Source: Candidatus Omnitrophota bacterium (GTDB lineage: Bacteria > Omnitrophota > Omnitrophia > Omnitrophales > Aquincolibacteriaceae). Taken from it: a DNA stretch of 64,000 nucleotides. The stretch lies in contig JAKLIQ010000001.1 of NCBI GenBank assembly GCA_022709525.1, positions 146,679 to 210,678 of the forward strand, written 5' to 3'. Below the pieces are notes generated by a model. The model was not told the origin of the DNA and searched no databases. It saw nothing but the letters and a program-made list of their open reading frames with translations. Below, piece after piece: positions 1 through 64,000 of this stretch. Both the position numbers and the translations under genes were made by a program. Numbering within the stretch: the stretch's first letter is position 1; each line of letters starts with the position of its first letter.

Positions 1-134
1 AACAAAGCGTGCCGATCATTTTTGTGATTATCGCCTGTCTTAGCACCATTAGCGTCGTAAAGAGTTTGTTTTTTCTATCTTGGGCAAGGTCAGCAACAAA
101 TAAAGCCTAACAAAGGATTTCGGGATAATTATTT

Positions 135-1457
135 ATGAAAATAGGGCTTATTGCCATGAGTGGTATCCGGGCGTGCGATGCCGAGCTTCTTGAACTTGGT
201 CTTACGCTCCCTGGGTTTGTTGAGCGTAGCAAGGTCATCGCTTCTCTGCCGAGCTTAGGTCTTTTAACTCTCGCCGGAATGACGCCAAAACAGCACAGCT
301 TGCAATACCTTGAAGTGGCTGACCTGAGGCAGCTAAAAGACCTTTCGTCCGGATTTGATCTCATAGCCATATCCAGCTATACGGCCCAGATCGGTGAGGC
401 CTATGAGCTGGCGGATCGTTATCGTGAAATTGGCATCCCTGTTGTTATGGGTGGACTTCATGTGAGTGCGCTTCCGGAGGAAGCGGCACTACATTGTGAT
501 GCGGTTGTAATTGGCGAAGGAGAGCTTTCTTGGCATGATGTGCTGAAAGATCGTGAAAATAAGTCGCTTAAGCAATTCTATGGAAATGATTCCGGTGATT
601 TTGATTTAAGCCAATCACCAGTGCCTGCCTATGAGCTGCTTGATATCCCTAAATACAACCGCCTGACGGTCCAAACTAGCCGGGGATGCCCTTTTCAATG
701 TGAGTTTTGTGCCAGTTCGATTCTTCTTTCGAAGAAATATAAACAGAAGCCCATTAAAAATGTTTTGGCGGAAATTGATAAAATCAAAAGCATCTGGAAA
801 AGGCCATTTATCGAATTGGCAGATGATAATACCTTTGTTGATAAAAATTATTGGAGGGAACTGCTGCCGGAACTTAAAAAACGTCAGGTCAAATGGTTCA
901 CTGAAACGGATATTTCAGTCGCAGATGATGAAGCATTACTCAGGGTCTTGCAAGAAAGCGGATGCGCAGAGGTGCTCATTGGATTGGAAAGTCCTATCCG
1001 TTCGGGACTTGATGGAATTGAGCGGAAGGGTAACTGGAAGTTAAAACGATGGATCAAATACAAAGATGCTGTTCAGAAGATTCAGGCTCATGGCATAAGA
1101 GTGGATGGATGCTTTGTGGTTGGGCTTGACGGACATGGACCGGATATTTTTGAGGAGGTTTACAGCTTTACGAAAGAAACAAATCTTTTTGATGTTCAGA
1201 TCACGATTCCGACCCCGTTCCCGGGGACTCCTTTTTACGATCGTCTTGATAAAGAAGGGAGGCTCCTTGAGAAAAATGCCTGGGAGCGATGCACGCTTTT
1301 TGATATTAACTTTCAACCTACTGGGATGACACCCGAGGAGCTCAGGAAGGGTTTTATTAACCTCGGGATGAAGCTCTACAGTGGTGAGTTTACTGAAAAT
1401 CGCCGCCACCGATTTGACGAAGAGTACAAGAAATATCTCCATAATCGCAGTGCATAA
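135..1457 (+). CDS. B12-binding radical SAM protein
   Basis: N-terminal cobalamin-binding-like region (GIPVVMGGLHVSALPEE...VVIGEGE) followed by a radical SAM cysteine motif (TSRGCPFQCEFCAS). 440 aa. Confidence 0.8.
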   Translation: MKIGLIAMSGIRACDAELLELGLTLPGFVERSKVIASLPSLGLLTLAGMTPKQHSLQYLEVADLRQLKDLSSGFDLIAISSYTAQIGEAYELADRYREIGIPVVMGGLHVSALPEEAALHCDAVVIGEGELSWHDVLKDRENKSLKQFYGNDSGDFDLSQSPVPAYELLDIPKYNRLTVQTSRGCPFQCEFCASSILLSKKYKQKPIKNVLAEIDKIKSIWKRPFIELADDNTFVDKNYWRELLPELKKRQVKWFTETDISVADDEALLRVLQESGCAEVLIGLESPIRSGLDGIERKGNWKLKRWIKYKDAVQKIQAHGIRVDGCFVVGLDGHGPDIFEEVYSFTKETNLFDVQITIPTPFPGTPFYDRLDKEGRLLEKNAWERCTLFDINFQPTGMTPEELRKGFINLGMKLYSGEFTENRRHRFDEEYKKYLHNRSA

Positions 1458-1577
1458 TATCTCATATCCATCCCCTTAGGTTGCAAAAGGTGATCGTCAC
1501 GCGTTTTGTTGAATTAAAAAGCATGTACAAAAATACATATAAAGATATTTACAAAAAGCCATATAGGTGCTACTATT

Positions 1578-1862
1578 ATGCATAAAAGTCAAGAAAGCCG
1601 TTTTGTTTGGGACTTTGAAAAAGAACGGCTCAATATTTTGAAGCATGGCATTGATTTTCATAAAGCTATAGAGGTGTTCAAAGACCCAAATCGAAAGATT
1701 TTTATCGATGAATCTCACAGCACCGCCGAACAAAGGTTTTTCTGTATCGGCAAAGTGGAAGGAAGGATCCTGACGGTTCGATTTACTTATCGAAACGAAA
1801 AGATCAGAATTTTTGGTGCTGGTGAATGGAGAAAAGGAAAACAAAATTATGAAAAAGAATAA
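1578..1862 (+). CDS. brnT: BrnT-family (DUF497) toxin
   Basis: 94 aa. Shows the KHGIDF...IGKVEGRILTVRFTYRNEKIRIFGAGEW pattern typical of BrnT/DUF497 ribonuclease toxins, and overlaps the next small ORF. Confidence 0.7.
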   Translation: MHKSQESRFVWDFEKERLNILKHGIDFHKAIEVFKDPNRKIFIDESHSTAEQRFFCIGKVEGRILTVRFTYRNEKIRIFGAGEWRKGKQNYEKE

Positions 1863-2133
1863 GAACATAATTAGGGAAAAAGATAGCGGTTATAAAGCGG
1901 ACGATCTTTCAGATCCGGATTTTCCTGTCGGCAAATTGACGCGAGTTCCTGATTTCCTTCCACCGCCCGAAGAGCTTTTTCCTCCGAAGAGTAACATGGT
2001 TAAAGTGACGATTGTCTTAAGAAAAGAAAGTGTGGATTTTTTTAAGGAACAGGCGCGCAAGCACCATACAAAATATCAGCGGATGATCCGGCGCGTTATC
2101 GATCATTATGCCGTTCGCTATCAAGGAAAGTAG
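1849..2133 (+). CDS. brnA: BrnA-family antitoxin
   Basis: ATG at 1849 (MKKNKNII...) overlaps the brnT stop. The C-terminal VKVTIVLRKESVDFFKEQARKHHTKYQRMIRRVIDHY is an RHH/CopG-like BrnA region. The ORF track's longer 1813 start is unlikely. Confidence 0.65.
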   Translation: MKKNKNIIREKDSGYKADDLSDPDFPVGKLTRVPDFLPPPEELFPPKSNMVKVTIVLRKESVDFFKEQARKHHTKYQRMIRRVIDHYAVRYQGK

Positions 2134-2145
2134 ATTGGAGTTTTT

Positions 2146-2751
2146 GTGAAACGAATCTGGATCGCAGGGGCGGTGGTGATCGCAGTAGTGGGTATCGCGG
2201 GGATCGCCTCTCTTTTATTTGGGGCGAGGGCATTGGCGACGGTCCCGGCGCCGGTTGAAAATATCCAGTATCCCTTCGAAAAAGGCGGGGGATTGGTCCA
2301 TATCGCGGTCGATGATATCTTTATGGGCGTGGGGATGCTGACCGCGGAACGGAAAAAAGACGATCTCGATACTGTTTTTACCGGCAGTGTTAATTTTGAA
2401 CCCATCTCAAAAACGGCTCAGGGGCGGATCCAGGTGGACCGGATCCGGCTGATCGAGCGGACCCCGGAAGGAAAAGACAGCCGCATTTTTGAGCCCAGCC
2501 GGATCTATGACGAAGCGACCGAGCGGGGGCTTGCCTCGGAGATCCAATTCCCGAAAGGGAATGGAAAATTCCCGTTCGCGTGGGAGAACGGGGAAAATGA
2601 TTATGTTTACTTCGTTTTTAACGATCTCCCGGACGACCTTCTGGAAGCCGACCTTGTGATCACCTACAACGGCAAATTCCCGCATAAGAAACATACGGCC
2701 TACTACGAAGACCGCCTTTCTGTGAAGCGAAAAAGTTACTTTCGTAATTGA
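2146..2751 (+). CDS. hypothetical membrane-anchored protein
   Basis: GTG-start ORF of 201 aa with an N-terminal hydrophobic helix (IWIAGAVVIAVVGIAGIASLLFG). No family recognised. Confidence 0.45.
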   Translation: MKRIWIAGAVVIAVVGIAGIASLLFGARALATVPAPVENIQYPFEKGGGLVHIAVDDIFMGVGMLTAERKKDDLDTVFTGSVNFEPISKTAQGRIQVDRIRLIERTPEGKDSRIFEPSRIYDEATERGLASEIQFPKGNGKFPFAWENGENDYVYFVFNDLPDDLLEADLVITYNGKFPHKKHTAYYEDRLSVKRKSYFRN

Positions 2752-2797
2752 GAATAAATCAAAGGTCGATAGAATAAGAAGCGTTTAGGAGAGTGCT

Positions 2798-3484
2798 ATG
2801 ACTGTGTACGAATACACGATGGGAAAAGAAATGGATCTGAAAGCGGAGCAGGAACGGACGCTTGCGACGCCGAAGCTTCCGGCGAATTTGATCCTGCGCT
2901 TCATGTTCTGGCAAATCGACGCGCTTTACGGAAAAGCGATGTCGCTTCCGAAGGCGATCGTACTCGAGATCCTGGCGCGTTATCCCTATTGGGCTTGGGA
3001 GAACGGCGCCTACCATTATTTGTCAAAGCTCTACAGCGGCACGGGAAAAGTTTCCCAGGAAAAAGTCGAGACGGCGCTCCGCCATATCCAGATGGGCCGC
3101 GAATCGCAGGATAACGAACAGTGGCATATGCTTCTTTGGGCGGATCTTTGCCATCAAAAGGGGATCAAACTCGGGAAGATCCGGCATTTCCTGCTGCCGA
3201 AAGCGATGACGCTCGTTTATTTCTGCATCACGCGCGTGATGTACTGGCTTAATCCCGTCTGGTCTTTCGCGATGAACGCCGCGTTCGAGTCGCACGCCGA
3301 ACATGAATACATGTTTTACGCGAAGGAGCATCCGGAATTTGAGAACGAACCGGCGGATTCGGTATGGTTCAAATATTATCCGAAGCAAAAGTCCTTAGCG
3401 GACCTCATCCGTCGCGTGGGATTGGACGAACGGGATCATATGAATCATTCGCTCGAAGAGGTCGAACGTCTTCAGCGTTCCTGA
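2798..3484 (+). CDS. alternative-oxidase-like diiron carboxylate protein (AOX/PTOX family)
   Basis: Four motifs track the AOX motifs LET(V)A / NERMHL / LEEEA / RADEAHH. They are LEILARYPYW, NEQWHMLLW, FESHAEHEY and ERDHMNH. 228 aa. Confidence 0.55.
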   Translation: MTVYEYTMGKEMDLKAEQERTLATPKLPANLILRFMFWQIDALYGKAMSLPKAIVLEILARYPYWAWENGAYHYLSKLYSGTGKVSQEKVETALRHIQMGRESQDNEQWHMLLWADLCHQKGIKLGKIRHFLLPKAMTLVYFCITRVMYWLNPVWSFAMNAAFESHAEHEYMFYAKEHPEFENEPADSVWFKYYPKQKSLADLIRRVGLDERDHMNHSLEEVERLQRS

Positions 3485-4629
3485 TCGGTATAAGCGCGCG
3501 AGTCCGGGATGGAAAGATCAAGTTCCGGGAAGCGGCGCGCGATGCTTTCGTGAAATAAATAATCCAGTCCTGCGTTATTTTCAGGCGCAAAGCCCATCAC
3601 ATCCCGCCACACGGTTTTATTTTCCATACAAAAATAGATAAAAACATCCCTCCATTTTTTCCGCAGGGCTTCATAAATATGCCGGTAGAGCTTGACCCGC
3701 CCGGGGCGGAAATAGCGCATCTTGCCGTCAAGCCCGCGGACGAATTCAGCTGTCGCAATGCCGGTTTTCGGGAAACGTTCCTCGATCACTTTTTTCAAGG
3801 GCGGCGGGAAACGCAAACTCCCGAGACTGATCCACATCACTTCGTTTTCAGGGACAGTCCTTGTTAATTTTTCGATCAAGGCCGCGTATTTTTCCTTCCA
3901 TCCCGGAAGCAGAAGCAGGGGATCGAAATGAAAGCCGAGCCGATAACCTTTTTTGACGGCCGCCGCCGCGGTTTCGAGACGTTTTGCAAGCGGAGCGCTT
4001 TTAAATTCCTGGGTCCGGATGAATTCCTCCGGATTAAGCGACCAGGAAACGACGATATTCTTTTTCGGGACCTTGGGAAGATGGCGGATCAAGTCCGTTT
4101 TAGTTTTGATCTCGAGGATCATCTTTCGTTTAAGAGCCGTGCGGATCAGATCCCGGTTAAAATGCGTCAACGGGTCAAGCGCGAGACTGTCGGTAAGCTC
4201 CCCGGTTCCCATGCGGAAGAGGCGCCCGGGCTGGTTCGCAAGAAGCGCGTCGATCTCATGCGGGATATTTTCGGTATTCACATAAATCGTGATCAGCGGC
4301 ACATTCAAATAATTTTGCAGGATGCAGTAAGTGCAATCGAGCGGGCAATGAGTTTGGACATTGAGCGTCCAGTAGCGGCAGCAAAGATAATCCGTTCCCG
4401 TGGCGGGGCATGGCTTGAGGAATCCGCTCTTGAAGCGCGTCAGCCAGAGGCTTTTTTTTCCGGAAGCGAGCGGCATTTGTCCGGCGCCGCGAAGGAAAGC
4501 GCCTTTGCTTTTTACGATCGTGACGGGAACGCCTTTCAGGGCTCGCAGGATCCGGCGCGTCAGCGGCGCGTTCCGGGCCGTCTGATCGAGGAAAATATGT
4601 TCAATGCCAAAGTTTTTTTGCCGTGTCAT
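3472..4629 (-). CDS. spore-photoproduct-lyase family radical SAM protein (SplB-like DNA repair lyase)
   Basis: 385 aa with a CPLDCTYC motif (Cx3Cx2C) and overall similarity to SplB-type radical SAM DNA photoproduct lyases. Confidence 0.7.
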   Translation of the reverse strand: MTRQKNFGIEHIFLDQTARNAPLTRRILRALKGVPVTIVKSKGAFLRGAGQMPLASGKKSLWLTRFKSGFLKPCPATGTDYLCCRYWTLNVQTHCPLDCTYCILQNYLNVPLITIYVNTENIPHEIDALLANQPGRLFRMGTGELTDSLALDPLTHFNRDLIRTALKRKMILEIKTKTDLIRHLPKVPKKNIVVSWSLNPEEFIRTQEFKSAPLAKRLETAAAAVKKGYRLGFHFDPLLLLPGWKEKYAALIEKLTRTVPENEVMWISLGSLRFPPPLKKVIEERFPKTGIATAEFVRGLDGKMRYFRPGRVKLYRHIYEALRKKWRDVFIYFCMENKTVWRDVMGFAPENNAGLDYLFHESIARRFPELDLSIPDSRAYTDQER

Positions 4630-4700
4630 GGCCTCATGCTAGCGGCTTCATAAGGCCTTGAGAAGAGAAAAATCTTGGAGTGCATCCCGTCTTAGACTGG

Positions 4701-5004
4701 CATCCAAAAGGCTTCGGGCTTGAGCCCTCGGCAACACTTCGGGAATCCCCGGCGAGGATTCCCTCGTTCGGGTCTCACTTCTCGCTCCCTACTCTGTAGG
4801 TCCATGCCCCCTCGTCGTTCGAACGTGCCTTGGGCTCAACCCTCCGCCTTTTGTTCAGAAGAGTGAAGACGGAAAGTGTGTTTAAGCGACGTAAGGAGGC
4901 CAGAGCGCCAAGGTTTTTTGCGAGGCCGACGCTCCGAGTGCAGCCACGGCTCGGTGGGCCGTGGCAAACGTTCGCAAAAACACACTTTCCGGCGGAACGA
5001 AGGA
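4701..5004 (+). repeat. ~300-nt structured repeat element, copy 1 (candidate ncRNA or hairpin-ended non-autonomous element)
   Basis: About 85 % identical to 23173-23472 in the same orientation. Differences are compensatory in predicted stems. The ORFs predicted inside it look spurious. Confidence 0.6.
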
Positions 5005-5064
5005 TTGGTGCACGAAAGAGGATGCGTCAAAAATCTTGGTAAACCGGGACGGGGACGCTATATA

Positions 5065-5520
5065 ATGAAAGACATTATGAAGATACGGTTTTCACTTGCC
5101 TGGGCCGAGGGGTCCAAGGCGCTTGATAAAAACTTCAAATCGCGGACGATCTGCTCGCTTTTTAAGGAATATCTCGAAAGGATCGCCAAATTCATGCCCT
5201 GCGAAGGCGGCGCCTATCTTCCTAAAGAACGGTCCTGCGTTTGGGTCTGTGAAAGGGAAAAAGGCAGCCGCACCATGAATTCGGAGGATCTGGCGCGCGC
5301 GTTCCAGCAATGCATGAATTCGGGTGTTCAGGAGCTTCAGGTCGTGATCGGGGGCGCGGACGGATTTACGGCAGGAGAACTTGAAAAAATGAATCCCGCG
5401 TTGCGGTGGAGTTTTGGCCCGATGACGCTGCCTCATGAATTAGCCTCGGTCGTGGCAGCCGAACAGATCTACCGGGCTCTCACCATCATCCACCATCAGC
5501 CCTACCACTCGGGGCATTAG
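5065..5520 (+). CDS. rlmH: 23S rRNA (pseudouridine1915-N3)-methyltransferase RlmH
   Basis: 151 aa from the ATG at 5065. SPOUT-family RlmH similarity throughout (QVVIGGADGFTAGELEKMNPALRWSFGPMTLPHELASVVAAEQIYRALTI). Confidence 0.8.
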   Translation: MKDIMKIRFSLAWAEGSKALDKNFKSRTICSLFKEYLERIAKFMPCEGGAYLPKERSCVWVCEREKGSRTMNSEDLARAFQQCMNSGVQELQVVIGGADGFTAGELEKMNPALRWSFGPMTLPHELASVVAAEQIYRALTIIHHQPYHSGH

Positions 5521-5531
5521 GAAGAAAAAAC

Positions 5532-5549
5532 TGGGCAGGGAGGGAATTG
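5532..5549 (-). repeat. partial duplicate of the tRNA-Phe 3' end (T-arm/acceptor, 18 nt)
   Basis: tgggcagggagggaattg is identical to 5692-5709 of tRNA-Phe. It sits ~140 nt downstream of the tRNA in the tRNA's own orientation. Confidence 0.5.
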
Positions 5550-5691
5550 GCGCTTCCGCTTTGCTTCGGTCGGCCACCCGCCCTATAAACATGACATTCA
5601 GTCATGTTTATAAGCAGGACTCCATTCAATTCCCTCCTTAGAAGTATGGAGGGTAGTCCAAGTTTCTTTGGATTAAAAAAGACGGGAAACT

Positions 5692-5764
5692 TGGGCAGGG
5701 AGGGAATTGAACCCCCGACACAGGGATTTTCAGTCCCTTGCTCTACCGACTGAGCTACCTGCCC
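5692..5764 (-). tRNA. tRNA-Phe (GAA)
   Basis: Reverse complement GGGCAGGTAGCTCAGTCGGTAGAGCAAGGGACTGAAAATCCC...GGTTCAATTCCCTCCCTGCCCA folds as a canonical cloverleaf with anticodon GAA. No CCA is encoded. Confidence 0.9.
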
Positions 5765-5872
5765 ATGTTCGAATTTCGGAAGAGGGCGTCATTATATCAA
5801 TCTTTACTAAAATCACAAGTTTGAAACCACATTTCAACCTACGAGGTTGAAATTTGGGTTCTTCATAGTAGA

Positions 5873-6814
5873 ATGCCGTCTATGAAATACGCGATCGGGA
5901 TTGATATCGGCGGCACCAAGATCTCCGTAACGCTCGGCGCTTCGAACGGAAAGATCCTTGTCCGGAAAAGGGTCGTTACCCGTATTGGTTCGCAAAGTAA
6001 AGCGTGTATCCAAGAAATAATCGCTAATATTCACGAGATCTTCCGTGAATTCAAAATTTCCTCGAAAGACATTCTCGGGATCGGGATCGGCGCGCCGGGC
6101 GCCGTTCATTCCAAAAAAGGCGTTCTGCCGCGCTCTCCCAATCTTGCAGGCTGGGCAGGCATTCCCATCGTTCATATTTTTCGTAATAAATTCAAGGTCC
6201 CGGTCTATCTTGCCAATGACGCGAACGCCGCCGCCTTAGGCGAATTGGTTTTTGGCGCCGGGAAAAAGGTGAAAAATCTGATCTACATCACGGTCAGCAC
6301 CGGTATCGGCGGCGGCCTGATCATTGATCGGGAACTTTATGAAGGGGCCGGGTCCGTGGCGGGGGAGATCGGTCATATGAGCATCGTGCCGGAAGGCCGG
6401 AAATGCAAGTGCGGCCGAAGGGGTTGTCTCGAAGCTTACGCCTCAGGCACAGCGATCGCCCATTGGTATAGCGAAGCAAAAAAATGCAAAGTTAAAGGCG
6501 CGAAAGAGGTTGGATTCGCGGCTGACTCGGGCGACAAGACCGCGGTCCAAAGCTACCGGAAAGGCGCTTATTATCTCGGGATCGGTCTTGCCAATCTTAT
6601 GAATGTCTTGAATCCCGAAGCGATCATTATCGGCGGCGGCGTGCTCAAATCTTCACCGCCCGTTTATTGGAAAGAAGTTCTCAAAAGCGCGAAAGATCAC
6701 GCTTGGCCGGAGGCTTTTCGTACAACCGGGATCCTGCAATCGCCGCTGCTCGGTCATTCCGGCGATCTCGGCGCGCTTGCGCTAGTGTTTAAAAACGCGC
6801 CCAGCAGGATTTGA
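5873..6814 (+). CDS. ROK-family sugar kinase (glucokinase / N-acetylglucosamine kinase-like)
   Basis: N-terminal GIDIGGTK ATP-binding motif and the ROK cysteine/zinc motif (HMSIVPEGRKCKCGRRGCLEAYASG). The 3' end runs into the tRNA-Arg gene, so the exact stop and overlap are uncertain. Confidence 0.8.
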   Translation: MPSMKYAIGIDIGGTKISVTLGASNGKILVRKRVVTRIGSQSKACIQEIIANIHEIFREFKISSKDILGIGIGAPGAVHSKKGVLPRSPNLAGWAGIPIVHIFRNKFKVPVYLANDANAAALGELVFGAGKKVKNLIYITVSTGIGGGLIIDRELYEGAGSVAGEIGHMSIVPEGRKCKCGRRGCLEAYASGTAIAHWYSEAKKCKVKGAKEVGFAADSGDKTAVQSYRKGAYYLGIGLANLMNVLNPEAIIIGGGVLKSSPPVYWKEVLKSAKDHAWPEAFRTTGILQSPLLGHSGDLGALALVFKNAPSRI

Positions 6815-6869
6815 ACCTGCAACCCTCAGTTCCGAAGACTGATGCTCTATCCAATTGAGCTATGGGCGC
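6796..6869 (-). tRNA. tRNA-Arg (TCG)
   Basis: Reverse complement GCGCCCATAGCTCAATTGGATAGAGCATCAGTCTTCGGAACTGAGGGTTGCAGGTTCAAATCCTGCTGGGCGC. The anticodon loop is CTTCGGA, giving anticodon UCG. Confidence 0.85.
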
Positions 6870-6928
6870 TCGAAGAAGAGAACTCATCGTATCCCGAAAC
6901 TTCATTCAAGTTCAAGAAGGATTTTAAG

Positions 6929-7783
6929 TTGAATAATCTTTTGAAGCCCTGCGCGATCTTTTTGAGCGGCTCTCTATTTTTAACCGGCTGTACGACGGCG
7001 GCCAAACGCGGTGTGGATACGGAAGCGATCGCCGAACAATCCGCGAATTCTAATGAGCAGACGGTAGGCGAACAGATCCACCGCGAGATCCTCGCGTCCT
7101 TTTATCCTTATACAGACCCGAAAGTCGTGCAATATGTGGACAATGTAGGGCAGTCTCTCGCGGCTCATGCTAAACGCCGCGATCTCAAGTACCGCATCAC
7201 GATCCTCTACAGCGAAAAGATCTACGCGACTTCCGCGCCGGGCGGCTATATCTATGTCACGACCGGTATGTTGAATTTCCTGGAAAACGAAGCGGAGCTT
7301 GCGGCCATACTCGCGCATGAGATCGGCGAACAACAGTATCCCGACCGCCGCTTCACTCAAACGGACGATATGATCGCCGCTGTGGCGCAAACCGGGTCGG
7401 CGGTCGGCCCGATGTTCGGGCCTTTCGGGTCATTGGCAAGTTTAGGGCTTATCCTTTTGCAGGCCTACAATGAAAGCACTTTCAAAACGCCCGGGGAGCG
7501 GCTTTTGGGGAGTGACGCCGCAGCCATGAAATATCTGATGAACGCCGGATACGACCCGCAGGCTTTGATGGACGTGCAGGAGCATTTTTTGAAAGCGGGG
7601 GAGAAAATGACCCCTTACTTTTATGATTATTACCAATCCCGTCCGATCACCGAAGAGCGCATCCTCGCCATCAAAAAAGAATTCGCGAAACTCCCGCTTT
7701 CCGAGAAGAATCTGACCACAGATGCCGTCGAATACCGGGAAATGACGAAGGGGATCCGCGAGATCTATAAGACGGCTCGTTAA
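6929..7783 (+). CDS. M48-like zinc metallopeptidase lipoprotein
   Basis: HExxH motif (LAHEIGEQQY). A TTG start at 6929 is preceded by AAGAAGG and gives an MNNLLKPCAIFLSGSLFLTGC lipobox. The ORF track's upstream start overlaps tRNA-Arg and is unlikely. Confidence 0.6.
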   Translation: MNNLLKPCAIFLSGSLFLTGCTTAAKRGVDTEAIAEQSANSNEQTVGEQIHREILASFYPYTDPKVVQYVDNVGQSLAAHAKRRDLKYRITILYSEKIYATSAPGGYIYVTTGMLNFLENEAELAAILAHEIGEQQYPDRRFTQTDDMIAAVAQTGSAVGPMFGPFGSLASLGLILLQAYNESTFKTPGERLLGSDAAAMKYLMNAGYDPQALMDVQEHFLKAGEKMTPYFYDYYQSRPITEERILAIKKEFAKLPLSEKNLTTDAVEYREMTKGIREIYKTAR

Positions 7784-7860
7784 AAGCCAACGATTGTTCC
7801 TCGGGATTCGTAAAAGCAAGCATTGAACGAGTCCCTAGGGGCGAGTCCCAAGTCCCGCTT

Positions 7861-8274
7861 TTACTTTTTCCGTTCCCAGGCGCCCGAAGAGGATTGGACC
7901 ATATCGCCGGGCTCGGCCTTCTCGCTTTGAACTTCCGCAAAAGCCCGTTCGATCTCCAGGAGCCCCGAAGCGCCCAGCATGTTCTGTTCCGCAAGCGCTT
8001 CATAAAGGACCCGGCGGTCCTTGTTTTCCGCCGTGACCAATGTGCTGGCGGAGGTGTTGTTTTTCAGGTCCGTCACATATCCTTTATTGTTCTCTCCGAC
8101 AAGACCCTCCCGCTTGAGACCTTGAAGCTGATAATACCGCGCCTGACGGTTTTTCAAGGCCTGCTCGATCTGGGGGGTCATAGTTTTGAAATCGTAATCG
8201 GCGGCCGCGCAAAACGGTGTTGCGGCTGAAAGGACCAGCCATAGGGACAAAAACAAAGTGCAAAGACGTCTCAT
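7861..8274 (-). CDS. ydbL: YdbL-like (DUF1318) periplasmic protein
   Basis: Signal peptide from MRRLCTLFL, with a GAAGGAGGG RBS 7 nt upstream. Third gene of a ydbH-ynbE-ydbL-type operon. Confidence 0.6.
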   Translation of the reverse strand: MRRLCTLFLSLWLVLSAATPFCAAADYDFKTMTPQIEQALKNRQARYYQLQGLKREGLVGENNKGYVTDLKNNTSASTLVTAENKDRRVLYEALAEQNMLGASGLLEIERAFAEVQSEKAEPGDMVQSSSGAWERKK

Positions 8275-8312
8275 CGTGAGACCCTCCTTCAAATTTGAAA
8301 TATCATGGCGGT

Positions 8313-8501
8313 TCATTTCACAGCTCCCTGGGCGACCATATCTTCGATATTGGTGGCGGTTTGTTTGAGTCCGCGGATATCAACGACAACATTGGCGTTG
8401 ATCGTAATCGGCCGTTCCGGATCCCCGACGGCTTTAACGGTGCAACCGGTTAAAACGATCGCGGCCAAAAACATTGCAATCGATCTTGTGACCATTTTCA
8501 T
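8313..8501 (-). CDS. ynbE: YnbE-like lipoprotein
   Basis: 62 aa with lipobox LTGC and an RPITINANVVVD core matching E. coli YnbE (EPITINMNVKIE). It lies between the ydbH-like and ydbL-like genes. Confidence 0.7.
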   Translation of the reverse strand: MKMVTRSIAMFLAAIVLTGCTVKAVGDPERPITINANVVVDIRGLKQTATNIEDMVAQGAVK

Positions 8502-8502
8502 G

Positions 8503-9354
8503 TCATTTCACCTCAATAAGCCCCATGATCCGGGCGATCTGCGAGAACGCGTCCTTCCGGTCGGTCCTCAGGTCTGCGTTGAGCGTTAGTTTCAGATTAT
8601 AGTCCGGAATGAAGATCTGGAGGAGTATTTTCATACGGTCGCTTTGTAAAAGGTCGACCTTTAAAGACCCTTTCTGGTATCGGATCAATTGCTCTTTTTG
8701 GGTCATGTCCCGGACCTTTTCTTTTTGAGTTGAGACCGGAAGATAAGGCAGGAAAAGATCGAAGAACTTGGCCTGGATGTTGCCGCCCGGCTGGGGCGAC
8801 TCAATGTCGATATGGAATTCGGGGTCTTTTCCCGCGGCCTGCCGGAACGTCAACGATCCTTTTGTGGCGCCTGTCGCGCCGGTAAGATTCTGCGGGTCAA
8901 GCCACTGCCAATCCTCGAGGTCGGAACTTCCAAAATCCGCCGTGAATTCAAAGTTCGAAGCGCTCGAGGCATCGATCGTAAAAGTTCCGGAGACGCCCGA
9001 GCGTGTGGATTTTTCCGGCCGGAAGCCCTCAAAGATGAAACGGACGGGTTTTTTCTCCAGGAAATAGGAAAGCGGGTCAAGCGATTCGATAAATCTTATT
9101 TCGAGAGGAACGGGGCCCTGGCGCGTTTGGAGTTTCCCAGAAAGTTCCGTGATGCGGGCCCGCAGCTGACGGTTTAAGGTCACTCCCTGGATGCGGATCG
9201 AGCCGGCGAAGAATTCTTGCGAAACTTGATTCAGCCGTCGTTCCAGCAGGCTCCGTTCGATCTCCGGCAGGCGGGGAGTTACCCATAAAACCAGACCTAC
9301 GACGGCCGCCAACATAGATAGCCATATCAAAGGCGAAAGTGCTTTTTTATGCAT
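8503..9354 (-). CDS. short YdbH-like / AsmA-family membrane protein
   Basis: 283 aa with an N-terminal TM helix. Its position at the head of ynbE-ydbL mirrors the enterobacterial ydbH-ynbE-ydbL operon, but it is much shorter than E. coli YdbH. Confidence 0.5.
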   Translation of the reverse strand: MHKKALSPLIWLSMLAAVVGLVLWVTPRLPEIERSLLERRLNQVSQEFFAGSIRIQGVTLNRQLRARITELSGKLQTRQGPVPLEIRFIESLDPLSYFLEKKPVRFIFEGFRPEKSTRSGVSGTFTIDASSASNFEFTADFGSSDLEDWQWLDPQNLTGATGATKGSLTFRQAAGKDPEFHIDIESPQPGGNIQAKFFDLFLPYLPVSTQKEKVRDMTQKEQLIRYQKGSLKVDLLQSDRMKILLQIFIPDYNLKLTLNADLRTDRKDAFSQIARIMGLIEVK

Positions 9355-9437
9355 AGCGTATCCTCAAGAGTATTATGAGGTTCGGGCGCAAAAAAGCAAC
9401 TGTCCAATCCTTTTAAGTAAAAGACAATCCCTTTCTT

Positions 9438-9467
9438 GTAAAAGGGGACTTTCTTGAGTAGAATACC
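9438..9467 (+). promoter_or_regulatory. candidate sigma70 promoter (TTGTAA-17-TAGAAT) followed by a hairpin plus T-run
   Basis: TTGTAA, a 17-nt spacer and TAGAAT. Downstream, the hairpin acccgc...gcgggt followed by ttttt (9470-9505) could be a leader or attenuator ahead of the tRNA cluster. Confidence 0.3.
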
Positions 9468-9556
9468 CGCTCTTCGGTATCCTTTTGCGGGTTTTTGTAC
9501 TTGAAGTCCTGCGGTGTTTTTGTGTCCCAAATGTTTGACTTAAATAGCAGAGGTAT

Positions 9557-9629
9557 GCGCCCTTAGCTCAGTTGGTAGAGCAAGTGACTCTTAATCACTG
9601 GGTCGAAGGTTCGAGTCCTTCAGGGCGCA
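9557..9629 (+). tRNA. tRNA-Lys (CTT)
   Basis: GCGCCCTTAGCTCAGTTGGTAGAGCAAGTGACTCTTAATCACTGGGTCGAAGGTTCGAGTCCTTCAGGGCGCA. Anticodon stem AGTGA/TCACT and loop CTCTTAA. Confidence 0.9.
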
Positions 9630-9649
9630 CTTTTTCTTGTTACGGATCT

Positions 9650-9731
9650 GCGGTCGTGGCGAAATTGGCAGACGCGCAAGACTTAGGATCTTGTCCCGAA
9701 AGGGGTGGGGGTTCAAGTCCCTCCGACCGCA
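9650..9731 (+). tRNA. tRNA-Leu (TAG)
   Basis: Type II tRNA with a long variable arm (GTCCCGAAAGGGGT). Anticodon stem CAAGA/TCTTG and loop CTTAGGA. Confidence 0.9.
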
Positions 9732-9796
9732 CTTGTTCCTAATGAACAAGTACGGCACCGTGAGAGCTTAAGGATAGCTCTCTACGGTGACCGCAC
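9731..9796 (+). repeat. conserved double-hairpin tRNA trailer element, copy A
   Basis: acttgttc-CTAAT-gaacaagt is a perfect 8-bp stem. It is followed by a second hairpin gagagc-ttaaggata-gctctc flanked by acggcaccgt/tacggtgaccgca. A homologous unit follows tRNA-Gly. Confidence 0.55.
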
Positions 9797-9880
9797 TTCG
9801 GGATTGGATTAGGAGGTGCCAGTCGCATCTCGGAGCGTCAAGCTCCGGAAAGCGTAGTCCTTGCGCATTGGGCGCAAGGG

Positions 9881-9899
9881 CAAATCCCTCCGACCGCAC
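9881..9899 (+). repeat. partial duplicate of the tRNA-Leu 3' end (T-arm/acceptor fragment)
   Basis: aaatccctccgaccgcac matches tRNA-Leu 9714-9731 (aagtccctccgaccgcac). It lies ~150 nt downstream with no matching 5' acceptor strand, so it is a fragment and not a gene. Confidence 0.5.
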
Positions 9900-10072
9900 C
9901 GAGTTCGAGAAATCGGTGCAATTGACAAAGATAAGACGCGCTTCTATCCTTGTCCATTATTTGTCTTTCAAATGGTTGACAAGGATTGCCCCAATTTCAA
10001 CTTTGTTGAAATTGATAAGTATTGGGACTAGAATACGGCCTCCCGAAGGCCGCGAAGTTATCACCTAAATAA

Positions 10073-10146
10073 GCGAGTGTAGCATAGTGGTAATGCTCTG
10101 CCTTGCCAAGGCAGCTACGAGGGTTCGATTCCCTCCACTCGCTCCA
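10073..10146 (+). tRNA. tRNA-Gly (GCC)
   Basis: GCGAGTGTAGCATAGTGGTAATGCTCTGCCTTGCCAAGGCAGCTACGAGGGTTCGATTCCCTCCACTCGCTCCA. Anticodon loop TTGCCAA. The 3' CCA is encoded. Confidence 0.9.
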
Positions 10147-10211
10147 CTTGTTCTTTATGAACAAGTACGGCACCGTCGAAGCATAAGGACAGCTTCGTAC
10201 GGTGACCGCAT
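10146..10211 (+). repeat. conserved double-hairpin tRNA trailer element, copy B
   Basis: acttgttc-TTTAT-gaacaagt followed by cgaagc-ataaggaca-gcttcg. The second stem differs from copy A by compensatory changes (gagagc/gctctc versus cgaagc/gcttcg). Confidence 0.55.
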
Positions 10212-10233
10212 CTAAATAGATAAGGCGGTTCAT

Positions 10234-11580
10234 GTGTTGTTTAAAAAAAATAAAGAAGCGTCCCCAGTAACGGCATCTCCCTCCGGTAATGTCGAAACCC
10301 TAGAATCTCCCATCAAGATCAAACTTCAGGACGGCAAACCCTGCGAGAAGATCCTGACGATCGAAGTCGCCCAGGACCGCATCAGCGAGGAATACGAGTC
10401 TTTTTATAAAGCGATCGCGCCACGGGCGAAGGTTCCCGGATTCCGTCCCGGAAAAGTGCCGCGCGATGTATTGATCATGCACTACGAAAAAAATGCCAAC
10501 GACTCGGTACTTGAAACACTTCTTTCAGAGTCCTTGCCGAAAGCTCTGCGCGAAAAAGACCTGAATCCGTTGGCGACGCCCGAGATCCGGGACATTCAAT
10601 TTACCAAAGAAAAACTTGCTTATAAGGCCCACGTCGAGGTTCGCCCCAAGGTCAAACTTTCCCGCATCACGGGTTTAAGTGCGAAGAAGGAAAAAGTCTC
10701 GATCAAGCCGGAAGATGTCGAAAAAGCCCTCAAACAGACCCAGGAAATGCACGCGCAGTACAAAGCAGTCGAGGGCCGGTCGGCCAAGATGGGCGATTTT
10801 ATCATCACCGATTATGTCTGTCTGATCGACGGCCAAGAAGTGGAAAAGCGCAATGACGACTGGATGGAACTGAAGGAAAAGGAATATCTGAAGGGTTTTT
10901 CCGCCCAGCTTGTCGGTGTTTCCGTCGGCGAAGAAAAAGATGTTCAGATCTCTTTCCCTCAGGACATGGCGGACAAGCGCGCCGCGGGAAAAACCGCGGT
11001 TTTCAAGATCAAAGTCAAAGAGATCAAAGAAAAAACACTGCCCGCGCTCGATGATGATTTCGCGAAACAGGCCGGCGATTACAAAAATCTGGACGACCTT
11101 AAACAAAAACTTGCCGCCGATCTTGAAAAACGCGCCGCCGATGAAAAAGAAGCGGCTTTCGAGCGGGAACTTCTCAATGAGCTCGCGAAACACAATAAAA
11201 TCGAGATCCCCGCGGGACTTTTGCAGCGGCGGGCGGAATATTTGACGGAGCAGGCGCGGCAGCGTTTTCTTCAGCAGGGCGGCACGGCCGAAATTTTCGA
11301 TAAAGAAAAAGAAAAAATGCAAAAGGAATTCGAATCCGAAGCGCGCCGCCAGATCCATATCGCTTTTCTTCTCGATGAGATCGCGGATGTCCAGGGGATC
11401 AAGGCGGATGACGCGGATCTTGTAAAAAAATACGAGATGCTTGCCCGGCAATACCGGCAGCCGAAAGAAACCGTCGAGAAATATTATCAGGAACACAAAG
11501 AAGCCAAAGAAACTTTGCTGGATCAAGTCCGAAACGAAAAAGTCATCGAATTCTTGAAGCAGAACGCGAAAACCAAATGA
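10234..11580 (+). CDS. tig: trigger factor
   Basis: PGFRPGKVPRDVLIMHY signature, PPIase middle domain and C-terminal arm. tig followed by clpP is the usual synteny. The N-terminus may be over-extended in the ORF track. Confidence 0.85.
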   Translation: MLFKKNKEASPVTASPSGNVETLESPIKIKLQDGKPCEKILTIEVAQDRISEEYESFYKAIAPRAKVPGFRPGKVPRDVLIMHYEKNANDSVLETLLSESLPKALREKDLNPLATPEIRDIQFTKEKLAYKAHVEVRPKVKLSRITGLSAKKEKVSIKPEDVEKALKQTQEMHAQYKAVEGRSAKMGDFIITDYVCLIDGQEVEKRNDDWMELKEKEYLKGFSAQLVGVSVGEEKDVQISFPQDMADKRAAGKTAVFKIKVKEIKEKTLPALDDDFAKQAGDYKNLDDLKQKLAADLEKRAADEKEAAFERELLNELAKHNKIEIPAGLLQRRAEYLTEQARQRFLQQGGTAEIFDKEKEKMQKEFESEARRQIHIAFLLDEIADVQGIKADDADLVKKYEMLARQYRQPKETVEKYYQEHKEAKETLLDQVRNEKVIEFLKQNAKTK

Positions 11581-11612
11581 ACGCGAAACTTGCGGTTACG
11601 CAAGTTTCAGCT

Positions 11613-11769
11613 GTGAATTTGGCCCAGCACTAATTTTTCTTTTCAGCGTTGAAGCAATGAGGAGTGGCTGGTCGGCGCGGTTCTTTTGGATGGAAATAAG
11701 CTCGAGTGATAAAATTAGTGCTGGGTTGAATTCGCACTTATCACTTACATCGCATGTTCTGTAAGTGAT
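11613..11769 (+). promoter_or_regulatory. inverted-repeat structures upstream of clpP
   Basis: A ~25-bp imperfect inverted repeat, gtgaatttggcccagcactaatttt (11613-11637) and aaaattagtgctgggttgaattcgcac (11711-11737), separated by ~73 nt. A perfect 10-bp hairpin atcacttaca/tgtaagtgat (11740-11769) sits 10 nt before the clpP RBS. Confidence 0.35.
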
Positions 11770-11791
11770 GTGCTCATTAAAGGAGGGTTCC

Positions 11792-12391
11792 ATGAGCTAC
11801 TTAGTCCCGATGGTTATTGAAACAACAGGAAAAGGAGAGCGGGCTTATGATATTTATTCCCGGCTTCTCAAAGAACGTATTGTCTTCGTCGGCACGCCGA
11901 TCGATGACGTGATCGCGAACCTCATCATCGCCCAGATCCTCTTTCTGAACATGGAAGAACCGGGCAAGGACATCAACATTTATATCAATTCGCCGGGCGG
12001 CTCCGTCACGGCAGGCCTTGCGATCTATGACACGATGCGTTTCGTGAAATGCGATGTCGCGACTTTCTGTATCGGGCAAGCGGCCAGCATGGGCGCGGTC
12101 CTTCTGGCAGCCGGCACCAAAGGCAAACGCTACGCACTGCCGAATTCCCGCGTCATGATCCACCAGCCGTGGGGCGGCGCTCAAGGAACAGCTTCCGATA
12201 TCCATATCCAGGCTCAGGAGATCCTGAAGCTCAAGGAGCAGATCAATCAGATCCTCGTTCATCATTCCGGACAGTCGCTTGAACGCATCCAGAAGGATAC
12301 CGACCGCGATTATTTCATGTCCGCCGAAGAAGCAAAAAATTACGGCCTCGTTGACGCCGTGATCACAACCCGCACGGAGGTTTCTAAATGA
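11792..12391 (+). CDS. clpP: ATP-dependent Clp protease proteolytic subunit
   Basis: ATG at 11792 preceded by AAAGGAGGG. ClpP signatures (catalytic Ser in GQAASMGAV, His in MIHQP). The ORF track's upstream start at 11765 is unlikely. Confidence 0.9.
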
Positions 12392-13506
12392 GTCAGCCTA
12401 CGATCCTTTTAACGCCCGGCCCCACGCCCGTTCCTGAAGTCACGCGCAAATTGATGGCGGAGCCCATTTTCCACCATCGCACGCCGCGTTACCGCAAGAT
12501 CTTCGGGGATGTTTCCGAACGGCTCAAAAAAGTTTTCATGACCAAAAATCCGGTCTACACCTTTGCCGGTTCCGGCAGCTTGGCCATGGAGGCGGCGCTT
12601 GTGAATTTCCATTCAACGGGAGATAAAGTTCTCGTGGTCGAGAACGGAAAATTCGCCGAGCGTTTTACGGCGATCGCCAAAGCGTTCGGACTCGCTCCGA
12701 TCAGTCTTAAAGTCCCGTATGGGGAAGCGGTCCAGCCGTCACAGATCGAAGAGGCGCTTAAAAAAGACCCCGATATTAAAGCTGTCTGCCTTCAGCTTTG
12801 CGAAACTTCGACCGCCGTTTTAAACGATGTCAAAACGATCGGGGAGATCGTTTCAAAGACAAACGCCCTCTTGATCGTGGACGCCATTTCAGGCCTCGGA
12901 GCCGACCGGCTTGAGACCGATAACTGGCACGTGGACCTTGTGATCGCCGGTTCGCAAAAAGCGCTTATGCTTCCTCCGGGACTCGCGTTCTTAAGCGTCA
13001 GCGAAAAAGCCAAGGCGCGCATGGCGACCGCTAAATTGCCGCGTTTTTATTACGATCTCAAACATTATGAAAAATCCCTCAAAGACAGCGACACGCCTTG
13101 GACGCCCGCGCTCACGCTCGTGATCGGGCTCCAAAAGTCGCTGGACCTGATCGAGCAGGAGGGGCTCGAGAATGTTTTTAAACGCTGCGCCGCGAACGCC
13201 GCGTTCACCCGCGAATCGCTTCAAAAGCTCGGACTGAAACTTTTTTCCAAAGCTCCTTCATCAACCGTGACCGCCGCCTGTCTGCCGGAAGGCGTTGACG
13301 GCGAAAAGCTTTGTCAGGTCATGCGCGATGAGAAAGGGATCGCCATGGCCGGCGGGCAAGGTGATCAAATGAAAGGTAAGGTCGTTCGCATTTGTCATAT
13401 GGGCGCGATCACCAAAAAAGATATTGAGGCCGGACTCAAGGTTTTGAGCGAGACCCTCAAGGAAATGAAATCTTCGTCGGGTTCCTCCTGCTGCTGTTGT
13501 AAGTAG
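12388..13506 (+). CDS. class V aminotransferase (phosphoserine aminotransferase / AGXT-type, SerC-like)
   Basis: Class V PLP-fold aminotransferase throughout, adjacent to serA. Carries an unusual C-terminal tail [11 protein letters not shown]. Confidence 0.7.
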
Positions 13507-13556
13507 CGGAAGAAGCGGACGTTATCGAGGTCATTTCATCAAGAGGAGATTTAAAA

Positions 13557-16431
<2,875 letters not shown>

Positions 16432-16439
16432 GATTTTCT

Positions 16440-17168
16440 ATGGCTAATCCCATTCCTCAGCACGTTGCGATCATCATGGATGGCAACGGGCGCTGGGCCA
16501 AGCGCCAGGGGCTTTTGCGCGTTCAGGGGCATGAGGTCGGCGTTCAGCGAGTCGAAGAGATCATCAAGGCCGCGCAGGAAAAAGGGATCCGTTATCTGAC
16601 GCTTTACGCTTTTTCGAAAGAGAACTGGCGGCGCCCCAAAGACGAAGTTGAGTTTTTGATGGGGCTTTTGTCCTCCTATCTTGATAAAAAGATCGACGCT
16701 CTGATCAAGAATAACTGCGTTTTCAATGTGATCGGCGAGATCGAAGATCTTCCGTCCGAGCTTCAAAAAAAACTTGTCCGGGCCATGGAAGTCTCCAGGA
16801 GCAATACAGGCCTCGTTGTGACGTTCGCTTTGAGTTATTCCGGCCGCCGCGAGATCCTCCGGGCCTGCCGGAAGATCGCCGAAAAAACCGTTGAGGGCTC
16901 GTTGAAACCCGCTAACATCACCGAAGACGTCTTTTCCGGGAATCTTTATACCGCGGGCATGCCCGATCCGGAGCTTTTGATCCGGACAAGCGGCGAACTC
17001 AGGGTCAGTAATTTTCTTTTATGGCAGATCTCTTACGCCGAACTTTATATCACGCAAAAATTCTGGCCGGAATTCACGCGCGACGAATTTGAAAAAGCGC
17101 TCGAGGATTATAAAAAACGTGAACGGCGTTTCGGGGACACCTGTGCGGTGAGCGGAGGAAAAACATGA
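16440..17168 (+). CDS. uppS: undecaprenyl diphosphate synthase (cis-prenyltransferase)
   Basis: HVAIIMDGNGRWA motif and an ELLIRTSGELRVSNFLLWQ...Y C-terminal region. Confidence 0.9.
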   Translation: MANPIPQHVAIIMDGNGRWAKRQGLLRVQGHEVGVQRVEEIIKAAQEKGIRYLTLYAFSKENWRRPKDEVEFLMGLLSSYLDKKIDALIKNNCVFNVIGEIEDLPSELQKKLVRAMEVSRSNTGLVVTFALSYSGRREILRACRKIAEKTVEGSLKPANITEDVFSGNLYTAGMPDPELLIRTSGELRVSNFLLWQISYAELYITQKFWPEFTRDEFEKALEDYKKRERRFGDTCAVSGGKT

Positions 17169-17962
17169 ACCAGCTCGGAAAAAGACTTTTAACTTCGGCG
17201 GTCCTTATTTCCATCGCGCTCGCGGTGATCTTTTTTCTTCCGCATTGGTGTTTTTTTGTGGTCGTAGAAGTGTTAGTCCTGATGGGGCTCTGGGAATTCT
17301 TTTCCCTCGCGGAGCAGAAAGGCTTGTTGATCCATCGGGCCTTCGGGCTCGTGTTTGGCGCGCTGCTTCCTTTTTCCGCCTATCTCTCGCTCCAGCCGAC
17401 GAACCTGCTCATGGTCTGCGTCGCGCTTTTCATCTTCCTGTTCAATCGCCGATCGCCGGATAAAACGATCACAAGCGTTTCCGTAAGCGTTTTCGGGATC
17501 ATCTATGTCGCGTGGTTCTTCTCCTATCTGATCAAGATCAAGCTTTTACCCGACGGCGCAGCGTGGGTATTTTACACGATTCTTATCGTCAAAAGCGGGG
17601 ATGCGGCTGCGTATTTTGTCGGCAAGAAATTCGGGAAAACCAAGCTACTTGAACATGTCAGTCCTAAAAAATCCATCGAGGGCGCCATTGCTCAGATGAT
17701 CGCGACCATTGCCTTATCGGTCGGTTCGGTCTTTTATCTCCACGTGTCGCCTTTCCACCTTTTTATCCTCGGGACCGCCGTGGGAGCGCTTGCGCTGCTC
17801 GGCGATCTCGCCGAAAGCCTGATCAAGCGCGATGCAGGGGTTAAAGATTCCGGCAATATTCCCGGACTTGGCGGTATTCTGGATGTTCTCGACAGCCTTC
17901 TTTTCACGATCCCCGTCGTTTATTTCTATCTGACCATGATCCTGGGCTTTGAGAGGTTATGA
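17165..17962 (+). CDS. cdsA: phosphatidate cytidylyltransferase
   Basis: Polytopic membrane protein with the CdsA C-terminal signature (SPKKSIEGAIAQM...GDLAESLIKRDAGVKDSGNIPGLGGILD). Sits in uppS-cdsA-dxr-rseP synteny. Confidence 0.8.
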   Translation: MNQLGKRLLTSAVLISIALAVIFFLPHWCFFVVVEVLVLMGLWEFFSLAEQKGLLIHRAFGLVFGALLPFSAYLSLQPTNLLMVCVALFIFLFNRRSPDKTITSVSVSVFGIIYVAWFFSYLIKIKLLPDGAAWVFYTILIVKSGDAAAYFVGKKFGKTKLLEHVSPKKSIEGAIAQMIATIALSVGSVFYLHVSPFHLFILGTAVGALALLGDLAESLIKRDAGVKDSGNIPGLGGILDVLDSLLFTIPVVYFYLTMILGFERL

Positions 17963-19101
17963 AGCAGCTCTCGATCCTCGGTTCCACCGGTTCCGTCGGA
18001 GAAAATGTACTTCGCGTTGTCCGTATCCACTCCGAACGCTTCACGGTCAAAGCGCTCGCCGTCAGAAAAAACGCCGCAAGACTTTATGAGCAGGCCGCGG
18101 AATTCCGCCCCAAGATCGTTTGTATTTACGATCCACAAGTTGCTAAAAAATCCGCCGCTAAATTCAAGCGGCTCGGGATCCGCGTCGTCGCCGGTGACGA
18201 AGGCCTCGCGGAGGTCGCCACGCTCGCCGGGGTCGGAGAAGTTATTTGCGCCATGGTCGGCGCCGCCGGGCTTAAGCCGATCTTTGCCGCCGTAAACGCT
18301 AAGAAGACGGTCGCGATCGCCAACAAAGAACCGCTTGTCATGGCGGGCAAGCTTCTTTTGGAAACCGCGGAAAAAGCCGGCGTGCGCGTTCTTCCGATCG
18401 ACAGCGAACATTCCGCCCTCTGGCAATGCCTTGAAAACCAGGACCCCGCTTTCGTCAAAAAACTGATCATCACATCCTCCGGCGGGCCTTTCCGGAATAA
18501 AAAAGGTTCGCTTGCCAAGATCACGCCCGCGCAGGCGCTCGATCATCCCAAATGGAAAATGGGCCCGAAGATCACGATCGATTCGGCCACTCTTATGAAT
18601 AAAGGGCTCGAGGTGATCGAAGCCGCGAATCTTTTCCGCGTTCCGTCCGGCAAGATCGATGTGGTGGTCCATCCGGAAGCGATCGTGCACGCGCTTGTGG
18701 AATTCGTGGACGGTTCGCATTTCGCTCATTTAGGCGTAACCGACATGCGGCTTCCGATCCAATACGCTTTAAGCTATCCCGAGCGGCTCGAGGATCATTT
18801 GCCGCATTTGGACCTGACCCATCTAGCGGCGCTTCATTTCGAAGAACCCGATCGCAGACGGTTTCCGTGCCTCGATCTCGGTTATACGGCAAGTAAGATC
18901 GGCGGGACGATGCCGGCGGTGCTTAATGCCGCGAATGAAGTCGCGGTGGATGCTTTCCTTGCGGACCGCATTAGTTTTCTTGGGATCCCGAAGATCATTG
19001 AAAAGACCATGAGCGCGCACCGTTTGATTTATAAACCCGTTTTAGCGGATGTCTTTGCTGCCGATGCTTGGGCAAGGGAGACGGCCGGGGAGCTTTCATG
19101 A
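17959..19101 (+). CDS. dxr: 1-deoxy-D-xylulose 5-phosphate reductoisomerase
   Basis: N-terminal ILGSTGSVG NADPH motif and the Dxr catalytic region (ANKEPLVMAG...DSEHSALWQCL). Confidence 0.9.
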   Translation: MKQLSILGSTGSVGENVLRVVRIHSERFTVKALAVRKNAARLYEQAAEFRPKIVCIYDPQVAKKSAAKFKRLGIRVVAGDEGLAEVATLAGVGEVICAMVGAAGLKPIFAAVNAKKTVAIANKEPLVMAGKLLLETAEKAGVRVLPIDSEHSALWQCLENQDPAFVKKLIITSSGGPFRNKKGSLAKITPAQALDHPKWKMGPKITIDSATLMNKGLEVIEAANLFRVPSGKIDVVVHPEAIVHALVEFVDGSHFAHLGVTDMRLPIQYALSYPERLEDHLPHLDLTHLAALHFEEPDRRRFPCLDLGYTASKIGGTMPAVLNAANEVAVDAFLADRISFLGIPKIIEKTMSAHRLIYKPVLADVFAADAWARETAGELS

Positions 19102-20225
19102 ATTCTTTAATCTCTCTTTTACCGGCATTAATTGTTTTTGGCATTCTGATCATTGTTCATGAGTTCGGCCATTTTATCGCCTGCCGTCTGTCGAAAGTCC
19201 GCGTTGAAAAATTCTCGATCGGGTTCGGGCCGGAGCTTTTCCATTGGCAATCCAAGGAGACGCGCTTTTCAATCTCGATCTTTCCGCTCGGAGGTTTCGT
19301 GACTCCCGCAGGCGAAGAGGCCTCCAAAGTCAGTCCCGAAGGCCCGAAGCCAGGCGATTTTTTGGCGGCGCCGGTGCTTTCGAGGATCTTTATCGTGGTC
19401 TCCGGCGTGATCATGAATTATGTGCTCGCATTTCTGGTGTTCTGGACTGTTTTTATGATCGGCCGGCCGATGCCCGGCGCCGTGGTCGGAGGTTTCGTCA
19501 AAGGTTATCCGGCTGAGGCAAGCCGTTTAAAGGCCGGCGACAAGATCCTCATCGTGAACGATCAAGCCGTGACGCATTGGATGGATATATTAAAGGGTTT
19601 CGATGAAACGTCCGGGGCCGTGATCGATCTGACTGTCGAAAGACCGCGCGGGAACGCAAAACCCGAAATTCTTAAAATTCAGATCAAGCCCAAGATCGAA
19701 ACCATGCGGGATCCTTTCGGTAAAGTTGCCGAGGTAAAACGGGTCGGGATCACGCCGGATCCCAAAGTTTTCGTCAAAGAGCGTTACGATATCCTGCCCG
19801 CGCTAAAAAAAGCATGGGATCTTGAAGTTTCCTACACCGTTCTGACGCATAAAGCGCTTTTTTATCTGGTAACGGGGCAGTTGTCGCCTAAGAACCTCAT
19901 GGGGCCTCTCGGCATCATCCAGATGAGCGGCCAGGCCGCGCAGGCGGGGATCGTCGTCTTGTTGCAGCTCTTGGCGATCTTAAGCGTCTCGCTTGCGGTC
20001 ATCAATCTTTTGCCGTTCCCGGCGCTGGACGGAGGCCATCTTGTTTTTCTTTTGATCGAGCTTATTACCCGAAGACGCATTAGTCCTGTTTTGCAGGAAA
20101 GGATTACCACGGGCGGCTTCATTCTCCTCATGGCGCTCATGGTTTTCGTGATCTATAATGATGCCGTGAATCTTTCGATCCTCGACAAACTGAAAAACCT
20201 GTTTCATTTTAATGTAAGACCCTAG
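19098..20225 (+). CDS. rseP: RIP zinc metalloprotease (site-2 protease)
   Basis: HEFGHF motif in TM1, a PDZ-like middle region and a C-terminal LDGG motif. ATG at 19098. Conserved position after dxr. Confidence 0.8.
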   Translation: MNSLISLLPALIVFGILIIVHEFGHFIACRLSKVRVEKFSIGFGPELFHWQSKETRFSISIFPLGGFVTPAGEEASKVSPEGPKPGDFLAAPVLSRIFIVVSGVIMNYVLAFLVFWTVFMIGRPMPGAVVGGFVKGYPAEASRLKAGDKILIVNDQAVTHWMDILKGFDETSGAVIDLTVERPRGNAKPEILKIQIKPKIETMRDPFGKVAEVKRVGITPDPKVFVKERYDILPALKKAWDLEVSYTVLTHKALFYLVTGQLSPKNLMGPLGIIQMSGQAAQAGIVVLLQLLAILSVSLAVINLLPFPALDGGHLVFLLIELITRRRISPVLQERITTGGFILLMALMVFVIYNDAVNLSILDKLKNLFHFNVRP

Positions 20226-20227
20226 TT

Positions 20228-20265
20228 CACACCCGGTGTGTACACCAGTGTACACACCGGGTGTG
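20228..20265. repeat. perfect 38-nt palindromic element (RPE/REP-like), intergenic copy
   Basis: cacacccggtgtgtacac-ca-gtgtacacaccgggtgtg has perfect 18-bp arms. It lies exactly between the rseP stop and the proS start. The same unit recurs at 63151-63194 inside a kinase ORF. Confidence 0.7.
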
Positions 20266-20287
20266 GAGGTGGGTGGAGAGGGAAAAC

Positions 20288-21970
20288 ATGCGTTGGACAC
20301 AGACCCTGATCCCGAGTCTTCGGAATGTTCCCAAAGATGCCGAGGCCATCAGTCACCAGCTCGCCCTCCGGGCCGGGCTCATCCGCCAGCTTTCCTCGGG
20401 TGTTTACAGTTATTTGCCGCTCGGTTTCCGCGTCCTTCAAAAGATCATCGGGATCATCCGCGAGGAGATGAACCGCGCCGGCGCCTGCGAGGTGCTCATG
20501 CCCGCGCTTCATCCCGCCGAGATCTGGAAAAAATCCGGCCGCTACGAAACGCTCGGCGAAGACAAAATTTCCTTTAAGAACCGCTCAGGCCATGAATTTG
20601 TGCTTGGGCCGACGCATGAAGAGATCATCACCGATCTTGTCGGCACCAATATCAAATCTTTTCGCGATCTGCCGCTTAATCTTTATCAGATCCAGACCAA
20701 ATTCCGCGACGAAGCCCGCCCGCGTTTCGGCGTGATCCGCACCAAGGAATTCATCATGAAGGACGCCTACAGTTTTGATATTGACGAAAAAGGGCTCGAT
20801 CTGAATTATCAGAAAATGAACGACGCTTATCACCGGATCTTCACGCGCTGCGGCCTGAAATTCCAGGTCGTGAACGCGGATACGGGCATGATGGGCGGCA
20901 AGATGAGCCAGGAATTCATGGTGATCTGCCCCTACGGGGAAGACCGCGTCGCGAGTTCCGAAGGCGGCTATATCGCAAGCCAGGACATCGCCGGCCGCGG
21001 CGACCCGCATCTGAAGACGCCGGCGCCGAAATCTTCCAAACCGGAAGCTTTCGATACGCCAAACCTCCGCACGATCGAAGAGATCTCGCATAAATATAAA
21101 GTTCTTCCGCATCAAATGATCAAAACCTTGATCTATATGGCGGACGGAAAACCGGTCGCCGCGCTTGTGACAGGTGACAGTGAAGTCAATGAAAGCAAGC
21201 TGCGGAAGTTGACCGGCGCGAAGGAATTACGCCAGGCGGACGGGCCTGAGATCCAAGAGGCGACGGGAGCTCCCGTCGGATTCGCGGGGCCCGTGGGGCT
21301 TAAAATACCCGTTTACGCGGATTGGGATATTCTCGGGATCGCGGACGGCGTGACCGGCGCCAATGAAAAAGACAAACACTTGAAAGGCGTGACCATCGGC
21401 CGCGACTTCAAACCGACCGCAACCGGAGATATCCGTTTTGTCAAAGACGGCGATCTTGCTCCGGACGGAAAAGGTAAACTGACGCTTACGACCAGTATGG
21501 AGATCGGACACATTTTCAAACTCGGGATCCGTTATTCGGAATCGATCGGCGCGTATTTCCTGGATGAAAAAGGCGAACGCAAACCCGCGATCATGGGTTG
21601 CTATGGGATCGGCGTGAACCGCATCCTCGCGGCTGCCATCGAACAGCATCATGACACCAAAGGGATCCAGTGGCCCGAAGCGATCGCGCCTTTTGCCGCG
21701 GAGATCATCACGGTCAACCAAAATGACGAGAAGGTCCGGGCGGCCGCCGAAAAAATTTATGAAGAACTGACAGCCGCTGGCGCGGAAGTCCTTTATGACG
21801 ACCGCGATGAACGGGCCGGCGTGAAATTCAATGATGCGGACCTGGTCGGGATCCCCAAACAGATCGTGATCGGCGAGCGCAATTTGAAAGACGGTAAAGT
21901 TGAAATTAAAGATCGCGCTGCTGGCGCCACAAAAGTCGTTGATCTTGTTTCTGTTATCTCTTCACTTTAG
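20288..21970 (+). CDS. proS: prolyl-tRNA synthetase
   Basis: Class II aaRS motifs, an anticodon-binding domain and C-terminal similarity. ATG at 20288 (MRWTQTLIPSL). The ORF track's upstream start lies within the palindrome. Confidence 0.9.
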   Translation: MRWTQTLIPSLRNVPKDAEAISHQLALRAGLIRQLSSGVYSYLPLGFRVLQKIIGIIREEMNRAGACEVLMPALHPAEIWKKSGRYETLGEDKISFKNRSGHEFVLGPTHEEIITDLVGTNIKSFRDLPLNLYQIQTKFRDEARPRFGVIRTKEFIMKDAYSFDIDEKGLDLNYQKMNDAYHRIFTRCGLKFQVVNADTGMMGGKMSQEFMVICPYGEDRVASSEGGYIASQDIAGRGDPHLKTPAPKSSKPEAFDTPNLRTIEEISHKYKVLPHQMIKTLIYMADGKPVAALVTGDSEVNESKLRKLTGAKELRQADGPEIQEATGAPVGFAGPVGLKIPVYADWDILGIADGVTGANEKDKHLKGVTIGRDFKPTATGDIRFVKDGDLAPDGKGKLTLTTSMEIGHIFKLGIRYSESIGAYFLDEKGERKPAIMGCYGIGVNRILAAAIEQHHDTKGIQWPEAIAPFAAEIITVNQNDEKVRAAAEKIYEELTAAGAEVLYDDRDERAGVKFNDADLVGIPKQIVIGERNLKDGKVEIKDRAAGATKVVDLVSVISSL

Positions 21971-21995
21971 TTTCAGCTACATGCTGGGACTTGTT

Positions 21996-22070
21996 CCTCG
22001 GGACTAGGGACTCGTTCGGTTCTTTGCGGCTTTTTCGAGTCCCGAGACGCTAGTCCCGAGTCTCGTTTTT
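21996..22070 (+). terminator. complex intrinsic terminator after proS
   Basis: Imperfect inverted repeat, cctcgggactagggactcg (21996-22014) against cgagtcccgagacgctagtcccgagtctcg (22036-22065), followed by TTTTT. Confidence 0.5.
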
Positions 22071-23150
22071 ATGATCTGGCCTAAAAAATTCATCCACATC
22101 GATATGGACGCGTTCTTTGCTGCGGTCGAGCAACGCGACCGACCGGAACTTAAAGGGAAGCCCGTGATCGTGGGCGGGAATCCGCAAAGCCGCAGCGTCG
22201 TGAGCACCTGTTCCTATGAAGCGCGCAAATTCGGCATTCATTCCGCGATGCCGACCGCGCAAGCCAAACGGCTTTGCCCGCAGGGCATTTTCCTTTATCC
22301 CGATTTCGAAAAATACAGCGCTGTTTCAAAGACCGTCATGGGCATTCTTCACACCTACACGCCGCTTGTGGAGCAGGTGTCGCTGGATGAGGCCTATCTC
22401 GATGTTTTGGAAAACAAACTCAAACTTGCCGATCCGGTCAAGCTCGCCGGATTGATCAAGCAGCATATTTTTGCCGCGACGCGATTGACCGCCTCGGCCG
22501 GCGTTGCGCCCGCCATGTTCCTTGCGAAGATCGCTTCCGATATGGAAAAACCGGACGGGCTTACCGTGGTTTTTCCCGACAAAATCCTCGATTTCCTCAA
22601 GGACCTTCCGGTGCGGAAGATCCCGGGCGTCGGGCCGCGTACCGAAGAGATCCTTCACGGGATGACGCTTTATACTTGCGGGGACTTGTGGGGCGCCGAT
22701 CCTAAAAACCTCTGCGCGAGGCTCGGAAAATGGGGACTGGAACTTTTCCATAAAGCGCGCGGCGAGGAGCGGCGCGGCGTCGACCCGCATTGGGAACGAA
22801 CCCAGCTCAGCGAAGAAGAAACCTTCGCCAAAGACATCGCGGACATCCCCTGGCTTAAGCGCAAGCTCGCCCAGCTGGCCGAACACGTTTTTTACGGTCT
22901 TCAGCACGAAGGAAGAACGGGACGCACGGTCGTTCTTAAAGTCAAATATCATGATTTCGAACAGATCACGCGCTCCAAAACGCTTGCTGCGCCGCCGCAG
23001 GATTGGCATATCCTTCATGAGATCGCCTGCGACCTTTTAAAAAAGAAAACCCTGGCGGGCCGCAAGCCCATCCGGCTTCTCGGGCTCGGGATCAGCGGGT
23101 TAAGGGATAAGGATGAAGTGCCCGCCGCGATGCAGGGCGAGCTTTTTTAG
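22071..23150 (+). CDS. dinB: DNA polymerase IV (Y-family)
   Basis: N-terminal IHIDMDAFFAAVEQRD catalytic motif and a SLDEAYLD motif, with Y-family palm/fingers similarity. Confidence 0.85.
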   Translation: MIWPKKFIHIDMDAFFAAVEQRDRPELKGKPVIVGGNPQSRSVVSTCSYEARKFGIHSAMPTAQAKRLCPQGIFLYPDFEKYSAVSKTVMGILHTYTPLVEQVSLDEAYLDVLENKLKLADPVKLAGLIKQHIFAATRLTASAGVAPAMFLAKIASDMEKPDGLTVVFPDKILDFLKDLPVRKIPGVGPRTEEILHGMTLYTCGDLWGADPKNLCARLGKWGLELFHKARGEERRGVDPHWERTQLSEEETFAKDIADIPWLKRKLAQLAEHVFYGLQHEGRTGRTVVLKVKYHDFEQITRSKTLAAPPQDWHILHEIACDLLKKKTLAGRKPIRLLGLGISGLRDKDEVPAAMQGELF

Positions 23151-23172
23151 GGTCCATCCCACCTCATACAAT

Positions 23173-23472
23173 CATCCAAAAGGCTCCGGGCTCGAGCCCT
23201 CGTCAACACTTCGGGAATCCCCGGCGTGGATTCCCTCGTTCGGTCTCACTCCTCGCTCCCTGCTACGCAGGACCATGCCCGCTCGTCGTTCGAACGCGCC
23301 TTAGGCTCAACCCTCCGCCTTTTGTTTGAGCGTAGTCGGGAGTGTGTGTTAAACGGCGTAAGGAGGCCCGAGCGCCACGGTTTTCCAGCGAGGGCCGACG
23401 CTCCGAGTGTCGCCATGCCACGGTGGGACATGGCAAACGCCCGTGAAACACACACTCCCCGACGGAACGATA
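23173..23472 (+). repeat. ~300-nt structured repeat element, copy 2
   Basis: Homologous to 4701-5004 in the same orientation. Lies between dinB and leuC. Internal ORFs look spurious. Confidence 0.6.
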
Positions 23473-23554
23473 GATCTATAGAAAATTACTGCCCGAATGG
23501 AATGTGCTCCAGTAGACTTTTGAACTTTTCGAATCCGTTCGAACTCGCTATACT

Positions 23555-24976
23555 ATGGCCCTTATGCCAAAAACACTCTTCGAAAAAATATGGGACGCGC
23601 ATATCGTCAAACAATTCACCGACGGCACCGTCCTTCTTTATATTGACCGCCAGCTGGTCCATGAAGTGACAAGCGCCCAGGCCTTCGAAGGTCTTCGCCT
23701 CGCGGGCCGCAAGGTCCGTCATCCGGAGCTCACGTTCGCCACGATGGACCACAACGTCCCGACCGACCAGGACCGTTTTAATATAAAAGACCTCATCGCC
23801 AAGGCGTCGCTTGAAGCGCTTTCAAAGAATTGCAAGGAATTCGGCGTCACGCTTTATGATCTTCATAGCGACATGCAGGGCGTGGTCCACATCGTAGGGC
23901 CGGAACTCGGGATCACGCTTCCGGGGACGACGATCGTTTGCGGCGACTCGCACACCGCGACGCACGGCGCTTTCGGCGCGCTCGCGTTCGGGATCGGAAC
24001 TTCGGAAGTTGAACATGTGCTCGCGACGCAATGCCTTCATACCAAAAAACCAAAAACCTTCCGAGTGGAATTTACGGGGAAGATCCAGGAACCGGTTTCC
24101 GCCAAAGATATGATCCTGAAATTGATCGGGATGATCGGCACGGCGGGCGCGACCAGCTGTGTGGTCGAATACTGCGGTGAGGCGATCCGCGCTTTATCAA
24201 TGGAATCCCGCATGACCGTCTGCAACATGACGATCGAAGCGGGCGCCCGGGCCGGTATGATCGCGCCGGATGAAACCACGTTTCGTTATATCGCCGAAGG
24301 GAATCGGCCGTTCGCGCCTAAGGGAAAAGATCTCGAAAAAGCCAAAGCCTATTGGAAGACTCTTTTTACCGATCCGGGAGCGGCATTCGATAAAGAACTC
24401 AAGATCGACGCTTCCAAGATCGCGCCGCAAGTGACCTGGGGAACAAGCCCCGGTATGGTCACGGACGTGGACGGCCGCGTGCCGGAACCGGATCAGGTTC
24501 CCGGCTACAGCCGCTCGGATGTCGAACAAGCCTTGAAATATATGGGGCTTAGATCGGGAACGCCCATCACGGATATCAAGATCGATACTGTTTTCATCGG
24601 AAGCTGCACGAACGGCCGGATCGAGGATCTCCGCATCGCGGCTAAATATCTGAAAGGCCAAAAGATCGCAAAAGGCGTCCGCGTGCTCGTGGTCCCGGGT
24701 TCGCAGCAAGTCAAAAAGCAGGCCGAAGCGGAGGGCCTTGATAAGATCTTTCTAGCCGCGGGCTGCGAATGGCGCTACGCGGGATGCAGTATGTGCCTTG
24801 CCATGAATCCGGATCAGTTAAAACCCGGCGAACGCTGCGCGGCGACATCCAACCGAAATTTTGAAGGACGCCAGGGAAAAGGCGGCCGGACGCATTTGGT
24901 CGGCGCCGAAATGGCCGCTGCGGCCGCGATCGCGGGACATTTTGTCGATATCCGGAAATGGAAGGTGAAACCATGA
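23555..24976 (+). CDS. leuC: 3-isopropylmalate dehydratase large subunit
   Basis: Aconitase-family large subunit with Fe-S ligand cysteines (GSCTNGR, CGPC-like CSMC). Confidence 0.9.
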
Positions 24977-25614
24977 AAGCTTTTGAGAATTTCAGGGGTT
25001 TGATCCTGCCGCTGGACCGGGCAAATATCGATACGGATGCCATTATCCCGAAACAATTCCTGAAATCCATTTCGCGGACGGGATTTGAGGACGCGCTTTT
25101 CCATGACTGGCGCTATCTTCCGGACGGGAAGCCCGATCCTCAATTCATTTTAAACCATGAAGAATATCAGAATGCGACGATCCTCTTGGCGCGTAATAAC
25201 TTCGGATGCGGGTCAAGCCGCGAGCACGCCGTTTGGGCGATCTGCCAGTACGGGTTCCGGGTCGTGATCGCTCCCTCGGCGGGAGAGGGCAAGAACCGGA
25301 TCCCGGGGTTTGCCGATATTTTCAGGAATAACAGCGTCAAGAACGGACTTTTAACGATCGAGCTTTCCGAAGAGGAAGTTGAAAAAATATTTCGGGCGGC
25401 CAAGCAAGAACACCGTCTCGAAGCCACGGTCCATTTGACGGATCAGACCGTGATGCTTCATGCATCTCAAGAAATGTCCTTCCATTTTGAGATCGATCCG
25501 GCGGTCAAAGAACGTTTTCTCCTCGGTCTCGACGATATCGGGATCACACTCAAAGAAGAAGCCGCGATCACGGCTTTTGAAAAAAAGCACGACACCCAAT
25601 TCATCAAGCGCTGA
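24973..25614 (+). CDS. leuD: 3-isopropylmalate dehydratase small subunit
   Basis: Aconitase swivel-domain similarity. ATG at 24973 (MKAFENF) overlaps the leuC stop (ATGA). Confidence 0.85.
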
Positions 25615-25776
25615 TTTTCCGCCGCTTTTTTCCAGCCCCCCGAACACCATAAGCCCAATCCCTTCTTTCATTAAGAAAAATCCCTGGTATGCCGAAGATA
25701 GAATGTAATATACTGCGGCAGATCTCATGAGAGCTCTGTTTGCATTCAGAACCTTCAACGGGAAGGGACTCGTCTT

Positions 25777-27126
25777 ATGCAAAAACTTAGCGGCCCAAGG
25801 ATCCAGATCATCCATCGCGGCGGTCAGAGCGTCCTCCAACCGCCGGCCCCCAAAAAAGAAACATCCTTTTTCAGTTTTTTCTCTTCTTCCGGCCCCGATC
25901 ACCGGGCGAAAACCGCCTCTACAGCCCTCAAGGAACCTGTTTTAAAGAAAACGCCCCCGTCGATTCCACAGGCCAACCTTGTCACGGTTGAAAATTGGGT
26001 CGCCATGGAAGAGAAGATCGTTCATGATTACACCGAGCGGAAAGCGGTCCTTCCGTCCAAGCCCGTTTCCCCCGCAACTTCGGCTAAAGGATTGGGATTA
26101 TTCCGGTTTTTAACCTCGCTAAGGTCCGCACTCTCAAAGCAAAACAAGACAGTCCCCGTTAAAGAATCTTTCCGAAAACCTTCTCCTCTTCGGATGCCTC
26201 GCATGCCGCAGATCGATCTTTCGAAGATCAAAAAATGGAGCGGCGCAGAAGAAAAAACCGTCGGGAAACTCATCGAAAAGAAAATAACCCCGGCGGCGCT
26301 CGCAACGTCGTCAACCAAGACGCCTGAACGCCCGGCGCCGGCCGCTTTTGAAGCGTTCAACACGAGGACGACCGTTTCTTTAAATACCGTCAAGCCGTCT
26401 TCCAAAGTTGAACCCAAAGGATCCTTTAAGATCTCATGGACGGCGCTTCTTTTGCCGGGATGGGTTTTGGCGGGGGTTTTGGTTTTTTTGGTGACCCAGG
26501 AATTTTTTAAAAATCAGGAAATGTCCTCACAGCTTGCGCAAGTGACAAGCACAAAAAATTGGCTCGAGCGTTCCTACGCGGATCTGAAACAATCCTCCGT
26601 GGAAAAAAGCGCCGAGATCCAGTGGCTCAATAGCCAGATCCGCGAAATGACCGAAGAATTAAGCGCGGTCAAAGGTCAGAGGGATGCTTATAAAGCCGAC
26701 ATCGCGCGTCTCACGGCGCGTTACGAATCCGAACTTAATCGGTTGCGCGATGACCTTTCCACTAAAGATGCGGTTGTGAGCGGCCTTAAGGCGCAGATCC
26801 GGGCCTTTGAGGGGATCCTTGATAAAGGAGGCATTGCGGCTGTTCCAGGGGCTGTTTCCCAAGTTTTTTCTTCCCAAGCCGAAGGTCCCTCCTCGATGGC
26901 GCGAAGCAGGGTCGTGGAAATCAACGTTCGGCAAGGCTTTTTAGTGATCGATGCAGGCTACGAGCAAGGGATCGATTACGGGGCTTCGGTTGTGATTTCA
27001 AGGGGCGGAAGAGGGCTTACGATGGGCCGCGTCGATCGGGTCTATCCCACCATGTCTACCGTGATCGTTCCGGATAAAAAAATCTTAAATAATATTTTCG
27101 AAGGCGACAGCGTTTCATTTACATAA
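25777..27126 (+). CDS. hypothetical bitopic coiled-coil protein with C-terminal beta-rich domain (possible novel pilus-associated component)
   Basis: Pro/Ser/Lys-rich N-terminal region, one TM helix (WTALLLPGWVLAGVLVFLV), ~90 aa of coiled coil, and a C-terminal domain (VVEINVRQGFLVIDAGYEQGIDYGASVVISRGG...VDRVYPTMSTVIV). Lies immediately upstream of pilMN. The start codon is uncertain. Confidence 0.45.
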   Translation: MQKLSGPRIQIIHRGGQSVLQPPAPKKETSFFSFFSSSGPDHRAKTASTALKEPVLKKTPPSIPQANLVTVENWVAMEEKIVHDYTERKAVLPSKPVSPATSAKGLGLFRFLTSLRSALSKQNKTVPVKESFRKPSPLRMPRMPQIDLSKIKKWSGAEEKTVGKLIEKKITPAALATSSTKTPERPAPAAFEAFNTRTTVSLNTVKPSSKVEPKGSFKISWTALLLPGWVLAGVLVFLVTQEFFKNQEMSSQLAQVTSTKNWLERSYADLKQSSVEKSAEIQWLNSQIREMTEELSAVKGQRDAYKADIARLTARYESELNRLRDDLSTKDAVVSGLKAQIRAFEGILDKGGIAAVPGAVSQVFSSQAEGPSSMARSRVVEINVRQGFLVIDAGYEQGIDYGASVVISRGGRGLTMGRVDRVYPTMSTVIVPDKKILNNIFEGDSVSFT

Positions 27127-27162
27127 TTTACATTTAAAAAAGCGCGGAGACCTCAAAAGATC

Positions 27163-28671
27163 ATGGCAAAAGGAGTAGGCGTTTACATCGGAAACAATGA
27201 AGTGATCGCTGTTTCGACGGCCTATGTCAGCATGACGCCCGTGATCAAAAGTTTCGCGATCGAGCCTATTAACCCCGAAGCCCCTCAAGAGCCCATGATT
27301 GGCAAAGAGGCTCACAAATTTAAAAAATTAAGTCCAGAATCCCGAGCTATTGTTAAAGCCCTGGAAAAAATCAAAGAACCCGGGGCGTATGTCAACGCTG
27401 CTATCAGTCCCTCTCAGGTCGCAACACGTCATTTTATTATGCCGGCCGTCCCCAAAAAGGACGAACCCGGCGCGGTCCGGCATGAAGCCAGCCGCTACAT
27501 TCCGTTCAAGATCTCCGAATCCATCATCGATTACCATGCGCAGATGACCCATCGGAATGTATTCTCCGTGACGGCTTCCGCGGTCCGCGCCGAGGTCCTC
27601 GAAAAATATCTTGAAGACCTTCGCGCCGCTTCAACGAAAGTCCTCATGATCGAACCGGCCTATACCGCGGTCGCGCGCGGATTTGCCGCTCTCAATATGG
27701 CCCGGAAGATGAAAGCCAACGGGTTCGTGATCCTTCAATCCGACGGGAACGTCAATATCACCCTCGCTTCCAAGGGGATCGTTTATCTTTCCCGGGATTT
27801 TATCTTAAGCGGGAAGATCGACGAGGATAAAAACCGTTTTGCCGAGGAGCTTAGGGCTTCGCTTGATTATTTTTATAAGTTGACCGGCGGCGAGGCGATC
27901 GAGCAGATCTTTTTGGCCGGAGCTGGGGATTTTAAAGTGTGGATCGAACATTTGGAGCACGCGTTCAATTATACGATCCGTTTTGATGTCGCGCAGCTAC
28001 CCAGCGCCAAGAATATAACGCCCGAAAATCTCAATATGATCCTAGCCGCTTTTGGAGCGTCGCTCCGGTCTTTGGGGTACAGCTCGCCCCTAGGAGAGAT
28101 CAAATTATTGCCTAAGGATGAGCGCCGGTCGAGCTTGAAGAATTTTTTGATATTCCTTGGGATCGAGTGTCTGGCTATTCTTATTTTATTCGCAGCGGTC
28201 CGGTTTGTGATTTTTCAGCCCTATTTAATGCATTTACAGGCTCGCAGCGAAGCTGTTCTTGGAAATGCGAACCGTGAAAATCCGAACTACGCTTCTTTGT
28301 CTCTCGAAAGTCTTACCGCGGAAAGAGAAAAGCTGGGCGCTCGTGTCCGGCAATTAAAAACTTTTTTTGGAGATAAATATCCAACTTCTGTTTTTCTAAT
28401 GAGTTTGGGACAGGGGTTGCCGCAGTCCATTAAATTAGAATATGTTTCGCTGGAAAAGGAACCCGGAAAAGCGAAGAAGCGCCTGAATATACGAGGGACC
28501 TGTTCTTTGGGGAACGCCGAAAAAGAAACATTGATCGTCAGCAGTTGGGTAAAATCTCTTTCAGCAAGGAAAGTGATGGCCGATAGTTTTAGCGAGATCA
28601 AGCTGGAGGAGATCAAGCGTGAAAAGACCCAGGATCGAGGAATAACCCGCTTCAGGGTAGTCGGGGAATAA
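27163..28671 (+). CDS. type IV pilus assembly PilM-PilN fusion protein
   Basis: N-terminal actin-like PilM region (ASRYIPFKISESIIDYHAQ matches the PilM pattern), then a TM segment and a PilN-like periplasmic coiled-coil domain. 502 aa. Confidence 0.6.
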   Translation: MAKGVGVYIGNNEVIAVSTAYVSMTPVIKSFAIEPINPEAPQEPMIGKEAHKFKKLSPESRAIVKALEKIKEPGAYVNAAISPSQVATRHFIMPAVPKKDEPGAVRHEASRYIPFKISESIIDYHAQMTHRNVFSVTASAVRAEVLEKYLEDLRAASTKVLMIEPAYTAVARGFAALNMARKMKANGFVILQSDGNVNITLASKGIVYLSRDFILSGKIDEDKNRFAEELRASLDYFYKLTGGEAIEQIFLAGAGDFKVWIEHLEHAFNYTIRFDVAQLPSAKNITPENLNMILAAFGASLRSLGYSSPLGEIKLLPKDERRSSLKNFLIFLGIECLAILILFAAVRFVIFQPYLMHLQARSEAVLGNANRENPNYASLSLESLTAEREKLGARVRQLKTFFGDKYPTSVFLMSLGQGLPQSIKLEYVSLEKEPGKAKKRLNIRGTCSLGNAEKETLIVSSWVKSLSARKVMADSFSEIKLEEIKREKTQDRGITRFRVVGE

Positions 28672-28675
28672 GAGA

Positions 28676-29230
28676 ATGATGAACGCGTTTGGAATAAAAT
28701 TCAAAGAGCAACAGCGAGAACAGGCGGTTATGGTCGCGGTGGGGGTAGCTATGTTGATCGCATGTTATGCCCTGATCATACAGCCCGTTTTTAAAAATGT
28801 TACCGCGTTAAGGCAGGAAGTCTTCGATTCCCAAAAAAGGCTGGATCTTTATCAGGAGATCGAGATTTCCAAGGGGAGTTTGAGGGATCTCGAAAGTTCG
28901 CTTGTGACGATGAAAGACCGGTCTCTTTTTCTTGGAAAAATATCGGACCTTGCGAGCCAGAGCCAGTTAAATGTTCAGACTTTGACCCCCAGGACGCAGG
29001 CCGAGGGGGATTACAGCAAGCTGAGCGTTGAATTAGAAGGGAAAGGATCTTTTTTTGCTTTGCTCAAATTCCTAAAAGCGCTGGAAGGAGGAGGCATCAG
29101 TCTTTCGATCAAGAGTATTTCTTTGCTGCGGCAGAGTTCTCTTCGGAAAGAAGAAGAAAAATATCCTCTCCAGATCCAGATCGACATGGGGACCATCTTA
29201 AAATCACAGGCTAAGAAAACCAATGACTAA
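28676..29230 (+). CDS. PilO-like pilus assembly protein
   Basis: N-terminal TM helix, coiled coil and a C-terminal ELEGKGSFFALLKFLKALE motif typical of PilO/GspM-like proteins. Confidence 0.5.
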   Translation: MMNAFGIKFKEQQREQAVMVAVGVAMLIACYALIIQPVFKNVTALRQEVFDSQKRLDLYQEIEISKGSLRDLESSLVTMKDRSLFLGKISDLASQSQLNVQTLTPRTQAEGDYSKLSVELEGKGSFFALLKFLKALEGGGISLSIKSISLLRQSSLRKEEEKYPLQIQIDMGTILKSQAKKTND

Positions 29231-29771
29231 AATCAAAATATGTTTTGCCTCGATCTTTTGGCTCGCATTTTGCTTTTTAACCCCTGCTCTCTACGGGGAA
29301 AGTCCGGCACCTCAAGAGAATCCGATCCCGGGCAGTCCGTCCGAATTTTCCCAGTCAACGGCAGGAGTTGATACAGCTGTTCAAACAGCTCAGCAAGAGA
29401 TCCGCGATCCTTTCGCAACTCCTTCCGGCCAGAACGTCCCCGCGGTCGCCGCTGTTTCTGCGGATATGCCGGAGATCAAAGTAGATCTTCAAGGGATCGG
29501 TTTTGGCAGCAAGGAAGCTTATGCTTTAATCGGCGGCGACATCTTTCATATTGGGGAGGAAAAACGCGGTATTAAATTACTTGAGGTTCGAAGGCATGAG
29601 GTCGATATCTTAGTGAACGGAGGAAAAGTCACGTATCGATTGTTCCCGGGCCAGGAACTTGAAAAGGCCAAAGAGAGGGAACGCAAAAAGAAAGGCGATA
29701 CGGCTCTTTCCGCTCAACAACCGGAGCAGGATCCGTCATCTTTTACGGGAAGGGAGCAGCCATCATTATGA
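29223..29771 (+). CDS. PilP-like lipoprotein/periplasmic pilus assembly protein
   Basis: Signal peptide, an RDPF motif, and small size. Lies between the pilO-like gene and the secretin. Confidence 0.45.
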   Translation: MTKIKICFASIFWLAFCFLTPALYGESPAPQENPIPGSPSEFSQSTAGVDTAVQTAQQEIRDPFATPSGQNVPAVAAVSADMPEIKVDLQGIGFGSKEAYALIGGDIFHIGEEKRGIKLLEVRRHEVDILVNGGKVTYRLFPGQELEKAKERERKKKGDTALSAQQPEQDPSSFTGREQPSL

Positions 29772-31606
29772 AGAAAACCATTCAGCATTTAAAGGTAGCG
29801 ATTTTTTTAACATTAGCGCTTTTTTTATGCGTGCCTTTTACACTTAGAGCGGAAGATTCCGGAAGCCCGTGGGCCCATGGCGAATCGCCGTCGACAACAG
29901 GGGTGACCGATTCCGGGAGTTCCCCGACGTTCGTTCAGACCTCTCCGGATCAGCCACCGCCCGCTTCGGATGATGTCCAAGTTGAAAGGACGGCCGATGG
30001 GAAATATTATCTCGACTTCAAGGCGGCCTCGCTCATCAATGTATTAAACGTGCTTTCGAATCTAAGCGGGATCAATTTTGTTGCCGGCAGAGAAGTCGCG
30101 GATCGTCAGGTTAATATGACGCTTGATAATGTGACCTTGGATGATGTTTTGGACGCCCTCTCCAACAGTTGTAATGTCACTTATGACATGATGCCGGGAA
30201 GGAATATCTATCTTTTCAGGGCTTCGGCGGATTCGGCGGATAAACCCAAGCTCCTCACCAAGGTTTTTAAGCTTTACTATGTTCAAGTCAGCAAAATAAA
30301 GGAAATTGAATCTTCCTCCTCCAGTTCTTCCGGAGGCAGTTCTTCTTCCGGAACAAGCAGCTCGAGCGGCTCAAGCGGTGGGCTCGTGACCTTATCAACC
30401 TCAGATACCGATGATACAGATCTCGAAAATTCCGCAATCGTAAAAGCGATTGAAAAGATCCTTTCAGAGCGTGGAAAAGTTTCGGTCGATGACCGTTCGA
30501 ACAGTTTGATCGTCACCGATACCGAAGATCGTCTCAAAATGATCGAATCTGCGATCACGCAGCTAGATCGTCCGCTCAACCAGGTGCTCATCAACGTGCT
30601 GCTGATCGAGACATTCGAAGATCTGGATCGAGATTTGGGCCTCATTTGGGGAGATACGGACGGATTTTTCGGAACAATCTCGGGAGGGTCTCAAGATACC
30701 AATTTCCCTTTTTTTACAGGCCCGGTAGGGGGTCACTCAGGCACCTCTTTTTGGGATACCGCATACAATATGTTTAAAAATACTGGAAAGCAATTTAATC
30801 CATCTCATGACAGCGGAGCTCTTGCTACTGGCACCAGAGATTTTACGGCTTTCTCGATTACGTTGCAGGCGTTAGAAAGCGCCTCGAAACTTAAGGTTTT
30901 GGCCAAGCCTAAAATCCTTGTCTTAGATAATCATCCAGCGCTTATCAAAATCGCGACCAATGCCGCGATTGGCACAACAACGGTCACAGAAGCCGGAGGC
31001 GCGGGCACAAGTTCCACGAGCATTGAACGCTCTGAGATTGGCACCATTCTCCGTGTGACACCTCTTATCAACACAGGTGACCGTGTGACTATGACCGTCG
31101 AGCCAACTTTCGCAACCGTGGATCAGTCAGCGATCACAGTTGCCGCAACAGAGACAGGAGACCCCACTGTTCGTACCGCCAGGACGACCATGATGATCAA
31201 TGACGGGCAGACGATCGCGTTGGGCGGCTTGCTTTTTAGCAATCAATCCAACGGGAACAGAAAAGTACCTTTCTTTGGGAATCTTCCAGTGGTAGGCAAA
31301 GCGTTGTTTACCAACAATACAAAATCTCTTCAAGATCGCGAGTTGATACTTTTTGTGACGCCTAACATCATCACAAATTCTTCCGTTCTTGAGACGCTCA
31401 GTGTGCCGGAAAAGCGCTTGCAATACGAAGATGAGTCTGCGCCTTGGTGGAAAGTGAAGCAAAAGCAATGGTATAAAGAAATGAAAGAAGGCCCGGAGAA
31501 GGATCTTGATTTTGATAGTTATTTTAATGTTCGCAAAAAACTGATCGATACGACGCTGGATACCCTGGATCAGACCGCGAAGGCGCCGTCCAAAGGGAAG
31601 CCGTAA
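29768..31606 (+). CDS. secretin (PilQ/GspD family)
   Basis: Signal peptide, N-domains, a Ser/Gly-rich linker (SSSSSSSGGSSSSGTSSSSGSSGG), and a C-terminal secretin domain (IALGGLLFSNQSNGNRKVPFFGNLPVVGKALF...LILFVTPNII). Confidence 0.8.
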   Translation: MKKTIQHLKVAIFLTLALFLCVPFTLRAEDSGSPWAHGESPSTTGVTDSGSSPTFVQTSPDQPPPASDDVQVERTADGKYYLDFKAASLINVLNVLSNLSGINFVAGREVADRQVNMTLDNVTLDDVLDALSNSCNVTYDMMPGRNIYLFRASADSADKPKLLTKVFKLYYVQVSKIKEIESSSSSSSGGSSSSGTSSSSGSSGGLVTLSTSDTDDTDLENSAIVKAIEKILSERGKVSVDDRSNSLIVTDTEDRLKMIESAITQLDRPLNQVLINVLLIETFEDLDRDLGLIWGDTDGFFGTISGGSQDTNFPFFTGPVGGHSGTSFWDTAYNMFKNTGKQFNPSHDSGALATGTRDFTAFSITLQALESASKLKVLAKPKILVLDNHPALIKIATNAAIGTTTVTEAGGAGTSSTSIERSEIGTILRVTPLINTGDRVTMTVEPTFATVDQSAITVAATETGDPTVRTARTTMMINDGQTIALGGLLFSNQSNGNRKVPFFGNLPVVGKALFTNNTKSLQDRELILFVTPNIITNSSVLETLSVPEKRLQYEDESAPWWKVKQKQWYKEMKEGPEKDLDFDSYFNVRKKLIDTTLDTLDQTAKAPSKGKP

Positions 31607-31623
31607 GGAAGGATGGGGCGACT

Positions 31624-33318
31624 GTGCGCATCAACGCTCTTTTAGGGGATTTGCTTGTTGAAAAGGGGGCCATCACTCGCACCCAACTGAACCAAGCGTT
31701 GACCCAGCAGAAAAATTCACGCGAACCGCTAGGTCAAGTGCTCATCCAGATGGGGTTATTGGATGAGGCCCAGCTGCGCATGGTCCTTTCCGAACAGTTG
31801 GGCGTTTCCTTTCTTACCGCCAATCAGTTGAAGCCGCGCACAGATCAGCGCCTCAAAGAATGTATCCCGCCGGATTTTGCCCTAGCCAATTTGGTTCTGC
31901 CTTTAGACCGCCAGGGACAAGTACTTAAAGTGGCTGTGGCTAAGGTGCCCGACATCATTTTCCTCGATAATCTTCGCAAAATTACAGGACTTGATATCGT
32001 GACAGTCCTTTCTACAGAGAACGAACTTCGTCGCGCGATCGAAGCTTATTACAGCAGCACGGACCTTCAGGAGTTTGTTTCTTCCTCGGAAGTGGATGAT
32101 ATCAAAGAGGATTATGGCGATCAAAAAGACGAGAACAAGGTCGATCTGGAAGCGACAATCGCGGAAGCCGGAAAAGGGCCGGTCGTCAAACTCGTCAATT
32201 TTATGATCAAAAAAGCCTTGGATGATCGCGCTAGCGATATCCATATCGAGCCATTCGCCGCAAAGATCTCGGTTCGTTACCGCGTGGACGGCAATCTTTA
32301 TGAGCTTCCTCCTCCGCCCAGAGAGCTGCATAATGCCATCGTTTCCCGTATCAAGATCCTATCAAAGATGGATATCGCGGAAAAACGTATCCCGCAGGAC
32401 GGCTCCTTTTCGATCCAGTACAATGATCAGAAGATCGATGTCCGCGTTTCGACGATCCCAATTATCTATGGCGAAAAAGTTGTCATGCGTATCCTTGCAA
32501 AACGCATGGAACTTTTAAACATGCAGACGCTCGGTTTTGAGCCCGAACAATTGGCGCTTTTTGAAAAAGCGCTGATGCGGCCGTACGGGCTTCTTTTGGT
32601 GACCGGTCCCACCGGAAGCGGTAAAAGCACAACGCTTTATGCGGCATTGAATAAACGTCTTTCTCCGGAGATCAATATTCTCACGATCGAAGATCCGGTC
32701 GAGTATCAGCTTCAGGGGGTCAATCAAGTTCAGGTGAAACCGGATATCGGGCTGACGTTTGCGAGCGGTCTTCGGGCATTCCTCCGCCAAGATCCCGACG
32801 TCATTCTCGTGGGAGAAGTTCGCGATCTTGAGACCGCAGAGATCTGTATTCGCGCCTCGCTTACGGGGCATTTGGTGTTAAGCACGCTTCACACTAATGA
32901 CGCGGTAACGGCAGTAACCCGTCTGATCGATATCGGGATCCCTCCTTATTTGGTCGCGGGGAGTCTTGGCCTTGTCGCTGCGCAACGCTTACTCCGCCTC
33001 TTGTGCCCTCATTGCAAGGTCCCCTATAAGCCCGATGCGAAGATTGTCGACGAATACAAGATCAAAGCCGGTACGCTTTATAATGCTAAAGGATGCGAAA
33101 AATGCCGGAATATCGGTTACTGGGGTCGCATGGCGATCTATGAAGTTTTACCGATCGATGAAGACATTCGTCGCCTTATCACCAAGGACGCAGACCTTGA
33201 GAAACTGCGTCAGGTCCAAAAACAAAAACATTACGAAAGCCTTCTCCAGAACGGATTAAGGAAGGTAGAGCAGGGTATTACGACCCTTGACGAGGTTTTA
33301 AGCGTCGCTTATGAATGA
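31624..33318 (+). CDS. type IV pilus / type II secretion assembly ATPase (PilB/GspE family)
   Basis: T2SSE_N-like N-domain, Walker A VTGPTGSGKSTT, Asp/His boxes, and a tetracysteine zinc motif (CPHCK...CEKC). Confidence 0.85.
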   Translation: MRINALLGDLLVEKGAITRTQLNQALTQQKNSREPLGQVLIQMGLLDEAQLRMVLSEQLGVSFLTANQLKPRTDQRLKECIPPDFALANLVLPLDRQGQVLKVAVAKVPDIIFLDNLRKITGLDIVTVLSTENELRRAIEAYYSSTDLQEFVSSSEVDDIKEDYGDQKDENKVDLEATIAEAGKGPVVKLVNFMIKKALDDRASDIHIEPFAAKISVRYRVDGNLYELPPPPRELHNAIVSRIKILSKMDIAEKRIPQDGSFSIQYNDQKIDVRVSTIPIIYGEKVVMRILAKRMELLNMQTLGFEPEQLALFEKALMRPYGLLLVTGPTGSGKSTTLYAALNKRLSPEINILTIEDPVEYQLQGVNQVQVKPDIGLTFASGLRAFLRQDPDVILVGEVRDLETAEICIRASLTGHLVLSTLHTNDAVTAVTRLIDIGIPPYLVAGSLGLVAAQRLLRLLCPHCKVPYKPDAKIVDEYKIKAGTLYNAKGCEKCRNIGYWGRMAIYEVLPIDEDIRRLITKDADLEKLRQVQKQKHYESLLQNGLRKVEQGITTLDEVLSVAYE

Positions 33319-34639
33319 TCCCTCAGTCGAAAAAAGATCCGCCAACCTCGCGAAAGACAGGGAGCTTTCTTTCGAGTGTCATATCCGTCCTCATGATGCT
33401 CCGCATAAATCTCAAGTTCTGATCATTCAGGCGCCTACCGAGGATATGGCGGTCCAACAACTGCTCGCGCAGGGGCATGTGGTCGTATCCGTCCGCGTTT
33501 TGGGATCCCGCCCCTGGAATTTCCGGGAGATGGTTTTAGGCCCCTTCCGGCCCTCCGGGATCAAATCGCCCAGGGTCTCGCTTTCATTTTTTAACCATGT
33601 TTCGATCCGGGAATTGATCTTTTTTGCGATCCAGCTGGCGACGCTCCTTAAAGCTGGGATCGCGCTTCTCCGGGCCCTTGAAATTATCCGTCGCGGGACG
33701 GCCAATCCCTATTTCCAAAAGGTGATCAAAGGGCTTGGCCAGGATGTCAGCGGCGGCGCGCCCTTGAGCGCCGGACTTGAGAAACATCAGAAAGTTTTCC
33801 CTTGGGTTTGGATCAACCTTGTTAAGGTGGGAGAAACGACGGGAAAACTGCCGGAAGTTCTGGAGGAGATCGCGCATTACCAGGAAGCTTCAGAGCGTAT
33901 TAAAAGCAAGGTTATCTCAGCTTTTTTTTATCCCGGCATTTTGACATTGGCCGTTATCGCGGCTTTGACTTTTTTGTTGATCTTTATCGTTCCGAAATTT
34001 GCGGAGATCTTCCAATCCCAAAATATGCCGCTTCCCGCGATCACCCAGGTTGTTATTGGCGCAAGCGATGCCGTTCGTTTTCAATTTCCCTACATCATGA
34101 CCGCTGTCATCTTGATCATTTTTGGCATCCGCTTCCTTAAAAGGACTCCCGCAGGGAAGATCGGCTACGATCATTTCCGCCTTAATGTCCCCATTTTTGG
34201 CGATCTTCTGGTGCAAGTAGGCGTGGTCCGGTTTTCCCGAAGTCTCGCGACGCTTTTAAAAGCCGGCGTTCAGATCCTCCAGGGGCTTGAGATCTCCGGG
34301 AAGCTCGTTGAGAACCGCTTTATTGAAAATAAACTCAAGGAAGTGGCTTTGGCGGTGCGCGGCGGCCAAGGCCTTGGGATCCAGCTTGAATACAAAAAGA
34401 TCTTTCCCGTTTTCATGACCCAGCTCGTCAGCGTCGGCGAGGAAAGCGGTCAACTGGAACGATTTCTCGACCTTATCGCAAATTTCTATGAAAATCGGGT
34501 GGATACTTTTCTCGCGCGTTTGGCGACGCTTTTAGAACCCATCCTTCTTCTTTTTATGGGTGGCGTGATCGGAACGATCGTGGTTTCCATGTTCCTTCCG
34601 ATCATCGAGCTTTCTACGGGCGGCGCGGCGGGGATGTAG
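33311..34639 (+). CDS. pilus / T2SS inner-membrane platform protein (PilC/GspF family)
   Basis: Two repeated GspF-type cytoplasmic domains with three TM segments. Overlaps the ATPase stop. Confidence 0.8.
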   Translation: MNDPSVEKRSANLAKDRELSFECHIRPHDAPHKSQVLIIQAPTEDMAVQQLLAQGHVVVSVRVLGSRPWNFREMVLGPFRPSGIKSPRVSLSFFNHVSIRELIFFAIQLATLLKAGIALLRALEIIRRGTANPYFQKVIKGLGQDVSGGAPLSAGLEKHQKVFPWVWINLVKVGETTGKLPEVLEEIAHYQEASERIKSKVISAFFYPGILTLAVIAALTFLLIFIVPKFAEIFQSQNMPLPAITQVVIGASDAVRFQFPYIMTAVILIIFGIRFLKRTPAGKIGYDHFRLNVPIFGDLLVQVGVVRFSRSLATLLKAGVQILQGLEISGKLVENRFIENKLKEVALAVRGGQGLGIQLEYKKIFPVFMTQLVSVGEESGQLERFLDLIANFYENRVDTFLARLATLLEPILLLFMGGVIGTIVVSMFLPIIELSTGGAAGM

Positions 34640-34644
34640 TGTTC

Positions 34645-34673
34645 TTGATGTCATTATTGAAAAGGGCTATACT
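34645..34673 (+). promoter_or_regulatory. candidate sigma70 promoter for the pilin operon (TTGATG-17-TATACT)
   Basis: -35 TTGATG at 34645-34650, exactly 17 nt of spacer, and -10 TATACT at 34668-34673. This is ~65 nt upstream of the pilin ATG, which has an AAGGAG RBS. Confidence 0.45.
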
Positions 34674-34740
34674 GCGGCTAACATCTTAGGGCGCAGATCA
34701 GGAAAAAAAGAATTTAATCTTTAACGAAGGAGAAAAAAAC

Positions 34741-35226
34741 ATGAAAACTAAAAAGGGTTTTACACTGATCGAGCTTCTCATCGTGGTCATCATCATCGCC
34801 GTTTTAGCGGCTTTAATTCTTCCGCGTTTCTTAAGTCAGCCGGAGCGTGCCAGGGTCGCTGAGGCCCAGCAGCAGCTCGGCGCTCTTCGCCGCGCCCAGA
34901 TTGCGAATATGGACGCAACAGGAGACGACAGTTTTATAGCCGTTACAGCCACTACGACCGGTTCAGGAGGTACTACCGCAGGATCGGGGTGGGGAGTCCT
35001 TGGTTTAGTGGAGCCAGACGCGGCACAGGGGGCGAATTTTACTTATACGTGCACCGCAGGGACCACTCCCACAACCAACTTGTGTACTGCCACGCGTAGC
35101 ACCATTCCTGGGAATACAATTATCCTTCGGGAGGATGGTAATTATTTATGCGGCGGAACGTATTGGCCGGTGGGCGGAGCGGCGCAAACAGATACCAGCA
35201 CGACCGGATGCACTACTCGAGCATAG
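34741..35226 (+). CDS. type IV pilin (prepilin with class III signal peptide), Thr-rich C-terminal region
   Basis: MKTKKG|FTLIELLIVVIIIAVLAALILP is an N-methylation-type leader plus hydrophobic helix. The C-terminal half is Thr/Gly-rich with four Cys. Confidence 0.8.
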   Translation: MKTKKGFTLIELLIVVIIIAVLAALILPRFLSQPERARVAEAQQQLGALRRAQIANMDATGDDSFIAVTATTTGSGGTTAGSGWGVLGLVEPDAAQGANFTYTCTAGTTPTTNLCTATRSTIPGNTIILREDGNYLCGGTYWPVGGAAQTDTSTTGCTTRA

Positions 35227-35289
35227 GTTTTCTTTTTGATAGCGGGTTTCGTTGTTATTTTTCAAAAAATAAAAAGCGAGGGTCGCGGC

Positions 35290-35766
35290 ATGAGATATGA
35301 GGGTAAGGGTTTTACATTGGCCGAGCTTCTCATTGTCATCGTGATTTTGGGTATTTTGGGCGGCATTGCTCTTCCGAAATTTTTCCCGCAAGCTGAAAAA
35401 GGACGCGTCGCGGAAGCCGTAGGGATGTTAAGCGCTATTCGTATGGGAGAGGAAGCCTATAAGCTTGAGAATGGCGTATATCTTGCTATCACCAACAGTG
35501 CCGCCGGCACTGAGTGGAATAAAATCGGAATGGATAGCCCCAATACTAGCACCGCTGACAGCCGTAATTTTGAATACAGTGTAGCGCTAGTTTCGTCCAG
35601 AAGCAGTACGGGACTTCCCGGGTTTGATGCTACTGCTACGCGATGCACTGCGCAGTCATGGTGCAAGAACGATAGCCCATCTGCCGAATATGGCGGCAAG
35701 ACGATCATTCTCAATGAATTAGGCGTTTGGGATTCCGCCGCAACACACCCATTTAAGCCGTCTTAA
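35290..35766 (+). CDS. type IV pilin paralog 2
   Basis: MRYEGKG|FTLAELLIVIVILGILGGIALP. ATG at 35290; the ORF track's upstream start is unlikely. Confidence 0.75.
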   Translation: MRYEGKGFTLAELLIVIVILGILGGIALPKFFPQAEKGRVAEAVGMLSAIRMGEEAYKLENGVYLAITNSAAGTEWNKIGMDSPNTSTADSRNFEYSVALVSSRSSTGLPGFDATATRCTAQSWCKNDSPSAEYGGKTIILNELGVWDSAATHPFKPS

Positions 35767-35796
35767 TCTTACAAGTATTTACCATCCTCAAAAGCC

Positions 35797-36330
35797 ATGG
35801 GGAGTAGCGTTATGTTTCATCAGGGAGGTTCGTTAAGAAAACAGCGCGACATTCCCCGAAGTGCGGGGTTTACGTTAACTGAGGTGATGATTGTAGTTAT
35901 CATCATCGGGGTTCTTGCCACGCTCGCCATCCCTCGTTTTTTTGGCCAAACCGAAAAAGCCAAAGCTGCCGAAGCAATTAACATGTTAAGCGTTATTCGG
36001 CGCGCCCAGCTTCAGTATTATGACGCTCACGATAGAGTATACGTATCGATCCCGGATAACTGCAGCCCATCAGGTGCTGATGTGGCTACCAGTAAAACCG
36101 ATTTTTTAGAAAAACTTGGGATCGAAATTCCCGCCTGCGCTAACGCCCATTGGACTTATAGTACCGCCAACGTTGCCAATAGCGGTGGGACAAATTCCCT
36201 TATTGTCACAGCCACCCGGAAGCCCATTGGGGGTGAAAAAGTCTCAGGCGCCTTGACCATCGATGATAATGGGACGTGGAGCGGAGCAGGGGAATATGCG
36301 AAATCTGCGGAAAAATACTGGCCGTTCTAA
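35797..36330 (+). CDS. type IV pilin paralog 3
   Basis: Leader ...PRSAG|FTLTEVMIVVIIIGVLATLAIP. ATG at 35797 or 35812. Confidence 0.7.
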   Translation: MGSSVMFHQGGSLRKQRDIPRSAGFTLTEVMIVVIIIGVLATLAIPRFFGQTEKAKAAEAINMLSVIRRAQLQYYDAHDRVYVSIPDNCSPSGADVATSKTDFLEKLGIEIPACANAHWTYSTANVANSGGTNSLIVTATRKPIGGEKVSGALTIDDNGTWSGAGEYAKSAEKYWPF

Positions 36331-36473
36331 GATATATCCATCTTCCCAAGCTATTCTTTCCCATCTAAAACAAGATCGCTTCTCATCTTTTGAAAACCGT
36401 CGATTTTTGCTTTTTTTGATCTCGCCTGTTACATTTTATAGTAGGTTTCGTTGAAGACAAAGGCAGGTTTGAC

Positions 36474-36887
36474 ATGAAAAAAGAAATTGGTTTTACGCTT
36501 TTGGAGATCATGGTCAGCATGGTAGTCCTGACCGTTGTGGCCGTAGGAGTGATCGGTACGGTTGCTTTTACAAAGCGGTCTGCGGCCGAAATGCAACAAC
36601 GGCTAAGCGCTATTGATCTCGCGGAAAAAAAGATCGCGGAGATTAAAACCCAAAAGATTGGCGCCATTCCCTTAACGCACGAAACCATTACCACCGCTTT
36701 TTCGGAGTTGTCTAGTGCTGTGATGGCCTATAAGGTCGAAAAGCTTGGCGTACCGTATCTTTTCAACGTCGAAATTGAAATACGTTGGGATTATGGCTGG
36801 CGGGACAAAGCAAATCCATGCGCAACAAATTGGGATTCTTGCGATAAAAAAATGATTTTACGCACAGTTTATTTTAGCCCGTCTTGA
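36474..36887 (+). CDS. minor pilin / pseudopilin
   Basis: MKKEIG|FTLLEIMVSMVVLTVVAV prepilin-type N-terminus. 137 aa. Confidence 0.6.
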   Translation: MKKEIGFTLLEIMVSMVVLTVVAVGVIGTVAFTKRSAAEMQQRLSAIDLAEKKIAEIKTQKIGAIPLTHETITTAFSELSSAVMAYKVEKLGVPYLFNVEIEIRWDYGWRDKANPCATNWDSCDKKMILRTVYFSPS

Positions 36888-36991
36888 AAAGGTATCGCAG
36901 TGAAGTTCGGAGGTTTTAAAAAAGGAGGTTAGCGATTAATTGCCTTGGTCGTTATCCCAATTTCGTTAAATCGGTTCACGGCTTAACTCTC

Positions 36992-37681
36992 TTGGAGCTT
37001 TTGCTCGCCCTTTCAATTCTTTCTTCCGTGCTTATCGCCGGGGGGGTCTTGTCTATTTCCGTTGCCAAAATACTTTATCGCGCAAATGCGCAAACCCGGG
37101 CCTTTGACACGGTTAATTCTGTTATTCGGTTCATGGAAAAGGATATTAAGCAAATGGTGCCTGGCACCGTTGGCGTTTACAATCAATTATGCAGCAACGC
37201 AAGGGGCACTTCCGCGGGTACCTTAACGGGTTATGGCCCCATGTTTGGATGGCGGCTTGCCCTTCTTGATTTTCAAAGCAGTCTGCCGCTTTCAAAAACA
37301 GGATCTAATAATTGTGGTTGGTGGGGATTATCAGAAAGATATGGCTATTGCTATAATGTAATTTCGAGCCGCGCCGGAGGGTTCGACGGATACATTTCTA
37401 ATTATGCAAGCGATGTGGCGGTCGTGCCTTACATCCAGAAGGAAGATTTCAAAACTCCCGTGTCTGATGAGGATTTTTTAGCGTGTCGCGATAATCCGTG
37501 CTATAAAACCCAACACGACTCTCCTGCCACCTTCTGCCCTAATATATGGGACATAGAAACTGATTCTGAAGGAAATCAAACCTTAATTCTCAGAATCGGA
37601 GCGATCGTTACAAAGGACGGGAAAACGTTGGCAAGGGCCGGTGTCCGGAAATATTTTGCCCTGCCGAAGGTGAAAACGTGA
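36992..37681 (+). CDS. minor pilin / pseudopilin (true start upstream of the track ORF)
   Basis: Upstream of the TTG at 36992 the frame stays open back to a stop at 36917 and encodes ...SVHG|LTLLELLLALSIL, a prepilin cleavage motif. There is no in-frame ATG/GTG/TTG upstream; an ATT at 36935 sits 7 nt after AAAGGAGG. Confidence 0.5.
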   Translation: MELLLALSILSSVLIAGGVLSISVAKILYRANAQTRAFDTVNSVIRFMEKDIKQMVPGTVGVYNQLCSNARGTSAGTLTGYGPMFGWRLALLDFQSSLPLSKTGSNNCGWWGLSERYGYCYNVISSRAGGFDGYISNYASDVAVVPYIQKEDFKTPVSDEDFLACRDNPCYKTQHDSPATFCPNIWDIETDSEGNQTLILRIGAIVTKDGKTLARAGVRKYFALPKVKT

Positions 37682-40600
37682 GAAATTTAAAAACAAACGA
37701 ACGCGGCTATGCTTTGCTTGCAACGATTTTGATAGTCATCCTCATTGTCTCAGGGCTTACGGGAGCTTTTCTTAACATGACCCGGCAAGGCCGCAGTATC
37801 CAACGGCTCAAAGACCGTGCCGAAATGAGTTTGTATGCGCAAGCCGTTGTTGAAGCGGTTGAAAGTCTTTTTTACAGTTATGTAATAACTCATGCGACCT
37901 ATCCAAATTTTTCAAGTGAACAAAAAAACGAGGTATGCGATCCATGTGTTTCGACGGATACCGCTGGATTTTTTAGGACAAAAGCGTTGGCGAATATCCA
38001 GTCCTTAACAAGCCATATGCCTTACATAAAAGATCCGGCAAACCTTAATAGCATTCCCGAGGTTCGCGTTCGCCAAATTGGATCTTCAACCGAGCCCGCC
38101 GATGCTGTTCGGGAATATGAGGTGACGGTTGCGATGGTCAACACCCGTTCGGGAGAACGCCTGGCCGTTAAACAAAAACTCGAAGTCCGGGCGGGCACGC
38201 TTTTTGATTTCTCTATTTTTTATGACGACGACCTTGAGATCGCGCCGGGCCCGGAAAGTTCGATCCAGGGGCCGATCTTCACAAACGGGGATGTCTACTT
38301 GATGAGCGGGAGGACCAGTGACTTTGCAACCAATGCCGGGCTTAAGTTTCTGCTTCCCTATACCAATCCGTTAAATCCGCATCCGCAAAATTATATTCTT
38401 AAAAGCCATGGAGATATTTATTTCTATTTCAAGCGAGCCATGGCAGAAAATTATATGTTGAATAGCCAAGAATTTTCAGGCGCTGATGCCTATATCGCCA
38501 ATTTGCCACCCTACTATCTCGAAGCTTTAGGAGTTAGTGATCTCGCTTCGCTTAAGGCGAGGGTGGCTGGCGGCGAAAAACTTCCTGAGGTCACGCCGCC
38601 CTGGAACGTGCATCAATCCGATTGGTGCGATTATTCCAAAATATATGCAGGATGCCAGTTGGAAAAAGATGGAACCGAAAACAGGTTTTTTCCATATTTT
38701 TACTATTTTTCGAATGGGGCTGAGCTCGGAAATTATAACGGAGTCATCCCCGTGACTCGTATCAGTGTTTATGATAGCAGCGGGGCTAGTCCTCTTAACA
38801 TCGGGACAACTCCGACCGGGGTTCTTGTTCAATCCTACTCAAGGTTTGCAGCCGGAACTGTTTATCATGCGCCTCGTATGGGCCCCTACGCCTATCCGTG
38901 GACAGCATACAGAGTGAGCGTTTCTCCGGCTTTTGACGTTACAAATTTTCCAAAACTTTATTCCGGTTGGTCGCCTGAACATCCCGTAGCTACAAGAAAA
39001 AATGTTACGGGAGAGTCTCATCCATTAAAAGAAAAAATGGACAATCCTTTAAAAGACCCGCAGTGGGGCGGCGTTAGCTCTCAGGGAAATATTTTGATTA
39101 TGGACAATGTCGACCCTAAAGCATTACCGATTGGCGTTGCTAATCCGGATCCAAGCAACATCAATCCGAATCATCTTCTCATCGAACCCGTAGAGGAAAG
39201 CGATTCCGTCGAGATCAAAAATTTGAAGTATCAGGGGATCGCGGATATCGATATTCGTTGCGCTAACAGTTTATGCACAGCTCATAGCGTGTGCGTGAAA
39301 GGCGAATATCCATGTTTTTCAAGTAGCGCTGCGCCGGAAGAATTCATTGATTATGGCTGGATCTATGACTACCGGCTCAAAGGACGCTATAGAACCTTAA
39401 CCCTTTTCATGGACAAACTTAGGAAATATTTTCTTGATCGTATTCCCAGAACAGACGCGACGGGAACCGCGCTCGGAAATGAGTATTTTCGCGATGGTAT
39501 AAGTATTTATATTCAAACCCTTCCGATGCTTGATTCTCTGGGCGTTCCTCAAGGCGACGCCGAAGATAACTCTGTGCGCCTTGTGAGGGTCAAAGACTCC
39601 GCGGCCGCCACATATCCCGGAGCGATCCCCTCGGCATTGCAAAGTGGAAAGATCACCGGGATGACTCTTGCGACAAATGGACGGCTTTGGGTTCAAGGAG
39701 ATTTCAATATTTATTATGGTTATAACGAGAGCGGGGCTCCGGGAGGCGTTTGTTCCTATGACGAGATTATTCAACAGACATGCAAAGTGCCGCCGGTTGC
39801 TATTTTTAGTGACAGCTTTGGAATTCTTTCTAAGGAATGGAAAGATGCTTACGGAGCGTCCACTTCTTTGGATTCCCGAAACGTTGGAAACGATCTTAGT
39901 TTAAATACTGCGGTCGTGACAGGTTTTCTGGAATCCCGCCTCGAGCGCAGATACAGCTCTCTTCCTGGCCCGCGTTGGAATACAAACGGGATTGATGCGA
40001 AATATTTAACGGGGCCTGTCAATGGAATTTACTATCTCAAAGTATCGCATCCTGATTTTGATCTAGCCAAAACTTCCATGTCGTATTGGCCTGAATGGGC
40101 TAAGACCGCGGGCGATACCGAAATACCCGTAGTGACATGTGAAGTAGATAAAACCACTTATACCCCGCCACTTACCGCTTCCGTTGCAGGATGCCTGGGC
40201 TATGTCGGAGTTCCCTCCGTAGCGCTGCATTCCTCTTATGTTTTAACGGGCTATTCGCCCAATTGCTGGAATTGTCTAGGCGTTCGAAATCCTAGTTATA
40301 CCGGTGTTCCTACAGGGGAAGGAAGCGCAGTGTCTCATACGGGTGATACTTGCGCTGCGGATGTAGCCAGCGGGGCTCCATTAAGACATTCCGAATATCG
40401 AAATATTGGCGCTTGCCGGGACGGAAGCGATCTAAATGGGGCGGTAATTCCAACAGAGAATCCTTATTACAATTCCCCCTGCAGAATTACAGCGACAAAT
40501 GGGGCGATCCCTGGGGAAATTAATTTTACAGAGATTTACAACGCTTGGCGCCGAGATGATGCAGGCAATCATATCAGTCTGATTACAACCAACGAAAGCT

Positions 40601-41679
40601 ATTTTTCCGGATTGCCGTCCATGAATCCTTATGAAAAACTTGATTCAAAAAGCAATGATGTGGACCCTATCACCAATCAGGCAGACCCTTCTAATGATAT
40701 CTGGGATCAGGACAGGGGAGGTTTTTTGATCTATAAAGTTCCCGGCGCTAGCCCCGGGGAACCGGGAGGGCAATTAAAAGCGGCGGGAAAATACAGGTTT
40801 TTCCTTTTTTGTCCTTATGGAATATGCAGCAACGCGTACCCTGAATTAAAAGCAAAAAACGGCTGGTTTGTTAGTTGTTCAGGCGCCGATTCGGCGCCCT
40901 CGAGCGGCGCCTGTTCTTTTGAAGGAAGAAACGATGTCTTTAAACCCGAGTATAAAAATTTTCTGGAACCGCTTTATGAAAGATTGCAAATGGCCGATCA
41001 ACACGGAAATCCTCTTTACTGGTATAGAAACTATAGCTCGTCCAGCCCAGGGTATCGTTACAGAGATTTTCTGGTTATAAAATTGGTCAATCCCTATCCG
41101 GCGGCAAGCATTGACCCGGGATCAAGCAGTCAAGTCATAGGCCAATATTATTTCAAAAATCGAACTTGCCATCCCGCACTCGGAACCTCCTGTTCTTCCG
41201 GCGCCAACAAGATCTATCTCCGCGCATGCGACATTTCATCATCGGGGCTCGGAGGATATCTTAATGCTATCGAACAGGTAAATTATCCGCCCAATCTTCA
41301 TTACAGCTACCCCTATTACGAACGCCTATATGATGTGAAATACAGTGGAGGATATGAAAACTTGATCAACTTTCAAGAAAATTGGCGGGATTTGAGCGAT
41401 CCTAGTGAGGATATTCGACGTAGAGTCTTTTTTTCAGGAGTCACGACGGCCCCGTGGTTTTCGGAAGAATTAAAAAAATCAGACGGAGCGCCGGCATATT
41501 ATGGAACCGATTATTACAGGGCTCCGGAACGAACCTATGACTACAACGAAACCCTAAGAGATGATCCTCCGCCCGGAACTCCCAAGCTATTTTCTGTGGC
41601 TCAAAAGACGGGCCAGAAGGAATTAGACCCTGATAATCTTGATTATGTTGATTCTACTACCTCGTCCGGGGGTTCTTGA
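37678..41679 (+). CDS. giant PilX_N-anchored, Cys-rich extracellular protein (putative pilus-associated adhesin, 1333 aa)
   Basis: N-terminus NERGYALLATILIVILIVSGLTGAFLNMT resembles the PilX N-terminal (pseudopilin-like) anchor. The remaining ~1250 aa are rich in Cys, Tyr, Trp, Asn, Gly and Pro with no recognised domain. It lies among the pseudopilins and is AT-richer than the flanking genes. Confidence 0.5.
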   Translation: MRNLKTNERGYALLATILIVILIVSGLTGAFLNMTRQGRSIQRLKDRAEMSLYAQAVVEAVESLFYSYVITHATYPNFSSEQKNEVCDPCVSTDTAGFFRTKALANIQSLTSHMPYIKDPANLNSIPEVRVRQIGSSTEPADAVREYEVTVAMVNTRSGERLAVKQKLEVRAGTLFDFSIFYDDDLEIAPGPESSIQGPIFTNGDVYLMSGRTSDFATNAGLKFLLPYTNPLNPHPQNYILKSHGDIYFYFKRAMAENYMLNSQEFSGADAYIANLPPYYLEALGVSDLASLKARVAGGEKLPEVTPPWNVHQSDWCDYSKIYAGCQLEKDGTENRFFPYFYYFSNGAELGNYNGVIPVTRISVYDSSGASPLNIGTTPTGVLVQSYSRFAAGTVYHAPRMGPYAYPWTAYRVSVSPAFDVTNFPKLYSGWSPEHPVATRKNVTGESHPLKEKMDNPLKDPQWGGVSSQGNILIMDNVDPKALPIGVANPDPSNINPNHLLIEPVEESDSVEIKNLKYQGIADIDIRCANSLCTAHSVCVKGEYPCFSSSAAPEEFIDYGWIYDYRLKGRYRTLTLFMDKLRKYFLDRIPRTDATGTALGNEYFRDGISIYIQTLPMLDSLGVPQGDAEDNSVRLVRVKDSAAATYPGAIPSALQSGKITGMTLATNGRLWVQGDFNIYYGYNESGAPGGVCSYDEIIQQTCKVPPVAIFSDSFGILSKEWKDAYGASTSLDSRNVGNDLSLNTAVVTGFLESRLERRYSSLPGPRWNTNGIDAKYLTGPVNGIYYLKVSHPDFDLAKTSMSYWPEWAKTAGDTEIPVVTCEVDKTTYTPPLTASVAGCLGYVGVPSVALHSSYVLTGYSPNCWNCLGVRNPSYTGVPTGEGSAVSHTGDTCAADVASGAPLRHSEYRNIGACRDGSDLNGAVIPTENPYYNSPCRITATNGAIPGEINFTEIYNAWRRDDAGNHISLITTNESYFSGLPSMNPYEKLDSKSNDVDPITNQADPSNDIWDQDRGGFLIYKVPGASPGEPGGQLKAAGKYRFFLFCPYGICSNAYPELKAKNGWFVSCSGADSAPSSGACSFEGRNDVFKPEYKNFLEPLYERLQMADQHGNPLYWYRNYSSSSPGYRYRDFLVIKLVNPYPAASIDPGSSSQVIGQYYFKNRTCHPALGTSCSSGANKIYLRACDISSSGLGGYLNAIEQVNYPPNLHYSYPYYERLYDVKYSGGYENLINFQENWRDLSDPSEDIRRRVFFSGVTTAPWFSEELKKSDGAPAYYGTDYYRAPERTYDYNETLRDDPPPGTPKLFSVAQKTGQKELDPDNLDYVDSTTSSGGS

Positions 41680-42230
41680 TGGGGAAACGGGGCATAACAT
41701 TACTTGAGACCATCGTAACGTTGGTAATTATGGCGATTGGCGCCTCGATCGTTGTTCCTAAGATTCAACAAACCGCCGAAAACAAACGCGCTGACAGCGC
41801 GATTCAAAGCCTTCGGACGATTTCTCATTGTATGCGCCTCTATGCGCTGGAAAAAAATCTTGAAGTTTTTCAAAATACCTCCTCTGGCAGCTTATCAGCG
41901 CTTGAAAAGCTATCAACCATGCAAGGAGGGAGTGGTTGTTTTGACTATAATGCGCTTGAGCCAACCTATGATTTTTTTGCGAACAAAGATGCGAATAGCG
42001 ATGAATGGATCTCCTGGTATGGAACGGATTGGGGTAATTGGGTATCGCTTGTCGCGTGTGACAAAAAAAGCAAACGTGTAATTTTTTTGAGATTTGCGGG
42101 TGACCCTACGCGGGGTCTTTATTATGGAAGCGCCATTTTTGATTTTAAGGACACAGCGTGCCCGGATCCAAATTCAAACATTGCGCTTCCGTCAGATTTT
42201 AAAAATCTTGTCCGTAATATCCCAGAATGA
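41676..42230 (+). CDS. pseudopilin (GspG/H-like)
   Basis: MMGKRG|ITLLETIVTLVIMAIGASIVVP prepilin N-terminus. Overlaps the stop of the giant gene. Confidence 0.6.
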   Translation: MMGKRGITLLETIVTLVIMAIGASIVVPKIQQTAENKRADSAIQSLRTISHCMRLYALEKNLEVFQNTSSGSLSALEKLSTMQGGSGCFDYNALEPTYDFFANKDANSDEWISWYGTDWGNWVSLVACDKKSKRVIFLRFAGDPTRGLYYGSAIFDFKDTACPDPNSNIALPSDFKNLVRNIPE

Positions 42231-42342
42231 ATAAATCTCATTCATTATTTCAGAATCAAAGGCATAGAGGCCTTAGGAAGTGTAACATGACTTTAGCACT
42301 GCCCTCTCACTTTAAACTTTGTTTTATGTGTAGACAAAGTTT

Positions 42343-43095
42343 ATGAAACAGCGCGTCTTAATTTTTGAGAAAAATGGAGGGGGGTGGGCGTCTTTTTTGA
42401 GCGGTTATTTCAGCGATGCGCCGGTCTCGGTAATGACGGCCGACGATCCTGCGCAAACGGGCCCGCTTTTTGATAAATTCGTTCCGAAGGTTCTTTTTAG
42501 CCAGCATTTCTTTTTAGCAAAAAATTTTTTACAAAAGATCCGGGTCCGGAAAGACACGGATCCCCAATTCCGCTTTTATCTTTTGGGCGAAGCCCCCGCT
42601 TTCAAGAAAGACCCTCTTCTTGACGGCGCCTTTCCGGACGATCCGGCGTCGATCGATTTTAATAAAAAGTTCATCGAATCGTTGCCCATGCCGGAGAAGG
42701 TCCGGATCCTGGTTGTCGACGACGAAGAGGAGATCGGGACGATGGTCCGGGATTATTTTGAGGGGCGCCAGGCCCCTACCTTCGAGATCGCATGCGCCCC
42801 GAACGGGAAAGAAGCGCTTGCGGTGATCGCGAAGCGGAAACCCGATGTGATCATTCTCGATATCAAGATGCCCGTGATGGACGGCCGGGAATTCTACGCG
42901 AAGCTCAAGGCCTCCAAGCTCGAGATCCCGGTGGTCGTCTTCTTTGATTCTATTTCAGGAGAGGAGCTTTCCGAGATGCGCCGATCAGGCAATCCCGCCG
43001 TGCTCGAGAAAGGGTACAAAGGCAGCTCGCTTTCGGCGATGATGTTTTTGGTGAAGAAATTAGTTTACTTCACCAGACTCGAGACGACAGACTAG
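42343..43095 (+). CDS. response regulator with C-terminal receiver domain and degenerate N-terminal receiver-like domain
   Basis: C-terminal REC with RILVVDDEEEIG...DVIILDIKMPVMDG...LEKG. The ~110-aa N-terminal region looks like a degenerate receiver (VLIFEKNGG...). No output domain. Confidence 0.65.
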   Translation: MKQRVLIFEKNGGGWASFLSGYFSDAPVSVMTADDPAQTGPLFDKFVPKVLFSQHFFLAKNFLQKIRVRKDTDPQFRFYLLGEAPAFKKDPLLDGAFPDDPASIDFNKKFIESLPMPEKVRILVVDDEEEIGTMVRDYFEGRQAPTFEIACAPNGKEALAVIAKRKPDVIILDIKMPVMDGREFYAKLKASKLEIPVVVFFDSISGEELSEMRRSGNPAVLEKGYKGSSLSAMMFLVKKLVYFTRLETTD

Positions 43096-43182
43096 AGACA
43101 AGAGCATAGGTAGTTGGCAGCAAAGAAGTATATGGTAGGTGGTATGTAGTATGTGGCAAATCAAGAAAGAAGCGGTAAAGTC

Positions 43183-43542
43183 ATGACAAAGATCACAAGC
43201 TTTAAGGATTTAAAAATTTGGAATTTGGGAGTAGAAATCGTTTTGGTCGTCTATGGGCTGACAAAAAGATTTCCAAAGGAGGAGATCTATGGCCTGACAA
43301 GCCAGATCCGAAGGGCCTCGGTTTCTATCCCCGCGAATATTGCCGAAGGGTTTCGACGATTTTCTTCCAAGGAACATAAACAATATCTTCATATCGCGAT
43401 GGGGTCTCTTGCGGAACTTGAAACCGAACTTTTTATAGCGTACAGACTGGAATATTTTACGGAAAATGAATTTGAGACTATTTCTTCCAAAATTGACTCC
43501 TTGGGGCGGATGCTAACAGCTGTCCTTCAAAAATTCAGATAG
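43183..43542 (+). CDS. four-helix-bundle protein (23S rRNA intervening-sequence protein family)
   Basis: FKDLKIWNLGVEI...YGLTSQIRRASVSIPANIAEGF...LHIAMGSLAELETELFIA is the typical four-helix-bundle protein pattern. It is flanked by imperfect inverted repeats. Confidence 0.7.
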   Translation: MTKITSFKDLKIWNLGVEIVLVVYGLTKRFPKEEIYGLTSQIRRASVSIPANIAEGFRRFSSKEHKQYLHIAMGSLAELETELFIAYRLEYFTENEFETISSKIDSLGRMLTAVLQKFR

Positions 43543-43548
43543 GATGCG

Positions 43549-45477
43549 ATGAATTTTTTAAAAAAACGAAACCACATACTACTTACTACATACTATCTAC
43601 TATTTTTTTTCGTCACATGTTCCCTTGCTGCCGAACCGCTTTCCTCCGACGATGAAGCTTTGCTCGACGAGATCCAGGAAAAGGCCTGCCGTTTTTTTCA
43701 AGACCACGTTAATCCCTACAACGGGCTTGTCCGGGACAGCGCGCCCAACAAGCCCAACGCCGCCAGCAACGCTCCGGCAACTATCGCGGGCGTCGGGTTC
43801 GCGCTTTCGGCTTATCCGGTCGCCGTCGAAAGGGGATGGATGAGCCGCGCGACGGCGCACGCCCTGACGGTCCGGACGTTGGAGTTTTTCCTCAACCAGG
43901 CGGCGCAGCATAAAGGTTTTTTCTATCATTTCCTTAATTTTGAAAGCGGGGAGCGGGCCGGCCGCTCGGAGCTTTCGCCGATCGATACAGCGCTTTTTTT
44001 GGCCGGCGCGCTTTTTGCCGCAGAGTATTTTGAGGACGCCAAGATCCACGGCCTTGTGCGCCGGATCTATGAACGGATCGATTTTCCCTGGATGATGAAT
44101 CACGGCAAGGCCTTCGCCCTTGCCTGGCATCCCGAAACCGGTTTCAGCAAGCACCGCTGGGACCATTTTGACGAGTCGCTTCTTTTGTATGTCCTCGCGA
44201 TCGGCTCGCCGGGCCTGCCGATCCCGGCCGAAAGCTGGCGGGAGATCTCGCGGCCGGTGGGAAGTTACCGTGATTACCGGCTGATCCAGATGCCGCCGCT
44301 TTTTACGCACCAGTACCCGCATGTCTGGCTTGACCTCCGCGATCAAAACGACGGTTTTGCGGATTATTTCTCCAATTCCGTGAATGCCTCGCTCGCCAAC
44401 CGAGCTTTTTGCATCGATCAGGCGTCCAAGTTCGCCGGTTACGGCCCGAACCACTGGGGGCTTTCGGCTTCGGAGGGCCCCGCAGGATACCGCGCCTACG
44501 GAGCGCCGCCGGGTTGGACGGTTCTTCATGACGGCACCATCACGCCGACGGCCTGCGGCAGCTCGATCGTTTTTACACCCAAGGAATCCATCGCCTGCCT
44601 CAGGGATCTACGCCAGAATTACAGCGACACCCTGTGGGGGCCTTACGGTTTTTCGGATGCTATCAACATGACCAAGGGGTGGGTGAGCCCCAAAGTGCTG
44701 GCGATCGATCAGGGGCCGCTTCTGCTCATGATCGAAAATTACCGGTCGGGCTTGATCTGGAAACACATGAAGCAGAGCACGCCTATCCAGGCGGCCCTCA
44801 AAAAGATCGGGTTCCGGAAAGGAACTATGGAACTTCCCTGGCCGCCGCCCCCCGAATATCGCGCGCCCTATGTTCCTCAAGGCCTTCAGATCGACGGATT
44901 CCTTAAAGATTGGCCCGCCTCAGGCGCGATCAAGCTGGATCCGGAACACAACAGGGAATTCGGTGTTTTTGACGGCCCCGAAGATCTTTCGGCGTCCATT
45001 CGATTTGCCTGGGACAAGGAATACCTCTATTTCGTGGCGAAGGTAACCGACGACGATGTGATCGTTAAAAGGACAGGCAAGAATATCTGGCGCGACGACA
45101 TCTTCGAGCTTTACATTGATCCGGAAGGGGAAGGCCTTTACTGGAACGATCCGGGGGATTATCAGATAGGGTTCCGCCCCGGGCTCGGCGAAAAGGAGAT
45201 CGCCGCATGGTCGTGGTTTCAGGGCGGCGAGGACCCGCTTCAGACCGGACAAGCGATCGCGAAAAGCTATGTGGACGGCAAGGGATATATTATCGAAGGG
45301 GCTATCCGGTGGGAATATCTCGGGATCGAGCCGGCGCCCGGCGGCGAGGTCCGGCTTAGTCCCGCAATTCATGAGATCGACCGTAAAGGCGGGGACGGAA
45401 AACTTGTTTGGTTCTTCCGCAACGAGGAAAAATATAAACGTTTTGTCCTGGGAAAAGTTATCCTGTCGCAAGAATAA
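43549..45477 (+). CDS. secreted glucoamylase-like (six-hairpin glycoside hydrolase, DUF3131-like) protein with C-terminal CBM9-like domain
   Basis: Signal peptide, then an alpha/alpha-toroid-like region, then a C-terminal family-9-type carbohydrate-binding domain (FAWDKEYLYFVAKVTDDDV...WRDDIFELYIDPEG...YQIGF). The family assignment is tentative. Confidence 0.5.
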   Translation: MNFLKKRNHILLTTYYLLFFFVTCSLAAEPLSSDDEALLDEIQEKACRFFQDHVNPYNGLVRDSAPNKPNAASNAPATIAGVGFALSAYPVAVERGWMSRATAHALTVRTLEFFLNQAAQHKGFFYHFLNFESGERAGRSELSPIDTALFLAGALFAAEYFEDAKIHGLVRRIYERIDFPWMMNHGKAFALAWHPETGFSKHRWDHFDESLLLYVLAIGSPGLPIPAESWREISRPVGSYRDYRLIQMPPLFTHQYPHVWLDLRDQNDGFADYFSNSVNASLANRAFCIDQASKFAGYGPNHWGLSASEGPAGYRAYGAPPGWTVLHDGTITPTACGSSIVFTPKESIACLRDLRQNYSDTLWGPYGFSDAINMTKGWVSPKVLAIDQGPLLLMIENYRSGLIWKHMKQSTPIQAALKKIGFRKGTMELPWPPPPEYRAPYVPQGLQIDGFLKDWPASGAIKLDPEHNREFGVFDGPEDLSASIRFAWDKEYLYFVAKVTDDDVIVKRTGKNIWRDDIFELYIDPEGEGLYWNDPGDYQIGFRPGLGEKEIAAWSWFQGGEDPLQTGQAIAKSYVDGKGYIIEGAIRWEYLGIEPAPGGEVRLSPAIHEIDRKGGDGKLVWFFRNEEKYKRFVLGKVILSQE

Positions 45478-45700
45478 GGAAAACGGGGATCAGGAGAATT
45501 CTAATCACCAAGCATCAAGAGACAATAACCAAAGATTTGGGATATTGATCATTGAGTATTGTTTGGTCATTGTATCTTGCTTGCCTGCCGGTAGGCAGGG
45601 TTATTGATAATTTAGCTCGGTGTTTTTATCCCGTTTGCAATAAGGACCTTGGGATTTCAAAAAACGTCGAATAGTTAGTTCCGGAAAAAGGAGCTTTCCG

Positions 45701-46342
45701 ATGAAACGATTTCGAAAAAATGGTTCCGCGAAAGAAAAAGCCGTTCGTCCTCTTGATGTCGGGCGGATCGTGCGGCGGCTGCGCGAAGAAAGAAATTTAA
45801 GCGGCGTGGAGTTTTGCCGCCGCGGGAAAGGGATCGATCCCAAGACGCTCGTGGCGCTCGAAAAGGGAAGGATCCGCAACCCCTCCATGGCCACCCTTGC
45901 GGCTCTGGCGAAGGGATTTGGGATCACCGTAAGCGATCTTTTCCGCCAGGCGGAACTGGAACAGCGCAATTATTTTTCACTGGGTTCGCAAAAGGGGGTC
46001 TGCAAGATCGACCTGCCTTCCCAAGGGATCCAGCTGATCTCCTTTACGCCGCTGACGGAAGAGCTTTTCTGCGGGAAGATGATCCTGGAGGGGCAGAAGC
46101 GCTTTGATGAAAAATTGCTTGCCGGAGGAGGCGGGGCCTTTTTCGTCATGACCCTGATCGGCCAGTTCGAAGGAGCGGTGGAGGGCCGGAAGGCCCTGCT
46201 CAAAGAAGGGGACAATCTTTACTTCTATGGCGGCATGAAATTCCACCTCGCGAATGCTCTCCAGCGGAATTCCACGCTCCTTGTCGTTGCAGTGCCCTCC
46301 TTCCTGAAAGCGCGGCAGGTCTTCCGTAAACGCGAAACTTAG
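45701..46342 (+). CDS. XRE-family HTH regulator with C-terminal cupin domain
   Basis: HTH region (VRRLREERNLSGVEFCRR...LVALEKGRIRNPSMATLAALAKGFGITVSDLF) plus a cupin-like C-terminus. Confidence 0.7.
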   Translation: MKRFRKNGSAKEKAVRPLDVGRIVRRLREERNLSGVEFCRRGKGIDPKTLVALEKGRIRNPSMATLAALAKGFGITVSDLFRQAELEQRNYFSLGSQKGVCKIDLPSQGIQLISFTPLTEELFCGKMILEGQKRFDEKLLAGGGGAFFVMTLIGQFEGAVEGRKALLKEGDNLYFYGGMKFHLANALQRNSTLLVVAVPSFLKARQVFRKRET

Positions 46343-46463
46343 GCCCCGCCGCCTCCTTCCGGGGACCCTTTTCTCCCGTTAACTCCAGGACCGTTTTTGC
46401 CGATAAAAGAAGAGCTTTAGATTTTGTTATAAATCGTGGTAAAATGCTGCCAATTCGAAACTT

Positions 46464-48398
46464 ATGAAAAGAACCCTTGCCTTTATTTTTGCGTTTGGGA
46501 CAGCGGTCGGTTTGTGTTTGCCGGCATCTCCGCTCTATGGCGCGGAGACTCGCGCTTCCGTTCCGGGCATCGCCTCTGTTTCAGAAGACCAATCCATTTC
46601 TAATATCCAGCCCGGTATTCAGCCGGTTTCTATGACCTCCGCCGTTCCCGCCGAAGAGCCCATCGCCGTCCGCAAAGACGCGCCGGAAGCGAGGATCGAG
46701 ATCCGCGATGAAACCATGATGCAGGAGCTGAACAAGCAGGCCAAAGAAGTGGAAAAAGCCAAAACGAAGGCCCTTGACGATGCCGTGCGCCTGCAGGTCG
46801 AAGCTTTACGGGAAGAACGCGCCAGGGAGATGCCCTATCTGGACCGTATTTATATCCGCACTTCCATCACGCCTTTGAAAGTTCAGCAAAAAGACGAGTT
46901 CCTGAACAGCGGCCCCAAAAACTTAAAAGACCTTATCGTTCGCGCGAAGTCGGTCCACACGCAGGCCAAAGCGGCTCATGAAAATATCTCGCTTTATAAC
47001 CGCCGCGTTCTTCTAGCGTTCCGAAAACTTTTCCCCGAGGCCTCCATCAATTTCAATAACCGGAAAGGCCAATTGAGCGGCTCTCCTTTCACCGGCGATG
47101 ACTGGCATATCACGTTGCGTCAGCCGATCTTTAACGGCGGGATCCTTTGGAACACGTTCCTGCAGGAAAAGGCGAGCCTTGAAGCGGCAAAGAAACAATT
47201 CGACAAAACCCTTTCGGAACTTGTGTTCGACCTTTCCCGCGCCTATTTTGAGTATCAAAGGGCCCTTCAAACCGCCGACGAACATCAGGTCCTTGTCGAT
47301 AAGATGAAACGTTTCGCGGAAATGTCAGATGAGAAATTCAAAGAGAACCTGATCTCCGAGATCGAGCACCTGAACGTCCAGTCGCTTTACAGCCAGATGA
47401 ATTTTGATCTGGAATCCGCCAATCAGGAGCTTGAGATCGCGCGGCTCGAGATGCAGCGCTACCTCGATCTTTCCGTGAATGACCAGGTCCAGCTTTCCAA
47501 GATCTACAACCTGGACGATGTGGTCGAGAACCAGGCGAGTTCCGTGACGGGCGCGGCCGGCGCTTCCAAAACCCCGCCCGATGTTTTTAAAGGAGAAGAA
47601 AAATCCCCGGAACTTTCAAAGCTGGTCGATCTTTCTTATAAAAACCGTCCGGAACTTCAAGTCGAGGCCGCAAAACTCCAGGCCCAGCGGCTTGGTGAGC
47701 GGATCCGTTGGGGTGAATTTCTTCCCAAGGCCTATTTAACGTACCAATTTGGGGCGTTAGGCGAAGCTTATTATGGCTCCGGCGTGGATTCGATTTATGC
47801 TTCCGCGACGCCGGGCTCCGTTACTTCTTATACGGATGAACCCCGTCTTAAAAAAGAATGGCAGTTGATGCTTGAACTGAATTGGAATGTTGCCGGCAAC
47901 AAAGTGAGTTACACGTTCAGTCGCGATAAAAAAGCCCCGTCGATCACGCAGTATCTTTATGGAGACGGAACGCAGCTTCGCAAGAACGCCCTCAATGTCG
48001 GTATTTTAGACGGCCTGGACGCTTTTGTGAACGTGAAGCAAGCCGAGGTTGATAAGCTTAATCAGGTGGTCGAGCTCGAAAAAGCCGAAAAACAGGTACT
48101 TCAGGACGTCAAGCAGGCTTATTACGATTATCAGAAAGCCACGATCCAGGTTAATTCCACGGTCAAGCGGTTCGAATACCGTAAACGGTTGCGTGACTTC
48201 GCCGAATACCGGCTCAGTAAAAAAGAAGTCGAGCTTTCTGAATATCTTCAGGCCGAATCCGATCTGACGCGCGAGAAAGCGGAGCTCCATAAAGCGCTTA
48301 AAGATTATTTTTCAGCCAAAGCGTCGCTCAACCACGCCGTGGGCATCCAGGATTTTTTGAATTTGGGGACCCCGAAAGAACCTCAAAGTCAGGCGTAG
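46464..48398 (+). CDS. TolC-family outer membrane efflux protein
   Basis: Signal peptide, then two repeated coiled-coil/beta-barrel OEP repeats. Heads an MFP-RND-RND locus. Confidence 0.75.
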   Translation: MKRTLAFIFAFGTAVGLCLPASPLYGAETRASVPGIASVSEDQSISNIQPGIQPVSMTSAVPAEEPIAVRKDAPEARIEIRDETMMQELNKQAKEVEKAKTKALDDAVRLQVEALREERAREMPYLDRIYIRTSITPLKVQQKDEFLNSGPKNLKDLIVRAKSVHTQAKAAHENISLYNRRVLLAFRKLFPEASINFNNRKGQLSGSPFTGDDWHITLRQPIFNGGILWNTFLQEKASLEAAKKQFDKTLSELVFDLSRAYFEYQRALQTADEHQVLVDKMKRFAEMSDEKFKENLISEIEHLNVQSLYSQMNFDLESANQELEIARLEMQRYLDLSVNDQVQLSKIYNLDDVVENQASSVTGAAGASKTPPDVFKGEEKSPELSKLVDLSYKNRPELQVEAAKLQAQRLGERIRWGEFLPKAYLTYQFGALGEAYYGSGVDSIYASATPGSVTSYTDEPRLKKEWQLMLELNWNVAGNKVSYTFSRDKKAPSITQYLYGDGTQLRKNALNVGILDGLDAFVNVKQAEVDKLNQVVELEKAEKQVLQDVKQAYYDYQKATIQVNSTVKRFEYRKRLRDFAEYRLSKKEVELSEYLQAESDLTREKAELHKALKDYFSAKASLNHAVGIQDFLNLGTPKEPQSQA

Positions 48399-48449
48399 TC
48401 CTTTTTGAAATAATATCATTCGGAAGACCATAAGGGAGTTTGACTCAAG

Positions 48450-49871
48450 ATGAATATGCGAGACGAAGAAGACCGGGAAAGCGGGAAAACTCCGTTCAGG
48501 ATCAGAGCGCCGCATGACTCGCGGGTCAAGATGCCGTCCCCCATCCAGGATGGCGGCCCCGGGCCTTCCTTTTTCCACGGGAAAATGAAATTCATCATTA
48601 TCGCCGTTGTTTTGATCGGCCTTCTTTTTGGCGGAAAATACATTCTCAATCTTTTTAAAGGGTCCAAACCCTCTTTAAGCGAGACGATCAAGCAACAGCA
48701 GGAAGCCGCCAAGGACGCGCCGGTGGCCGTGAAGGGCTTCAAGGTCGGCCGTTTCAATTATGAAGATTCCATGAACGTTCTCGGGACGATCAAAGGGTCG
48801 GTCGAACTCAAACTAAGCTTTGAGATCCCGGGCGTGATCAGTTCCATCAACTACAAGGAAGGGGAACGCTACGAAGAGGGCGCCCTCCTTGTTTCCTTGA
48901 AGCAGGACGATATTCTCTTGCGCCTGAAACGCGCCCAGGCGGCTTTTAATAAAGCGGAGTCCCAGGCAAAAGTGACGGAAGCCGAGGTCGCGGAGAACGA
49001 AAAGCTGCTCAAAATGGGAGCGATCCCGCCTTCGACGCTTGAAAAGAAAAAGCTGGAAATGGATGCCGCCAAATACGAGGCCGAGGCGCAACGCCTTGAA
49101 ATGAAGGCGAACGAATCCATGCTTGAAAAGTCCAATCTTTACGCGCCGTCTTTAGGTATGCTGGGCGATGTCAACGTTGAAGAAGGGGAGAATATCAGCC
49201 AGAGCACGCTGATCGGGACCCACATCAACACCGAGTACGTCTACGCGGAATTCGGGATCGTGGAACGCGACGTCCAGAAGATCACGCTGGGGCAGAAGGC
49301 CAAGGTTTTCGTGGACGCCTATCCGGACAAGACCTTTGAGGGCGTGATCGAGAATATCGCGCCGCAGATCACAGGCACAAGCCGTACTTCGACCGCCAAG
49401 GTTCGTATCGAAAATCCCGAAGGACTGCTCATGCCCGGCATGTTCGCCCGCGTCAGGGTCATGCTTTATAGTAAAAAAGACGCGATCGTGGTGCCGACGG
49501 ACGCGGTCCAGGGCGGTGAAGGCGAAAAATTCGTTTATGTGGTCAAGTTGCCGGAAAGCGAGACACCCAAGGTCGAGCCCCGCATGGAAGGCGCCATGGG
49601 CGGGGGGCTGGGAGCGATGGCCGCGGCTTTGAAAAAGGACCAAGGCAAGGGCGATAAGAAATCCGGCAAACTCGCCGATGAGATCGACACCAAAAAGATC
49701 GAAGAAGGCACAGTCGAAAAACGTCCCGTGACCGTGGGCTATACGCGCACCGATTATTCCCAGATCGACGCGGGCCTCACCGAAGGAGAGATTGTGGTCA
49801 TGACGGGGTTCGAGAGATTGGAGGATGGAAAGAAGATCCGTTTGATCGAAACCCAAGAAGCCGAGCTCTAG
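48450..49871 (+). CDS. RND efflux periplasmic adaptor (membrane fusion protein)
   Basis: TM anchor, coiled-coil hairpin, lipoyl/beta-barrel domains and the HlyD_D23 pattern. The start may be internal (MKFIIIAVV at ~48585). Confidence 0.75.
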   Translation: MNMRDEEDRESGKTPFRIRAPHDSRVKMPSPIQDGGPGPSFFHGKMKFIIIAVVLIGLLFGGKYILNLFKGSKPSLSETIKQQQEAAKDAPVAVKGFKVGRFNYEDSMNVLGTIKGSVELKLSFEIPGVISSINYKEGERYEEGALLVSLKQDDILLRLKRAQAAFNKAESQAKVTEAEVAENEKLLKMGAIPPSTLEKKKLEMDAAKYEAEAQRLEMKANESMLEKSNLYAPSLGMLGDVNVEEGENISQSTLIGTHINTEYVYAEFGIVERDVQKITLGQKAKVFVDAYPDKTFEGVIENIAPQITGTSRTSTAKVRIENPEGLLMPGMFARVRVMLYSKKDAIVVPTDAVQGGEGEKFVYVVKLPESETPKVEPRMEGAMGGGLGAMAAALKKDQGKGDKKSGKLADEIDTKKIEEGTVEKRPVTVGYTRTDYSQIDAGLTEGEIVVMTGFERLEDGKKIRLIETQEAEL

Positions 49872-49874
49872 ACT

Positions 49875-52800
49875 ATGAGTCTTCCCGAATTTTCGATCAA
49901 GAAAAAAGTCACGATCTACATGTTCACGCTCGGGCTGGTCCTCCTGGGCGTTCTTTCTTTTAAGCGCCTCCCGCAGGACCTTTTTCCGCCGATCACATTC
50001 CCGCAGGTCACGATCGTGACCGACTACTCCAATGCCGCCCCCGAAGAGATCGAAACGCTCATTACGCGCGTGATCGAAGAGGCGATCGGTTCCGTGGCGG
50101 GCTTAAAACGCATCGAATCGGTTTCCCGCGAGGGCCGCAGCACCATCATGGCGTCCTTTAACTGGGGCCAGGATATCGATTTCGCCGCTCTCGCCATCCG
50201 CGAAAAAGTGGACCTCATCAAAGAAAGGCTTCCTAAAGAAGCCGATGACCCGGTCGTATTGAAATTCGACCCGCTTTCCCGTCCGATCCTCTTGCTTTCC
50301 GTGACCGCGCCGGAACTTCCGCCGGTCCGCATGAAGCTCCTCACCGAAAAAATGATCAAAGACCGCCTTGAAAAAGTGGAAGGGGTCGCCTCCGTTACTC
50401 TCTCGGGCGGCGTCAACCGCGAGATTTTAGTTGAGATCGACCAGCCGCGTCTTCAGGCCAACCATCTTTCGCTTCTCGAGGTCGTGGATTCGCTCGATGA
50501 AGCCAACATTTCTTATCCCGCGGGCAGCATCAAAAAAGGCCTTTACGAGTATCTGATCCGCACGGTGGGCGATTTCCGCTCGCCGGCCGAAATTGGTTAT
50601 GCGGTGGTAGGGGTCGATACGGTCGAAAAACTCCGGCGTGAAGAAACGAGTTTTGTCGAACGCGATACGAGCGAAGGCCCGCGTGAGACGATCGAGAAAC
50701 TCCGCGGCGAGGTCGAAAAACAGATGCTTGAAAAACGCCTGGTGACTGTCCGGGACATCGGCAAAGTCGTCGACGGCCTCGCGGAGACGACCAGCATTTC
50801 GCGCTATAACGGCGCCTCCAACATCTCGGTGGCCATTCAAAAACAATCGAATGCCAATACCATCCAGGTGGTGGACCTGCTGCGGAAGGAATTAAAGTTC
50901 CTGGAAGAAGATCTCCTGTCGCGCGGCCTTCAGGTCAAGATCATCTACGACCATTCAGTCTTTATCCGCAACACGATCCAGAACCTGGCGCATGAGGCCA
51001 TGCAGGGCGGTGTTCTGGCCCTCATCACGCTTTATATCTACTTGCGCGCTTTCGCGATGTCAGTCCTCGTGATCGTTTCGCTGCCGCTGACGATCCTGGG
51101 CGTTTTTTTCCTGATGGGTCTGGCGCATGTGACCGTCAACATCATGTCCCTGGGCGGCCTTGCGATCGCGATCGGCATGATCACCGATACCAGCATCGTG
51201 GTGTTGGAGAATATTTTCCGCAAACGCCAGGAAGGCGCGGACCCGGAACAAGGCGCCATCGACGGCGCCACGGAAGTCGTTTGGCCGGTCATTTCCTCAA
51301 ACCTGACCACGATCGCCGTGTTCTTTCCCTTGATCGTTTTTGTCCCGGGCGTCGCCGGCCAGATCTTCAAGGACCTCGCTTGGGCGATCATCTTTTCGCA
51401 GATCATTTCAACCTTCATCCCGCTGACGCTCGTGGCCATGCTTTCTACCTATGTGGGCATCAAGCAGCAAGAGTATAAACCTCTGAGTCTTACCGGGGAT
51501 CTTGATAAAAAGATCATGGAGATGCCGACCAAAGAGGCGCAGAACAGCTTTATGCTGGGGATCCTATTCACCGCGTTTTTGGCGCTTGCATCCACTTTCT
51601 TGCTCATTCCAACGATCGACCGTGAAGTTCTCCCTAAGGTCGATCAAGGGCAGTTCTACGTTAAAGTTGATATGCCGCTCGGGACCCGCTTGGGCGTGAC
51701 GGACGATATTTGTAAACGGCTCGAAGAGATGCTGCGTTCCGAAAAAGCCGTCCAGGATATTTCCGTTGCGATCGGAAGTGAAAAGACAAGCCGCGGCGAG
51801 ATCAAGATCGAAACTCTGCGCCCCTCCCAGGCGCTGATCCTTGTCACACTGGATAAGAAGAGAAAACAGCCCTCTTCGAAGATCGTGGCGGGCTTAACGA
51901 AAAAACTTGAAGCGCTGAACCTTGAAAGGGACGAAGCCAAAGTCGAGTTCGTCCTCCAGGAAAGCGAATTTTCGGTCGGAGCGGGAGGCCTCAAGCCGGT
52001 CCTGATCGAAGTCAAAGGGTACGATTTTACGATCATGGAGGACCTTGTGAAGCGTTTGAGAGAACGCTTGGCGCTGATCCCCGGCATCATCAATGTCCAG
52101 GATGATATCGGCGAAAAAACACCCGAGACCAAGCTCGAGATCAATAAAAAACGGGCGGCGCTTTACGGAATTTCCGCTTTGGATATTTCGCTGACGGCCA
52201 AGGCGGCCATTGAAGGCGTGGTCGCGACCCAATACAGGGAGGGCGGCCGCGAGATCGACGTGCGGGTCCGGTTGAGCGAAAAAGACAAGGAGAATATTTC
52301 GAACCTCGGGACGCTTTTGCTTTACTCCAAAGTCCTGGATGTGCATGTGCCTTTAAAAGAGCTTGCGGGCGTGGAGCGCGGCCGGGGCCCCAGCGAGATC
52401 AAGCGCATGGACCAGGAGCGCACCGTGACCATTTCCGCCGAGATCGACAAGACCCGGCAAGATAAGGATGTGCTAAAAGATGTTCAGAAATTCCTCTCGG
52501 GGCTCCGGATCCCCGACGATATCCCGCAGGATTTCCAGGTCCGTCTTTCCGGCAAGGCGAAAGAGATCCGCGAGAATTTTGGCGGTGTCATCTTCGCATT
52601 CGTGCTCGCCATCATGCTTGTTTATATGATCATGGCCGCGCAATTCGAATCTTTCCTCCAGCCCTTGATCATCATGGTGACCGTGCCGCTTTCTTTCGGC
52701 GGCGCGTTGATCGCGCTTAAGATCACCGGCACGACCTTCAACGTGATCTCGCTTCTCGGCCTTGTGCTTCTGGGTGGCGTGGTCGTCGGCAACGGGATCG

Positions 52801-53144
52801 TGCTGATGGAATATATCAACCAGCTCCGTTCGGAGGGGAAGGAAATGGTCGCCGCGGTCTGGGAAGCGGTGCGCACCCGAACGCGCCCCGTATTGATGTC
52901 ATCGACCACCACCATCATGGGTATGTTCCCGATCGCCCTCGGCCTCGGGGAAGGCGCCGGGCTTCTGTCGCCTCTGGCCGTGACGGCGATGGGCGGCCTT
53001 TTTTCCTCCACGGTACTTACCTTGATCGTGCTTCCGTGTTTTTATATCGTCGTCAACCGGTTCTTGGAGAAATATCTCGGTTATGAAGAAGAGACCCAGG
53101 AACAAGAAGAAGAGCAAGAAGACACCGAAACGCCTCCGGCCTGA
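49875..53144 (+). CDS. RND efflux transporter permease (AcrB/HAE1-like)
   Basis: 1089 aa with 12 TM segments and two large periplasmic loops, and AcrB-family similarity throughout. Confidence 0.9.
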   Translation: MSLPEFSIKKKVTIYMFTLGLVLLGVLSFKRLPQDLFPPITFPQVTIVTDYSNAAPEEIETLITRVIEEAIGSVAGLKRIESVSREGRSTIMASFNWGQDIDFAALAIREKVDLIKERLPKEADDPVVLKFDPLSRPILLLSVTAPELPPVRMKLLTEKMIKDRLEKVEGVASVTLSGGVNREILVEIDQPRLQANHLSLLEVVDSLDEANISYPAGSIKKGLYEYLIRTVGDFRSPAEIGYAVVGVDTVEKLRREETSFVERDTSEGPRETIEKLRGEVEKQMLEKRLVTVRDIGKVVDGLAETTSISRYNGASNISVAIQKQSNANTIQVVDLLRKELKFLEEDLLSRGLQVKIIYDHSVFIRNTIQNLAHEAMQGGVLALITLYIYLRAFAMSVLVIVSLPLTILGVFFLMGLAHVTVNIMSLGGLAIAIGMITDTSIVVLENIFRKRQEGADPEQGAIDGATEVVWPVISSNLTTIAVFFPLIVFVPGVAGQIFKDLAWAIIFSQIISTFIPLTLVAMLSTYVGIKQQEYKPLSLTGDLDKKIMEMPTKEAQNSFMLGILFTAFLALASTFLLIPTIDREVLPKVDQGQFYVKVDMPLGTRLGVTDDICKRLEEMLRSEKAVQDISVAIGSEKTSRGEIKIETLRPSQALILVTLDKKRKQPSSKIVAGLTKKLEALNLERDEAKVEFVLQESEFSVGAGGLKPVLIEVKGYDFTIMEDLVKRLRERLALIPGIINVQDDIGEKTPETKLEINKKRAALYGISALDISLTAKAAIEGVVATQYREGGREIDVRVRLSEKDKENISNLGTLLLYSKVLDVHVPLKELAGVERGRGPSEIKRMDQERTVTISAEIDKTRQDKDVLKDVQKFLSGLRIPDDIPQDFQVRLSGKAKEIRENFGGVIFAFVLAIMLVYMIMAAQFESFLQPLIIMVTVPLSFGGALIALKITGTTFNVISLLGLVLLGGVVVGNGIVLMEYINQLRSEGKEMVAAVWEAVRTRTRPVLMSSTTTIMGMFPIALGLGEGAGLLSPLAVTAMGGLFSSTVLTLIVLPCFYIVVNRFLEKYLGYEEETQEQEEEQEDTETPPA

Positions 53145-53146
53145 TC

Positions 53147-56100
53147 ATGGGACTCCCTAGTTTCGCACTCAAACGTCCGGTCATGACCGCCATTCTTTTC
53201 GCCGCGGTCATCGTGATCGGCATTATCTCTCTTATGCGCCTGAAGGTCGAACTTTACCAGGGCCAGAGCCAGGGCATTATTTCCATCGTGGTGCGCGCCC
53301 GCGGCGGCCTTCCTTCCCAGGATGTCGAAAAGATGATCACCAAACCCATCGAAGAAGCGATCGGGACCGTGAGCCGCATGAAGAACCTCTACTCGAGCTC
53401 CCGCGAAGCCGAGTCCCGCGTGACGATGGAATTCGAGCCGGGGACGAACATGAAATTTGCCGCGCTGGAGGTCCGCGAGAAGTTCGCGCGCGTCAAACCG
53501 CTTCTTCCCAAAGAGATCGAAAAACCCGTGATCGCCAATTATGACGACGCGCAGGCCGCCATCATGGTGTTTGCGGTGACCTCGGAGAGCATGTCCCCGG
53601 AGGATATCCGCGAGCTCGTGGATATCAAACTGAAACCGGTCTTAAGCCGCGTGGACGGCGTCGCGAGCGTCGAGGTTTATGGCGGCCGCGAGCGGAAGAT
53701 CCTTGTGGAGCTCGACCGGGACAAGATGGTGTCTTACAACATCGCGATCGAACGCGTGATGGACGTGCTGGGCCAAAGCAACGTGAACCTTCTGGCCGGG
53801 AACGTGGAGACCGGGAAATTCGCGTTCGCGGTCCGCAGCATGGGTTCCTTCCTCACGGTCGACGAGGTAGGGGATATCGGCATGAAAGCCACCCGGCAGG
53901 GTTCCATCATCGCACTTAAAGAGATCGGGACTGTGAAAGATTCCTATCTCGAGGCGACCGACCAGGCGCGGCTGAATCTGGAGCAGAACGTGACGGTCTA
54001 TGTGAAAAAAGCGAGCATGGCCAACACGCTTGAGGTCGCCGATGATCTTAACAAAGTGCTTGATGCCTTCGAAGTCGATCACAAGGGCGAGCTGAAGATC
54101 GTGATCGTCAACGACCGGGCGGATACGATCAGCCGGGCGATCGGGGACGTCAAAGGCGCGCTTTTTGTCGGGTTGATCCTGACAATGGGCGTGATCTATG
54201 CGTTTATCCGGAAAAGAATCCTTTCGGCGATCATTCTCGTGGTCATTCCGTGCTCCCTGGTCGCCACGTTCATCTTTATGGCGGCCTGCAATATCAGCAT
54301 CAATGTCATGACCTTAAGCGGGCTTTCCCTGGCGACCGGCATTCTGGTCGATACGGCCGTCGTGATCATGGAGAATATTTCCTCCAAAAAAGAACACGGC
54401 CTCGGGGACACGCTTGCCATCCGCGAGGGAAGCGAGGAGGTGTGGCTCCCGCTTTTGGCTTCCATGGTCACCACGCTCGTGGTATTCCTGCCGATCGTGC
54501 TCTCGGATAAAACGATCCAGTTGACGTACGGCGGGTTCGCTTTCACGATCGCCGTGTCCCTGATCTGCTCCTTTTTCTCCGCCCTTATGCTGATCCCCAT
54601 GCTGATCCGGCAATTCGCCCGTTCCGAGCTTAATGATAAACGCGAGCATTCCTCGGGAAAATTCATCGAACGGATCAAAAACCGCTATGCCCGCGCGATC
54701 CTGTGGACGCTCCGCCGCCGGTGGCGCGTTCTTTTGATAACGACAGTTCTTTGCTGCTTTTCGATCTGGATGCTCAGCCGCACGCCGATCGACTGGCCGT
54801 CATCGTTTGAGGAGAACGAATTCGCGGTCGTGACCTTCCCCTTGGCCGGCGCGCGCTTGGAGTCCAACGATGAAGCCATGGCTAAGATCGAGGAGATCCT
54901 CTCCAAGATCCCCGACATCACGCTTTTTTCGACGACGGTCTCCAAGGATGACCTCCGGCTTTTTGTGCGCCTGAAACCGTCCCGCCAGCGGCAGTATTCC
55001 AAGGACGAGATCATGAAGATTATCGACGAGCAGGGGAACGCGGCCATCAAAGAGATCCATAGCGACTATAGTCTGATCGTCGACGAGGGCGCCGGTTCTT
55101 CCGAGCAGAAAAAACTTGTCGTGAATATCTACGGGCAGGACGGCGATGAACTTGAAAAACTCGCCAAGGAATTTGCCAACAAGATGTCCAAAGTGGACGG
55201 TTTAAGCAACCTGGTCATGACCGACCTTCGCAAGCGGCCCGAATACTCGCTTGTGGTGGATAAAGGCAAAGCGGCCATGTACGGATTGAGCGTCAAGACG
55301 GTTGCCGACAGCATGCATGCCCAGGTCCGCGGCATGCGTCCCACGAAATTCCACGAACTTTCCAAAGGAGAAGAGATCGAGACCATCACGCGCCTCCAGG
55401 CGATCTACCGCCAGAAACTTGAGGATCTCGGCCAGATCTACGTCCAGACCCAGGAGGCGAAGCAGGTGCCTTTAAGCGAGATCGCGAATTTTTACCCTTC
55501 GACAGGCCCGCAGACGATCGACCGGAAAGACAAACACCGTTATGTTTTCGTTAAAGGAGACACCAAAAAGCCGATCGAAAAGATCGCGGCTGACGTTAAG
55601 GATGCTCTCAAGGACGTAAAACTCCCCGACGATTATTACTGGCGCTTCGGCGGCGGTTTTGAAGAACTGATGAAAAGCAAAACCGAGCTTGGTTTTGCGG
55701 TGATCCTTACGGTCTTTTTAGTCTACATGGTCATGGCATGCCTTTATCAAAGTTATCTTTACCCCTTGTTGATCATGGCGACCGTTCCGATGGCGGCGAC
55801 GGGTATTTGGCTGGCTTTAGGATGGTCCGCCTTTTTTATAAAACCCCTTACATTTCTCGGTGTTCCGGCGAATTGGGTTGCATGGATCCCGGCCCCCAAA
55901 CCGTTGAGCACGCAAGTCTTTATCGGCATTATCTTATTAGCGGGCTATGTCGTGAACGCCGCCATCATTTTAGTCGATCACCTGACCCACCTTGATCCCC
56001 AAAAACCCATGGAGCAACGGCTGGTGGAAGCGGCCCTGGACCGTTTGAGGCCGATCATGATGACGGTCACTTCCACGGTGCTCGGGTTCTTGCCAATGGC

Positions 56101-56317
56101 GCTTAGTTTCGGGCAGGCGAGCGACCTCTGGTCGCCGCTCGCAATTACGGTGATCGGCGGCTTGATCAGTTCGACTTTGTTAACGCTCTTTGTCCTGCCG
56201 TGTCTTATCATGGCGGCCGAGGACGTTAAGGCCTGGATGAAAGGCGATTCCGGGGTTCCAACGCCGCATTTTTTTCAGCGTTTATTCATAAAACCCAAAG
56301 GGCCGCTTTCTATATGA
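53147..56317 (+). CDS. RND efflux transporter permease, second paralog
   Basis: 1056 aa with AcrB-family topology. Tandem with the preceding RND gene. Confidence 0.9.
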   Translation: MGLPSFALKRPVMTAILFAAVIVIGIISLMRLKVELYQGQSQGIISIVVRARGGLPSQDVEKMITKPIEEAIGTVSRMKNLYSSSREAESRVTMEFEPGTNMKFAALEVREKFARVKPLLPKEIEKPVIANYDDAQAAIMVFAVTSESMSPEDIRELVDIKLKPVLSRVDGVASVEVYGGRERKILVELDRDKMVSYNIAIERVMDVLGQSNVNLLAGNVETGKFAFAVRSMGSFLTVDEVGDIGMKATRQGSIIALKEIGTVKDSYLEATDQARLNLEQNVTVYVKKASMANTLEVADDLNKVLDAFEVDHKGELKIVIVNDRADTISRAIGDVKGALFVGLILTMGVIYAFIRKRILSAIILVVIPCSLVATFIFMAACNISINVMTLSGLSLATGILVDTAVVIMENISSKKEHGLGDTLAIREGSEEVWLPLLASMVTTLVVFLPIVLSDKTIQLTYGGFAFTIAVSLICSFFSALMLIPMLIRQFARSELNDKREHSSGKFIERIKNRYARAILWTLRRRWRVLLITTVLCCFSIWMLSRTPIDWPSSFEENEFAVVTFPLAGARLESNDEAMAKIEEILSKIPDITLFSTTVSKDDLRLFVRLKPSRQRQYSKDEIMKIIDEQGNAAIKEIHSDYSLIVDEGAGSSEQKKLVVNIYGQDGDELEKLAKEFANKMSKVDGLSNLVMTDLRKRPEYSLVVDKGKAAMYGLSVKTVADSMHAQVRGMRPTKFHELSKGEEIETITRLQAIYRQKLEDLGQIYVQTQEAKQVPLSEIANFYPSTGPQTIDRKDKHRYVFVKGDTKKPIEKIAADVKDALKDVKLPDDYYWRFGGGFEELMKSKTELGFAVILTVFLVYMVMACLYQSYLYPLLIMATVPMAATGIWLALGWSAFFIKPLTFLGVPANWVAWIPAPKPLSTQVFIGIILLAGYVVNAAIILVDHLTHLDPQKPMEQRLVEAALDRLRPIMMTVTSTVLGFLPMALSFGQASDLWSPLAITVIGGLISSTLLTLFVLPCLIMAAEDVKAWMKGDSGVPTPHFFQRLFIKPKGPLSI

Positions 56318-56377
56318 AACGGCATCGTAACGCCCACGTGAACGGAACAGCGAACTTTCAATCATAAGGAGAAAAAA

Positions 56378-56980
56378 ATGGATATCCACGCCAACAACGT
56401 ACAGGTCAAGGCGCCGGCGGGTCAACGCCCTTATAAGCGCCAGGTAAAGAACATCATCATCCACCGCCCGATGCAGCGGGAATTTTCCTTCATGCTCATC
56501 GCTCTTTTCATGGTGGCTGCAGGAGCCGTGGCCTGGGTCATTCACCAGACGATCCGCGACGCGGCCTTCGGAGGAGCGCTCTATTTCGGGAAAGTGAATC
56601 CCTTTGAGGTCCTTTCCGATGTGAGTTACCGCATCATCATCCGGGTCACGCTGGTCCTGATCCTCACGCTCATTATCATCGGGGCCTACGGCGTGGTTTT
56701 CCTTCACCGGGTCGCCGGTCCTGTCTACCGTTTCCGTCAAACGCTTTTGAAAGTGAACCGCGGGGAGCTGCCCCACGATATCAAGATCCGCGAAGGGGAC
56801 TTCTTTCATGACATGGCGCATGATATCAATATCATTTTAAGGCGTCTGCGCGTTGAACATGAAAAGCTCGCGGAATTACGGTCAAAACTTACCGACCTGC
56901 AGCGCAATGCCGCTTCCGAAGAGGCCCGGCAACGCGCGGAAGAAATGAAAACGGTCCTTGATTCCTTTTCCAAGATCTGA
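56378..56980 (+). CDS. small membrane protein with HAMP-like domain and coiled coil
   Basis: Two TM helices, then a HAMP-like segment (VAGPVYRFRQTLLKVNRGELPHDIKIREGDFFHDMAHDINII), then coiled coil. No output domain. Confidence 0.45.
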   Translation: MDIHANNVQVKAPAGQRPYKRQVKNIIIHRPMQREFSFMLIALFMVAAGAVAWVIHQTIRDAAFGGALYFGKVNPFEVLSDVSYRIIIRVTLVLILTLIIIGAYGVVFLHRVAGPVYRFRQTLLKVNRGELPHDIKIREGDFFHDMAHDINIILRRLRVEHEKLAELRSKLTDLQRNAASEEARQRAEEMKTVLDSFSKI

Positions 56981-57111
56981 GATTTTGTTTACGTAACTCC
57001 TTCTTTCTTATCGGGTTACAAGGTCCGCTTTTTTGTTTTTTTAAAAAAGCCGCGACTTATTTTCATGACTCTTAAAAATTTTTAATAAAGATAAATTTTT
57101 TATAGGAACCC

Positions 57112-57140
57112 TTGTCTTTATCTTTTTAAAAGTGTATAAT
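57112..57140 (+). promoter_or_regulatory. near-consensus sigma70 promoter (TTGTCT-17-TATAAT with TG extension)
   Basis: TTGTCT at 57112-57117, a 17-nt spacer, and gTGtATAAT at 57132-57140, within an AT-rich region ~55 nt upstream of the ATG at 57194. Confidence 0.5.
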
Positions 57141-57193
57141 TCGAAGTGACCCTCGCCAATCAGTATCATTTCACGGAAAGGAGCAACAAAAAA

Positions 57194-57796
57194 ATGAAGA
57201 AGTTCAACATCGGTTTGACGTTAGCGCTCGTTGCGTTGATGGTTGTTGGCTTTGGAGTCGCGGCTTATGCGGCTTCCGCAAACGAGTTAGTGATCGCAGA
57301 TTTTGACACCGGGGATAAGCCGAACAATATCGGCGGCGATTTCGGTGGATGGGACAAGGACCCGAATGATGAATCACAAGGGTGCCAGATGTCCTTCGAT
57401 ACGGATGATAGCCAAGGAGACGCAGCCGGCTATTCGATCCGCCTCGATTATGATGTGGATTCTCCGAACCCCGCGTATAACGGTTTCTGGATGAAGCTGA
57501 ACGGCGAGGATGCAACCCCTTACAACACCCTGAATTTCTACGTCAAGGGTGATGCCAAGGCCGGCTACACCAAGCGCTTCAAGATCGAGCTCAAGGACAT
57601 GACGAACAAGCCTTCCGCTTATATCGTGAGCGGCGTCACGGATCAGTGGCAGAAGATCTCGATCCCGTTCGAGAAGTTCCGTCGTATTGAGAACTGGAAC
57701 GCCTTGAACGAGTTCGTCATCGTTTTCGACGATATCAACTCCAGCCCGAAGACCGGCAGCATTTTGATCGACCAGGTGACGTTCTCCAAGCAATAA
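57194..57796 (+). CDS. secreted protein with carbohydrate-binding-module-like (CenC/CBM4_9-like) beta-sandwich domain
   Basis: Signal peptide (MKKFNIGLTLALVALMVVGFGVAAYAASA), a Gly/Asp-rich region, and a pattern reminiscent of CBM/galactose-binding-like domains. The functional assignment is tentative. Confidence 0.4.
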   Translation: MKKFNIGLTLALVALMVVGFGVAAYAASANELVIADFDTGDKPNNIGGDFGGWDKDPNDESQGCQMSFDTDDSQGDAAGYSIRLDYDVDSPNPAYNGFWMKLNGEDATPYNTLNFYVKGDAKAGYTKRFKIELKDMTNKPSAYIVSGVTDQWQKISIPFEKFRRIENWNALNEFVIVFDDINSSPKTGSILIDQVTFSKQ

Positions 57797-57829
57797 GCAA
57801 CGCGTTACCGGGAAAGTCGTTAGTTCCAA

Positions 57830-57865
57830 CAGCCCCGCTTCAAAAAAGCGGGGCTGTTGTTTTTT
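57830..57865 (+). terminator. intrinsic terminator
   Basis: cagccccgctt-caaaaaa-gcggggctg is a hairpin followed by ttgttttttt. Confidence 0.7.
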
Positions 57866-57974
57866 AGGGCCAGACCGTCCTCCGCAGGGGAGCGCGTCCG
57901 GCCCTTTTTCTTCCCCAGAGTTAAAAGATCCCTCATTCCGGCCGATAATCCTTAGGAAAGGGCGAAGACCGTCT

Positions 57975-59561
57975 ATGGACTATCCGGAAGGGGAATTTGT
58001 CATTTCGACGAGCCGCGTCCTGCCCGCCAAGCGCTGGCAGGTCCTGCGTCTTTTTACCAAGGTCGAAGACTATCCGGGCTATCTTCCGGAGATCAAGGAA
58101 TGCCGCGTCCTCTCCCGGAGCCGCACTGAAGCCGTGACCCTCTGGAAGGTCGAGATGGGAAAAGTGCCCATCTCCTGGCAGGAAAAGGACACCCTCGACA
58201 TCCACCAAAGCAATATCGACCTGCGCCGCGCCGCGATCCGCTTCAAGGCGATCGACGGCGATCTGGAAAAATTCGAGGGGTACTGGGCTTTCCAGGAACA
58301 TAAGCTGGGCGGCACGGAGGTTTTCTTCAAAGCGGCGATCAAGATCGGGATCCCGATCCTTGAGCAGGCGATGGGCGGCTTCTTGTCCGAAAAGATCCTG
58401 CATTATTTCGAGCGGCTGCTGACGGTTTTTGAGGAGATCCTTACCGCGCAGAATTACGAACAGCGGGGCGCGCGTCATGTCCACCCGGTGGGCGGGTTCG
58501 GCGTGATCGGCCACCCCTATAATTACCAGCATCTGATCCATTATTTCCAGTCCTCTAAAAAGGACATGCACCTTCCGTCCCCGGAATTCCTGACGAAACT
58601 TTTTGAGCTGACACCCTCCTATGTCTCCTACGACATCAACGAGTTCCACGCCAGGAGCGGCAAATCAACCTACGGTTCTTTTATCGCCTGCAACATCATC
58701 CCGGAAATGCTTACGGCGGATATCAGCAAGGTGATCGACAAAGTGGTTGAATCCTGCAAGGTCGCCGAAAAACTCGGCCTCGGCATTGTGGCCCTCGGCG
58801 GTTTTACCTCGATCGCGGGCGAACGGGGCGGCGACGAATTCTTAAAACGTATCCATGTCCCGGTCACGACGGGCAATACGCTGACGGCCGCACTGGCCGT
58901 CGAAGGAGTCCTTAAGGCGGCCGAACTCCGGGAGTTGGATCTTTCGAAAGCCAAAGTCGCCGTGATCGGCGGGGCGGGGGATATCGGAAGTGCCTGTGTG
59001 AGGGCCCTCGCCGAAAAAACCGCGGAGATCATCGTCACAAGCCGAAGCGACGAAAATCTGGCGCGGGTCCGGAAAATGCTGGAGGGCTACCCGGCCAAAT
59101 TCTCCGGGATGAAGGACAACAACGAAGCGGTCCGGGACGCGGATATCGTGATCGCCGCGGCAAGCGTGGCGCATTCGATCGTGGATATCGCCAATTTTAA
59201 ATCCGGCGCCATCATTTGTGATATCGGTTACCCCAAAAATATCGCTTATAGCGACACCGACCGCCGGGACATCCTGATTTTCGCCGGCGGGATCTGTTCG
59301 CTCCCTCAGGAATTCAATGCCGGTTTTGACATCGGCCTTCCGTCCCCGAAGGTGCTTTACGGCTGTTTTTCGGAGGCGATCGTGCTCGCCCTTGAAGAAC
59401 GTTATGAGAATTTTTCGTGGGGCAAGGGGCATATCACCAAAGAGAAAATGGCCGAGATCCTTAAGCTGGCGCGCAAGCACGGATTCGAGCTCGCGCCTTT
59501 TTTCTGGGGCCGCCGCTTGGTAACAGATGAAGAAGTGCGGGGAATTAGAATCAAGACATGA
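57975..59561 (+). CDS. SRPBCC (START/Bet v1-like) domain fused to acyl-ACP reductase (AAR-like, fatty-aldehyde-forming) domain
   Basis: N-terminal ~150 aa have a polyketide-cyclase/SRPBCC pattern. C-terminal ~370 aa align with the cyanobacterial acyl-ACP reductase motif by motif: GFGVIGHPYNYQHL, IVALGGFTSIAGERG, TGNTLTAALAV...KVAVIGGAGDIGSACVRAL, ICDIGYPKNI and ENFSWGKGHITKEKMAEILKLARKHGFE. Confidence 0.6.
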   Translation: MDYPEGEFVISTSRVLPAKRWQVLRLFTKVEDYPGYLPEIKECRVLSRSRTEAVTLWKVEMGKVPISWQEKDTLDIHQSNIDLRRAAIRFKAIDGDLEKFEGYWAFQEHKLGGTEVFFKAAIKIGIPILEQAMGGFLSEKILHYFERLLTVFEEILTAQNYEQRGARHVHPVGGFGVIGHPYNYQHLIHYFQSSKKDMHLPSPEFLTKLFELTPSYVSYDINEFHARSGKSTYGSFIACNIIPEMLTADISKVIDKVVESCKVAEKLGLGIVALGGFTSIAGERGGDEFLKRIHVPVTTGNTLTAALAVEGVLKAAELRELDLSKAKVAVIGGAGDIGSACVRALAEKTAEIIVTSRSDENLARVRKMLEGYPAKFSGMKDNNEAVRDADIVIAAASVAHSIVDIANFKSGAIICDIGYPKNIAYSDTDRRDILIFAGGICSLPQEFNAGFDIGLPSPKVLYGCFSEAIVLALEERYENFSWGKGHITKEKMAEILKLARKHGFELAPFFWGRRLVTDEEVRGIRIKT

Positions 59562-59664
59562 GACGAGAGACCGCAGACCACAGACTAGAAACTTCGGGGT
59601 TCCGATGGCGCTTTTCTTTTTGCTCCAGTCTCAAGTCCCCAGTCTTCGGTCCTCGTAGGTTCCT

Positions 59665-61968
59665 ATGACGACACTGATCCGCGCGTTTGAGTTCAACGGA
59701 TACGCCGTTCCCGTGCTGGCGGTCGGGATCCTGATGCTTCTGATCGGGATCTTTATTTTTCTCCAGAACAAGCGCTCCCGCGTCAATTTTTCGTTCTTCC
59801 TGATCGGCTTTTGCGGTTTTCTCTGGTTCCTCGGGATCGCCGGTACTTACGCGGCCAGCACGCCCGAAACCGCGCTTTTCATGTACCGGACCGTAACATT
59901 CCTGGGCGTCGCGCTGATCGCGCCCTGCACCCATTATTTTTCCGCGACATGGCTCGGCCTTTTCAAGAAACAAAAGCTTGCGATCCGCACGGGGCTTTTC
60001 TTCGGCGCGGCTTTTTACATCGTCGGGCTTTTTTCCCCACGAAGTTTCACGGGCGTCTACCATTATTTTTGGGGTTATTACCCGATGTACGGCCCGCTCA
60101 ACCGTTATTTCCTGGGGCTTTTTTTTCTGGTCCTTGCATGCGCATTCTTTAATTTCTTCAGCGCTCTCCTGAAAGAGCCTAAGGGGGTCCGGCGGACGCA
60201 GATCGGCCTTATCACGCTCGGTTTTCTCGTGGCGTTCCTGGGATCGTTCGATTATCTTCCGAAGTTCGTTTATTACCCCGTCCTACCGCTCGGTTTTCTG
60301 GCTGTTTTTTTCTGGATCCTTGTGGTCGCCTACGCGATCATCCGCTACAAAGCGATGGATATCGAAACGGTCATCCACAAAACCCTCATGTGGCTGGCCA
60401 CGACCGTCGTGGCGGTCATTCCGTTCGCGGCATTCATCTACTGGACCCAGCGCCTCCGCGATCCTTTGTCGGCTTGGGGCGCGACCGTCTATTACCTCGC
60501 CGTCGCGGTGGCTTTTTATTTCTATTTTCAGGCCATTCAGCCCCGTCTGGACTATCTTTTCCAGCGTCAGAGACGGAACCTTTTCGCGGTCATGGAGAAA
60601 TTTTCCCAGGAACTTGTCCACCTGAAAAGCCTCCGCGACCTGTTGCAGGGGTTCGCGCGCATGCTCCGCCGCCAGCTTTTTGTCCGCCGTCTTTCGGTTT
60701 TTTTGCTGGATGAAAAAAACAACGAATACATTCCCGCCATCGCCAAAGGGTTGCGCAGCCTTAAGCCTTTCCCTCAAAATCACCCGTTTTTAGCCTGGCT
60801 TGAGGAAAAAGATAGAGTCGTCATGAGCCACCTCGTCGGCGCGGACCCCGAGGTCGAAACCTTCAGGGCCGAGATCGAGCAGTTCTTCCGCCAGACGCAG
60901 GGATCCGTGGCCGTGCCGCTTGTCCTGGGCGGTAAGATGATCGGCGTGGTGAGTCTCGGCCGGAAAACCAACCTGAAGCCCTACCGCTCGGCCGAGATCC
61001 AGTTCCTGGCGCAACTCAAGATCCCGGTCACGATCGCCTTCTCGAATTCCATGCGGTATGAGAATATCAGCGAACTTTATACGCAAGTCCGCAAAATGAG
61101 CGAGGAACTCAAGCGGTGGAATGTGGAGCTGGAAAAGCGCGTCGTGGACCGGACGCGGGAACTCGTCAAGACACAGGAGCAGTTGACGCAGGCCGAGAAG
61201 CTCGCGACCTTGGGCACGCTCGCCGGCGGCGTGGCGCATGAGATCAATAACCCGCTCACCGCGGTCCTCACGAACGCCCAGATCCTCAAGATGACGGCCA
61301 CCGGGGATGTCAAAGAATCGCTCGATCTGATCGAGGAGGGCGCGAAGCGGTGCCAGGGGATCGTGCAGAAGCTCATGAAATACGCGCGCAAGACGGCAGA
61401 GGAAACGCCGCATAAGGATGTCGATCTGCGCGAGGTGATCCTGGGGACTTGCGCGCTTTTAAGCTTCCAGTTCCAGCAGGAAAATATCGAGGTCGAGTTG
61501 AAGCTCGCGGAAGTGCCGCCCGTCCAGGGGATCGCGGGTGAGCTTGAGCAAGTACTGATGAATCTTCTTGTGAACGCCCGTGATGCGATACAAGAGGGAA
61601 AGGTAAAAGGCAAGCCCAATTCTCTATTAAAAGATTCAAAGGTCAATTGGACTAGCCCTGGCAACCTTCGAGGAGAAGAAAATAGATGCCAGGGCAAGAT
61701 CACGGTTGAAACGCGCAAAACCCCGGCCGCGGTCGAACTTTCCGTCACTGATAACGGGATCGGGATCTCCAAAGAGCATCAGAAAAAGATCTTTGACCCC
61801 TTCTTCACCACCAAAGATGTCGGTTCAGGGACCGGCTTGGGTCTCGCCGTCAGTTTCGGTATTCTCAAGCGTCACAACGCCACGATCAGCGTTGCTTCGG
61901 CCCCCGGCAAGGGCGCGGCGTTCACCGTCAGCTTCCCATTGAGCCACACTCACAAAACCAAACCATGA
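59665..61968 (+). CDS. sensor histidine kinase (multi-TM N-terminal sensor, GAF-like, HisKA, HATPase_c) with ~30-aa insertion in the ATP-lid region
   Basis: About 7 TM helices. H-box (AHEINNPLTAV), N-box (LVNARDA), G1 (DNGIGI) and G2 (GTGLGLAV). Between the N-box and G1 there is an extra segment (KVKGKPNSLLKDSKVNWTSPGNLRGEENRCQ), AT-rich at the DNA level, containing a 9-bp inverted repeat. Confidence 0.8.
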   Translation: MTTLIRAFEFNGYAVPVLAVGILMLLIGIFIFLQNKRSRVNFSFFLIGFCGFLWFLGIAGTYAASTPETALFMYRTVTFLGVALIAPCTHYFSATWLGLFKKQKLAIRTGLFFGAAFYIVGLFSPRSFTGVYHYFWGYYPMYGPLNRYFLGLFFLVLACAFFNFFSALLKEPKGVRRTQIGLITLGFLVAFLGSFDYLPKFVYYPVLPLGFLAVFFWILVVAYAIIRYKAMDIETVIHKTLMWLATTVVAVIPFAAFIYWTQRLRDPLSAWGATVYYLAVAVAFYFYFQAIQPRLDYLFQRQRRNLFAVMEKFSQELVHLKSLRDLLQGFARMLRRQLFVRRLSVFLLDEKNNEYIPAIAKGLRSLKPFPQNHPFLAWLEEKDRVVMSHLVGADPEVETFRAEIEQFFRQTQGSVAVPLVLGGKMIGVVSLGRKTNLKPYRSAEIQFLAQLKIPVTIAFSNSMRYENISELYTQVRKMSEELKRWNVELEKRVVDRTRELVKTQEQLTQAEKLATLGTLAGGVAHEINNPLTAVLTNAQILKMTATGDVKESLDLIEEGAKRCQGIVQKLMKYARKTAEETPHKDVDLREVILGTCALLSFQFQQENIEVELKLAEVPPVQGIAGELEQVLMNLLVNARDAIQEGKVKGKPNSLLKDSKVNWTSPGNLRGEENRCQGKITVETRKTPAAVELSVTDNGIGISKEHQKKIFDPFFTTKDVGSGTGLGLAVSFGILKRHNATISVASAPGKGAAFTVSFPLSHTHKTKP

Positions 61969-63422
61969 ACCCCTATAATTTTTCTGTTCTCTGCTTTGGA
62001 TTTTGTTCCCTTCTTTTAGGGTTTTTTGTGTGGTGGAAGCGGCAAGACAGGATCGGAAAATTATATTTCATATTGTCCTTATGTTATGCGGGCTGGGCCT
62101 TACCGTTTTCCATTAAAATAAGCGATAACATTTCCTACTATGCGGCGCTTCATGCGGCCAGGATCGCAAATTGCGCCGCAGCATTTATTCCCGCTGCCTG
62201 GTTCCATTTTTGCGTGGTTTATACCGAAAAAGAAAAAATTCTGCATAAACTGATCCGGATCTTTTATCTCATACCTTTTCTCATCCTCGCTGTTTCTTAT
62301 ACGCCCTGGTTTGTACCAAGCCTAAGGCCGATCCTTAGCTTTAGACATTATGCGACACCCGGCATTTTTTATTATCTGATGACGTTTAATTATTTCTTGA
62401 TCACTCCTCTGGGTTTTTGGCTTCTGGTAAGAAGAATCAGAGAAGTATCGGGGAACGAAAAAGGGCAGATCCTGGGGCTTTTTTGGGCGGCTTTCGCCGG
62501 CTATTTAGGAGGAGCGACGACTTTTTTGCCGATCTACGGAATAGCGTTTCCTCAAGAGGGTATGTTCCTTCTTCCGCTCTATCCCTTCGCGCTGGCTTAT
62601 TTCATGACCAAGCAAAAACTTTTTGATGTCGAGGAGTTCGCCCAAGCGGCGCACCGGGACAAGCTCACGGCGATCGGGGTCCTGGCGGCCAGTATCAATC
62701 ATGAGGTCAAAAACCCCTTATTCATTATCAAAGGCCTTGCGGAAAGCTGCCTGGAGCGTCAGAGAGAAGGAGTTTTTCCGACCAAAGAAAAAGCCCTTGA
62801 TGGCGCCAATGAAGCGTTCAAACGGACCATGGAACAGGCCGATCGGGCCATGGATATTATTAAGCGCCTGTCACTTTTTGCGAAAGCGGGGATCGAAAGC
62901 GAGATCAAACTCGAACCGGTTAAAGTTTCGGCGGTTTTAGAAGACATCCTTCCGCTCCTCCGCTATGAGCTTGCCGCTCATGGCATTACCCTTATCCGGG
63001 ACCTCCCTCCCAACCTCCCCGAAGTCCAGGCCGACCGGAGATACCTTGAAGAGATCTTTTTTAATTTGATCTTCAACGCCTGTCAGGCGTTAAAAGACGC
63101 AAACAAACCAGGCGAGATCATTATTAGGGCAGTCGCGAGCAACGCACCCCGTACACACCCGGTGTGTACATTGGTGGACACACCGGGTGTGTACAAGGGT
63201 TCGGTCGTTATTGAAATCTCTGACAACGGCCCAGGGATCCCGGGAGATAAGCTTAAAGACGTCTTCCGTCCTTTCTATACCACCAAAGCCGAAGGCACCG
63301 GTCTGGGCCTCTACATCACCCAGCAGCTGGTCGAAAAGATCAAAGGACGTATTTCCGTTAGTTCCGAGGCCGGTAAAAATACAACCTTTACAGTTTCGCT
63401 TCCTTCGAGCCCCAAGACATGA
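61965..63422 (+). CDS. sensor histidine kinase paralog 2 (7TM sensor, HisKA, HATPase_c) carrying an in-frame palindromic element
   Basis: ATGA overlap with the upstream kinase. H-box (INHEVKNPLFII), N-box (IFNACQA), G1 (DNGPGI) and G2 (GTGLGLYI). The palindromic repeat at 63151-63194 encodes RTHPVCTLVDTPGVY in the ATP-lid region. The 5' part is AT-rich. Confidence 0.8.
   Translation: MNPYNFSVLCFGFCSLLLGFFVWWKRQDRIGKLYFILSLCYAGWALPFSIKISDNISYYAALHAARIANCAAAFIPAAWFHFCVVYTEKEKILHKLIRIFYLIPFLILAVSYTPWFVPSLRPILSFRHYATPGIFYYLMTFNYFLITPLGFWLLVRRIREVSGNEKGQILGLFWAAFAGYLGGATTFLPIYGIAFPQEGMFLLPLYPFALAYFMTKQKLFDVEEFAQAAHRDKLTAIGVLAASINHEVKNPLFIIKGLAESCLERQREGVFPTKEKALDGANEAFKRTMEQADRAMDIIKRLSLFAKAGIESEIKLEPVKVSAVLEDILPLLRYELAAHGITLIRDLPPNLPEVQADRRYLEEIFFNLIFNACQALKDANKPGEIIIRAVASNAPRTHPVCTLVDTPGVYKGSVVIEISDNGPGIPGDKLKDVFRPFYTTKAEGTGLGLYITQQLVEKIKGRISVSSEAGKNTTFTVSLPSSPKT
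63151..63194. repeat. palindromic element (RPE-like), intragenic in-frame copy
   Basis: gtacacacccggtgtgtaca-ttggtg-gacacaccgggtgtgtac. It shares the 17-nt core cacacccggtgtgtaca and its reverse complement with the intergenic copy at 20228-20265. Confidence 0.65.
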
Positions 63423-64000
63423 ATCCGTATAATTTTTGTCTGCTCTGTTTTGGATTTTGTACAATTTTTATTGGTGTGCTAATTTTTTTGAAGAGGAATG
63501 ATCAAGTCGGCAAATCTTATCTTGTTTTCTCTTTATTTTGTTCAGGTTGGGCTTTAGCAATAGCCATTAATTTTAACGAAAACGCTTCTAATAATTTAGT
63601 GCTTTTTTCAGCAAGACTGGGCAACATTTTTTCGCTTTTTATACCCGTCTCATGGTATTGCTTTATTTTGACCCTTGTTGGTAGACAGGATGCCGTCAAG
63701 CAACGGGTTAAAAAGTCGTATCGTTTTATTTTTATTGCTGCTCTCTTTGGTTTTACACCTTGGTTTATTCCACGCACTGAGTGGATCGTGGGTTTTCGTT
63801 GCATGAAACCAGGGCCAATTTACCATTTGTCTCCATTGTTATTTTTTTCTTTAGTACCTCTAGCTTTTATTGAGCTTTTTAAAAAAATCAGAACAGCTGA
63901 AAAACAAGAACAAAAACAGCTAATAGGGTTTGCTATAGCCACTGGTGTTGGATTTTTAGGAGGCGCTCTTACCTATTTTCCTGTCTACGGCATTCCCTTA
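63419..64000 (+). CDS. sensor histidine kinase paralog 3 (N-terminal 7TM region only; runs off the window)
   Basis: ATG at 63419 overlaps the upstream stop (ATGA). The N-terminus MNPYNFCLLCFGFCTIFIGVLIFLKRNDQVGKSY is clearly paralogous to MNPYNFSVLCFGFCSLLLGFFVWWKRQDRIGKLY of paralog 2. Markedly AT-rich. Absent from the ORF track because there is no stop within the window. Confidence 0.7.
   Translation, partial: MNPYNFCLLCFGFCTIFIGVLIFLKRNDQVGKSYLVFSLFCSGWALAIAINFNENASNNLVLFSARLGNIFSLFIPVSWYCFILTLVGRQDAVKQRVKKSYRFIFIAALFGFTPWFIPRTEWIVGFRCMKPGPIYHLSPLLFFSLVPLAFIELFKKIRTAEKQEQKQLIGFAIATGVGFLGGALTYFPVYGIPL

Follow-up and report, generated by a model that had tools for sequence, protein, structure and literature searches.

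Classical MITEs, such as Correia/NEMIS, ERIC, and RUP, fold by pairing of their long terminal inverted repeats, which are the best-conserved part of these elements. To our knowledge, elements of the IS200/IS605 and REP/RAYT systems insert without duplicating the target and depend on hairpins in subterminal positions, and in IS110-type elements, which carry the gene of a DEDD recombinase, duplication is limited to a core of no more than 2 nt. Eukaryotic SINEs cannot do without the reverse transcriptase of a LINE and an internal polymerase III promoter; we know of no bacterial system of this kind. The bcr1 and other group A repeats (BCRs) of the Bacillus cereus group, 100–400 bp in length, are small non-coding interspersed repeats with a strain-variable distribution; bcr1 has short flanking direct repeats and two predicted independent stem-loop domains kept by compensatory changes, and it is transcribed, its mobilisation mechanism being unresolved (PMC3184786, PMC6542083). 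For the bcr repeats, mobilisation has been proposed to resemble recombination and to be linked to a short repeated motif (PMC6542083).

The closest described analogue in kind of the element reported here, found in a 64-kb stretch of DNA (hereafter the window) from a Candidatus Omnitrophota MAG, appears to be bcr1 and the group A repeats, which it most resembles among the systems compared. Both are small non-coding repeats with a patchy distribution between close strains, short flanking direct repeats, and two compensated stem-loop domains. However, the two have no sequence relation and belong to different phyla. The flanking repeat is the 5-nt TTTAT in bcr1 and 11 nt long here, bcr1 measures about 155 nt, as against 350 nt and multi-branch domains in the present element, and 11–130 copies of bcr1 are found per genome, while two copies were seen here in the 64-kb window. 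Moreover, transcription has been shown for bcr1, whereas the Omnitrophota element is known from DNA sequence alone.

The two copies lie in the same orientation, and blastn aligned window positions 4680–5000 with 23152–23470 at 82.8% identity over 325 nt (E 4e-87); an alignment was also made with MAFFT. A sensitive blastn self-search revealed no third copy in the 64-kb window. A preliminary description of this DNA had already recognised a two-copy repeat in the same orientation with about 85% identity, and had set the limits of copy 1 at 4701–5004; the location holds, and the true span is slightly larger, 4679–5028 (350 nt). Copy 1 is placed between the divergent promoters of an SPL-family radical SAM gene (3472–4629, minus strand) and rlmH. 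Copy 2 (23151–23473) begins one base past the dinB stop codon (23150), with about 80 nt left between its end and leuC; clear homology with copy 1 stops at about 23473, and a degenerate right end may reach approximately 23509. The flanking genes, SPL-like and rlmH for copy 1 and dinB and leuC for copy 2, are those named in the preliminary description. Both copies are tentatively assigned to the minus strand, the one that folds slightly better. The GC content of the element is 58–62%, versus 51.5% for the window and 41–47% for other spacers of the host. The host MAG comes from anaerobic digesters.

Comparison with related contigs identified copy 1 as a precise 350-nt insertion into the SPL/rlmH spacer, accompanied by an 11-bp target duplication. 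The 11-mer AAAAATCTTGG is found at 4668–4678, immediately to the left of the copy, and in an exactly matching form at 5029–5039 on its right, where its TTGG contributes to the rlmH -35 box. On a related contig encoding an SPL protein with 81% identity (L029), the site is empty and AAAAATCTTGG is present once, and the window with 4679–5039 taken out is collinear with this contig through the rlmH promoter and the start codon. The SPL–rlmH gap is just 108 nt on the P0123 contigs, with 78% SPL identity. A strain with 97% SPL identity has no element at the copy 1 junction either; its contig stops 53 nt further, in unrelated sequence. Since copy 1, with its intact duplication and its absence from the junction in the 97% strain, is only 83% identical to copy 2, it is not a recent copy of the latter, and at least one further source lineage would therefore exist or have existed.

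The copy 2 site likewise occurs in both states, so that each of the two insertion sites is empty in related genomes. The dinB–leuC site is filled, with a spacer of 405 nt, at the loci L001–L005, with 100% DinB identity, and in L017 (JGI 3300038675; 94%), and it is empty in L018 and on the P0004 contigs, both with 87% DinB identity and with spacers of 122 and 117 nt, respectively. L013 and L015 (DinB identities of 86% and 75%) have a TPR gene in the spacer without the element, and L014 (79%) has other downstream genes, also without the element. A different, related element was found at this site in L030 (GCA_000315315.2), with 89% DinB identity. No target duplication is recognisable on the flanks of copy 2. 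A DinB protein identical to that of the window is present on the JGI contig Ga0116241_10000025 and in the NCBI assembly GCA_035389965.1, and the DinB homologues are labelled Omnitrophota or Omnitrophica in their source records.

The element folds into two domains, D1 and D2, each closed independently of the other, which together comprise nine helices (74 pairs). The same two-domain architecture was predicted on both strands of both copies, with fold energies 2.5 to 3.8 SD under those of dinucleotide shuffles. According to the predicted folds and the helix table, D1 extends from 4705 to 4853 in copy 1 and from 23177 to 23324 in copy 2, and D2 extends from 4871 to 4990 and from 23338 to 23459, respectively, all tentatively on the minus strand. 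In the predicted fold, D1 is closed by the helices P1 (CAAAAGGC/GCCTTTTG) and P2 (GGGCTTGAGCCC/GGGCTCAACCC), and its multi-branch interior comprises three hairpins, H3, H4, and H5, together with conserved junctions. D2 has the form of a long stem with a three-way junction; its predicted closing stem, S1, is a 13-bp GU-repeat stem (GGAAAGTGTGTTT/AAACACACTTTCC), and S2–S4 are its inner stems. D2 also holds TAAGGAGG on the plus strand, corresponding to CCTCCTTA on the minus strand; a role as a functional ribosome-binding site was rejected, since no start codon follows downstream and the motif is altered in L017. The L017 copy carries 12 clustered changes in D2, breaking one hairpin, which reflect either decay or an assembly artefact; a DGR-type variable region was dismissed as their source because the changes are not adenine-specific. 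Identity between the two window copies reaches 91% in D1 and 80% in D2, and is 53–65% in the termini and the linker. The folded core is thus better conserved than the ends, which argues for selection on the core and not on the ends.

Compensating substitutions between the copies keep the helices. In the structural register, 16 of the 74 pairs of the nine helices differ between the copies; 13 of them are altered on both sides and still paired, and two more are altered on one side and still paired. When an equal number of substitutions was placed randomly on helix positions, neither the observed pair retention nor the number of double changes was equalled in any of 20,000 simulations, and the result was unchanged without the register-shifted GU-repeat closing stem of D2. 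The preliminary description had taken covariation as a sign of selection on structure, and in view of the simulations this claim is correct and, if anything, understated. The stem CCTAC/GTAGG, which it had read as changing to CCTGC/GCAGG, was found as described, the long-range pairing GGAAAGTGTGTTT/AAACACACTTTCC does stay paired as GGGAGTGTGTGTT/AACACACACTCCC, and the hairpin stem GGGAATCC/GGATTCCC, reported as preserved, is identical in both copies. For the stem GCCACGGC/GCCGTGGC, which becomes GCCATGCC/GACATGGC, compensation applies to one pair, while the other is C.A on the plus strand and U.G on the minus strand. The sequence GGGCTTGAGCCC, regarded earlier as a hairpin of its own, is likelier, in the predicted folds, to form a long-range pairing with GGGCTCAACCC than to pair with itself. 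Two additional compensated pairs were detected in GCGACGT/ACGTTCGC versus ACGGCGT/ACGCCCGT.

In L030, the dinB–leuC spacer is occupied by an element that measures about 290 nt and folds very stably (z of about -6.7 on both strands); it shares with D1, on the minus strand, a series of features in the same order. These include a hairpin followed by GAGCGGGCATGG, then the variable hairpin H4, which has 5 bp in the window copies and is a 143-nt palindrome in L030, as well as GAGCGAGG and AGTGAG. The H3 hairpin has an identical 7-nt loop, ACGCCGG, on a stem that reads TTTTTCC/GGAAAAA in L030 and GGGAATCC/GGATTCCC in the window, with four pairs altered on both sides (RNAalifold), and the P1 closing stem is wholly replaced in L030 with its pairing kept. 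The local alignment of copy 2 D1 with L030 scored 20, compared to 9.6 ± 1.5 for shuffled sequences, and was above all 300 shuffles; a covariance model built from three sequences gave L030 99.9 bits, L030 itself being in the model. D1 helices are thereby kept by compensation as far as a much more diverged relative in another MAG. D2 is absent from L030, and the tail of copy 1 with D2 removed is roughly collinear with the L030 tail (TTCAGAA ... GGATTGG). No target duplication is recognisable at the L030 element. The shared motifs and pairing indicate that conservation of D1 as a module reaches far outside the two window copies, and that D2 is an add-on or was lost.

The termini present a different picture from the core. 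The left terminus of copy 1 (4679–4704), 65% identical between the copies, starts with AGT, followed by GCATCC (4682–4687), a 12-nt spacer, and a second GCATCC (4700–4705); the right terminus (4991–5028) contains GGATTG (5002–5007), a 12-nt spacer, GGATGC (5020–5025), and a final GTC. The hexamer pairs are mirrored: 4682–4705 matches the inverted sequence of 5002–5025 with two mismatches, and the outer hexamer is 3 nt from each end. The hexamer-pair pattern alone occurs in the window at chance frequency, and the mirrored position at the opposite end has an estimated probability of about 4e-4 (3.8e-5 per position for about 10 positions). Long terminal inverted repeats are lacking: of 27 terminal positions compared, 13 match, essentially those of the hexamers.

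As to which strand folds, the minus strand is favoured only weakly. All five non-Watson–Crick transition pairs in the nine helices read G.U if the minus strand is the folded one and A.C if it is the plus strand; one of them is found in copy 1 and four in copy 2, representing four independent positions (one-sided p of about 0.06). The minus-strand folds of the two copies have energies of -132.2 and -141.6 kcal/mol, versus -129.1 and -126.8 kcal/mol for the plus strand, and are thus 3 and 15 kcal/mol more stable. A contrary sign is provided by one D2 helix, in which a tandem G.A/A.G on the plus strand corresponds to a weaker U.C/C.U on the minus strand. Promoter scans found no promoter or terminator common to both copies on either strand. 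Copy 1 has a promoter-like site on the minus strand, TTGACG-18-AATCCT, which straddles the junction with the duplication, and copy 2 has one on the plus strand, TTTTTA-17-TACAAT, ending 4 nt before P1. SPL, rlmH, and leuC each have a -10-like box 6–12 nt ahead of the ATG, and the element would therefore lie outside the transcripts of these three genes. Judging by the same boxes, the element is upstream of the respective promoters, and the idea that it serves SPL, leuC, or rlmH as a 5' leader was dropped.

The reading frames differ between the copies and none is common to both, since indels shift the frame from block to block, and a six-frame concatenated translation of both copies had no relatives among 5.8 billion predicted proteins. 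The open reading frames thus turned out to be spurious and copy-specific, as had been supposed at first sight, and a small protein gene was dropped from consideration because the frames are not common to the copies. A search of the whole window against Rfam 15 at gathering thresholds returned five tRNAs only, with no match at the element; with E up to 10, both copies and the L030 element gave weak chance matches, the best one scoring 16 bits against a threshold of 35. The preliminary description, which could not match the repeat to RNase P, tmRNA, 6S, or SRP RNA and proposed this very comparison, is borne out at both thresholds. A group II intron or a fragment of it was also discarded, the Intron_gpII and group-II-D1D4 models giving no match at E up to 10.

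Sequence databases yielded no further members of the family. The exact 19-mer GCTCAACCCTCCGCCTTTT had two chance matches only in the GTDB representative genomes, and another, CAACACTTCGGGAATCCCC, had nine chance matches, in coding DNA, in the JGI metagenome contigs, among which the source contig is apparently not included; both 19-mers were picked before the diverged L030 relative came to light. Of four DNA-pattern scans of IMG/VR viral contigs, three were empty and one gave chance matches in a single virus, and a back-translated pseudo-protein offering only two poor seeds found no match among viral contigs. Blastn searches of the PLSDB plasmids and GenBank phages found no relative of the element, and a literature search for mobile elements or non-coding RNAs of Omnitrophota found no paper. 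The best reading of these data is that the element is restricted to a narrow Omnitrophota lineage.

Altogether, with a probability of about 0.55, we take the repeat for a mobile element of about 350 nt that is non-coding and non-autonomous, is restricted to one lineage, and is moved by a trans-acting enzyme, with selection acting on its single-stranded fold. The enzyme would make an 11-bp staggered cut and insert the element, the likeliest candidate being a DDE-type transposase reading the terminal hexamers. IS4-family enzymes produce target duplications of 9–13 bp, and a DDE-type enzyme is the simplest source of an 11-bp duplication. The folded core would act in single-stranded form, most likely as RNA from the minus strand, and selection on it would serve either the spread of the element itself or a role that it takes on once inserted. 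With MITEs the element shares its non-autonomous nature, location in spacers, target duplication, and stable RNA fold. It is small, non-coding, and polymorphic for presence or absence, both sites being filled or empty among relatives; the duplication is a perfect 11 nt at copy 1 and single at the empty site, and none is recognisable at copy 2. However, its two ends do not pair with one another, and conservation is lowest there; the fold is internal and kept by covariation. The best match between the ends is GCATCC plus a few bases, with none of the terminal inverted repeats of a parent IS, and no such IS was found. The poor conservation of the termini, unusual for a transposase-mobilised MITE, counts against the mobile-element reading, as do the lack of long terminal inverted repeats and of a recognisable duplication at copy 2 and L030, and the number of just two copies seen in the 64-kb window. 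ORFs of at least 150 aa in the window contain no transposase, integrase, or reverse-transcriptase domains, and an autonomous relative of the element was not found.

The same conservation pattern, a core far better kept than the ends, could also be expected of a resident small-RNA gene family, in which D1 would be an old structured RNA of this Omnitrophota clade, resident in the dinB–leuC spacer; copy 1 would be a rare duplicate captured by a staggered break, and relatives that lack the element would have lost it. In L030, motifs of D1 are still found at an identical left junction (TTTTTTAGG), the remaining spacer being unalignable, only two copies were seen in the 64-kb window, and the plus-strand promoter-like site of copy 2 is just ahead of P1. 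We nevertheless regard this explanation as unlikely: copy 1 was cleanly inserted, with an 11-nt duplication free of mismatches, at a site that is empty at both 81% and 78% SPL identity, the copy was not found at the junction in the 97% SPL strain, and the copies have no promoter or terminator in common. In addition, with 83% identity between the copies, copy 1 did not come recently from copy 2, so that at least one more source copy is required. Distinctly unlikely, in our estimate, is insertion by a site-specific recombinase, in which a circular or excised form of the element, with AAAAATCTTGG as an att-like crossover core, recombines with a matching chromosomal sequence. Such a mechanism has been proposed for the bcr repeats (PMC6542083), and would accord with the lack of long terminal inverted repeats; the empty site already has AAAAATCTTAG, which is compatible with this explanation and with the mobile-element reading alike. 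AATCTT is found in L030 at a matching distance from GGATTGG, and a near copy of the 11-mer (10/11) is found inside the element at 4908–4918, but this match, with a chance expectation of about 0.02, was spotted post hoc; copy 2 and L030 have no matching core on either flank, and a recombinase gene was not found nearby.

The internal near copy of the target also bears on movement dependent on RNA, which could involve either a retro-mobilised structured RNA, comparable to SINEs, whose target-primed insertion would give rise to the duplication, or a non-autonomous element carrying an RNA of the guide or bridge type, whose variable loop would pick the target. The most variable hairpin loop of D2 has, in copy 1 (4908–4918, minus strand), the sequence AAAAACCTTGG, which is identical to the target duplication of this same copy at 10 of 11 positions, with about 0.02 such matches expected in the element. 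The likeness to the eukaryotic SINE Alu extends to a length of about 300 nt, two folded domains, a target duplication (about 7–20 nt in SINEs), the lack of terminal inverted repeats, and a fold conserved among active lineages, while the bridge (seek) RNA of IS110/IS1111 is also a two-domain non-coding RNA of elements without terminal inverted repeats, to which the target-like loop may be compared. Movement of this kind would be in keeping with several features: the target is duplicated and there are no terminal inverted repeats, the two domains fold separately, the fold is under selection in active lineages that have diverged, and the duplication opens with A5 at the plus-strand 3' end. However, neither a reverse transcriptase nor a DEDD recombinase is encoded in the window, no promoter is common to the copies, and the copy 2 loop has no match to its flanks in the same geometry, so that the loop match is a lead only. 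An IS110-type bridge-RNA element as such was rejected, since no recombinase gene was found in the window and the duplication is 11 nt long. RNA-dependent movement is therefore very unlikely, and that D1 and D2 represent a new class of bacterial mobile elements, in which a folded RNA is required for movement, either in a SINE-like manner, by reverse copying into DNA at a staggered break, or by guiding a trans-acting recombinase through the variable loop, would be a long shot; if true, it would explain how the fold is kept in diverged active lineages while the termini drift. The preliminary description had suggested a non-autonomous element mobilised by IS200/IS605- or RAYT-type enzymes and read as ssDNA hairpins. 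Non-autonomous mobility agrees with the empty sites in relatives, and the many stable hairpins, the weak single-strand bias, and possible single-strand recognition recall a hairpin-bearing IS200/IS605 remnant or a REP-type element. This type was nevertheless rejected as highly improbable on account of the 11-nt target duplication at copy 1 and the internal, not subterminal, position of the conserved hairpins. Moreover, a length of 350 nt with two multi-branch domains is unlike the 20–40-nt REPs, and no TnpA, TnpB, or RAYT gene that could mark the master copy sought in the preliminary description is present in the window.

Omnitrophota are uncultured, and the element provides in this group a clean example of precise insertion with an empty site to compare. 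Evolution has preserved its internal fold and not its ends, a pattern that, among bacterial repeats, has been described mainly for bcr1. If the fold is necessary for mobility, the element would represent an undescribed route of transposition; if the RNA is expressed, it would constitute a new RNA family spread by a mobile backbone on which it hitch-hikes. To search Omnitrophota genomes, the D1 covariance model can be used as it stands; over 165 kb of related Omnitrophota DNA, it picked out just the four known instances.

The orthologue of copy 2 of the element (window 23151-23473, in the dinB-leuC spacer) is found at positions 2292-2647 of L017, the corresponding locus of a relative with 94% DinB identity. 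It differs from copy 2 at 13 positions, and 12 of these are grouped in the apical half of D2, one of the two folded domains of the element. The D2 changes replace the tandem G.A/A.G with G-C/C-G, abolish the inner stem, hairpin S3, and convert AAGGAGG into AAGTACA; either the element has truly decayed in this strain or the assembly has introduced the changes. The same strain carries, between leuC and leuD (L017 4164-4508), an additional gene encoding a 114-aa protein of family PF05635 (23S rRNA intervening-sequence protein, Avd-like), which is not present in the window.

In L030, a relative with 89% DinB identity, the part of the dinB-leuC spacer downstream of a diverged D1-type element (2745-2870) contains more strong hairpins, CCCCAACT...AGTTGGGG and CCGTCCAAGTC...GACTTGGACGG; Rfam gives a weak match to JA01, which at 26 bits (E 0.036) falls well short of the threshold. 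Structured inserts seem to accumulate in the dinB-leuC spacer. The spacer of L018 (87% DinB identity), an empty site lacking the element, harbours at 2324-2395 an inverted repeat, AGGATGCAGGATAACGAA / TTCGTTATCCATCCT, with the GGATGC and CATCC hexamers of the element's termini in reversed order, which may be due to chance or represent a terminator.

At the SPL-rlmH junction, occupied in the window by copy 1 (4679-5028), the contig L028 of a strain with 97% SPL identity (positions 1-53, reverse complement) continues past AAAAATCTTAA into sequence resembling neither the element nor the empty site, and terminates within it; a different insert or repeat may be located at the same spot. The hairpin loop of D2 in copy 1 (window 4908-4918, minus strand, AAAAACCTTGG), the most variable part of this domain between the two copies, is identical at 10 of 11 positions to the copy's own target duplication, AAAAATCTTGG; about 0.02 such matches are expected within the element.

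A -10-like box was observed 6-12 nt upstream of the ATG of each of SPL (window 4636-4664, minus strand, TAGCATGAGGCCATG), rlmH (5037-5066, TATATAATGAAAGACATTATG), for which the conserved start is probably at 5077, and leuC (23526-23554, TATACTATGGCCCTTATG). Such short distances suggest that mRNAs in the source organism are leaderless or have a very short leader.

Other small repeats were also observed in the window. A 66-nt direct repeat with 85% identity (9730-9795 and 10145-10210), each copy lying directly 3' of a tRNA gene, folds into two hairpins, the inner of which covaries (GAGAGCT/AGCTCTC versus CGAAGC/GCTTCG); after the element described above, it is the second family of small structured repeats. 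Two spacers (20219-20272 and 63147-63200) share, at 82-87% identity, a REP-like and nearly perfect palindrome of some 54 nt, CACACCCGGTGTGTACAC...GTGTACACACCGGGTGTG.

Follow-up and report, generated by a model that had tools for sequence, protein, structure and literature searches.

A family of double-hairpin repeats at the outer boundaries of tRNA genes in Omnitrophota, with partner modules that carry copies of the adjacent tRNA end

Small bacterial repeats such as REP, BIME and MITEs scatter between genes, and integrative elements recombine inside tRNA genes. The REP/BIME sequences of enterobacteria are mobilised by RAYT, an IS200/IS605-like Y1 transposase, and REPs are present in hundreds of copies scattered after ordinary genes, with a GTAG head and a single palindrome of ~35 nt. 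The att sites of tyrosine integrases in tRNA genes reportedly include a T-loop sublocation, from which a block of identity extends to the 3' end. In the archaeon Methanopyrus kandleri, around half of the tRNA genes are followed, at a distance of about 10 bp, by the palindrome CGTTA-N9-TAACG (PMC5217627). Literature searches found no prior description of the elements reported here, the nearest being this motif. Both are lineage-specific palindromes that occupy a fixed position behind some of the tRNA genes, but the archaeal motif is a single short palindrome set 10 bp off the gene and lacks the double hairpin, the antisense copies at 5' ends and the pseudo-tRNA partner.

The elements were found in a 64-kb stretch of Omnitrophota DNA (the window). 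The basic unit, which we term DH (double hairpin; hairpins hp1 and hp2), is 64 nt long and occurs twice, after tRNA-Leu and after tRNA-Gly. As a preliminary description of this DNA had stated, it is the same unit of ~65 nt in both places; the two copies are 85% identical over 66 nt. Copy 1 begins at the base next to the discriminator A (9731) of tRNA-Leu, and copy 2 at the base next to the encoded CCA of tRNA-Gly, with the start codon region of tig 23 nt further downstream. No third copy was found in the window by blastn-short or by a covariance model with filters off, which gave no DH score above 20 bits elsewhere in it, and in the shuffled window 0.00 occurrences of the hp1 plus ACGG pattern were expected by chance. 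The features that are relevant here are as follows.

5532 to 5637, minus strand: mid-B, a pseudo-tRNA partner module (nhmmer E=5.8e-27; three-way-junction consensus fold)
5691 to 5765, minus strand: tRNA-Phe(gaa) (ARAGORN), followed by mid-B on the same strand
9436 to 9464, plus strand: promoter-like site upstream of tRNA-Lys/Leu (TTGTAA-17-TAGAAT, consensus match only)
9557 to 9629, plus strand: tRNA-Lys(ctt) (ARAGORN; Rfam tRNA, 74.3 bits)
9630 to 9645, plus strand: DH deletion remnant after tRNA-Lys (ctttttc ttgt tacgg, the hp1 5' arm and the start of hp2; ctttttcttgttacgg)
9650 to 9731, plus strand: tRNA-Leu(tag) (ARAGORN, Rfam)
9732 to 9795, plus strand: DH copy 1 (fold -34.4 kcal/mol, z -7.5; covariance model 88.8 bits)
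9732-9738 with 9744-9750, plus strand: hp1 of copy 1 (loop ctaat), followed by the linker TA, 9751-9752
9753-9767 with 9777-9793, plus strand: hp2 of copy 1 (bulges T9783 and A9790; loop 9768-9776; terminal CA 9794-9795)
9796 to 9898, plus strand: mid-A, a pseudo-tRNA partner module (hairpins CCGGAGC-GTCAA-GCTCCGG and CCTTGCGC-ATTGG-GCGCAAGG; closes with the tRNA-end copy X#2)
10006 to 10034, plus strand: promoter-like site upstream of tRNA-Gly (TTGAAA-17-TAGAAT, consensus match only)
10073 to 10146, plus strand: tRNA-Gly(gcc), with encoded CCA at 10144-10146 (ARAGORN, Rfam)
10147 to 10210, plus strand: DH copy 2 (fold -33.0 kcal/mol, z -6.4; covariance model 88.4 bits)
10147-10153 with 10159-10165, plus strand: hp1 of copy 2 (loop tttat)
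10168-10182 with 10192-10208, plus strand: hp2 of copy 2 (bulges T10198 and A10205; terminal CA 10209-10210)

Folding recovered the 8-bp first hairpin of the preliminary description in both window copies, with a 5-nt loop and with the last A of the tRNA contributing the eighth pair. A second hairpin had also been described, but the segments 'acggcaccgt' and 'tacggtgaccgca', which had been taken for its separate flanks, pair with each other, so that hp2 is a single extended hairpin, ~15 bp in length, from which two bases bulge. The compensatory changes that had been noticed in this stem (GAGAGC/GCTCTC versus CGAAGC/GCTTCG) amount to three compensated pairs at the apex, and the family alignment greatly extends them. 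Across the 29 aligned copies 96.1% of the cells were paired and 19 of the 22 pairs had changes on both sides, values that were matched in 0 of 500 shuffles, and slid controls were 31-50% paired; the covariation was also seen in an independent MAFFT alignment. hp2 is conserved at its base and covaries at its apex, and the two 3'-strand bulges are present in nearly all copies. The hp1 stem varies freely among copies and is unrelated in sequence to hp2. The loop motifs YYNAT and WTAAGGWMA are kept on the DH strand in sense and antisense copies alike. Among the mismatches in the stems, sense copies had 18 G.U and 8 A.C, whereas antisense copies had 0 and 4, respectively (Fisher p about 0.02). This asymmetry shows a C-to-T bias on the tRNA sense strand, which indicates that the DH copies lie within tRNA transcription units.

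The covariance model detected 29 copies (E<1e-6) in 184 kb of Omnitrophota DNA, and every one of them adjoins a tRNA end, a pseudo-tRNA end or another DH. The preliminary description had asked whether all copies follow tRNAs; in these 184 kb the stems covary and none of the 29 is scattered away from tRNA or pseudo-tRNA ends. Of its readings, that of a repeat family targeting tRNA 3' ends is the one favoured by the data, but it has to be broadened. Most copies are indeed 3' of a tRNA and in sense orientation, after Leu(tag), Leu(cag), Gly(gcc), Gly(tcc), Ser(cga), Lys(ctt) or Val(cac), but five, at loci L060, L062, L065, L071 and L001 (L numbers denote loci compared with the window), lie 5' of a tRNA on the opposite strand, before Arg(cct), Arg(tcg) or Lys(ttt), and DH is also only one module of a larger mosaic. 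Copy number seems low, at a few per 64 kb and at most 5 in one MAG (with partial genome coverage), and three of the five window tRNAs lack DH. Because 13 of the loci were obtained by searching with DH itself, DH frequencies among them are biased. A metagenome scan with the hp2 pattern gave at least 119 stretches; among the matches listed, 7 were true DH copies and most of the others were high-GC coding DNA, and the 88 matches with a 16-nt gap were, again among those listed, largely one recurring coding segment (YGAVGAGTVYGDR in translation). The sole match of a scan of viral contigs (L128) was a chance match inside coding DNA without hp2, and two of eight genome-scan matches, L004 (labelled Bordetella) and L005 (Micrarchaeota), were likewise chance matches without hp2.

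Comparison of the orthologous Lys-Leu-Gly-tig locus among relatives revealed sites that were filled, empty or otherwise filled. The tRNA-Gly site is empty in L003 and L129 (GCTCCA joined directly to TTTTAAAATAGATAAGG), contains DH in the window and in L131, DH with mid-B in L130, and hp1 with mid-A in L136 and L137. The tRNA-Leu site is empty in L130. After tRNA-Lys, a full DH with the hp1 CTTTTTC..GAAAAAG is present in L002 and L129 and other DH alleles in L131 and L136. The degenerate version that had been reported after the window tRNA-Lys is a genuine remnant, and these four relatives have full units at that site. In L136, the trigger factor (tig) of which is 88% identical, the DH after tRNA-Lys is identical to the window tRNA-Leu copy at 61 of 64 positions, and tRNA-Leu itself bears another DH allele. 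The hp2 apex of the window tRNA-Gly copy, CGAAGC/GCTTCG, recurs with different hp1 in the Arg-antisense copies from other metagenomes, and the hp1 loop is flipped in L137. These patterns suggest that DH modules shuffle between copies, and the remnant after the window tRNA-Lys together with the C-to-T biased mismatches suggests that copies decay. DH is a structured family strictly tied to tRNA ends in both orientations, with presence and absence at orthologous sites and a near-identical copy at a different tRNA. Such relocation could reflect ectopic gene conversion between existing copies rather than transposition.

DH is often accompanied by a second module, termed mid (9796-9898, mid-A, and 5637-5532 on the minus strand, mid-B), which carries an inverted and a direct copy of the segment of the adjacent tRNA from T-loop to 3' end; in a mirror form, the copies are of the tRNA 5' end up to the 5' strand of the D-stem. 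At tRNA-Leu the original segment, X#1, is the last 18 nt (9714-9731: 3' half of the T-loop, 3' strand of the T-stem, 3' strand of the acceptor stem and discriminator). mid-A has a short 5' strand that is complementary to the copied 3' strand of the T-stem; two hairpins follow, and its closing X#2 (9881-9898) matches X#1 at 17 of 18 positions. Homologues of mid-A were found after tRNA-Leu(cag) in L007, L069 and L123 and after tRNA-Gly in L136 and L137, each closing with a copy of the 3' end of the local tRNA. In mid-B, which stands without DH at the window tRNA-Phe, the inverted copy (anti-X, GGAGGGAATTGAA, 5637-5625) matches the T-loop and T-stem 3' strand of tRNA-Phe exactly when read as their reverse complement; the core contains a long hairpin and the invariant GGGTGGCCGACCGnAGCnAAGCGGAnGCGCC, and X#2 (5548-5532) copies the tRNA-Phe 3' end at 17 of 17 positions and is followed by G and TTTTTT. 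At the tRNA-Gly of L130 the direct repeat of the 3' end is 20/20. Readings of mid as a tmRNA-like or permuted tRNA, a Y RNA or a ribozyme had no Rfam support.

Among small repeats, REP/BIME resemble DH in being short imperfect palindromes with compensatory changes that are intergenic and, in DH presumably, co-transcribed and that form mosaics of a few hairpin modules in either orientation; effects on termination or stability are secondary in REP/BIME and would be so in DH. DH differs from REPs in being low-copy, confined to tRNA gene termini and built of two unlike hairpins; the GTAG head is absent from it, the two copies in 64 kb are both at tRNAs, and none of the 50 window ORFs is a RAYT gene. 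MITEs (Correia/CREE, RUP, ERIC) share with DH a small, non-autonomous, structured form, presence/absence polymorphism and, in DH presumably, co-transcription with neighbouring genes, but DH has neither terminal inverted repeats nor a target-site duplication, and its target is a gene boundary rather than a short sequence. A MITE was rejected: the DH ends, CTTGTTC... and ...GACCGCA, are not inverted repeats, and at tRNA-Gly, where the flanks are CCA and TCT, the empty site shows no duplication. A PATE derived from IS200/IS605 would need two similar subterminal hairpins for a single TnpA, a target tetra- or pentanucleotide conserved on the left flank, and guide bases 5' to the foot of either hairpin. 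It does not fit the unrelated hp1 and hp2; moreover hp1 begins at the first base of the unit, leaving no room for a guide, and the left flanks share only a final CA, with GCT in L075. IS91, which targets CTTG/GTTC as present in the window hp1, was rejected because the hp1 stems of other copies (CCAAATT, TTGATTC, CTAAATC) are unrelated.

The arrangement of DH and mid also resembles the att repeats of tyrosine integrases: in both, the segment from T-loop to tRNA 3' end is directly repeated, the working tRNA is intact, and a pseudo-3' end that has been displaced and is decaying lies downstream. The arrangement is unlike them in that the insert is 100-250 bp long and contains no gene, in the extra inverted copy (anti-X), in the same core being found at many different tRNAs, and in the mirror version at the tRNA 5' end with its repeat through the D-stem 5' strand. 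There is a resemblance, and only that, between hp2 and integron attC sites, in which the lower stem is likewise conserved, one strand has two extrahelical bases and the terminal stem-loop varies, and which, like DH, keep structure more than sequence; the attC core sites RYYYAAC ... GTTRRRY are absent from both window copies, and neither an IntI integrase nor cassette ORFs were found in the window or adjoining any copy. Likewise, the anti-X-core-X arrangement of mid resembles the folded attP(+) of CTXphi, in which two inverted half-sites fold into a duplex mimic of the target, but the anti-X:X helix has only 9-13 bp.

With a probability of about 0.5, we interpret DH as a non-autonomous, structure-dependent DNA repeat at tRNA gene termini that is co-transcribed with the tRNA and kept self-folding. 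Such a repeat would be placed and reshuffled at the outer boundaries of Omnitrophota tRNA genes, either abutting the mature 3' end in sense orientation or, on the opposite strand, abutting the 5' end, a symmetry that is expected if the target is the acceptor-stem end of the tRNA gene at the DNA level. It would be one module of a mosaic, with mid as a frequent partner, and mid's inverted and direct copies of the tRNA end would be a signature of recombination into the tRNA gene. Movement would presumably depend on an enzyme encoded elsewhere (a recombinase of the tyrosine or HUH type with hairpin or duplex DNA as its substrate) or on ectopic gene conversion; no transposase or recombinase was present among the 50 ORFs of the window or adjoining any DH copy, blastn searches of phage and plasmid collections gave no match, and no terminal inverted repeats or target-site duplication were found in DH. 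As a trailer or leader co-transcribed with the tRNA, DH may have kept its two self-contained hairpins because an insert next to a tRNA must not interfere with how the tRNA folds and is processed, or because recombination acts on the hairpins themselves. Any role in termination or processing would then be a by-product.

A functional RNA would account equally well for the strength of the covariation, the conservation of the loops and the exact fit of DH to mature tRNA ends, and it is possible, though doubtful, that DH is a functional module of tRNA precursors, a structured 3' trailer or 5' leader that would direct or insulate RNase P or RNase Z, block 3' exonucleases, or terminate or attenuate transcription from the tRNA into the next gene (for example from tRNA-Gly into tig). 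hp1 begins directly past the discriminator or CCA, stacking on the final A of the tRNA, the G.U versus A.C asymmetry tracks the transcribed strand of the tRNA in both orientations, and in the window promoter-like sites were found upstream of the tRNAs and none between a tRNA and DH; if used, the site at 9436-9464 would give transcripts running through copy 1 and mid-A, and that at 10006-10034 through copy 2 towards tig. However, the strand asymmetry can also come from transcription-linked C-to-T mutation rather than selection, antisense copies would appear as reverse complements in the transcript and yet the loops are conserved on the DH strand, and DH is dispensable, as most tRNAs lack it (three of five in the window) and close relatives have empty sites with the same flanks. 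This presence and absence, together with the use of both transcriptional orientations, weakens the earlier proposal of a conserved processing structure. For termination, DH resembles Rho-independent terminators in being a G+C-rich hairpin downstream of a tRNA, and a hairpin with a T-run is seen at some copies elsewhere (L002, L007, L069, L123), with CA plus a T-run after many (L002, L006, L007, L008, L069, L075, L123). Yet terminators are not conserved in sequence across loci and species and are not inverted at 5' ends, and in the window the stems are followed by CA and CTTCGGG (copy 1) or CA and TCTAAAT (copy 2), with no U-tract on either copy and no intrinsic terminator found at 9732-9795 or 10147-10210 by a terminator scan. 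At the empty site of L130 a T-run comes straight after the tRNA, so the T-runs predate DH, and those after DH copies elsewhere look like the original tRNA trailer; the termination structure that had been proposed is not borne out for the window copies. DH is highly unlikely to yield a stable tRNA-linked small RNA that acts in trans in its own right, for example by binding protein through the conserved UAAGGA-type loop. The conserved loop motifs would suit such an RNA, and RNase Z or RNase P, by cutting where the tRNA ends, would presumably fix one of its ends precisely, but DH copies vary in presence, occur in both orientations and decay, and they belong to no Rfam family. The Rfam search that had been proposed earlier came back without one: with Rfam 15, only tRNA and tmRNA reached threshold in the window region 9300-10400 and in L129, L130, L131, L001 and L007, and in the same sequences nothing covered DH or mid even at E up to 10.

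An alternative that we consider unlikely is that DH and mid are the two arms of an attP-only mini-element, that is, integration scars or a trans-mobilised mini-cassette of a tRNA-integrating element. Such an element would have recombined into the T-loop (in the mirror form, the D-loop) and supplied a new tRNA end and DH, displacing the original tRNA end, which now closes mid; by analogy with CTXphi, the anti-X:X helix might be a folded single-strand att site. Direct repeats of 17-20 nt from T-loop position about 56/57 to the discriminator or CCA (Leu 17/18, Phe 17/17, L130 Gly 20/20) agree with this. In L003 pairing with the 5' acceptor strand is perfect for the displaced copy, CGACCGC, but includes a G.U pair for the working end, CGGCCGC; displaced copies decay, with 2-3 mismatches in L129 Lys, L131 Leu and L008, and the original T-run trailer comes after X#2. 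The length of DH, mid and X together, 170-250 bp, is comparable to that of a lambda-type attP, and in L123 a 90-nt repeat lies on both sides of the core, as in tandem integration. However, the direct repeat typical of tRNA att sites is present at DH plus mid composites and not at DH-only sites, such as the window tRNA-Gly, L131 Lys and Gly, L075 and L006, where no displaced tRNA end exists anywhere in the locus; mid in turn also occurs without DH, at the window tRNA-Phe. Between the tRNA-end repeats there are only 150-250 nt of non-coding DNA, with no integrase gene and no cargo, and an integrase of fixed specificity does not account for a single core whose arms correspond to at least six different tRNAs (Phe, Lys-ctt, Lys-ttt, Leu, Gly and Val). 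More speculatively, and with little confidence on our part, a structure-guided system of single-strand recombination, similar to that of integrons or CTXphi, may use DH and mid as substrates and target folded tRNA-gene DNA. The hp2-CA end would then mimic an acceptor/T minihelix ending in NCA, and the target-derived inverted and direct repeats would re-specify mid for each tRNA. Insertion would occur at the 3' end of the cloverleaf, on whichever strand forms it, and this would explain both the sense 3' and the antisense 5' copies.

In its behaviour DH resembles a small repeat that is mobile or recombines and that seeks out the ends of tRNA genes; to our knowledge, no bacterial repeat with this habit has been described. 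The family is very small in unit size, contains no gene and keeps exactly to the outer limits of tRNA genes, in mirror orientation at their two ends, with partner modules that hold an inverted and a direct copy of the terminal segment of the adjacent tRNA. DH and mid units create pseudo-tRNA ends and long structured leaders and trailers, and will confuse predictors of tRNAs, terminators and islands in Omnitrophota; the DH covariance model is usable as a lineage marker. If the single-strand recombination reading is true, it would amount to a copy-the-target homing principle, of which we know no description for bacterial mobile DNA. If DH is mobile, this points to a mode of tRNA gene recognition that has so far been overlooked, based on structure or on copying of the target, and the tRNA flanks of Omnitrophota would have been remodelled within about 10% protein divergence.

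Two hairpin units, placed after tRNA-Leu and tRNA-Gly in a preliminary description, were confirmed as copies of one 64-nt double-hairpin unit (DH). The two are 85% identical when the repeat is taken together with the two bases ahead of it (66 nt). They lie on a chromosomal stretch of an Omnitrophota bacterium, in the gene order tRNA-Lys(ctt), tRNA-Leu(tag), tRNA-Gly(gcc), trigger factor (tig) and clpP; trigger-factor relatives carry the labels Omnitrophota or Omnitrophica. The features concerned, including two types (A and B) of a pseudo-tRNA partner module (mid), are listed by window position.

5637-5532, minus: mid-B, behind tRNA-Phe; no DH there
5691-5765, minus: tRNA-Phe, mid-B downstream
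9557-9629: tRNA-Lys(ctt)
9650-9731: tRNA-Leu(tag)
9732-9795: DH copy 1, 64 nt, starting right behind the tRNA-Leu discriminator A
9796-9898: mid-A, closed by a repeat of the final 18 nt of tRNA-Leu (17/18 identical)
10073-10146: tRNA-Gly(gcc), CCA encoded
10147-10210: DH copy 2, starting right behind the encoded CCA of tRNA-Gly

Both copies are predicted to fold into a first hairpin with an 8 bp stem and a 5-nt loop and a second hairpin of 15 bp with two bulged bases (fold energies -34.4 and -33.0 kcal/mol; z-scores -7.5 and -6.4). The segments acggcaccgt and tacggtgaccgca, earlier taken to flank the second hairpin, are present but form the two strands of its lower stem. Shuffles gave a chance expectation of 0.00 for the pattern, and the window's 64 kb held no third copy. 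A U-tract terminator was ruled out for the window copies, neither of which has a U-tract; T-runs behind copies elsewhere are, judging from the sequence, the old tRNA trailer, as at an empty site in a related locus (L130). No Rfam family matched the units (Rfam 15), and together with a full-text literature search this indicates that the family is apparently undescribed, as far as these searches show. Phage, plasmid and viral collections yielded no relative, and the window copies showed no terminal inverted repeats, target duplication, attC boxes or REP head. No recombinase or transposase was found among the window's 50 ORFs. A small ORF (43153-43542, plus) matched the 23S rRNA intervening-sequence protein/bAvd-like four-helix family (E=1.4e-37), with no reverse transcriptase next to it, and a 1,333-aa ORF without a Pfam match (37678-41679, plus) lies directly behind a type IV pilus/type II secretion cluster (27163-36887).

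When one genome per species was scanned with the pattern, six true DH copies emerged, all in Omnitrophota MAGs, and a metagenome scan gave at least seven further true loci amid many chance matches; more were gathered using trigger-factor homologues as anchors. In the metagenome scan the degenerate second-hairpin pattern also matched, dozens of times (L009-L127), a coding segment conserved in high-GC soil bacteria (YGAVGAGTVYGDR, our translation), so that pattern scans from G+C-rich stems need caution. In a MAFFT alignment of 19 copies 95% of cells were paired and 18 of 22 pairs showed both-sided changes, values reached by no shuffle. A covariance model recovered 29 copies at E<1e-6 in 184 kb; their alignment had 96.1% of cells paired, double changes in 19/22 pairs and a covariation score of 0.62 (shuffled, 0.27; slid partners, <0.13), and although being fitted to the model biases it towards structure, the margin over the controls is large. 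The first stem is replaced wholesale among copies (CTTGTTC, CCAAATT, TTGATTC, CTAAATC, CTTTTTC) with its YYNAT loop retained, while the second hairpin keeps its base, two bulges and a WTAAGGWMA-type loop and has an apex of discrete, covarying alleles.

The preliminary description had raised the question of whether all copies follow tRNAs. Each of the 29 adjoins the end of a tRNA or pseudo-tRNA, or else another DH copy. The majority are found 3' of a tRNA and on its strand (Leu-tag, Leu-cag, Gly-gcc, Gly-tcc, Ser-cga, Lys-ctt, and Val-cac with a 30-nt gap); five lie on the opposite strand in contact with a tRNA 5' end: those of Arg-cct and Arg-tcg (L060, L065, L071), of Lys-ttt (L001), and of a truncated tRNA whose 5' part matches the L065 tRNA-Arg (L062). 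In both orientations the sequence ahead of the unit, on its own strand, resembles an acceptor 3' strand ending in A, and the loop motifs are conserved on that strand in sense and antisense copies alike.

The orthologous locus was compared in relatives, with tig identity as the measure of distance from the window.

Occupancy behind the Lys, Leu and Gly tRNAs at the tig locus
Window: Lys, remnant; Leu, DH + mid-A; Gly, DH
L137 (tig 92%): Lys and Leu, outside covered sequence; Gly, first hairpin + mid-A
L136 (88%): Lys, DH; Leu, different DH; Gly, first hairpin + mid-A
L129 (82%): Lys, two DH variants + mid-B; Leu, DH + mid-B; Gly, empty
L130 (81%): Lys, remnant; Leu, empty; Gly, DH + mid-B
L131 (75%): Lys, DH; Leu, DH + mid-B; Gly, DH
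L132 (about 65%): none at Lys, Leu or Gly
L133 (about 65%): Lys and Leu, not present; Gly, none

Empty and filled Gly sites have common flanks, GCTCCA running into TTTTAAAATAGATAAGGCGG in L003 and into DH and then TCTAAATAGATAAGGCGG in the window. The DH behind tRNA-Lys in L136 is identical to the window tRNA-Leu copy at 61/64 positions, and a second sample (L135) has the window arrangement at 100% identity across 1,567 nt. In L137 (246-264) the first-hairpin loop is ATAAA, the reverse complement of the window's TTTAT (10147-10165), between identical stems. Presence/absence, relocation and loop flip at an orthologous locus are characteristic of a repeat that moves or recombines, not of a fixed functional trailer.

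Two other rearrangements were seen at tRNA genes. The spacer of the putative tRNA-Gly promoter, uninterrupted in L130 (TTGACA-17-TAGAAT), carries an insert in the window, L003 and L129; in the window it is 82 nt (9947-10028) with an 18-nt inverted repeat (9946-9963/9969-9986), and its end provides a new -35-like TTGAAA (10006-10034). In L002 (about 2465-2790, minus) a tRNA-Leu(tag) gene is broken in the D-loop by about 190 nt comprising a complete second tRNA-Leu(tag) between 17-bp inverted repeats (CGATCTCTCGAGTTGAT/ATCAACTCGAGAGATCG), an intact tRNA sitting within a broken copy of the same gene, with a DH behind the outer 3' fragment.

Other Omnitrophota loci have mid-B homologues behind tRNAs for Lys, Leu, Gly and Val. 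Mid-B consists of the neighbouring tRNA's T-loop and T-stem 3' strand in reverse complement (10-14 nt, exact or with 1-2 mismatches), a core that contains a covarying long hairpin and the invariant segment GGGTGGCCGACCGnAGCGAAGCGGAGGCGCC, and a direct tRNA copy of 17-20 nt that starts at about T-loop position 57 and runs up to the discriminator or CCA; it is predicted to fold as a three-way junction. At the window tRNA-Phe the reverse complement is exact and the direct copy of the 3' end is 17/17, followed by a T-run. The arms match the local tRNA in each locus (Phe, Lys-ctt, Lys-ttt, Leu, Gly, Val), and antisense loci carry a mirror form made from the tRNA's first 12-13 nt, acceptor 5' strand through D-stem 5' strand. 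Behind tRNA-Val(gac) in L123 (10980-11343, minus) a 90-nt repeat (tRNA 3' end, 65-nt trailer and inverted copy) lies on both sides of a mid-B core and a truncated second core comes next, as in a tandem array; both Val tRNAs are also preceded by copies of the tRNA 5' end, and a decayed module occupies about 7885-8054.

That DH and mid together are attP-only integration scars or mini-cassettes seems to us rather unlikely. The displaced tRNA-end copies show decay, the 5' acceptor strand in L003 is matched better by the displaced copy than by the working end, and the ancestral T-run trailer comes after the displaced copy, all of which fit recombination into a tRNA gene. Such a model leaves unexplained the DH that stands alone, with no displaced tRNA end, at the window tRNA-Gly, the mid without DH at tRNA-Phe, and how one mid core serves many different tRNAs. 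A functional RNA acting in processing, insulation or termination is similarly doubtful, and a stable small RNA very improbable. 

At paired positions sense copies had 18 G.U and 8 A.C mismatches, antisense copies 0 and 4 (Fisher p about 0.02, our arithmetic), an asymmetry from which C-to-T changes are seen to build up on the tRNA sense strand in both copy types. This places the copies within tRNA transcription units and fits RNA selection or transcription-linked mutation alike.

The most likely reading, to which we give a probability of about 0.5, is that DH would be a non-autonomous, structure-dependent DNA repeat set at tRNA gene termini, co-transcribed with the tRNA, retained as self-contained hairpins and forming one part of a mosaic that includes the pseudo-tRNA modules; its mover and mechanism are what we infer. 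A further hairpin module, TCCGCCACAAAGC(G/TT)TGGCGGA, is common to L136 (1200-1230), L137 (350-380) and L001 (1610-1635) in differing tRNA-flank contexts, and its recurrence suggests that these genomes have a larger repertoire of mosaic hairpin units.

Follow-up and report, generated by a model that had tools for sequence, protein, structure and literature searches.

The window analysed here is a 64,000-nt stretch of DNA from a Candidatus Omnitrophota bacterium, and we identified in it two copies of a short palindromic element, one between two genes and the other within a coding sequence (Table 1). Repetitive extragenic palindromes are known as REPs, and hairpin-forming doublets of them as REPINs; both window copies share the latter architecture, with two inverted units combined into one hairpin. 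The intergenic copy separates rseP and proS and reads CACACCCGGTGTGTACAC-CA-GTGTACACACCGGGTGTG, which is two perfect 18-nt arms around a 2-nt spacer, the 38-nt perfect palindrome that the original prediction had described. Imperfect pairing around it reaches 20219–20274 (27-nt arms, 85%). The palindrome lies 2 nt past the rseP stop codon (20223–20225) and 22 nt ahead of the proS ATG. These positions give a spacer of 62 nt, of which the palindrome covers 38, so it does not make up the whole spacer as had been claimed.

Two 19-bp near-palindromes of the form GTACACACC-S-GGTGTGTAC, their cores 25 bp from each other, make up the doublet at each locus, and the two loci are 82% identical to each other over 50 nt. 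Seven matches to the 17-mer CACACCCGGTGTGTACA at up to three mismatches were counted in the window, versus 0.02 expected from shuffles, and none falls outside these two loci (the 20228 region and 63150–63195); both the palindrome and its recurrence far exceed chance expectation. Within the approximately 84 kb of the source genome that was examined, the element is present at two loci with four units in total, one locus being intergenic and one intragenic. The doublets are compact (44–54 bp) and the units are short stem-loop-forming palindromes, which in the intergenic doublet combine into the perfect 18+2+18 structure. The window units end in GTAC and carry neither a GTAG nor a CGTC tag. These tags are the hallmark of two described REP superfamilies and are no general property of REPs (Di Nocera et al, 2013; PMC3733652).

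In a 96-nt context the intergenic copy is predicted to fold as RNA at -46.1 kcal/mol (z = -5.95), and the doublet folds as DNA at -22.9 kcal/mol (z = -4.9). We rejected a terminator reading of this hairpin, given that no T-run follows position 20265 and that a scan for rho-independent terminators at the element was negative. The promoter scan found no sigma-70 match at the element, and an Rfam scan of the whole window returned five tRNAs only, with nothing at the element.

Table 1. Palindromic elements, neighbouring genes and RAYT-type genes discussed in the text. Positions are those of the window unless a locus is named.
Feature	Position	Strand	Description
Intergenic REPIN-like doublet	20228..20265	.	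Perfect 18+2+18 palindrome between rseP stop (20225) and proS ATG (20288)
REP-like unit 1, intergenic doublet	20225..20243	.	GTTCACACCCGGTGTGTAC; one mismatch versus the 19-bp palindrome GTACACACC-S-GGTGTGTAC
REP-like unit 2, intergenic doublet	20250..20268	.	GTACACACCGGGTGTGGAG; core 25 nt past unit 1 core
rseP-like site-2 protease gene	19068..20225	+	Upstream neighbour of the intergenic copy; Pfam Peptidase_M50 and PDZ
proS	20288..21970	+	Downstream neighbour; class II prolyl-tRNA synthetase with editing domain (Pfam)
SD-like sequence of proS	20275-20282		GGAGAGGG; begins 10 nt past the stem of the intergenic hairpin
HK2	61965..63422	+	Host gene; 485-aa 7TM histidine kinase; Pfam HisKA_7TM, HisKA, HATPase_c
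REPIN-like doublet in HK2	63147..63200	+	In frame; includes CCCC.../...AAGGG flanks; encodes roughly PRTHPVCTLVDTPGVYKG
REP-like unit 1 in HK2	63151..63169	.	GTACACACCCGGTGTGTAC; perfect 9+1+9 palindrome
REP-like unit 2 in HK2	63176..63194	.	GGACACACCGGGTGTGTAC
HK1	59665-61968		Kinase paralog
Palindromic insert in HK1	61652..61698	+	61642-61700 at widest; CTAGCCCTGGCA ... TGCCAGGGCAAG, peptide KVNWTSPGNLRGEENRCQG, in frame; second site, after the N box
Second palindromic family (GGGACT), intergenic copy	21986..22065	.	GGGACTAGGGACTCGTTC ... CGAGTCCCGAG, just past proS stop
GGGACT repeat family, another intergenic copy	7818..7856	.	
RAYT-like Y1_Tnp gene	L188 7527-8117		196 aa; same 550-kb contig, about 1.75-2.3 kb upstream of window position 1
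RAYT gene of L040	L040 6765-7424	minus	Between TGTACACACCGGGTGTGTACA and CCCTACTGTCCACACCGGGTGTGGACAGTAGGG

Other repeats were found in the vicinity. A non-coding repeat of approximately 300 nt is present at 4675–4979 and 23147–23448, both intergenic, in copies that are 89% identical; it has no Rfam match, even in a permissive scan. In places its copies differ in what seems a compensatory manner (GCCACGGC..GCCGTGGC versus GCCATGCC..GACATGGC), a pattern suggestive of a structured RNA or of a larger element that is non-autonomous. A 66-nt repeat with two hairpins (9730–9795 and 10145–10210, 85% identical) lies in each case directly 3' of a tRNA gene (tRNAs 9650–9731 and 10073–10143). Genes for BrnT-type and PemK-type toxins are located near the two ends of the region.

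The kinase copy and its conservation in orthologs

The second copy was claimed to lie in frame within the histidine kinase gene HK2, and both the ORF translation and the repeat match bear this out. Its translation, ...APRTHPVCTLVDTPGVYKGS..., falls in the interval from the N box (NLIFNACQA) to the G1 box (DNGPGI), and as DNA the copy is the strongest short-range inverted repeat of the four-kinase region. A protein identical to HK2 is encoded on seven contigs from several independent samples, which excludes an assembly artefact, and also in the NCBI MAG GCA_035389965.1 (Candidatus Omnitrophota). Comparison with 113 homologs confirmed that the segment is an insertion, since the HK2 segment exceeds their 23–29 aa baseline. 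The segment from the N box to G1 measures 44 aa in HK2 versus a modal 26 aa in homologs, an excess of 18 codons rather than the sixteen first proposed.

In the AlphaFold model of HK2 (mean pLDDT 80.7), residues 392–412 are coil, with pLDDT below 50 at 394–407. The insert is accordingly predicted to form the tip of a surface beta-hairpin before G1, between strands 383–391 and 413–420. The ATP lid, in its standard definition, lies between the G1 (G1/F) and G2 boxes; the insert, being between the N box and G1, is therefore outside it. Of the original placement in a surface ATP-lid loop, the model retains the surface turn, but assigns it to the pre-G1 hairpin and not to the lid.

Four syntenic orthologs, including those at loci L184, L186 and L187, are 52–63% identical to HK2 and keep the doublet with its core nucleotides unchanged. 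In L186 and L187 this kinase occupies second place in a syntenic array that resembles the one in the window. In L184, L186 and L187 the two cores are 25 nt apart and occupy the same codon position and frame as in HK2. The 12-nt linker between the cores differs in each of the three, and in L187 the whole forms a perfect 24+4+24 palindrome. Among columns with an invariant residue in four proteins, codons are identical at 7 of 8 in the cores versus 33 of 183 elsewhere (Fisher p = 7.6e-5). This conservation fits three readings alike: a constraint on the nucleic acid, gene conversion or re-insertion, and independent arrival at one precise site.

Orthologs with the same peptide and without the palindrome had been named as evidence against an insertion. 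The peptide is indeed shared at 52–63% identity, but the palindromic DNA is present as well, and its unchanged cores favour a DNA-level element over an ancestral peptide. In L184, adjacent kinase paralogs share a three-unit REP insert with near-identical flanks (18–70 and 1544–1600), a sign that tandem kinases do exchange sequence by gene conversion or were recently duplicated. A related variant (AACACCGGGTGTT within CCCCTCTAACACC...GGTGTTAGAGGGG) follows a stop codon at L184 1827.

Related loci and their association with RAYT genes

We scanned a genome collection, with one genome per species, for the exact 17-mer and obtained 72 loci; this number is close to a rough chance estimate of approximately 70, and many of the loci are chance matches in unrelated coding genes, so only the palindromic and the RAYT-linked subsets are meaningful. 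A metagenome scan with the motif gave at least 106 stretches. Further copies of the element, as single or double palindromic units, were thereby found in other Omnitrophota and in CPR genomes, in line with the expectation that more copies exist. In the Omnitrophota group the motif is contained in a longer palindrome, (GGACA)CCCTGTACACACC-S-GGTGTGTACAGGG(TGTCC), either single or as a doublet, and the Omnitrophota MAG MHFU01 has the exact 17-mer on four contigs. Many of the related loci share the REPIN architecture, and the core spacing among doublets, those of the window included, is 19, 23, 25 or 34 nt. A helicase gene of another genome (L111; AddA-type UvrD/PD-(D/E)XK, 1151 aa) contains a single in-frame unit, translated as PCTHRVCTGS and located between the two helicase domain matches. 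Other copies, in loci that we inspected individually, lie in the space separating convergent genes, at the 3' end of a gene or a short way ahead of a start codon.

The RAYT-linked group comprises contigs labelled WWE3, Levybacteria and 'uncultured Gammaproteobacteria' together with unlabelled metagenome contigs. Here two motif copies 700–770 bp apart bracket an ORF of about 220–225 aa. The core CACACCSGGTGTG occurs within approximately 60 nt of both ends of the RAYT ORF in at least nine loci (L011, L040, L053, L085, L092, L131, L148, L162 and L181), of which L040 is an Omnitrophota MAG and the other eight are CPR-type or unlabelled metagenome contigs; by tblastn, RAYT genes adjoin the motif at 16 loci. 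CTAC...GTAG is present in the REP located upstream of the RAYT gene in L040. The ORF matches Pfam Y1_Tnp (PF01797) at 34–38 bits (cut-off 23), and its best NCBIfam match is REP_Tyr_transpos (NF047646) at 54–71 bits, below the 80-bit equivalog cut-off. Its sole PDB match is 4ER8, E. coli TnpA-REP, with which the HxH (H-I-H) and YIxxNP (RYIHLNP) motifs align. Judged from its Y1_Tnp fold, HUH motif and catalytic tyrosine, the bracketed ORF has the marks of a RAYT, with putative activity. The same repeat on both sides of a RAYT gene constitutes a REPtron, the arrangement that defines REP/RAYT systems (PMC3733652). The presence of the core at both ends of RAYT genes places the element in the REP/REPIN type and supports the original view of a mobile, REP-like palindrome family.

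The RAYT family has 3427 homologs, and Omnitrophota are the majority among the named best matches. One of these proteins, the L183 RAYT, is 59% identical and has a different flanking palindrome, from which it appears that repeat and enzyme co-vary only loosely. In L183, another Omnitrophota genome, the RAYT gene and its own REPs (TTACACCTACGCGGTGTAAG) lie at 10001–10648 between the ATP synthase beta and epsilon genes, in the atp operon.

A search for a RAYT gene was also part of the original prediction, and its outcome is divided: core-flanked RAYT genes are present in L040 and the eight CPR-type or unlabelled loci, but no cognate one was found in the source genome. There, tblastn was negative in the window, in 10 kb downstream and in L001–L004, and none of the best 120 of the 3427 homologs is encoded on the window's own contig of 550,887 nt. 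P0168 is carried by a contig of 530 kb; we rejected it as the cognate RAYT because it belongs to another sample and has a different REP. A RAYT-like gene upstream of the window (L188) scores 55.6 bits against NCBIfam REP_Tyr_transpos (cut-off 80) and retains an intact Tyr motif, with R-V-H in place of the HUH motif. It is flanked by GGTACCnGGTAC palindromes (L188 7424, 7452 and 8138), which are unlike the core of the HK2 and intergenic copies and have no dispersed copies in the 84 kb examined. These palindromes, and an identity to the L040 RAYT of only 30%, speak against it as the cognate enzyme; the gene may code for a RAYT that is inactive or has another specialisation. The cognate gene may be elsewhere in the genome or may have been lost, and loss of the RAYT does occur in some REP-bearing strains (PMC3733652). 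The same part of the contig, a few kb upstream of the window, holds a giant ORF (L188 1–6638; called product of 4357 aa, extending beyond the locus) that matches beta-helix/NosD and, weakly, RHS.

Inserts at the pre-G1 hairpin of the kinases

In 114 parseable kinase homologs compared for the length from N box to G1, this segment measures 23–29 aa in 53 (mode 26) and 34–118 aa in 61. The expanded homologs fall into about eight recurring peptide types: THPVC...TPGVY, which is the HK2 element; PSPSLSRGERDGVRG; SGLAMT / VIASEAKQS; RPGLxKHxKTGSLEG; GDSP...GTVP; GLGTSPSFF...ERVP; VIPAKAGIQ; and FDSAQDDS. An additional type, NWTSPGN, is found at a second site directly after the N box. The inserts that we checked as DNA, those of the HK2 type and of three others, are all palindromic. 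As DNA, the LAMT/VIAS insert of L185 forms an inverted repeat.

All four tandem paralogs of the source genome (HK1–HK4) carry inserts, and each insert falls on a short-range inverted repeat that ranks among the strongest in the region. The peptide type of the HK1 insert also occurs in P0033, P0039, P0042, P0056, P0066 and P0068, and a related peptide adjoins the REP in the L111 helicase. The GGGACT family (GGGACTAGGGACT...) is read in frame as GLGTSPSFF...ERVP in the hairpins of HK3 and HK4, just past the window end (L001 12623–12725 and 14126–14172). This HK3/HK4 repeat is one insert family, apart from that of HK2, that is also intergenic in the source genome. In a neighbour-joining tree of 88 homologs, constructed with the insert segment removed and without support values, the insert types are scattered and sisters differ. 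The nine closest homologs of HK2 (70–74% identity) have other inserts or none, and the HK2 element reappears at 55–62% identity.

With unrelated palindromic repeats in this loop of many relatives, the hairpin looks like a recurrent landing site. A further-reaching proposal, which we advance as speculative and rather doubtful, is that the pre-G1 hairpin is a targeted landing pad, and more than a tolerant loop, at which palindromic elements of about eight peptide types have been repeatedly captured or swapped. The cores in HK2 would then owe their preservation as nucleotide sequence to RAYT recognition, to gene conversion with other copies, or to an RNA or DNA function. If this were true, the HK2 stretch would be dual-coding and would drive diversification of the tandem kinase paralogs.

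Origin of the element and comparison with known systems

Taken together, we consider the element to be very probably a member of a REP/REPIN family, which a RAYT would have spread, and we include the hot spot at the kinase hairpin in this reading. The two 19-bp units, 25 bp apart, form one long hairpin, and by analogy with E. coli TnpA-REP and the Pseudomonas REPINs, the RAYT, an HUH/Y1 tyrosine transposase, would recognise the folded single strand and copy or maintain the doublets. The kinase copy has landed in frame at the tip of the HK2 hairpin, where it adds approximately 18 residues, predicted to be disordered, and would be a tolerated passenger. The intergenic copy, on a probably polycistronic rseP–proS transcript, would fold as RNA into a highly stable hairpin that lacks a terminator tail, and its most likely effect would be that of a barrier to 3'-exonucleases or a modulator of proS translation.

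An improbable alternative is that the hairpins are host RNA elements, such as transcript-end or processing signals or mRNA stabilisers, that arose and are kept for that role, and not mobile DNA. The high stability of the RNA hairpin agrees with such a role, as does the location shortly after the stop codon of the first of two same-strand genes, which is typical of REPs that act at the RNA level (PMC3733652). However, there is no U-tract, and the in-frame copies in the kinase and the helicase and the flanking of RAYT genes would be left unexplained. A host RNA role is compatible with the REP/REPIN reading as a secondary, exapted one.

We judge it very unlikely that the 19-bp palindromes are operators for a dimeric DNA-binding regulator, with the doublets as tandem operators and the kinase copy as an internal regulatory site. 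The 9+1+9 symmetry of each unit, the fixed 25-bp spacing of the pairs and the position of several Omnitrophota copies, which closely precede a ribosome-binding site and start codon, would suit operators, but the core is found at both RAYT ends in at least nine loci, other copies lie inside unrelated coding genes (kinase and helicase) and between convergent genes, the window copy has no promoter-like site with it, and no regulon-like set of neighbours emerged. Very unlikely as well is an ancestral kinase peptide under selection, its intergenic likeness being a coincidence or a fragment of the kinase gene: although the four syntenic orthologs (52–63%) share peptide, codon position and frame, the synonymous positions of the cores are unchanged while those elsewhere in the gene have turned over, the nine closest homologs (70–74%) lack the segment, the linker between the cores varies as freely as expected of a DNA hairpin loop, and the same DNA flanks RAYT genes.

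The REP/REPIN element of the window belongs to a known kind, as in-frame REPs and RPEs have already been described: intragenic REPs are often dimers encoding 20–30 aa, including in UvrD-type genes, and Rickettsia RPEs are likewise found in frame (PMC3733652). It resembles REP/REPIN-RAYT systems (E. coli REP/BIME and Pseudomonas REPINs) in its short G+C-rich palindromes and inverted doublets folding into one hairpin, in its location past stop codons, in a unit that flanks a single Y1/HUH transposase gene in relatives, and in occasional in-frame dimers encoding approximately 20 aa, UvrD-type repair genes included. Unlike described REPs, its unit is a near-perfect 19-bp palindrome ending in GTAC and its doublet is very compact, at 44–54 bp. 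Its hosts, Omnitrophota and CPR, also set it apart from described REP systems, as do RAYTs that score below the NCBIfam equivalog cut-off. Our literature search found no published report of a RAYT or REP for Omnitrophota or CPR.

The element had been likened to the Rickettsia RPEs, which are also palindromic repeats placed between genes and in frame in surface regions of proteins. RPEs are mostly longer (about 100–150 bp for RPE-1), and we know of no RAYT partner for them. Given these differences in host lineage, length and RAYT linkage, only the behaviour, compared here by description, is alike; the intergenic and in-frame part of the analogy stands, but a REP/REPIN with a RAYT is nearer. Bacterial MITEs (Nezha, Correia/NEMIS and ERIC) are similar in being small, non-autonomous, hairpin-capable repeats that can be co-transcribed and alter genes. 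However, MITEs have the terminal inverted repeats of DDE-type IS elements and target-site duplications, neither of which is seen in this element, whose partner is a Y1 transposase.

What is new in comparison with these systems is a family with a GTAC-ended 19-bp unit, its Omnitrophota and CPR hosts and the one core common to these lineages, as well as a single kinase hairpin at which many repeat families are concentrated and the nucleotide-level conservation at an orthologous coding site. The REP/RAYT system is thereby extended to Omnitrophota and CPR, with one recognisable core common to both. For annotation, the element and its like account for odd low-complexity peptides (THPVC/TPGVY, LAMT/VIASEAKQS, PSLSRGERDGVRG and others) in proteins predicted from metagenomes. 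The more than 60 kinase homologs with inserts at one hairpin, in about eight peptide types, form a natural series for studying by what route selfish palindromes get into coding DNA, whether their insertion is targeted and how proteins accommodate the additional residues.

Follow-up and report, generated by a model that had tools for sequence, protein, structure and literature searches.

A type IV pilus-like filament locus with a native PilM-PilN fusion and a giant pilin-like protein in a Candidatus Omnitrophota genome

A run of 15 co-directional genes (positions 25777-43095, + strand) in a Candidatus Omnitrophota MAG encodes the full set of an envelope-spanning type IV filament machine. The locus is a single-operon, structurally complete type IV pilus-like machine of a system type that is ordinary within Omnitrophota, and what is unusual about it is the native PilM-PilN fusion and an exchangeable group of tip-protein genes, one of which encodes a pilin-like giant of 1,333 residues. 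We think it probable that the filament machine is type IV pilus-like, belongs to the T4aP/T2SS/MSH branch and is native to an Omnitrophota lineage, with a design that it shares with Elusimicrobiota. Most likely it works as an adhesive pilus that incorporates a giant adhesin at its tip, and its likely role is attachment to surfaces or to host or prey cells, which agrees with the symbiotic or predatory lifestyle proposed for Omnitrophota. Nearly all Omnitrophota are reported to carry T4aP clusters, and V. archaeovorus expresses them (PMC10066038).

An earlier note, made from the 64-kb stretch of DNA that we call the window, had described a complete T4P/T2SS-like locus with a PilM-PilN fusion, three tandem pilins and no PilT or PilD in cis, and this description is correct. 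The gene order, strand and spacing it gave also hold (all genes on the + strand, intergenic gaps of -8 to +143 nt), and Pfam and NCBIfam HMM searches back most of the gene assignments. The end it gave to the locus, 42230, is too early, since a conserved response regulator at 42343-43095 belongs to the unit. The genes are as follows:

25777..27126, + strand, accessory protein, 449 aa (conserved position; no family match above threshold)
27163..28671, + strand, PilM-PilN fusion, 502 aa (PilM_2 E 8e-12; TIGR01175)
28676..29230, + strand, PilO/GspM-family bitopic inner-membrane protein, 184 aa (T2SSM, GspM_XpsM)
29223..29771, + strand, PilP-like periplasmic protein, 182 aa (position, signal peptide, size, RDPF motif)
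29768..31606, + strand, secretin, 612 aa (Secretin E 3e-39; Secretin_N 1e-12; FecR_C/STN residues 82-151)
31624..33318, + strand, assembly ATPase, PilB/MshE-like, 564 aa (T2SSE E 8e-139; MshEN)
33311..34639, + strand, platform protein PilC/GspF, 442 aa (T2SSF E 2e-54, two domains)
34741..35226, + strand, pilin 1, 161 aa (N_methyl E 3e-8; leader MKTKKG|FTLIELL)
35290..35766, + strand, pilin 2, 158 aa (N_methyl E 5e-6; leader MRYEGKG|FTLAELL)
35797..36330, + strand, pilin 3, 177 aa (N_methyl E 6e-7; long leader ending ..RSAG|FTLTEVM)
36474..36887, + strand, GspI/PilV-like minor pilin, 137 aa (N_methyl E 6e-7; TIGR01707 gspI E 8e-7)
36935..37681, + strand, GspJ/PilW-like minor pilin, 248 aa from ATT 36935 (leader ..SVHG|LTLLELL)
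37678..41679, + strand, candidate giant GspK/PilX/HpsA-like pilin-adhesin, 1333 aa (features, family-level matches)
41679..42230, + strand, GspH/GspG-like minor pilin, 183-184 aa (N_methyl E 8e-5; leader MGKRG|ITLLETIV)
42343..43095, + strand, response regulator, 250 aa (Response_reg E 2e-17, residues 122-231)

The order is therefore a membrane coiled-coil protein, the PilM-PilN fusion, PilO/GspM, the PilP-like protein, the PilQ-type secretin, the PilB/MshE-type ATPase and the platform, followed by three paralogous pilins, a four-gene minor-pilin cassette (GspI-like, GspJ-like, giant GspK/HpsA-like, GspH/G-like) and the response regulator. The AT-richness reported for the pilin part is real: GC and GC3 of the minor-pilin genes (0.44-0.47 and 0.42-0.48) lie below those of the flanking housekeeping genes (0.55-0.56 and 0.66), with the core machine genes in between. 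When all remaining ORFs of 90 aa or more in the 64-kb window were scanned with Pfam, neither a second T2SSE-family ATPase nor an A24 prepilin peptidase was detected, as the earlier note had stated, and PilT and PilD genes are absent both from the window and from within +/-10 kb of seven related loci. The lack of PilT and PilD in cis or near these loci weighs against the pilus reading, and a retractile T4aP is at most a possibility.

The N-terminal region of the accessory protein is rich in K/R and repeats the motif 'VKNW.ALEEK.VH'; the protein also has a single TM helix (~226-246) and a coiled coil, and its C-terminal beta domain is MreC-like. Its family matches are weak (Filament/SMC coiled-coil; MreC, E 0.003), and a profile search against the PDB returned coiled-coil noise only. 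The gene is found directly 5' of PilMN in related loci L078, L080, L082-84, L088 and L089, at 30-37% identity. At the other end, the response regulator, which consists of a degenerate receiver-like N-terminal half and an intact REC without an output domain, directly follows the pilin array in L078 and L082-84 (identity 49-68%). The whole order [accessory]-PilMN-O-P-Q-B-C-pilins-RR is kept in seven other Omnitrophota loci, and the order PilMN-O-P-secretin-ATPase-PilC-pilin is likewise present in Elusimicrobiota. Conservation extends to leuCD upstream of the locus and to a GH144-like glucanase with CBM9 and a signal peptide just downstream, the latter kept in five relatives.

The alternative that survives best is a type II secretion system, in which a short periplasmic pseudopilus would push folded exoproteins through the secretin, the PilMN fusion would be the lineage's GspL, and candidate substrates would include the downstream glucanase. 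We regard it as unlikely, though it has a good deal to recommend it. The genes correspond one-to-one to GspL, M, C, D, E, F, G, H, I, J and K, PilT is missing in cis, and both this set of parts (an L-like fusion, M, a C-like protein, D, E, F, a G-like protein, H-K) and the single-locus D-E-F adjacency fit a T2SS equally. The locus shares its secretin-ATPase-platform adjacency with the D-E-F-G..J-K-L operons of Bdellovibrionota and Myxococcota, in which the proteins at the L position (~500-590 aa) give weak matches to both halves of the PilMN profile. PulL/GspL has itself been seen as a PilM+PilN fusion, and the T2SS as a T4aP derivative after PilT loss (PMC10191384). T2SS-like loci are also reported close to Omnitrophota giant genes. 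The glucanase just 3' of the locus in five relatives points the same way, but this linkage may be inherited synteny only, because leuCD on the upstream side is also conserved.

The fusion protein itself argues against GspL. As the earlier note proposed, PilM_2 and structural matches to both PilM and PilN fall within one 502-aa protein, the PilM_2 match being confined to its N-terminal half. An actin-like PilM domain (1-~305) and an 'IKLLP' linker are followed by a TM helix, then a coiled coil and a PilN domain of ferredoxin-like type, with L315, L316, P317 and R321 invariant or nearly so; PilN's PilM-binding IKLLP motif is kept in cis. When the family profile was searched against the PDB, it matched PilM structures plus Mx PilN residues 5-125 and no GspL chains. 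For the AF2 model (pLDDT 85.5), the top Foldseek match is the Pa PilM:PilN(1-12) chimera 5eou (E 3e-18), compared with only ~1e-9 for the GspL cytoplasmic domain. By predicted fold, then, the fusion is PilM-like rather than GspL-like, with a full-size PilM as its cytoplasmic domain. PilMN fusions of ~509 aa, and with them the core locus, recur in about 96 protein clusters, every named one of which is from Omnitrophota.

The ATPase has the Walker A motif GPTGSGKS and the zinc tetracysteine motif that had been read from the sequence (CPHC(461)/CEKC(491)). The full-length protein scores 488-492 bits against PDB PilB, whereas the core alone gives 413-416 bits to GspE and 403-410 to PilB, values so nearly equal that the core is not diagnostic. 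The N-terminus is MshEN/PilB-like and not GspE N1E-like, with 54-97 bits to PilF/PilB/MshE versus 17.7 bits to XpsE, and its match to NF053729 (the c-di-GMP motif domain), at 67 bits, exceeds the cut-off of 38. In the c-di-GMP 'RLG' motif, Leu or Pro takes the place of Arg. In an NJ tree of 376 columns, whose deep backbone supports are below 45%, the ATPase belongs to an Omnitrophota+Elusimicrobiota clade with 100% bootstrap and falls outside the proteobacterial GspE clade, which also has 100%. The earlier note would have counted an ATPase inside canonical GspE, together with GspC/L/M equivalents, against a pilus; this placement is contradicted by the ATPase clade, the MshEN N-terminus, the PilM-like fusion fold and the PilQ-type secretin. 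The platform protein scores 323 bits with the NCBIfam GspF model and 280 with PilC, and it matches HofC and GspF of E. coli equally well. For the pilins and the ATPase, E. coli GspG/GspE give slightly higher scores than PpdD/HofB.

The small partners of the fusion are less clear-cut, and the fact that the PilP and PilO assignments lie under family thresholds weighs against the pilus reading. The PilO/GspM protein reaches 27.2 bits with T2SSM, just under the threshold (GA 27.8), and matches NCBIfam GspM_XpsM at E 4e-9, in favor of a T2SS; its orthologs in related loci give weak Pfam PilO matches. The claim of a PilP stands only as far as position between PilO and the secretin, size, signal peptide/anchor and RDPF motif are concerned, the protein having no Pfam or NCBIfam match; its C-terminal domain is beta-rich, and a profile search against the PDB was uninformative. 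D62-P63-F64 and a G.I.L..G core are invariant in six orthologs, and the RDPF motif is also found in E. coli HofP. As a C-equivalent for a T2SS, this protein has none of the GspC features (PDZ, coiled-coil). The secretin has an N0-like domain, a single Secretin_N that a Ser/Gly-rich insert divides, and the core, with a C-terminal tail of ~75 aa. It covers model positions 5-427 of 428 of TIGR02515 PilQ (206 bits) but only positions 254-599 of the GspD model (188 bits), and its predicted domain content is PilQ-type, with one N-domain and not N1-N3 as in a T2SS.

The three prepilin paralogs proposed earlier are 34-37% identical to one another over near full length, each with its own G|FTL.E leader, and Pfam N_methyl matches five pilin-like genes of the locus. 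Pilin 1 has four Cys and Thr/Gly-rich surface segments and matches only the N-terminal 48 positions of the GspG model (45.6 bits, cut-off 88.9). Pilin 2 starts at ATG 35290 in an ORF that opens at 35236, the public gene call beginning at the equivalent of 35290; it has a CTAQSWC pair and orthologs of up to 57% identity in related loci. Pilin 3 has two Cys, and its best orthologs are the last pilins of L084 and L088 (41-43% identity). All three score under the GspG equivalog cut-off, and 3-4 tandem pilins are a lineage-wide trait of the Omnitrophota relatives; such a set of Cys-containing major-type pilins contrasts with the one GspG of a T2SS. The suggestion of antigenic diversification finds no support at the DNA level, where no shared repeats or cassettes were found among the three pilins.

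The minor-pilin cassette is a variable module of low GC3 that some relatives have and others lack. Its first gene, GspI-like (16 bits to E. coli GspI), is absent from L078 and L082-84 and has a positional equivalent in L089. The second had been called a 229-aa pseudopilin; from the first canonical start it is leaderless, but a leader (..SVHG|LTLLE) lies in frame upstream, with a candidate ATT start at 36935 six nt 3' of AGGAGG. In L081 the ortholog begins with ATG and has an identical G|LTLLE site. Among E. coli proteins GspJ matches best (E 2e-5), and the public record shortens the gene to 217 aa. The GspH/G-like pilin, which GspG and GspH models match in the N-terminal region only, is 64% identical to the gene 3' of the giant's homolog in L081. 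The I-J-giant synteny recurs in L081 and L089.

The N-terminus of the giant (..NERG|YALLA) is prepilin-like and lacks Glu5; the protein also has an insert of ~1000 aa and a conserved block at its C-terminus. It had been taken for a Pfam PilX_N protein and has no Pfam match at all; features and family-level matches suggest a GspK/PilX-like N-terminus. Among 5.8e9 proteins it has a single close cluster, and HMMER over 1.84e9 representatives gave 358 matches at E<1e-3 (31 at E<1e-30), 900-1330 aa in length; all named members are Omnitrophota 'hypothetical' proteins. NCBIfam HpsA is matched by 26/44 family members (best 2e-22) and T2SS_GspK by 3/44. The AF2 model (overall pLDDT 58; residues 817-1197 left out) shows a long N-terminal helix and a beta head and has no fold match in the PDB. 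With the C-terminal half outside the model, the adhesin role is a proposed one. A tip pilin of 1333 aa would be hard to place within a periplasmic pseudopilus.

It is also conceivable, but improbable, that the locus encodes an MSH-type pilus, a single-locus, PilT-less T4aP derivative with a c-di-GMP-activated MshE-type ATPase and a large MshQ-like tip protein. A single-locus layout is an MSH trait (PMC6668835), the order corresponds to an I-like fusion, J, K, L, E, G, pilins and a large distal protein, and the ~1200-aa MshQ of V. cholerae comes after IJK homologs (PMC13533445). The ATPase N-terminus passes NF053729 and aligns end to end with V. cholerae MshE-N (5htl, 54 bits), but MshEN occurs equally in the true PilB of Geobacter, Myxococcus and Thermus, which score higher, and its motif Arg is missing here. 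Family scans of the locus detected neither MshM- nor MshN-like genes, the MshL score of the secretin is 117.6 (cut-off 250.2), and the giant is itself a prepilin-like GspK/HpsA relative and not a separate MshQ/PilY1-type protein. A competence pilus feeding DNA or nucleotides to a small-genome bacterium is very improbable: many bacteria take up DNA by T4aP (PMC6668835), pilin 2 and an ortholog (L088) weakly match ComP_DUS and the secretin partially matches HofQ models, but the pilin 2 match (E 0.0013, 20 bits) is below the threshold of 27.3, ComEA, ComEC and DprA are all absent from Pfam scans of ORFs in the 64-kb window, and a giant tip protein with 3-4 shaft pilins is atypical of competence pili.

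For the adhesive pilus, sequence or structure evidence supplies the parts and the established T4aP/T2SS model the steps. A prepilin peptidase encoded elsewhere would cut the G|F/L/I/Y leaders of the seven pilin-like proteins. The locus has one PilB/MshE-type hexameric ATPase, which would drive the PilC platform and thereby pilin polymerisation. The covalent PilM-PilN fusion, with IKLLP in cis, would form with PilO and the PilP-like protein an alignment complex that joins the motor to the PilQ-type secretin. The GspI-, GspJ- and giant GspK-like proteins may form the initiation/tip complex. The giant would present its ~1000-residue insert as an adhesin at the tip of the filament, and its conserved C-terminus would complete its own pilin fold in cis, as in GspK and CpaL; a published model gives PilK a large insert together with a C-terminal strand in cis (PMC13533445). 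The three paralogous pilins would make up the shaft, and the adjacent REC-only regulator, possibly with c-di-GMP acting via MshEN, may tune assembly.

Compared with the T4aP of Myxococcus xanthus, Pseudomonas aeruginosa and Thermus thermophilus, the locus has every structural part: PilM and PilN domains, PilO, a PilP-like protein, an N0-N1 secretin, a PilB-type ATPase with MshEN, PilC, type IVa-like short-leader pilins with Cys pairs and an I/J/K/H minor-pilin set. Unlike T4aP, whose genes are mostly scattered (PMC6668835), it is one operon, joins PilM and PilN in one polypeptide, has no PilT/PilD in cis, AMIN domains or PilY1, and has a PilX/K homolog that is itself 1333 aa. With the T2SS (E. 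coli K-12 gsp, Vibrio Eps) it shares the L-like fusion architecture, the GspM-like partner, D-E-F adjacency, the I-J-K-H pseudopilins, a GspK-like subunit without Glu5 and the absence of a retraction ATPase, while differing in its ATPase clade and N-terminal domain, its PilM-like cytoplasmic domain, its single secretin N-domain, its several major-type pilins below the GspG cut-off and its lack of a GspC PDZ or coiled-coil module. Similar to Vibrio cholerae MSHA, it is a single PilT-less locus with an MshEN-bearing ATPase and a large protein distal to the minor-pilin genes; in contrast to MSHA, it lacks MshM/MshN, its secretin is not MshL by score, and its large protein is pilin-like and not MshQ. 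The giant resembles the large tip pseudopilins GspK, CpaL and HpsA in its prepilin-like N-terminus without Glu5, in the large insert that splits the pilin head from the conserved C-terminus, in its place directly 3' of I- and J-like genes and in its family's matches to HpsA and GspK models. It is far larger than E. coli GspK (1333 versus 327 aa), has no Pfam or PDB match, and its family at E<1e-30 has so far been seen in Omnitrophota only. The best structural matches to the predicted fusion are the engineered P. aeruginosa PilM:PilN(1-12) chimera (5eou) and the Thermus PilM-PilN peptide complex (2ych); like these, the native fusion carries an INLLP-type peptide (IKLLP) right after the PilM domain, and unlike these, it has the whole of PilN (TM helix, coiled coil and ferredoxin-like domain) natively fused and conserved across the lineage.

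The stretch from 25777 to 42230 contains fourteen co-directional ORFs with intergenic gaps of -8 to +143 nt, and HMM profile searches (Pfam, NCBIfam) mostly bore out the gene labels of an earlier note, made from the sequence alone, that had described a complete T4P/T2SS-like locus here. The unit does not end at 42230, as that note had it, since a conserved REC-only response regulator (42343-43095), in which one intact REC domain is joined to an N-terminal half resembling a degenerate receiver, is also part of it; no cognate kinase is adjacent to the regulator. Promoter and terminator scans gave no signal above shuffled expectation. The locus is genuine, complete and conserved, and type IV filament loci of its kind have already been reported for the phylum; what is new is its natural PilM-PilN fusion (PilMN) shared with Elusimicrobiota, its distinct ATPase clade, and a modular tip cassette with an Omnitrophota-specific family of giant proteins. 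Its product could be an adhesive pilus or a type II secretion system (T2SS), and in favor of the latter there is an exact correspondence between the component list and GspC-M.

Exact sequence matches assign the window to Candidatus Omnitrophota. Seven further Omnitrophota loci share the order of a transmembrane/coiled-coil protein, PilMN, PilO, a PilP-like protein, secretin, ATPase, platform protein and three to four tandem pilins, after which come the response regulator and, next to it, a GH144-like glucanase that carries CBM9. The genes leuCD are often found upstream of the unit.

Identity of the proteins of Omnitrophota relatives to the window copies
ATPase: 69-80%
Secretin: 59-65%
PilMN: 53-67%
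Platform protein: 53-60%
Response regulator: 49-68%
PilO, PilP-like protein and upstream protein: 30-54%
Pilins: 30-57%

The PilMN-O-P-secretin-ATPase-platform-pilin order is also shared by Elusimicrobia loci, in which a 515-551-aa protein matches the PilMN profile from one end to the other. Two aspects of gene content would suit a T2SS: the secretin-ATPase-platform adjacency recurs in Bdellovibrionota and Myxococcota, in their D-E-F-G..J-K-L operons, and no PilT is encoded near any of the eight Omnitrophota loci (the 64-kb window and the flanks within 10 kb on either side of the seven related loci).

The 564-aa ATPase (T2SSE, E 8e-139, plus MshEN, both Pfam) carries the Walker A motif GPTGSGKS and, in CPHC/CEKC, the zinc tetracysteine that the earlier note had ascribed to a single ATPase. 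That note's statement that the window lacks a retraction ATPase and a prepilin peptidase also held up: when all remaining ORFs of 90 aa or more in the 64 kb were scanned with Pfam, neither an A24 peptidase nor another T2SSE-family ATPase turned up, only housekeeping, RND efflux, sensor kinase and glycoside hydrolase genes. Because all seven pilin-like proteins have G|x leaders that can be cleaved and PilD is absent from the window, a peptidase would have to be encoded elsewhere. The 442-aa platform protein matches T2SSF at 2e-54, and the locus thereby has both a PilB-type assembly ATPase and a PilC platform.

Full-length ATPase comparisons reach 488-492 bits with the PilB proteins of Geobacter and Myxococcus, and the scores for TIGR02538 (617.6, equivalog cut-off 675.65) and TIGR02533 (593.9, cut-off 630.25) both fall short. 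The motor core alone scores 403-416 bits against PilB and GspE alike and does not separate the two, an equidistance that leaves room for a T2SS. The N-terminal domain, which aligns with 5htl over residues 4-143, scores 97 bits against the MshEN domain of Thermus PilF, 74 against Geobacter PilB, 67 against Myxococcus PilB and 54 against V. cholerae MshE, compared with 17.7 bits against the N-domain (N1E) of the T2SS ATPase XpsE. The NCBIfam c-di-GMP-motif domain NF053729 is passed with 67 bits (cut-off 38), and both 24-residue copies of the repeat fit the published consensus save that the leading Arg is replaced by Leu or Pro, as it is also replaced in the Omnitrophota relatives; the ATPase may therefore be regulated by c-di-GMP. 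The earlier note had made the choice between pilus and secretion system depend on the ATPase phylogeny, with firm placement in canonical GspE, alongside GspC/L/M equivalents, pointing to secretion. In a neighbor-joining tree of the ATPase core on Kimura distances (376 columns, 100 bootstraps), which is crude and whose unsupported deep nodes are again compatible with a T2SS, the Omnitrophota and Elusimicrobia ATPases form a clade with 100% bootstrap support and lie outside the clade, likewise at 100%, that unites seven proteobacterial T2SS ATPases, among them E. coli GspE. This position and the lack of an N1E-like N-terminus both argue against a T2SS. The nearest ATPases found beyond Omnitrophota are those of Elusimicrobia, at 45-47% identity.

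In the 502-aa PilMN protein, PilM_2 (Pfam) covers residues 6-192 above the Pfam threshold. L315-L316-P317 and R321, within the motif IKLLP, are invariant or near-invariant in an alignment of 32 sequences, and this motif is the counterpart of the N-terminal INLLP peptide by which PilN binds PilM. Searched against the PDB, the family profile matched PilM of Thermus, Pseudomonas and Myxococcus and, collinearly and weakly (E 0.026), residues 5-125 of Myxococcus PilN, and it matched no GspL chain. The AlphaFold model (pLDDT 85.5) predicts an actin-like domain, a long TM/coiled-coil helix and an alpha-beta-beta repeat domain, with a ferredoxin-like fold predicted for the PilN half. The best PDB fold match of this model is an engineered P. 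aeruginosa PilM:PilN(1-12) chimera (E 3e-18), accompanied by other PilM structures and followed by FtsA, whereas the cytoplasmic domains of GspL match only at about 1e-9, a difference that favors a type IVa pilus-like identity. The GspL/PulL protein has been described as the equivalent of a PilM+PilN fusion, and T2SS and MSHA as derived from type IVa pili (T4aP) by loss of PilT (PMC10191384, PMC4471445). From the fold, the profile and these reviews, PilMN therefore combines the architecture of GspL with the sequence character of PilM and PilN. Alignment with hhalign of the PilMN profile to single E. coli HofM, HofN and GspL sequences was uninformative (probability 1-10%). PilMN has 96 homologous clusters, nearly all of them close to 509 aa long and at 48-70% identity; every named one is from Omnitrophota. 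In five Bdellovibrionota/Myxococcota loci with D-E-F-G..J-K-L operons (L019, L026, L029, L036, L047), proteins of ~500-590 aa in the place of GspL show weak similarity to the PilM part of the profile and also to its PilN part; these two-part matches in predatory bacteria hint that PilMN fusions and GspL may grade into each other in sequence.

The 612-aa secretin is of the PilQ type and comprises an N0-like domain, one Secretin_N domain and the secretin core by profile searches. It covers positions 5-427 of the 428 in the PilQ model TIGR02515 (206 bits, cut-off 284), and it matches the GspD model only from position 254 onward, i.e., in the C-terminal half; the single Secretin_N domain, not the N0-N3 of GspD, is a further point against a T2SS. 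A Ser/Gly-rich low-complexity insert (SSSSSSSGGSSSSGTSSSSGSSGG) breaks Secretin_N at secretin residues ~181-206 (window 30308-30385). For the 184-aa protein in the PilO position, T2SSM/GspM falls just under threshold, and GspM models are the best matches, below their cut-offs. The PilP label stands by position and by an invariant RDPF motif common to E. coli HofP, but it gained no support from HMMs, none of which matched, and a PDB profile search returned noise; this GspC-equivalent protein has no PDZ domain by Pfam, which again disfavors a T2SS. All members of the PilM/PilN/PilO/PilP alignment complex are thus represented: PilM by threshold and fold, PilN by profile and motif, PilO just below threshold, and PilP by RDPF and position. 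The 449-aa upstream protein, conserved in position, gave a weak MreC-barrel match and otherwise coiled-coil noise, and only noise in a PDB profile search; from its charge distribution we predict a cytoplasmic N-terminus followed by a periplasmic coiled coil and beta domain. Its N-terminal part (window 25777-26450; 8152-9300 in the relative L083) contains a repeat of approximately DL..VKNW.ALEEK.VHDY.E.K, with ~2 copies in the window and ~5 in L083.

Five pilin-like ORFs matched N_methyl (Pfam). As the earlier note described, three pilins lie in tandem, each with its own leader: they are 34-37% identical to one another over near full length, and each has a G|FTL.E site. All three are of the major type, contain Cys and score 43-46 bits against the GspG model (cut-off 88.85); three such pilins with none past that cut-off would be unexpected for a T2SS, which has a single GspG. 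The suggestion that they serve antigenic diversification found no backing, as there are no shared DNA repeats in the pilin region, no tandem or inverted repeats of note there, and no recombinase at the locus. The AT-richness reported for the pilin part is evident in the minor pilins, whose GC3 is 0.42-0.48 against ~0.66 in flanking genes. These minor pilins belong to the following feature:

36474-42230, + strand: putative tip cassette of four genes (GspI-like, GspJ-like, giant, GspH/G-like)

The cassette is absent from the relatives L078 and L082-84, in which the regulator lies directly 3' of the last pilin; in L082 its site, between last pilin and regulator, holds a PemK toxin-antitoxin pair. 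L081 has it at 50-65% identity; in L089 it takes the form I(147)-J(247)-giant(1240), and the N-terminal parts there are no more than 28-37% identical. By its patchy presence and identity, the cassette is therefore a low-GC3 module that varies and evolves fast, located at the 3' end of a conserved operon. The absence of a leader from its 229-aa GspJ-like ORF is only apparent, since the prepilin motif (..SVHG|LTLLE) sits in-frame upstream of the first canonical start. The sole table-11 start codon available is an ATT at 36935, six nt after AGGAGG (window 36917-36995), at which translation appears to begin; in the 65%-related cassette of L081, the homologous gene has an ATG start and an identical cleavage site. 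The public record matching the window (L001) omits the leader from this gene (8294-8947, equal to window 37028-37681), which is why the protein has no N_methyl annotation there.

The giant, a 1333-aa protein, had been called a PilX_N protein in the earlier note, but neither Pfam PilX_N nor NCBIfam GspK matches it. It has a leader (..RG|YALLA) without Glu5 and sits in I-J-K synteny. Among 44 aligned members of its family, 26 match NCBIfam HpsA (best 2e-22), three match GspK and one matches PilX_N weakly. A word-indexed database of 5.8 billion proteins contained only one close relative, and a profile search of it with the giant alignment returned solely two already-known sequences; an exhaustive HMMER scan, however, revealed a family of 358 relatives, of which 31 reach E<1e-30 with lengths of 900-1330 aa, and the named ones are "hypothetical proteins" of Omnitrophota. 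Conserved blocks of the family are DLEI.PGP....QGPIF.NG..YL, ATNGRLW.QGDYN, PPAAIFSDSFGVLS and, at the C-terminus, YSGGLENLIN.QE.W ... YY.AP.R..DYN. The AlphaFold model predicts a 68-residue N-terminal helix and a pilin-typical beta head, with moderate confidence to about residue 815 and nothing usable beyond; a PDB fold search with it gave no match. A 2026 study shows that homologs of PilK/GspK either have their terminal beta-strand donated by PilY1/PilC or provide it in cis, and that systems without PilY1 often have a large insert in the PilK homolog, e.g., CpaL (PMC13533445). The giant matches this picture, and given this fit, our best inference is that it would act as a pilin-adhesin fusion at the filament tip.

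A GH144-type enzyme (Pfam Glycoamylase) with CBM9 and an N-terminal signal peptide lies at 43549-45477 and just downstream of the locus in five relatives. A secreted-type enzyme as conserved neighbor is in keeping with a T2SS; the enzyme may be a substrate for secretion, or its linkage may simply reflect inherited synteny. The stretch between the pilin array and GH144 is an insertion hotspot (window 43153-43542; L082 19230-19830 and 20731-21090), where a low-GC3 (0.43) "23S rRNA intervening sequence protein"/bAvd-like gene follows the regulator in the window and L082 and not in L078, L083 or L084. In L088, the pilin array is followed by a 277-aa and a 519-aa multi-pass membrane protein (13379-15146) in place of the minor-pilin cassette. 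The longest recorded contig of P0107, a 1330-aa giant homolog, equals that of L088 in length (21,487 bp), and this homolog may therefore sit on the L088 contig beyond the stretch read. Elsewhere in the window, an efflux operon (46464-56317) encodes two tandem RND pumps of the AcrB family (1089 and 1056 aa) together with an outer-membrane factor and a membrane-fusion protein. Two sensor histidine kinases with N-terminal HisKA_7TM, one also with GAF, lie next to each other at 59665-63422, and beside them no response regulator was recognized. Five tRNA genes, for Phe, Arg, Lys, Leu and Gly, fall within 4.5 kb (5691-10146), three of them tightly clustered on the + strand at 9557-10146.

Omnitrophota are uncultured nanobacteria thought to live attached to other cells or prey on them, and contact would most plausibly be made by their pili. 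The locus gives a concrete parts list for the main pilus of an Omnitrophota lineage. What the pilus binds is likely set by the hypervariable tip cassette, including the Omnitrophota-specific pilin-like family of ~900-1330 aa. Public annotation is corrected on two points, as it truncates one pilin and labels the giant only "type II secretion system protein".

On balance, the locus probably encodes an adhesive pilus, which we favor over a secretion system, itself an unlikely reading, because of the T4P-type features together with the report by Seymour et al. of T4aP clusters scored in nearly all Omnitrophota, with expression noted in V. archaeovorus (PMC10066038). Comparison of the window proteins with E. 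coli Gsp and Hof sets by phmmer discriminated only weakly. The single-locus layout and the MshEN domain recall MSH pili; against such a pilus, the locus has no MshM or MshN genes, and TIGR02519 (MshL) reaches 117.6 with a cut-off of 250.2. A Tad/T4b or archaeal-type system was rejected, with no TadZ/RcpC/Flp or FlaI-type matches and far lower scores for the BfpD and TadA models.

The predicted pilus resembles T4aP in the PilM fold of its fusion, the full PilQ-model coverage, the MshEN-type ATPase N-terminus and the three Cys-containing major-type pilins. The fusion is a conserved natural design common to Elusimicrobiota and bears on the origin of GspL from PilM and PilN. We tentatively raise the possibility, doubtful as it is, that the Omnitrophota/Elusimicrobiota system would be a distinct, unclassified type IV filament branch in which a single PilT-independent operon with a PilM-like PilMN and PilN docking peptide represents a "frozen" GspL precursor, and in which a horizontally exchanged giant pilin-adhesin tip cassette would set target specificity for seizing hosts or prey. 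Current models are extended to a poorly studied clade, with none overturned, and the proposed branch would stand as an intermediate state between T4aP and T2SS/MSH.
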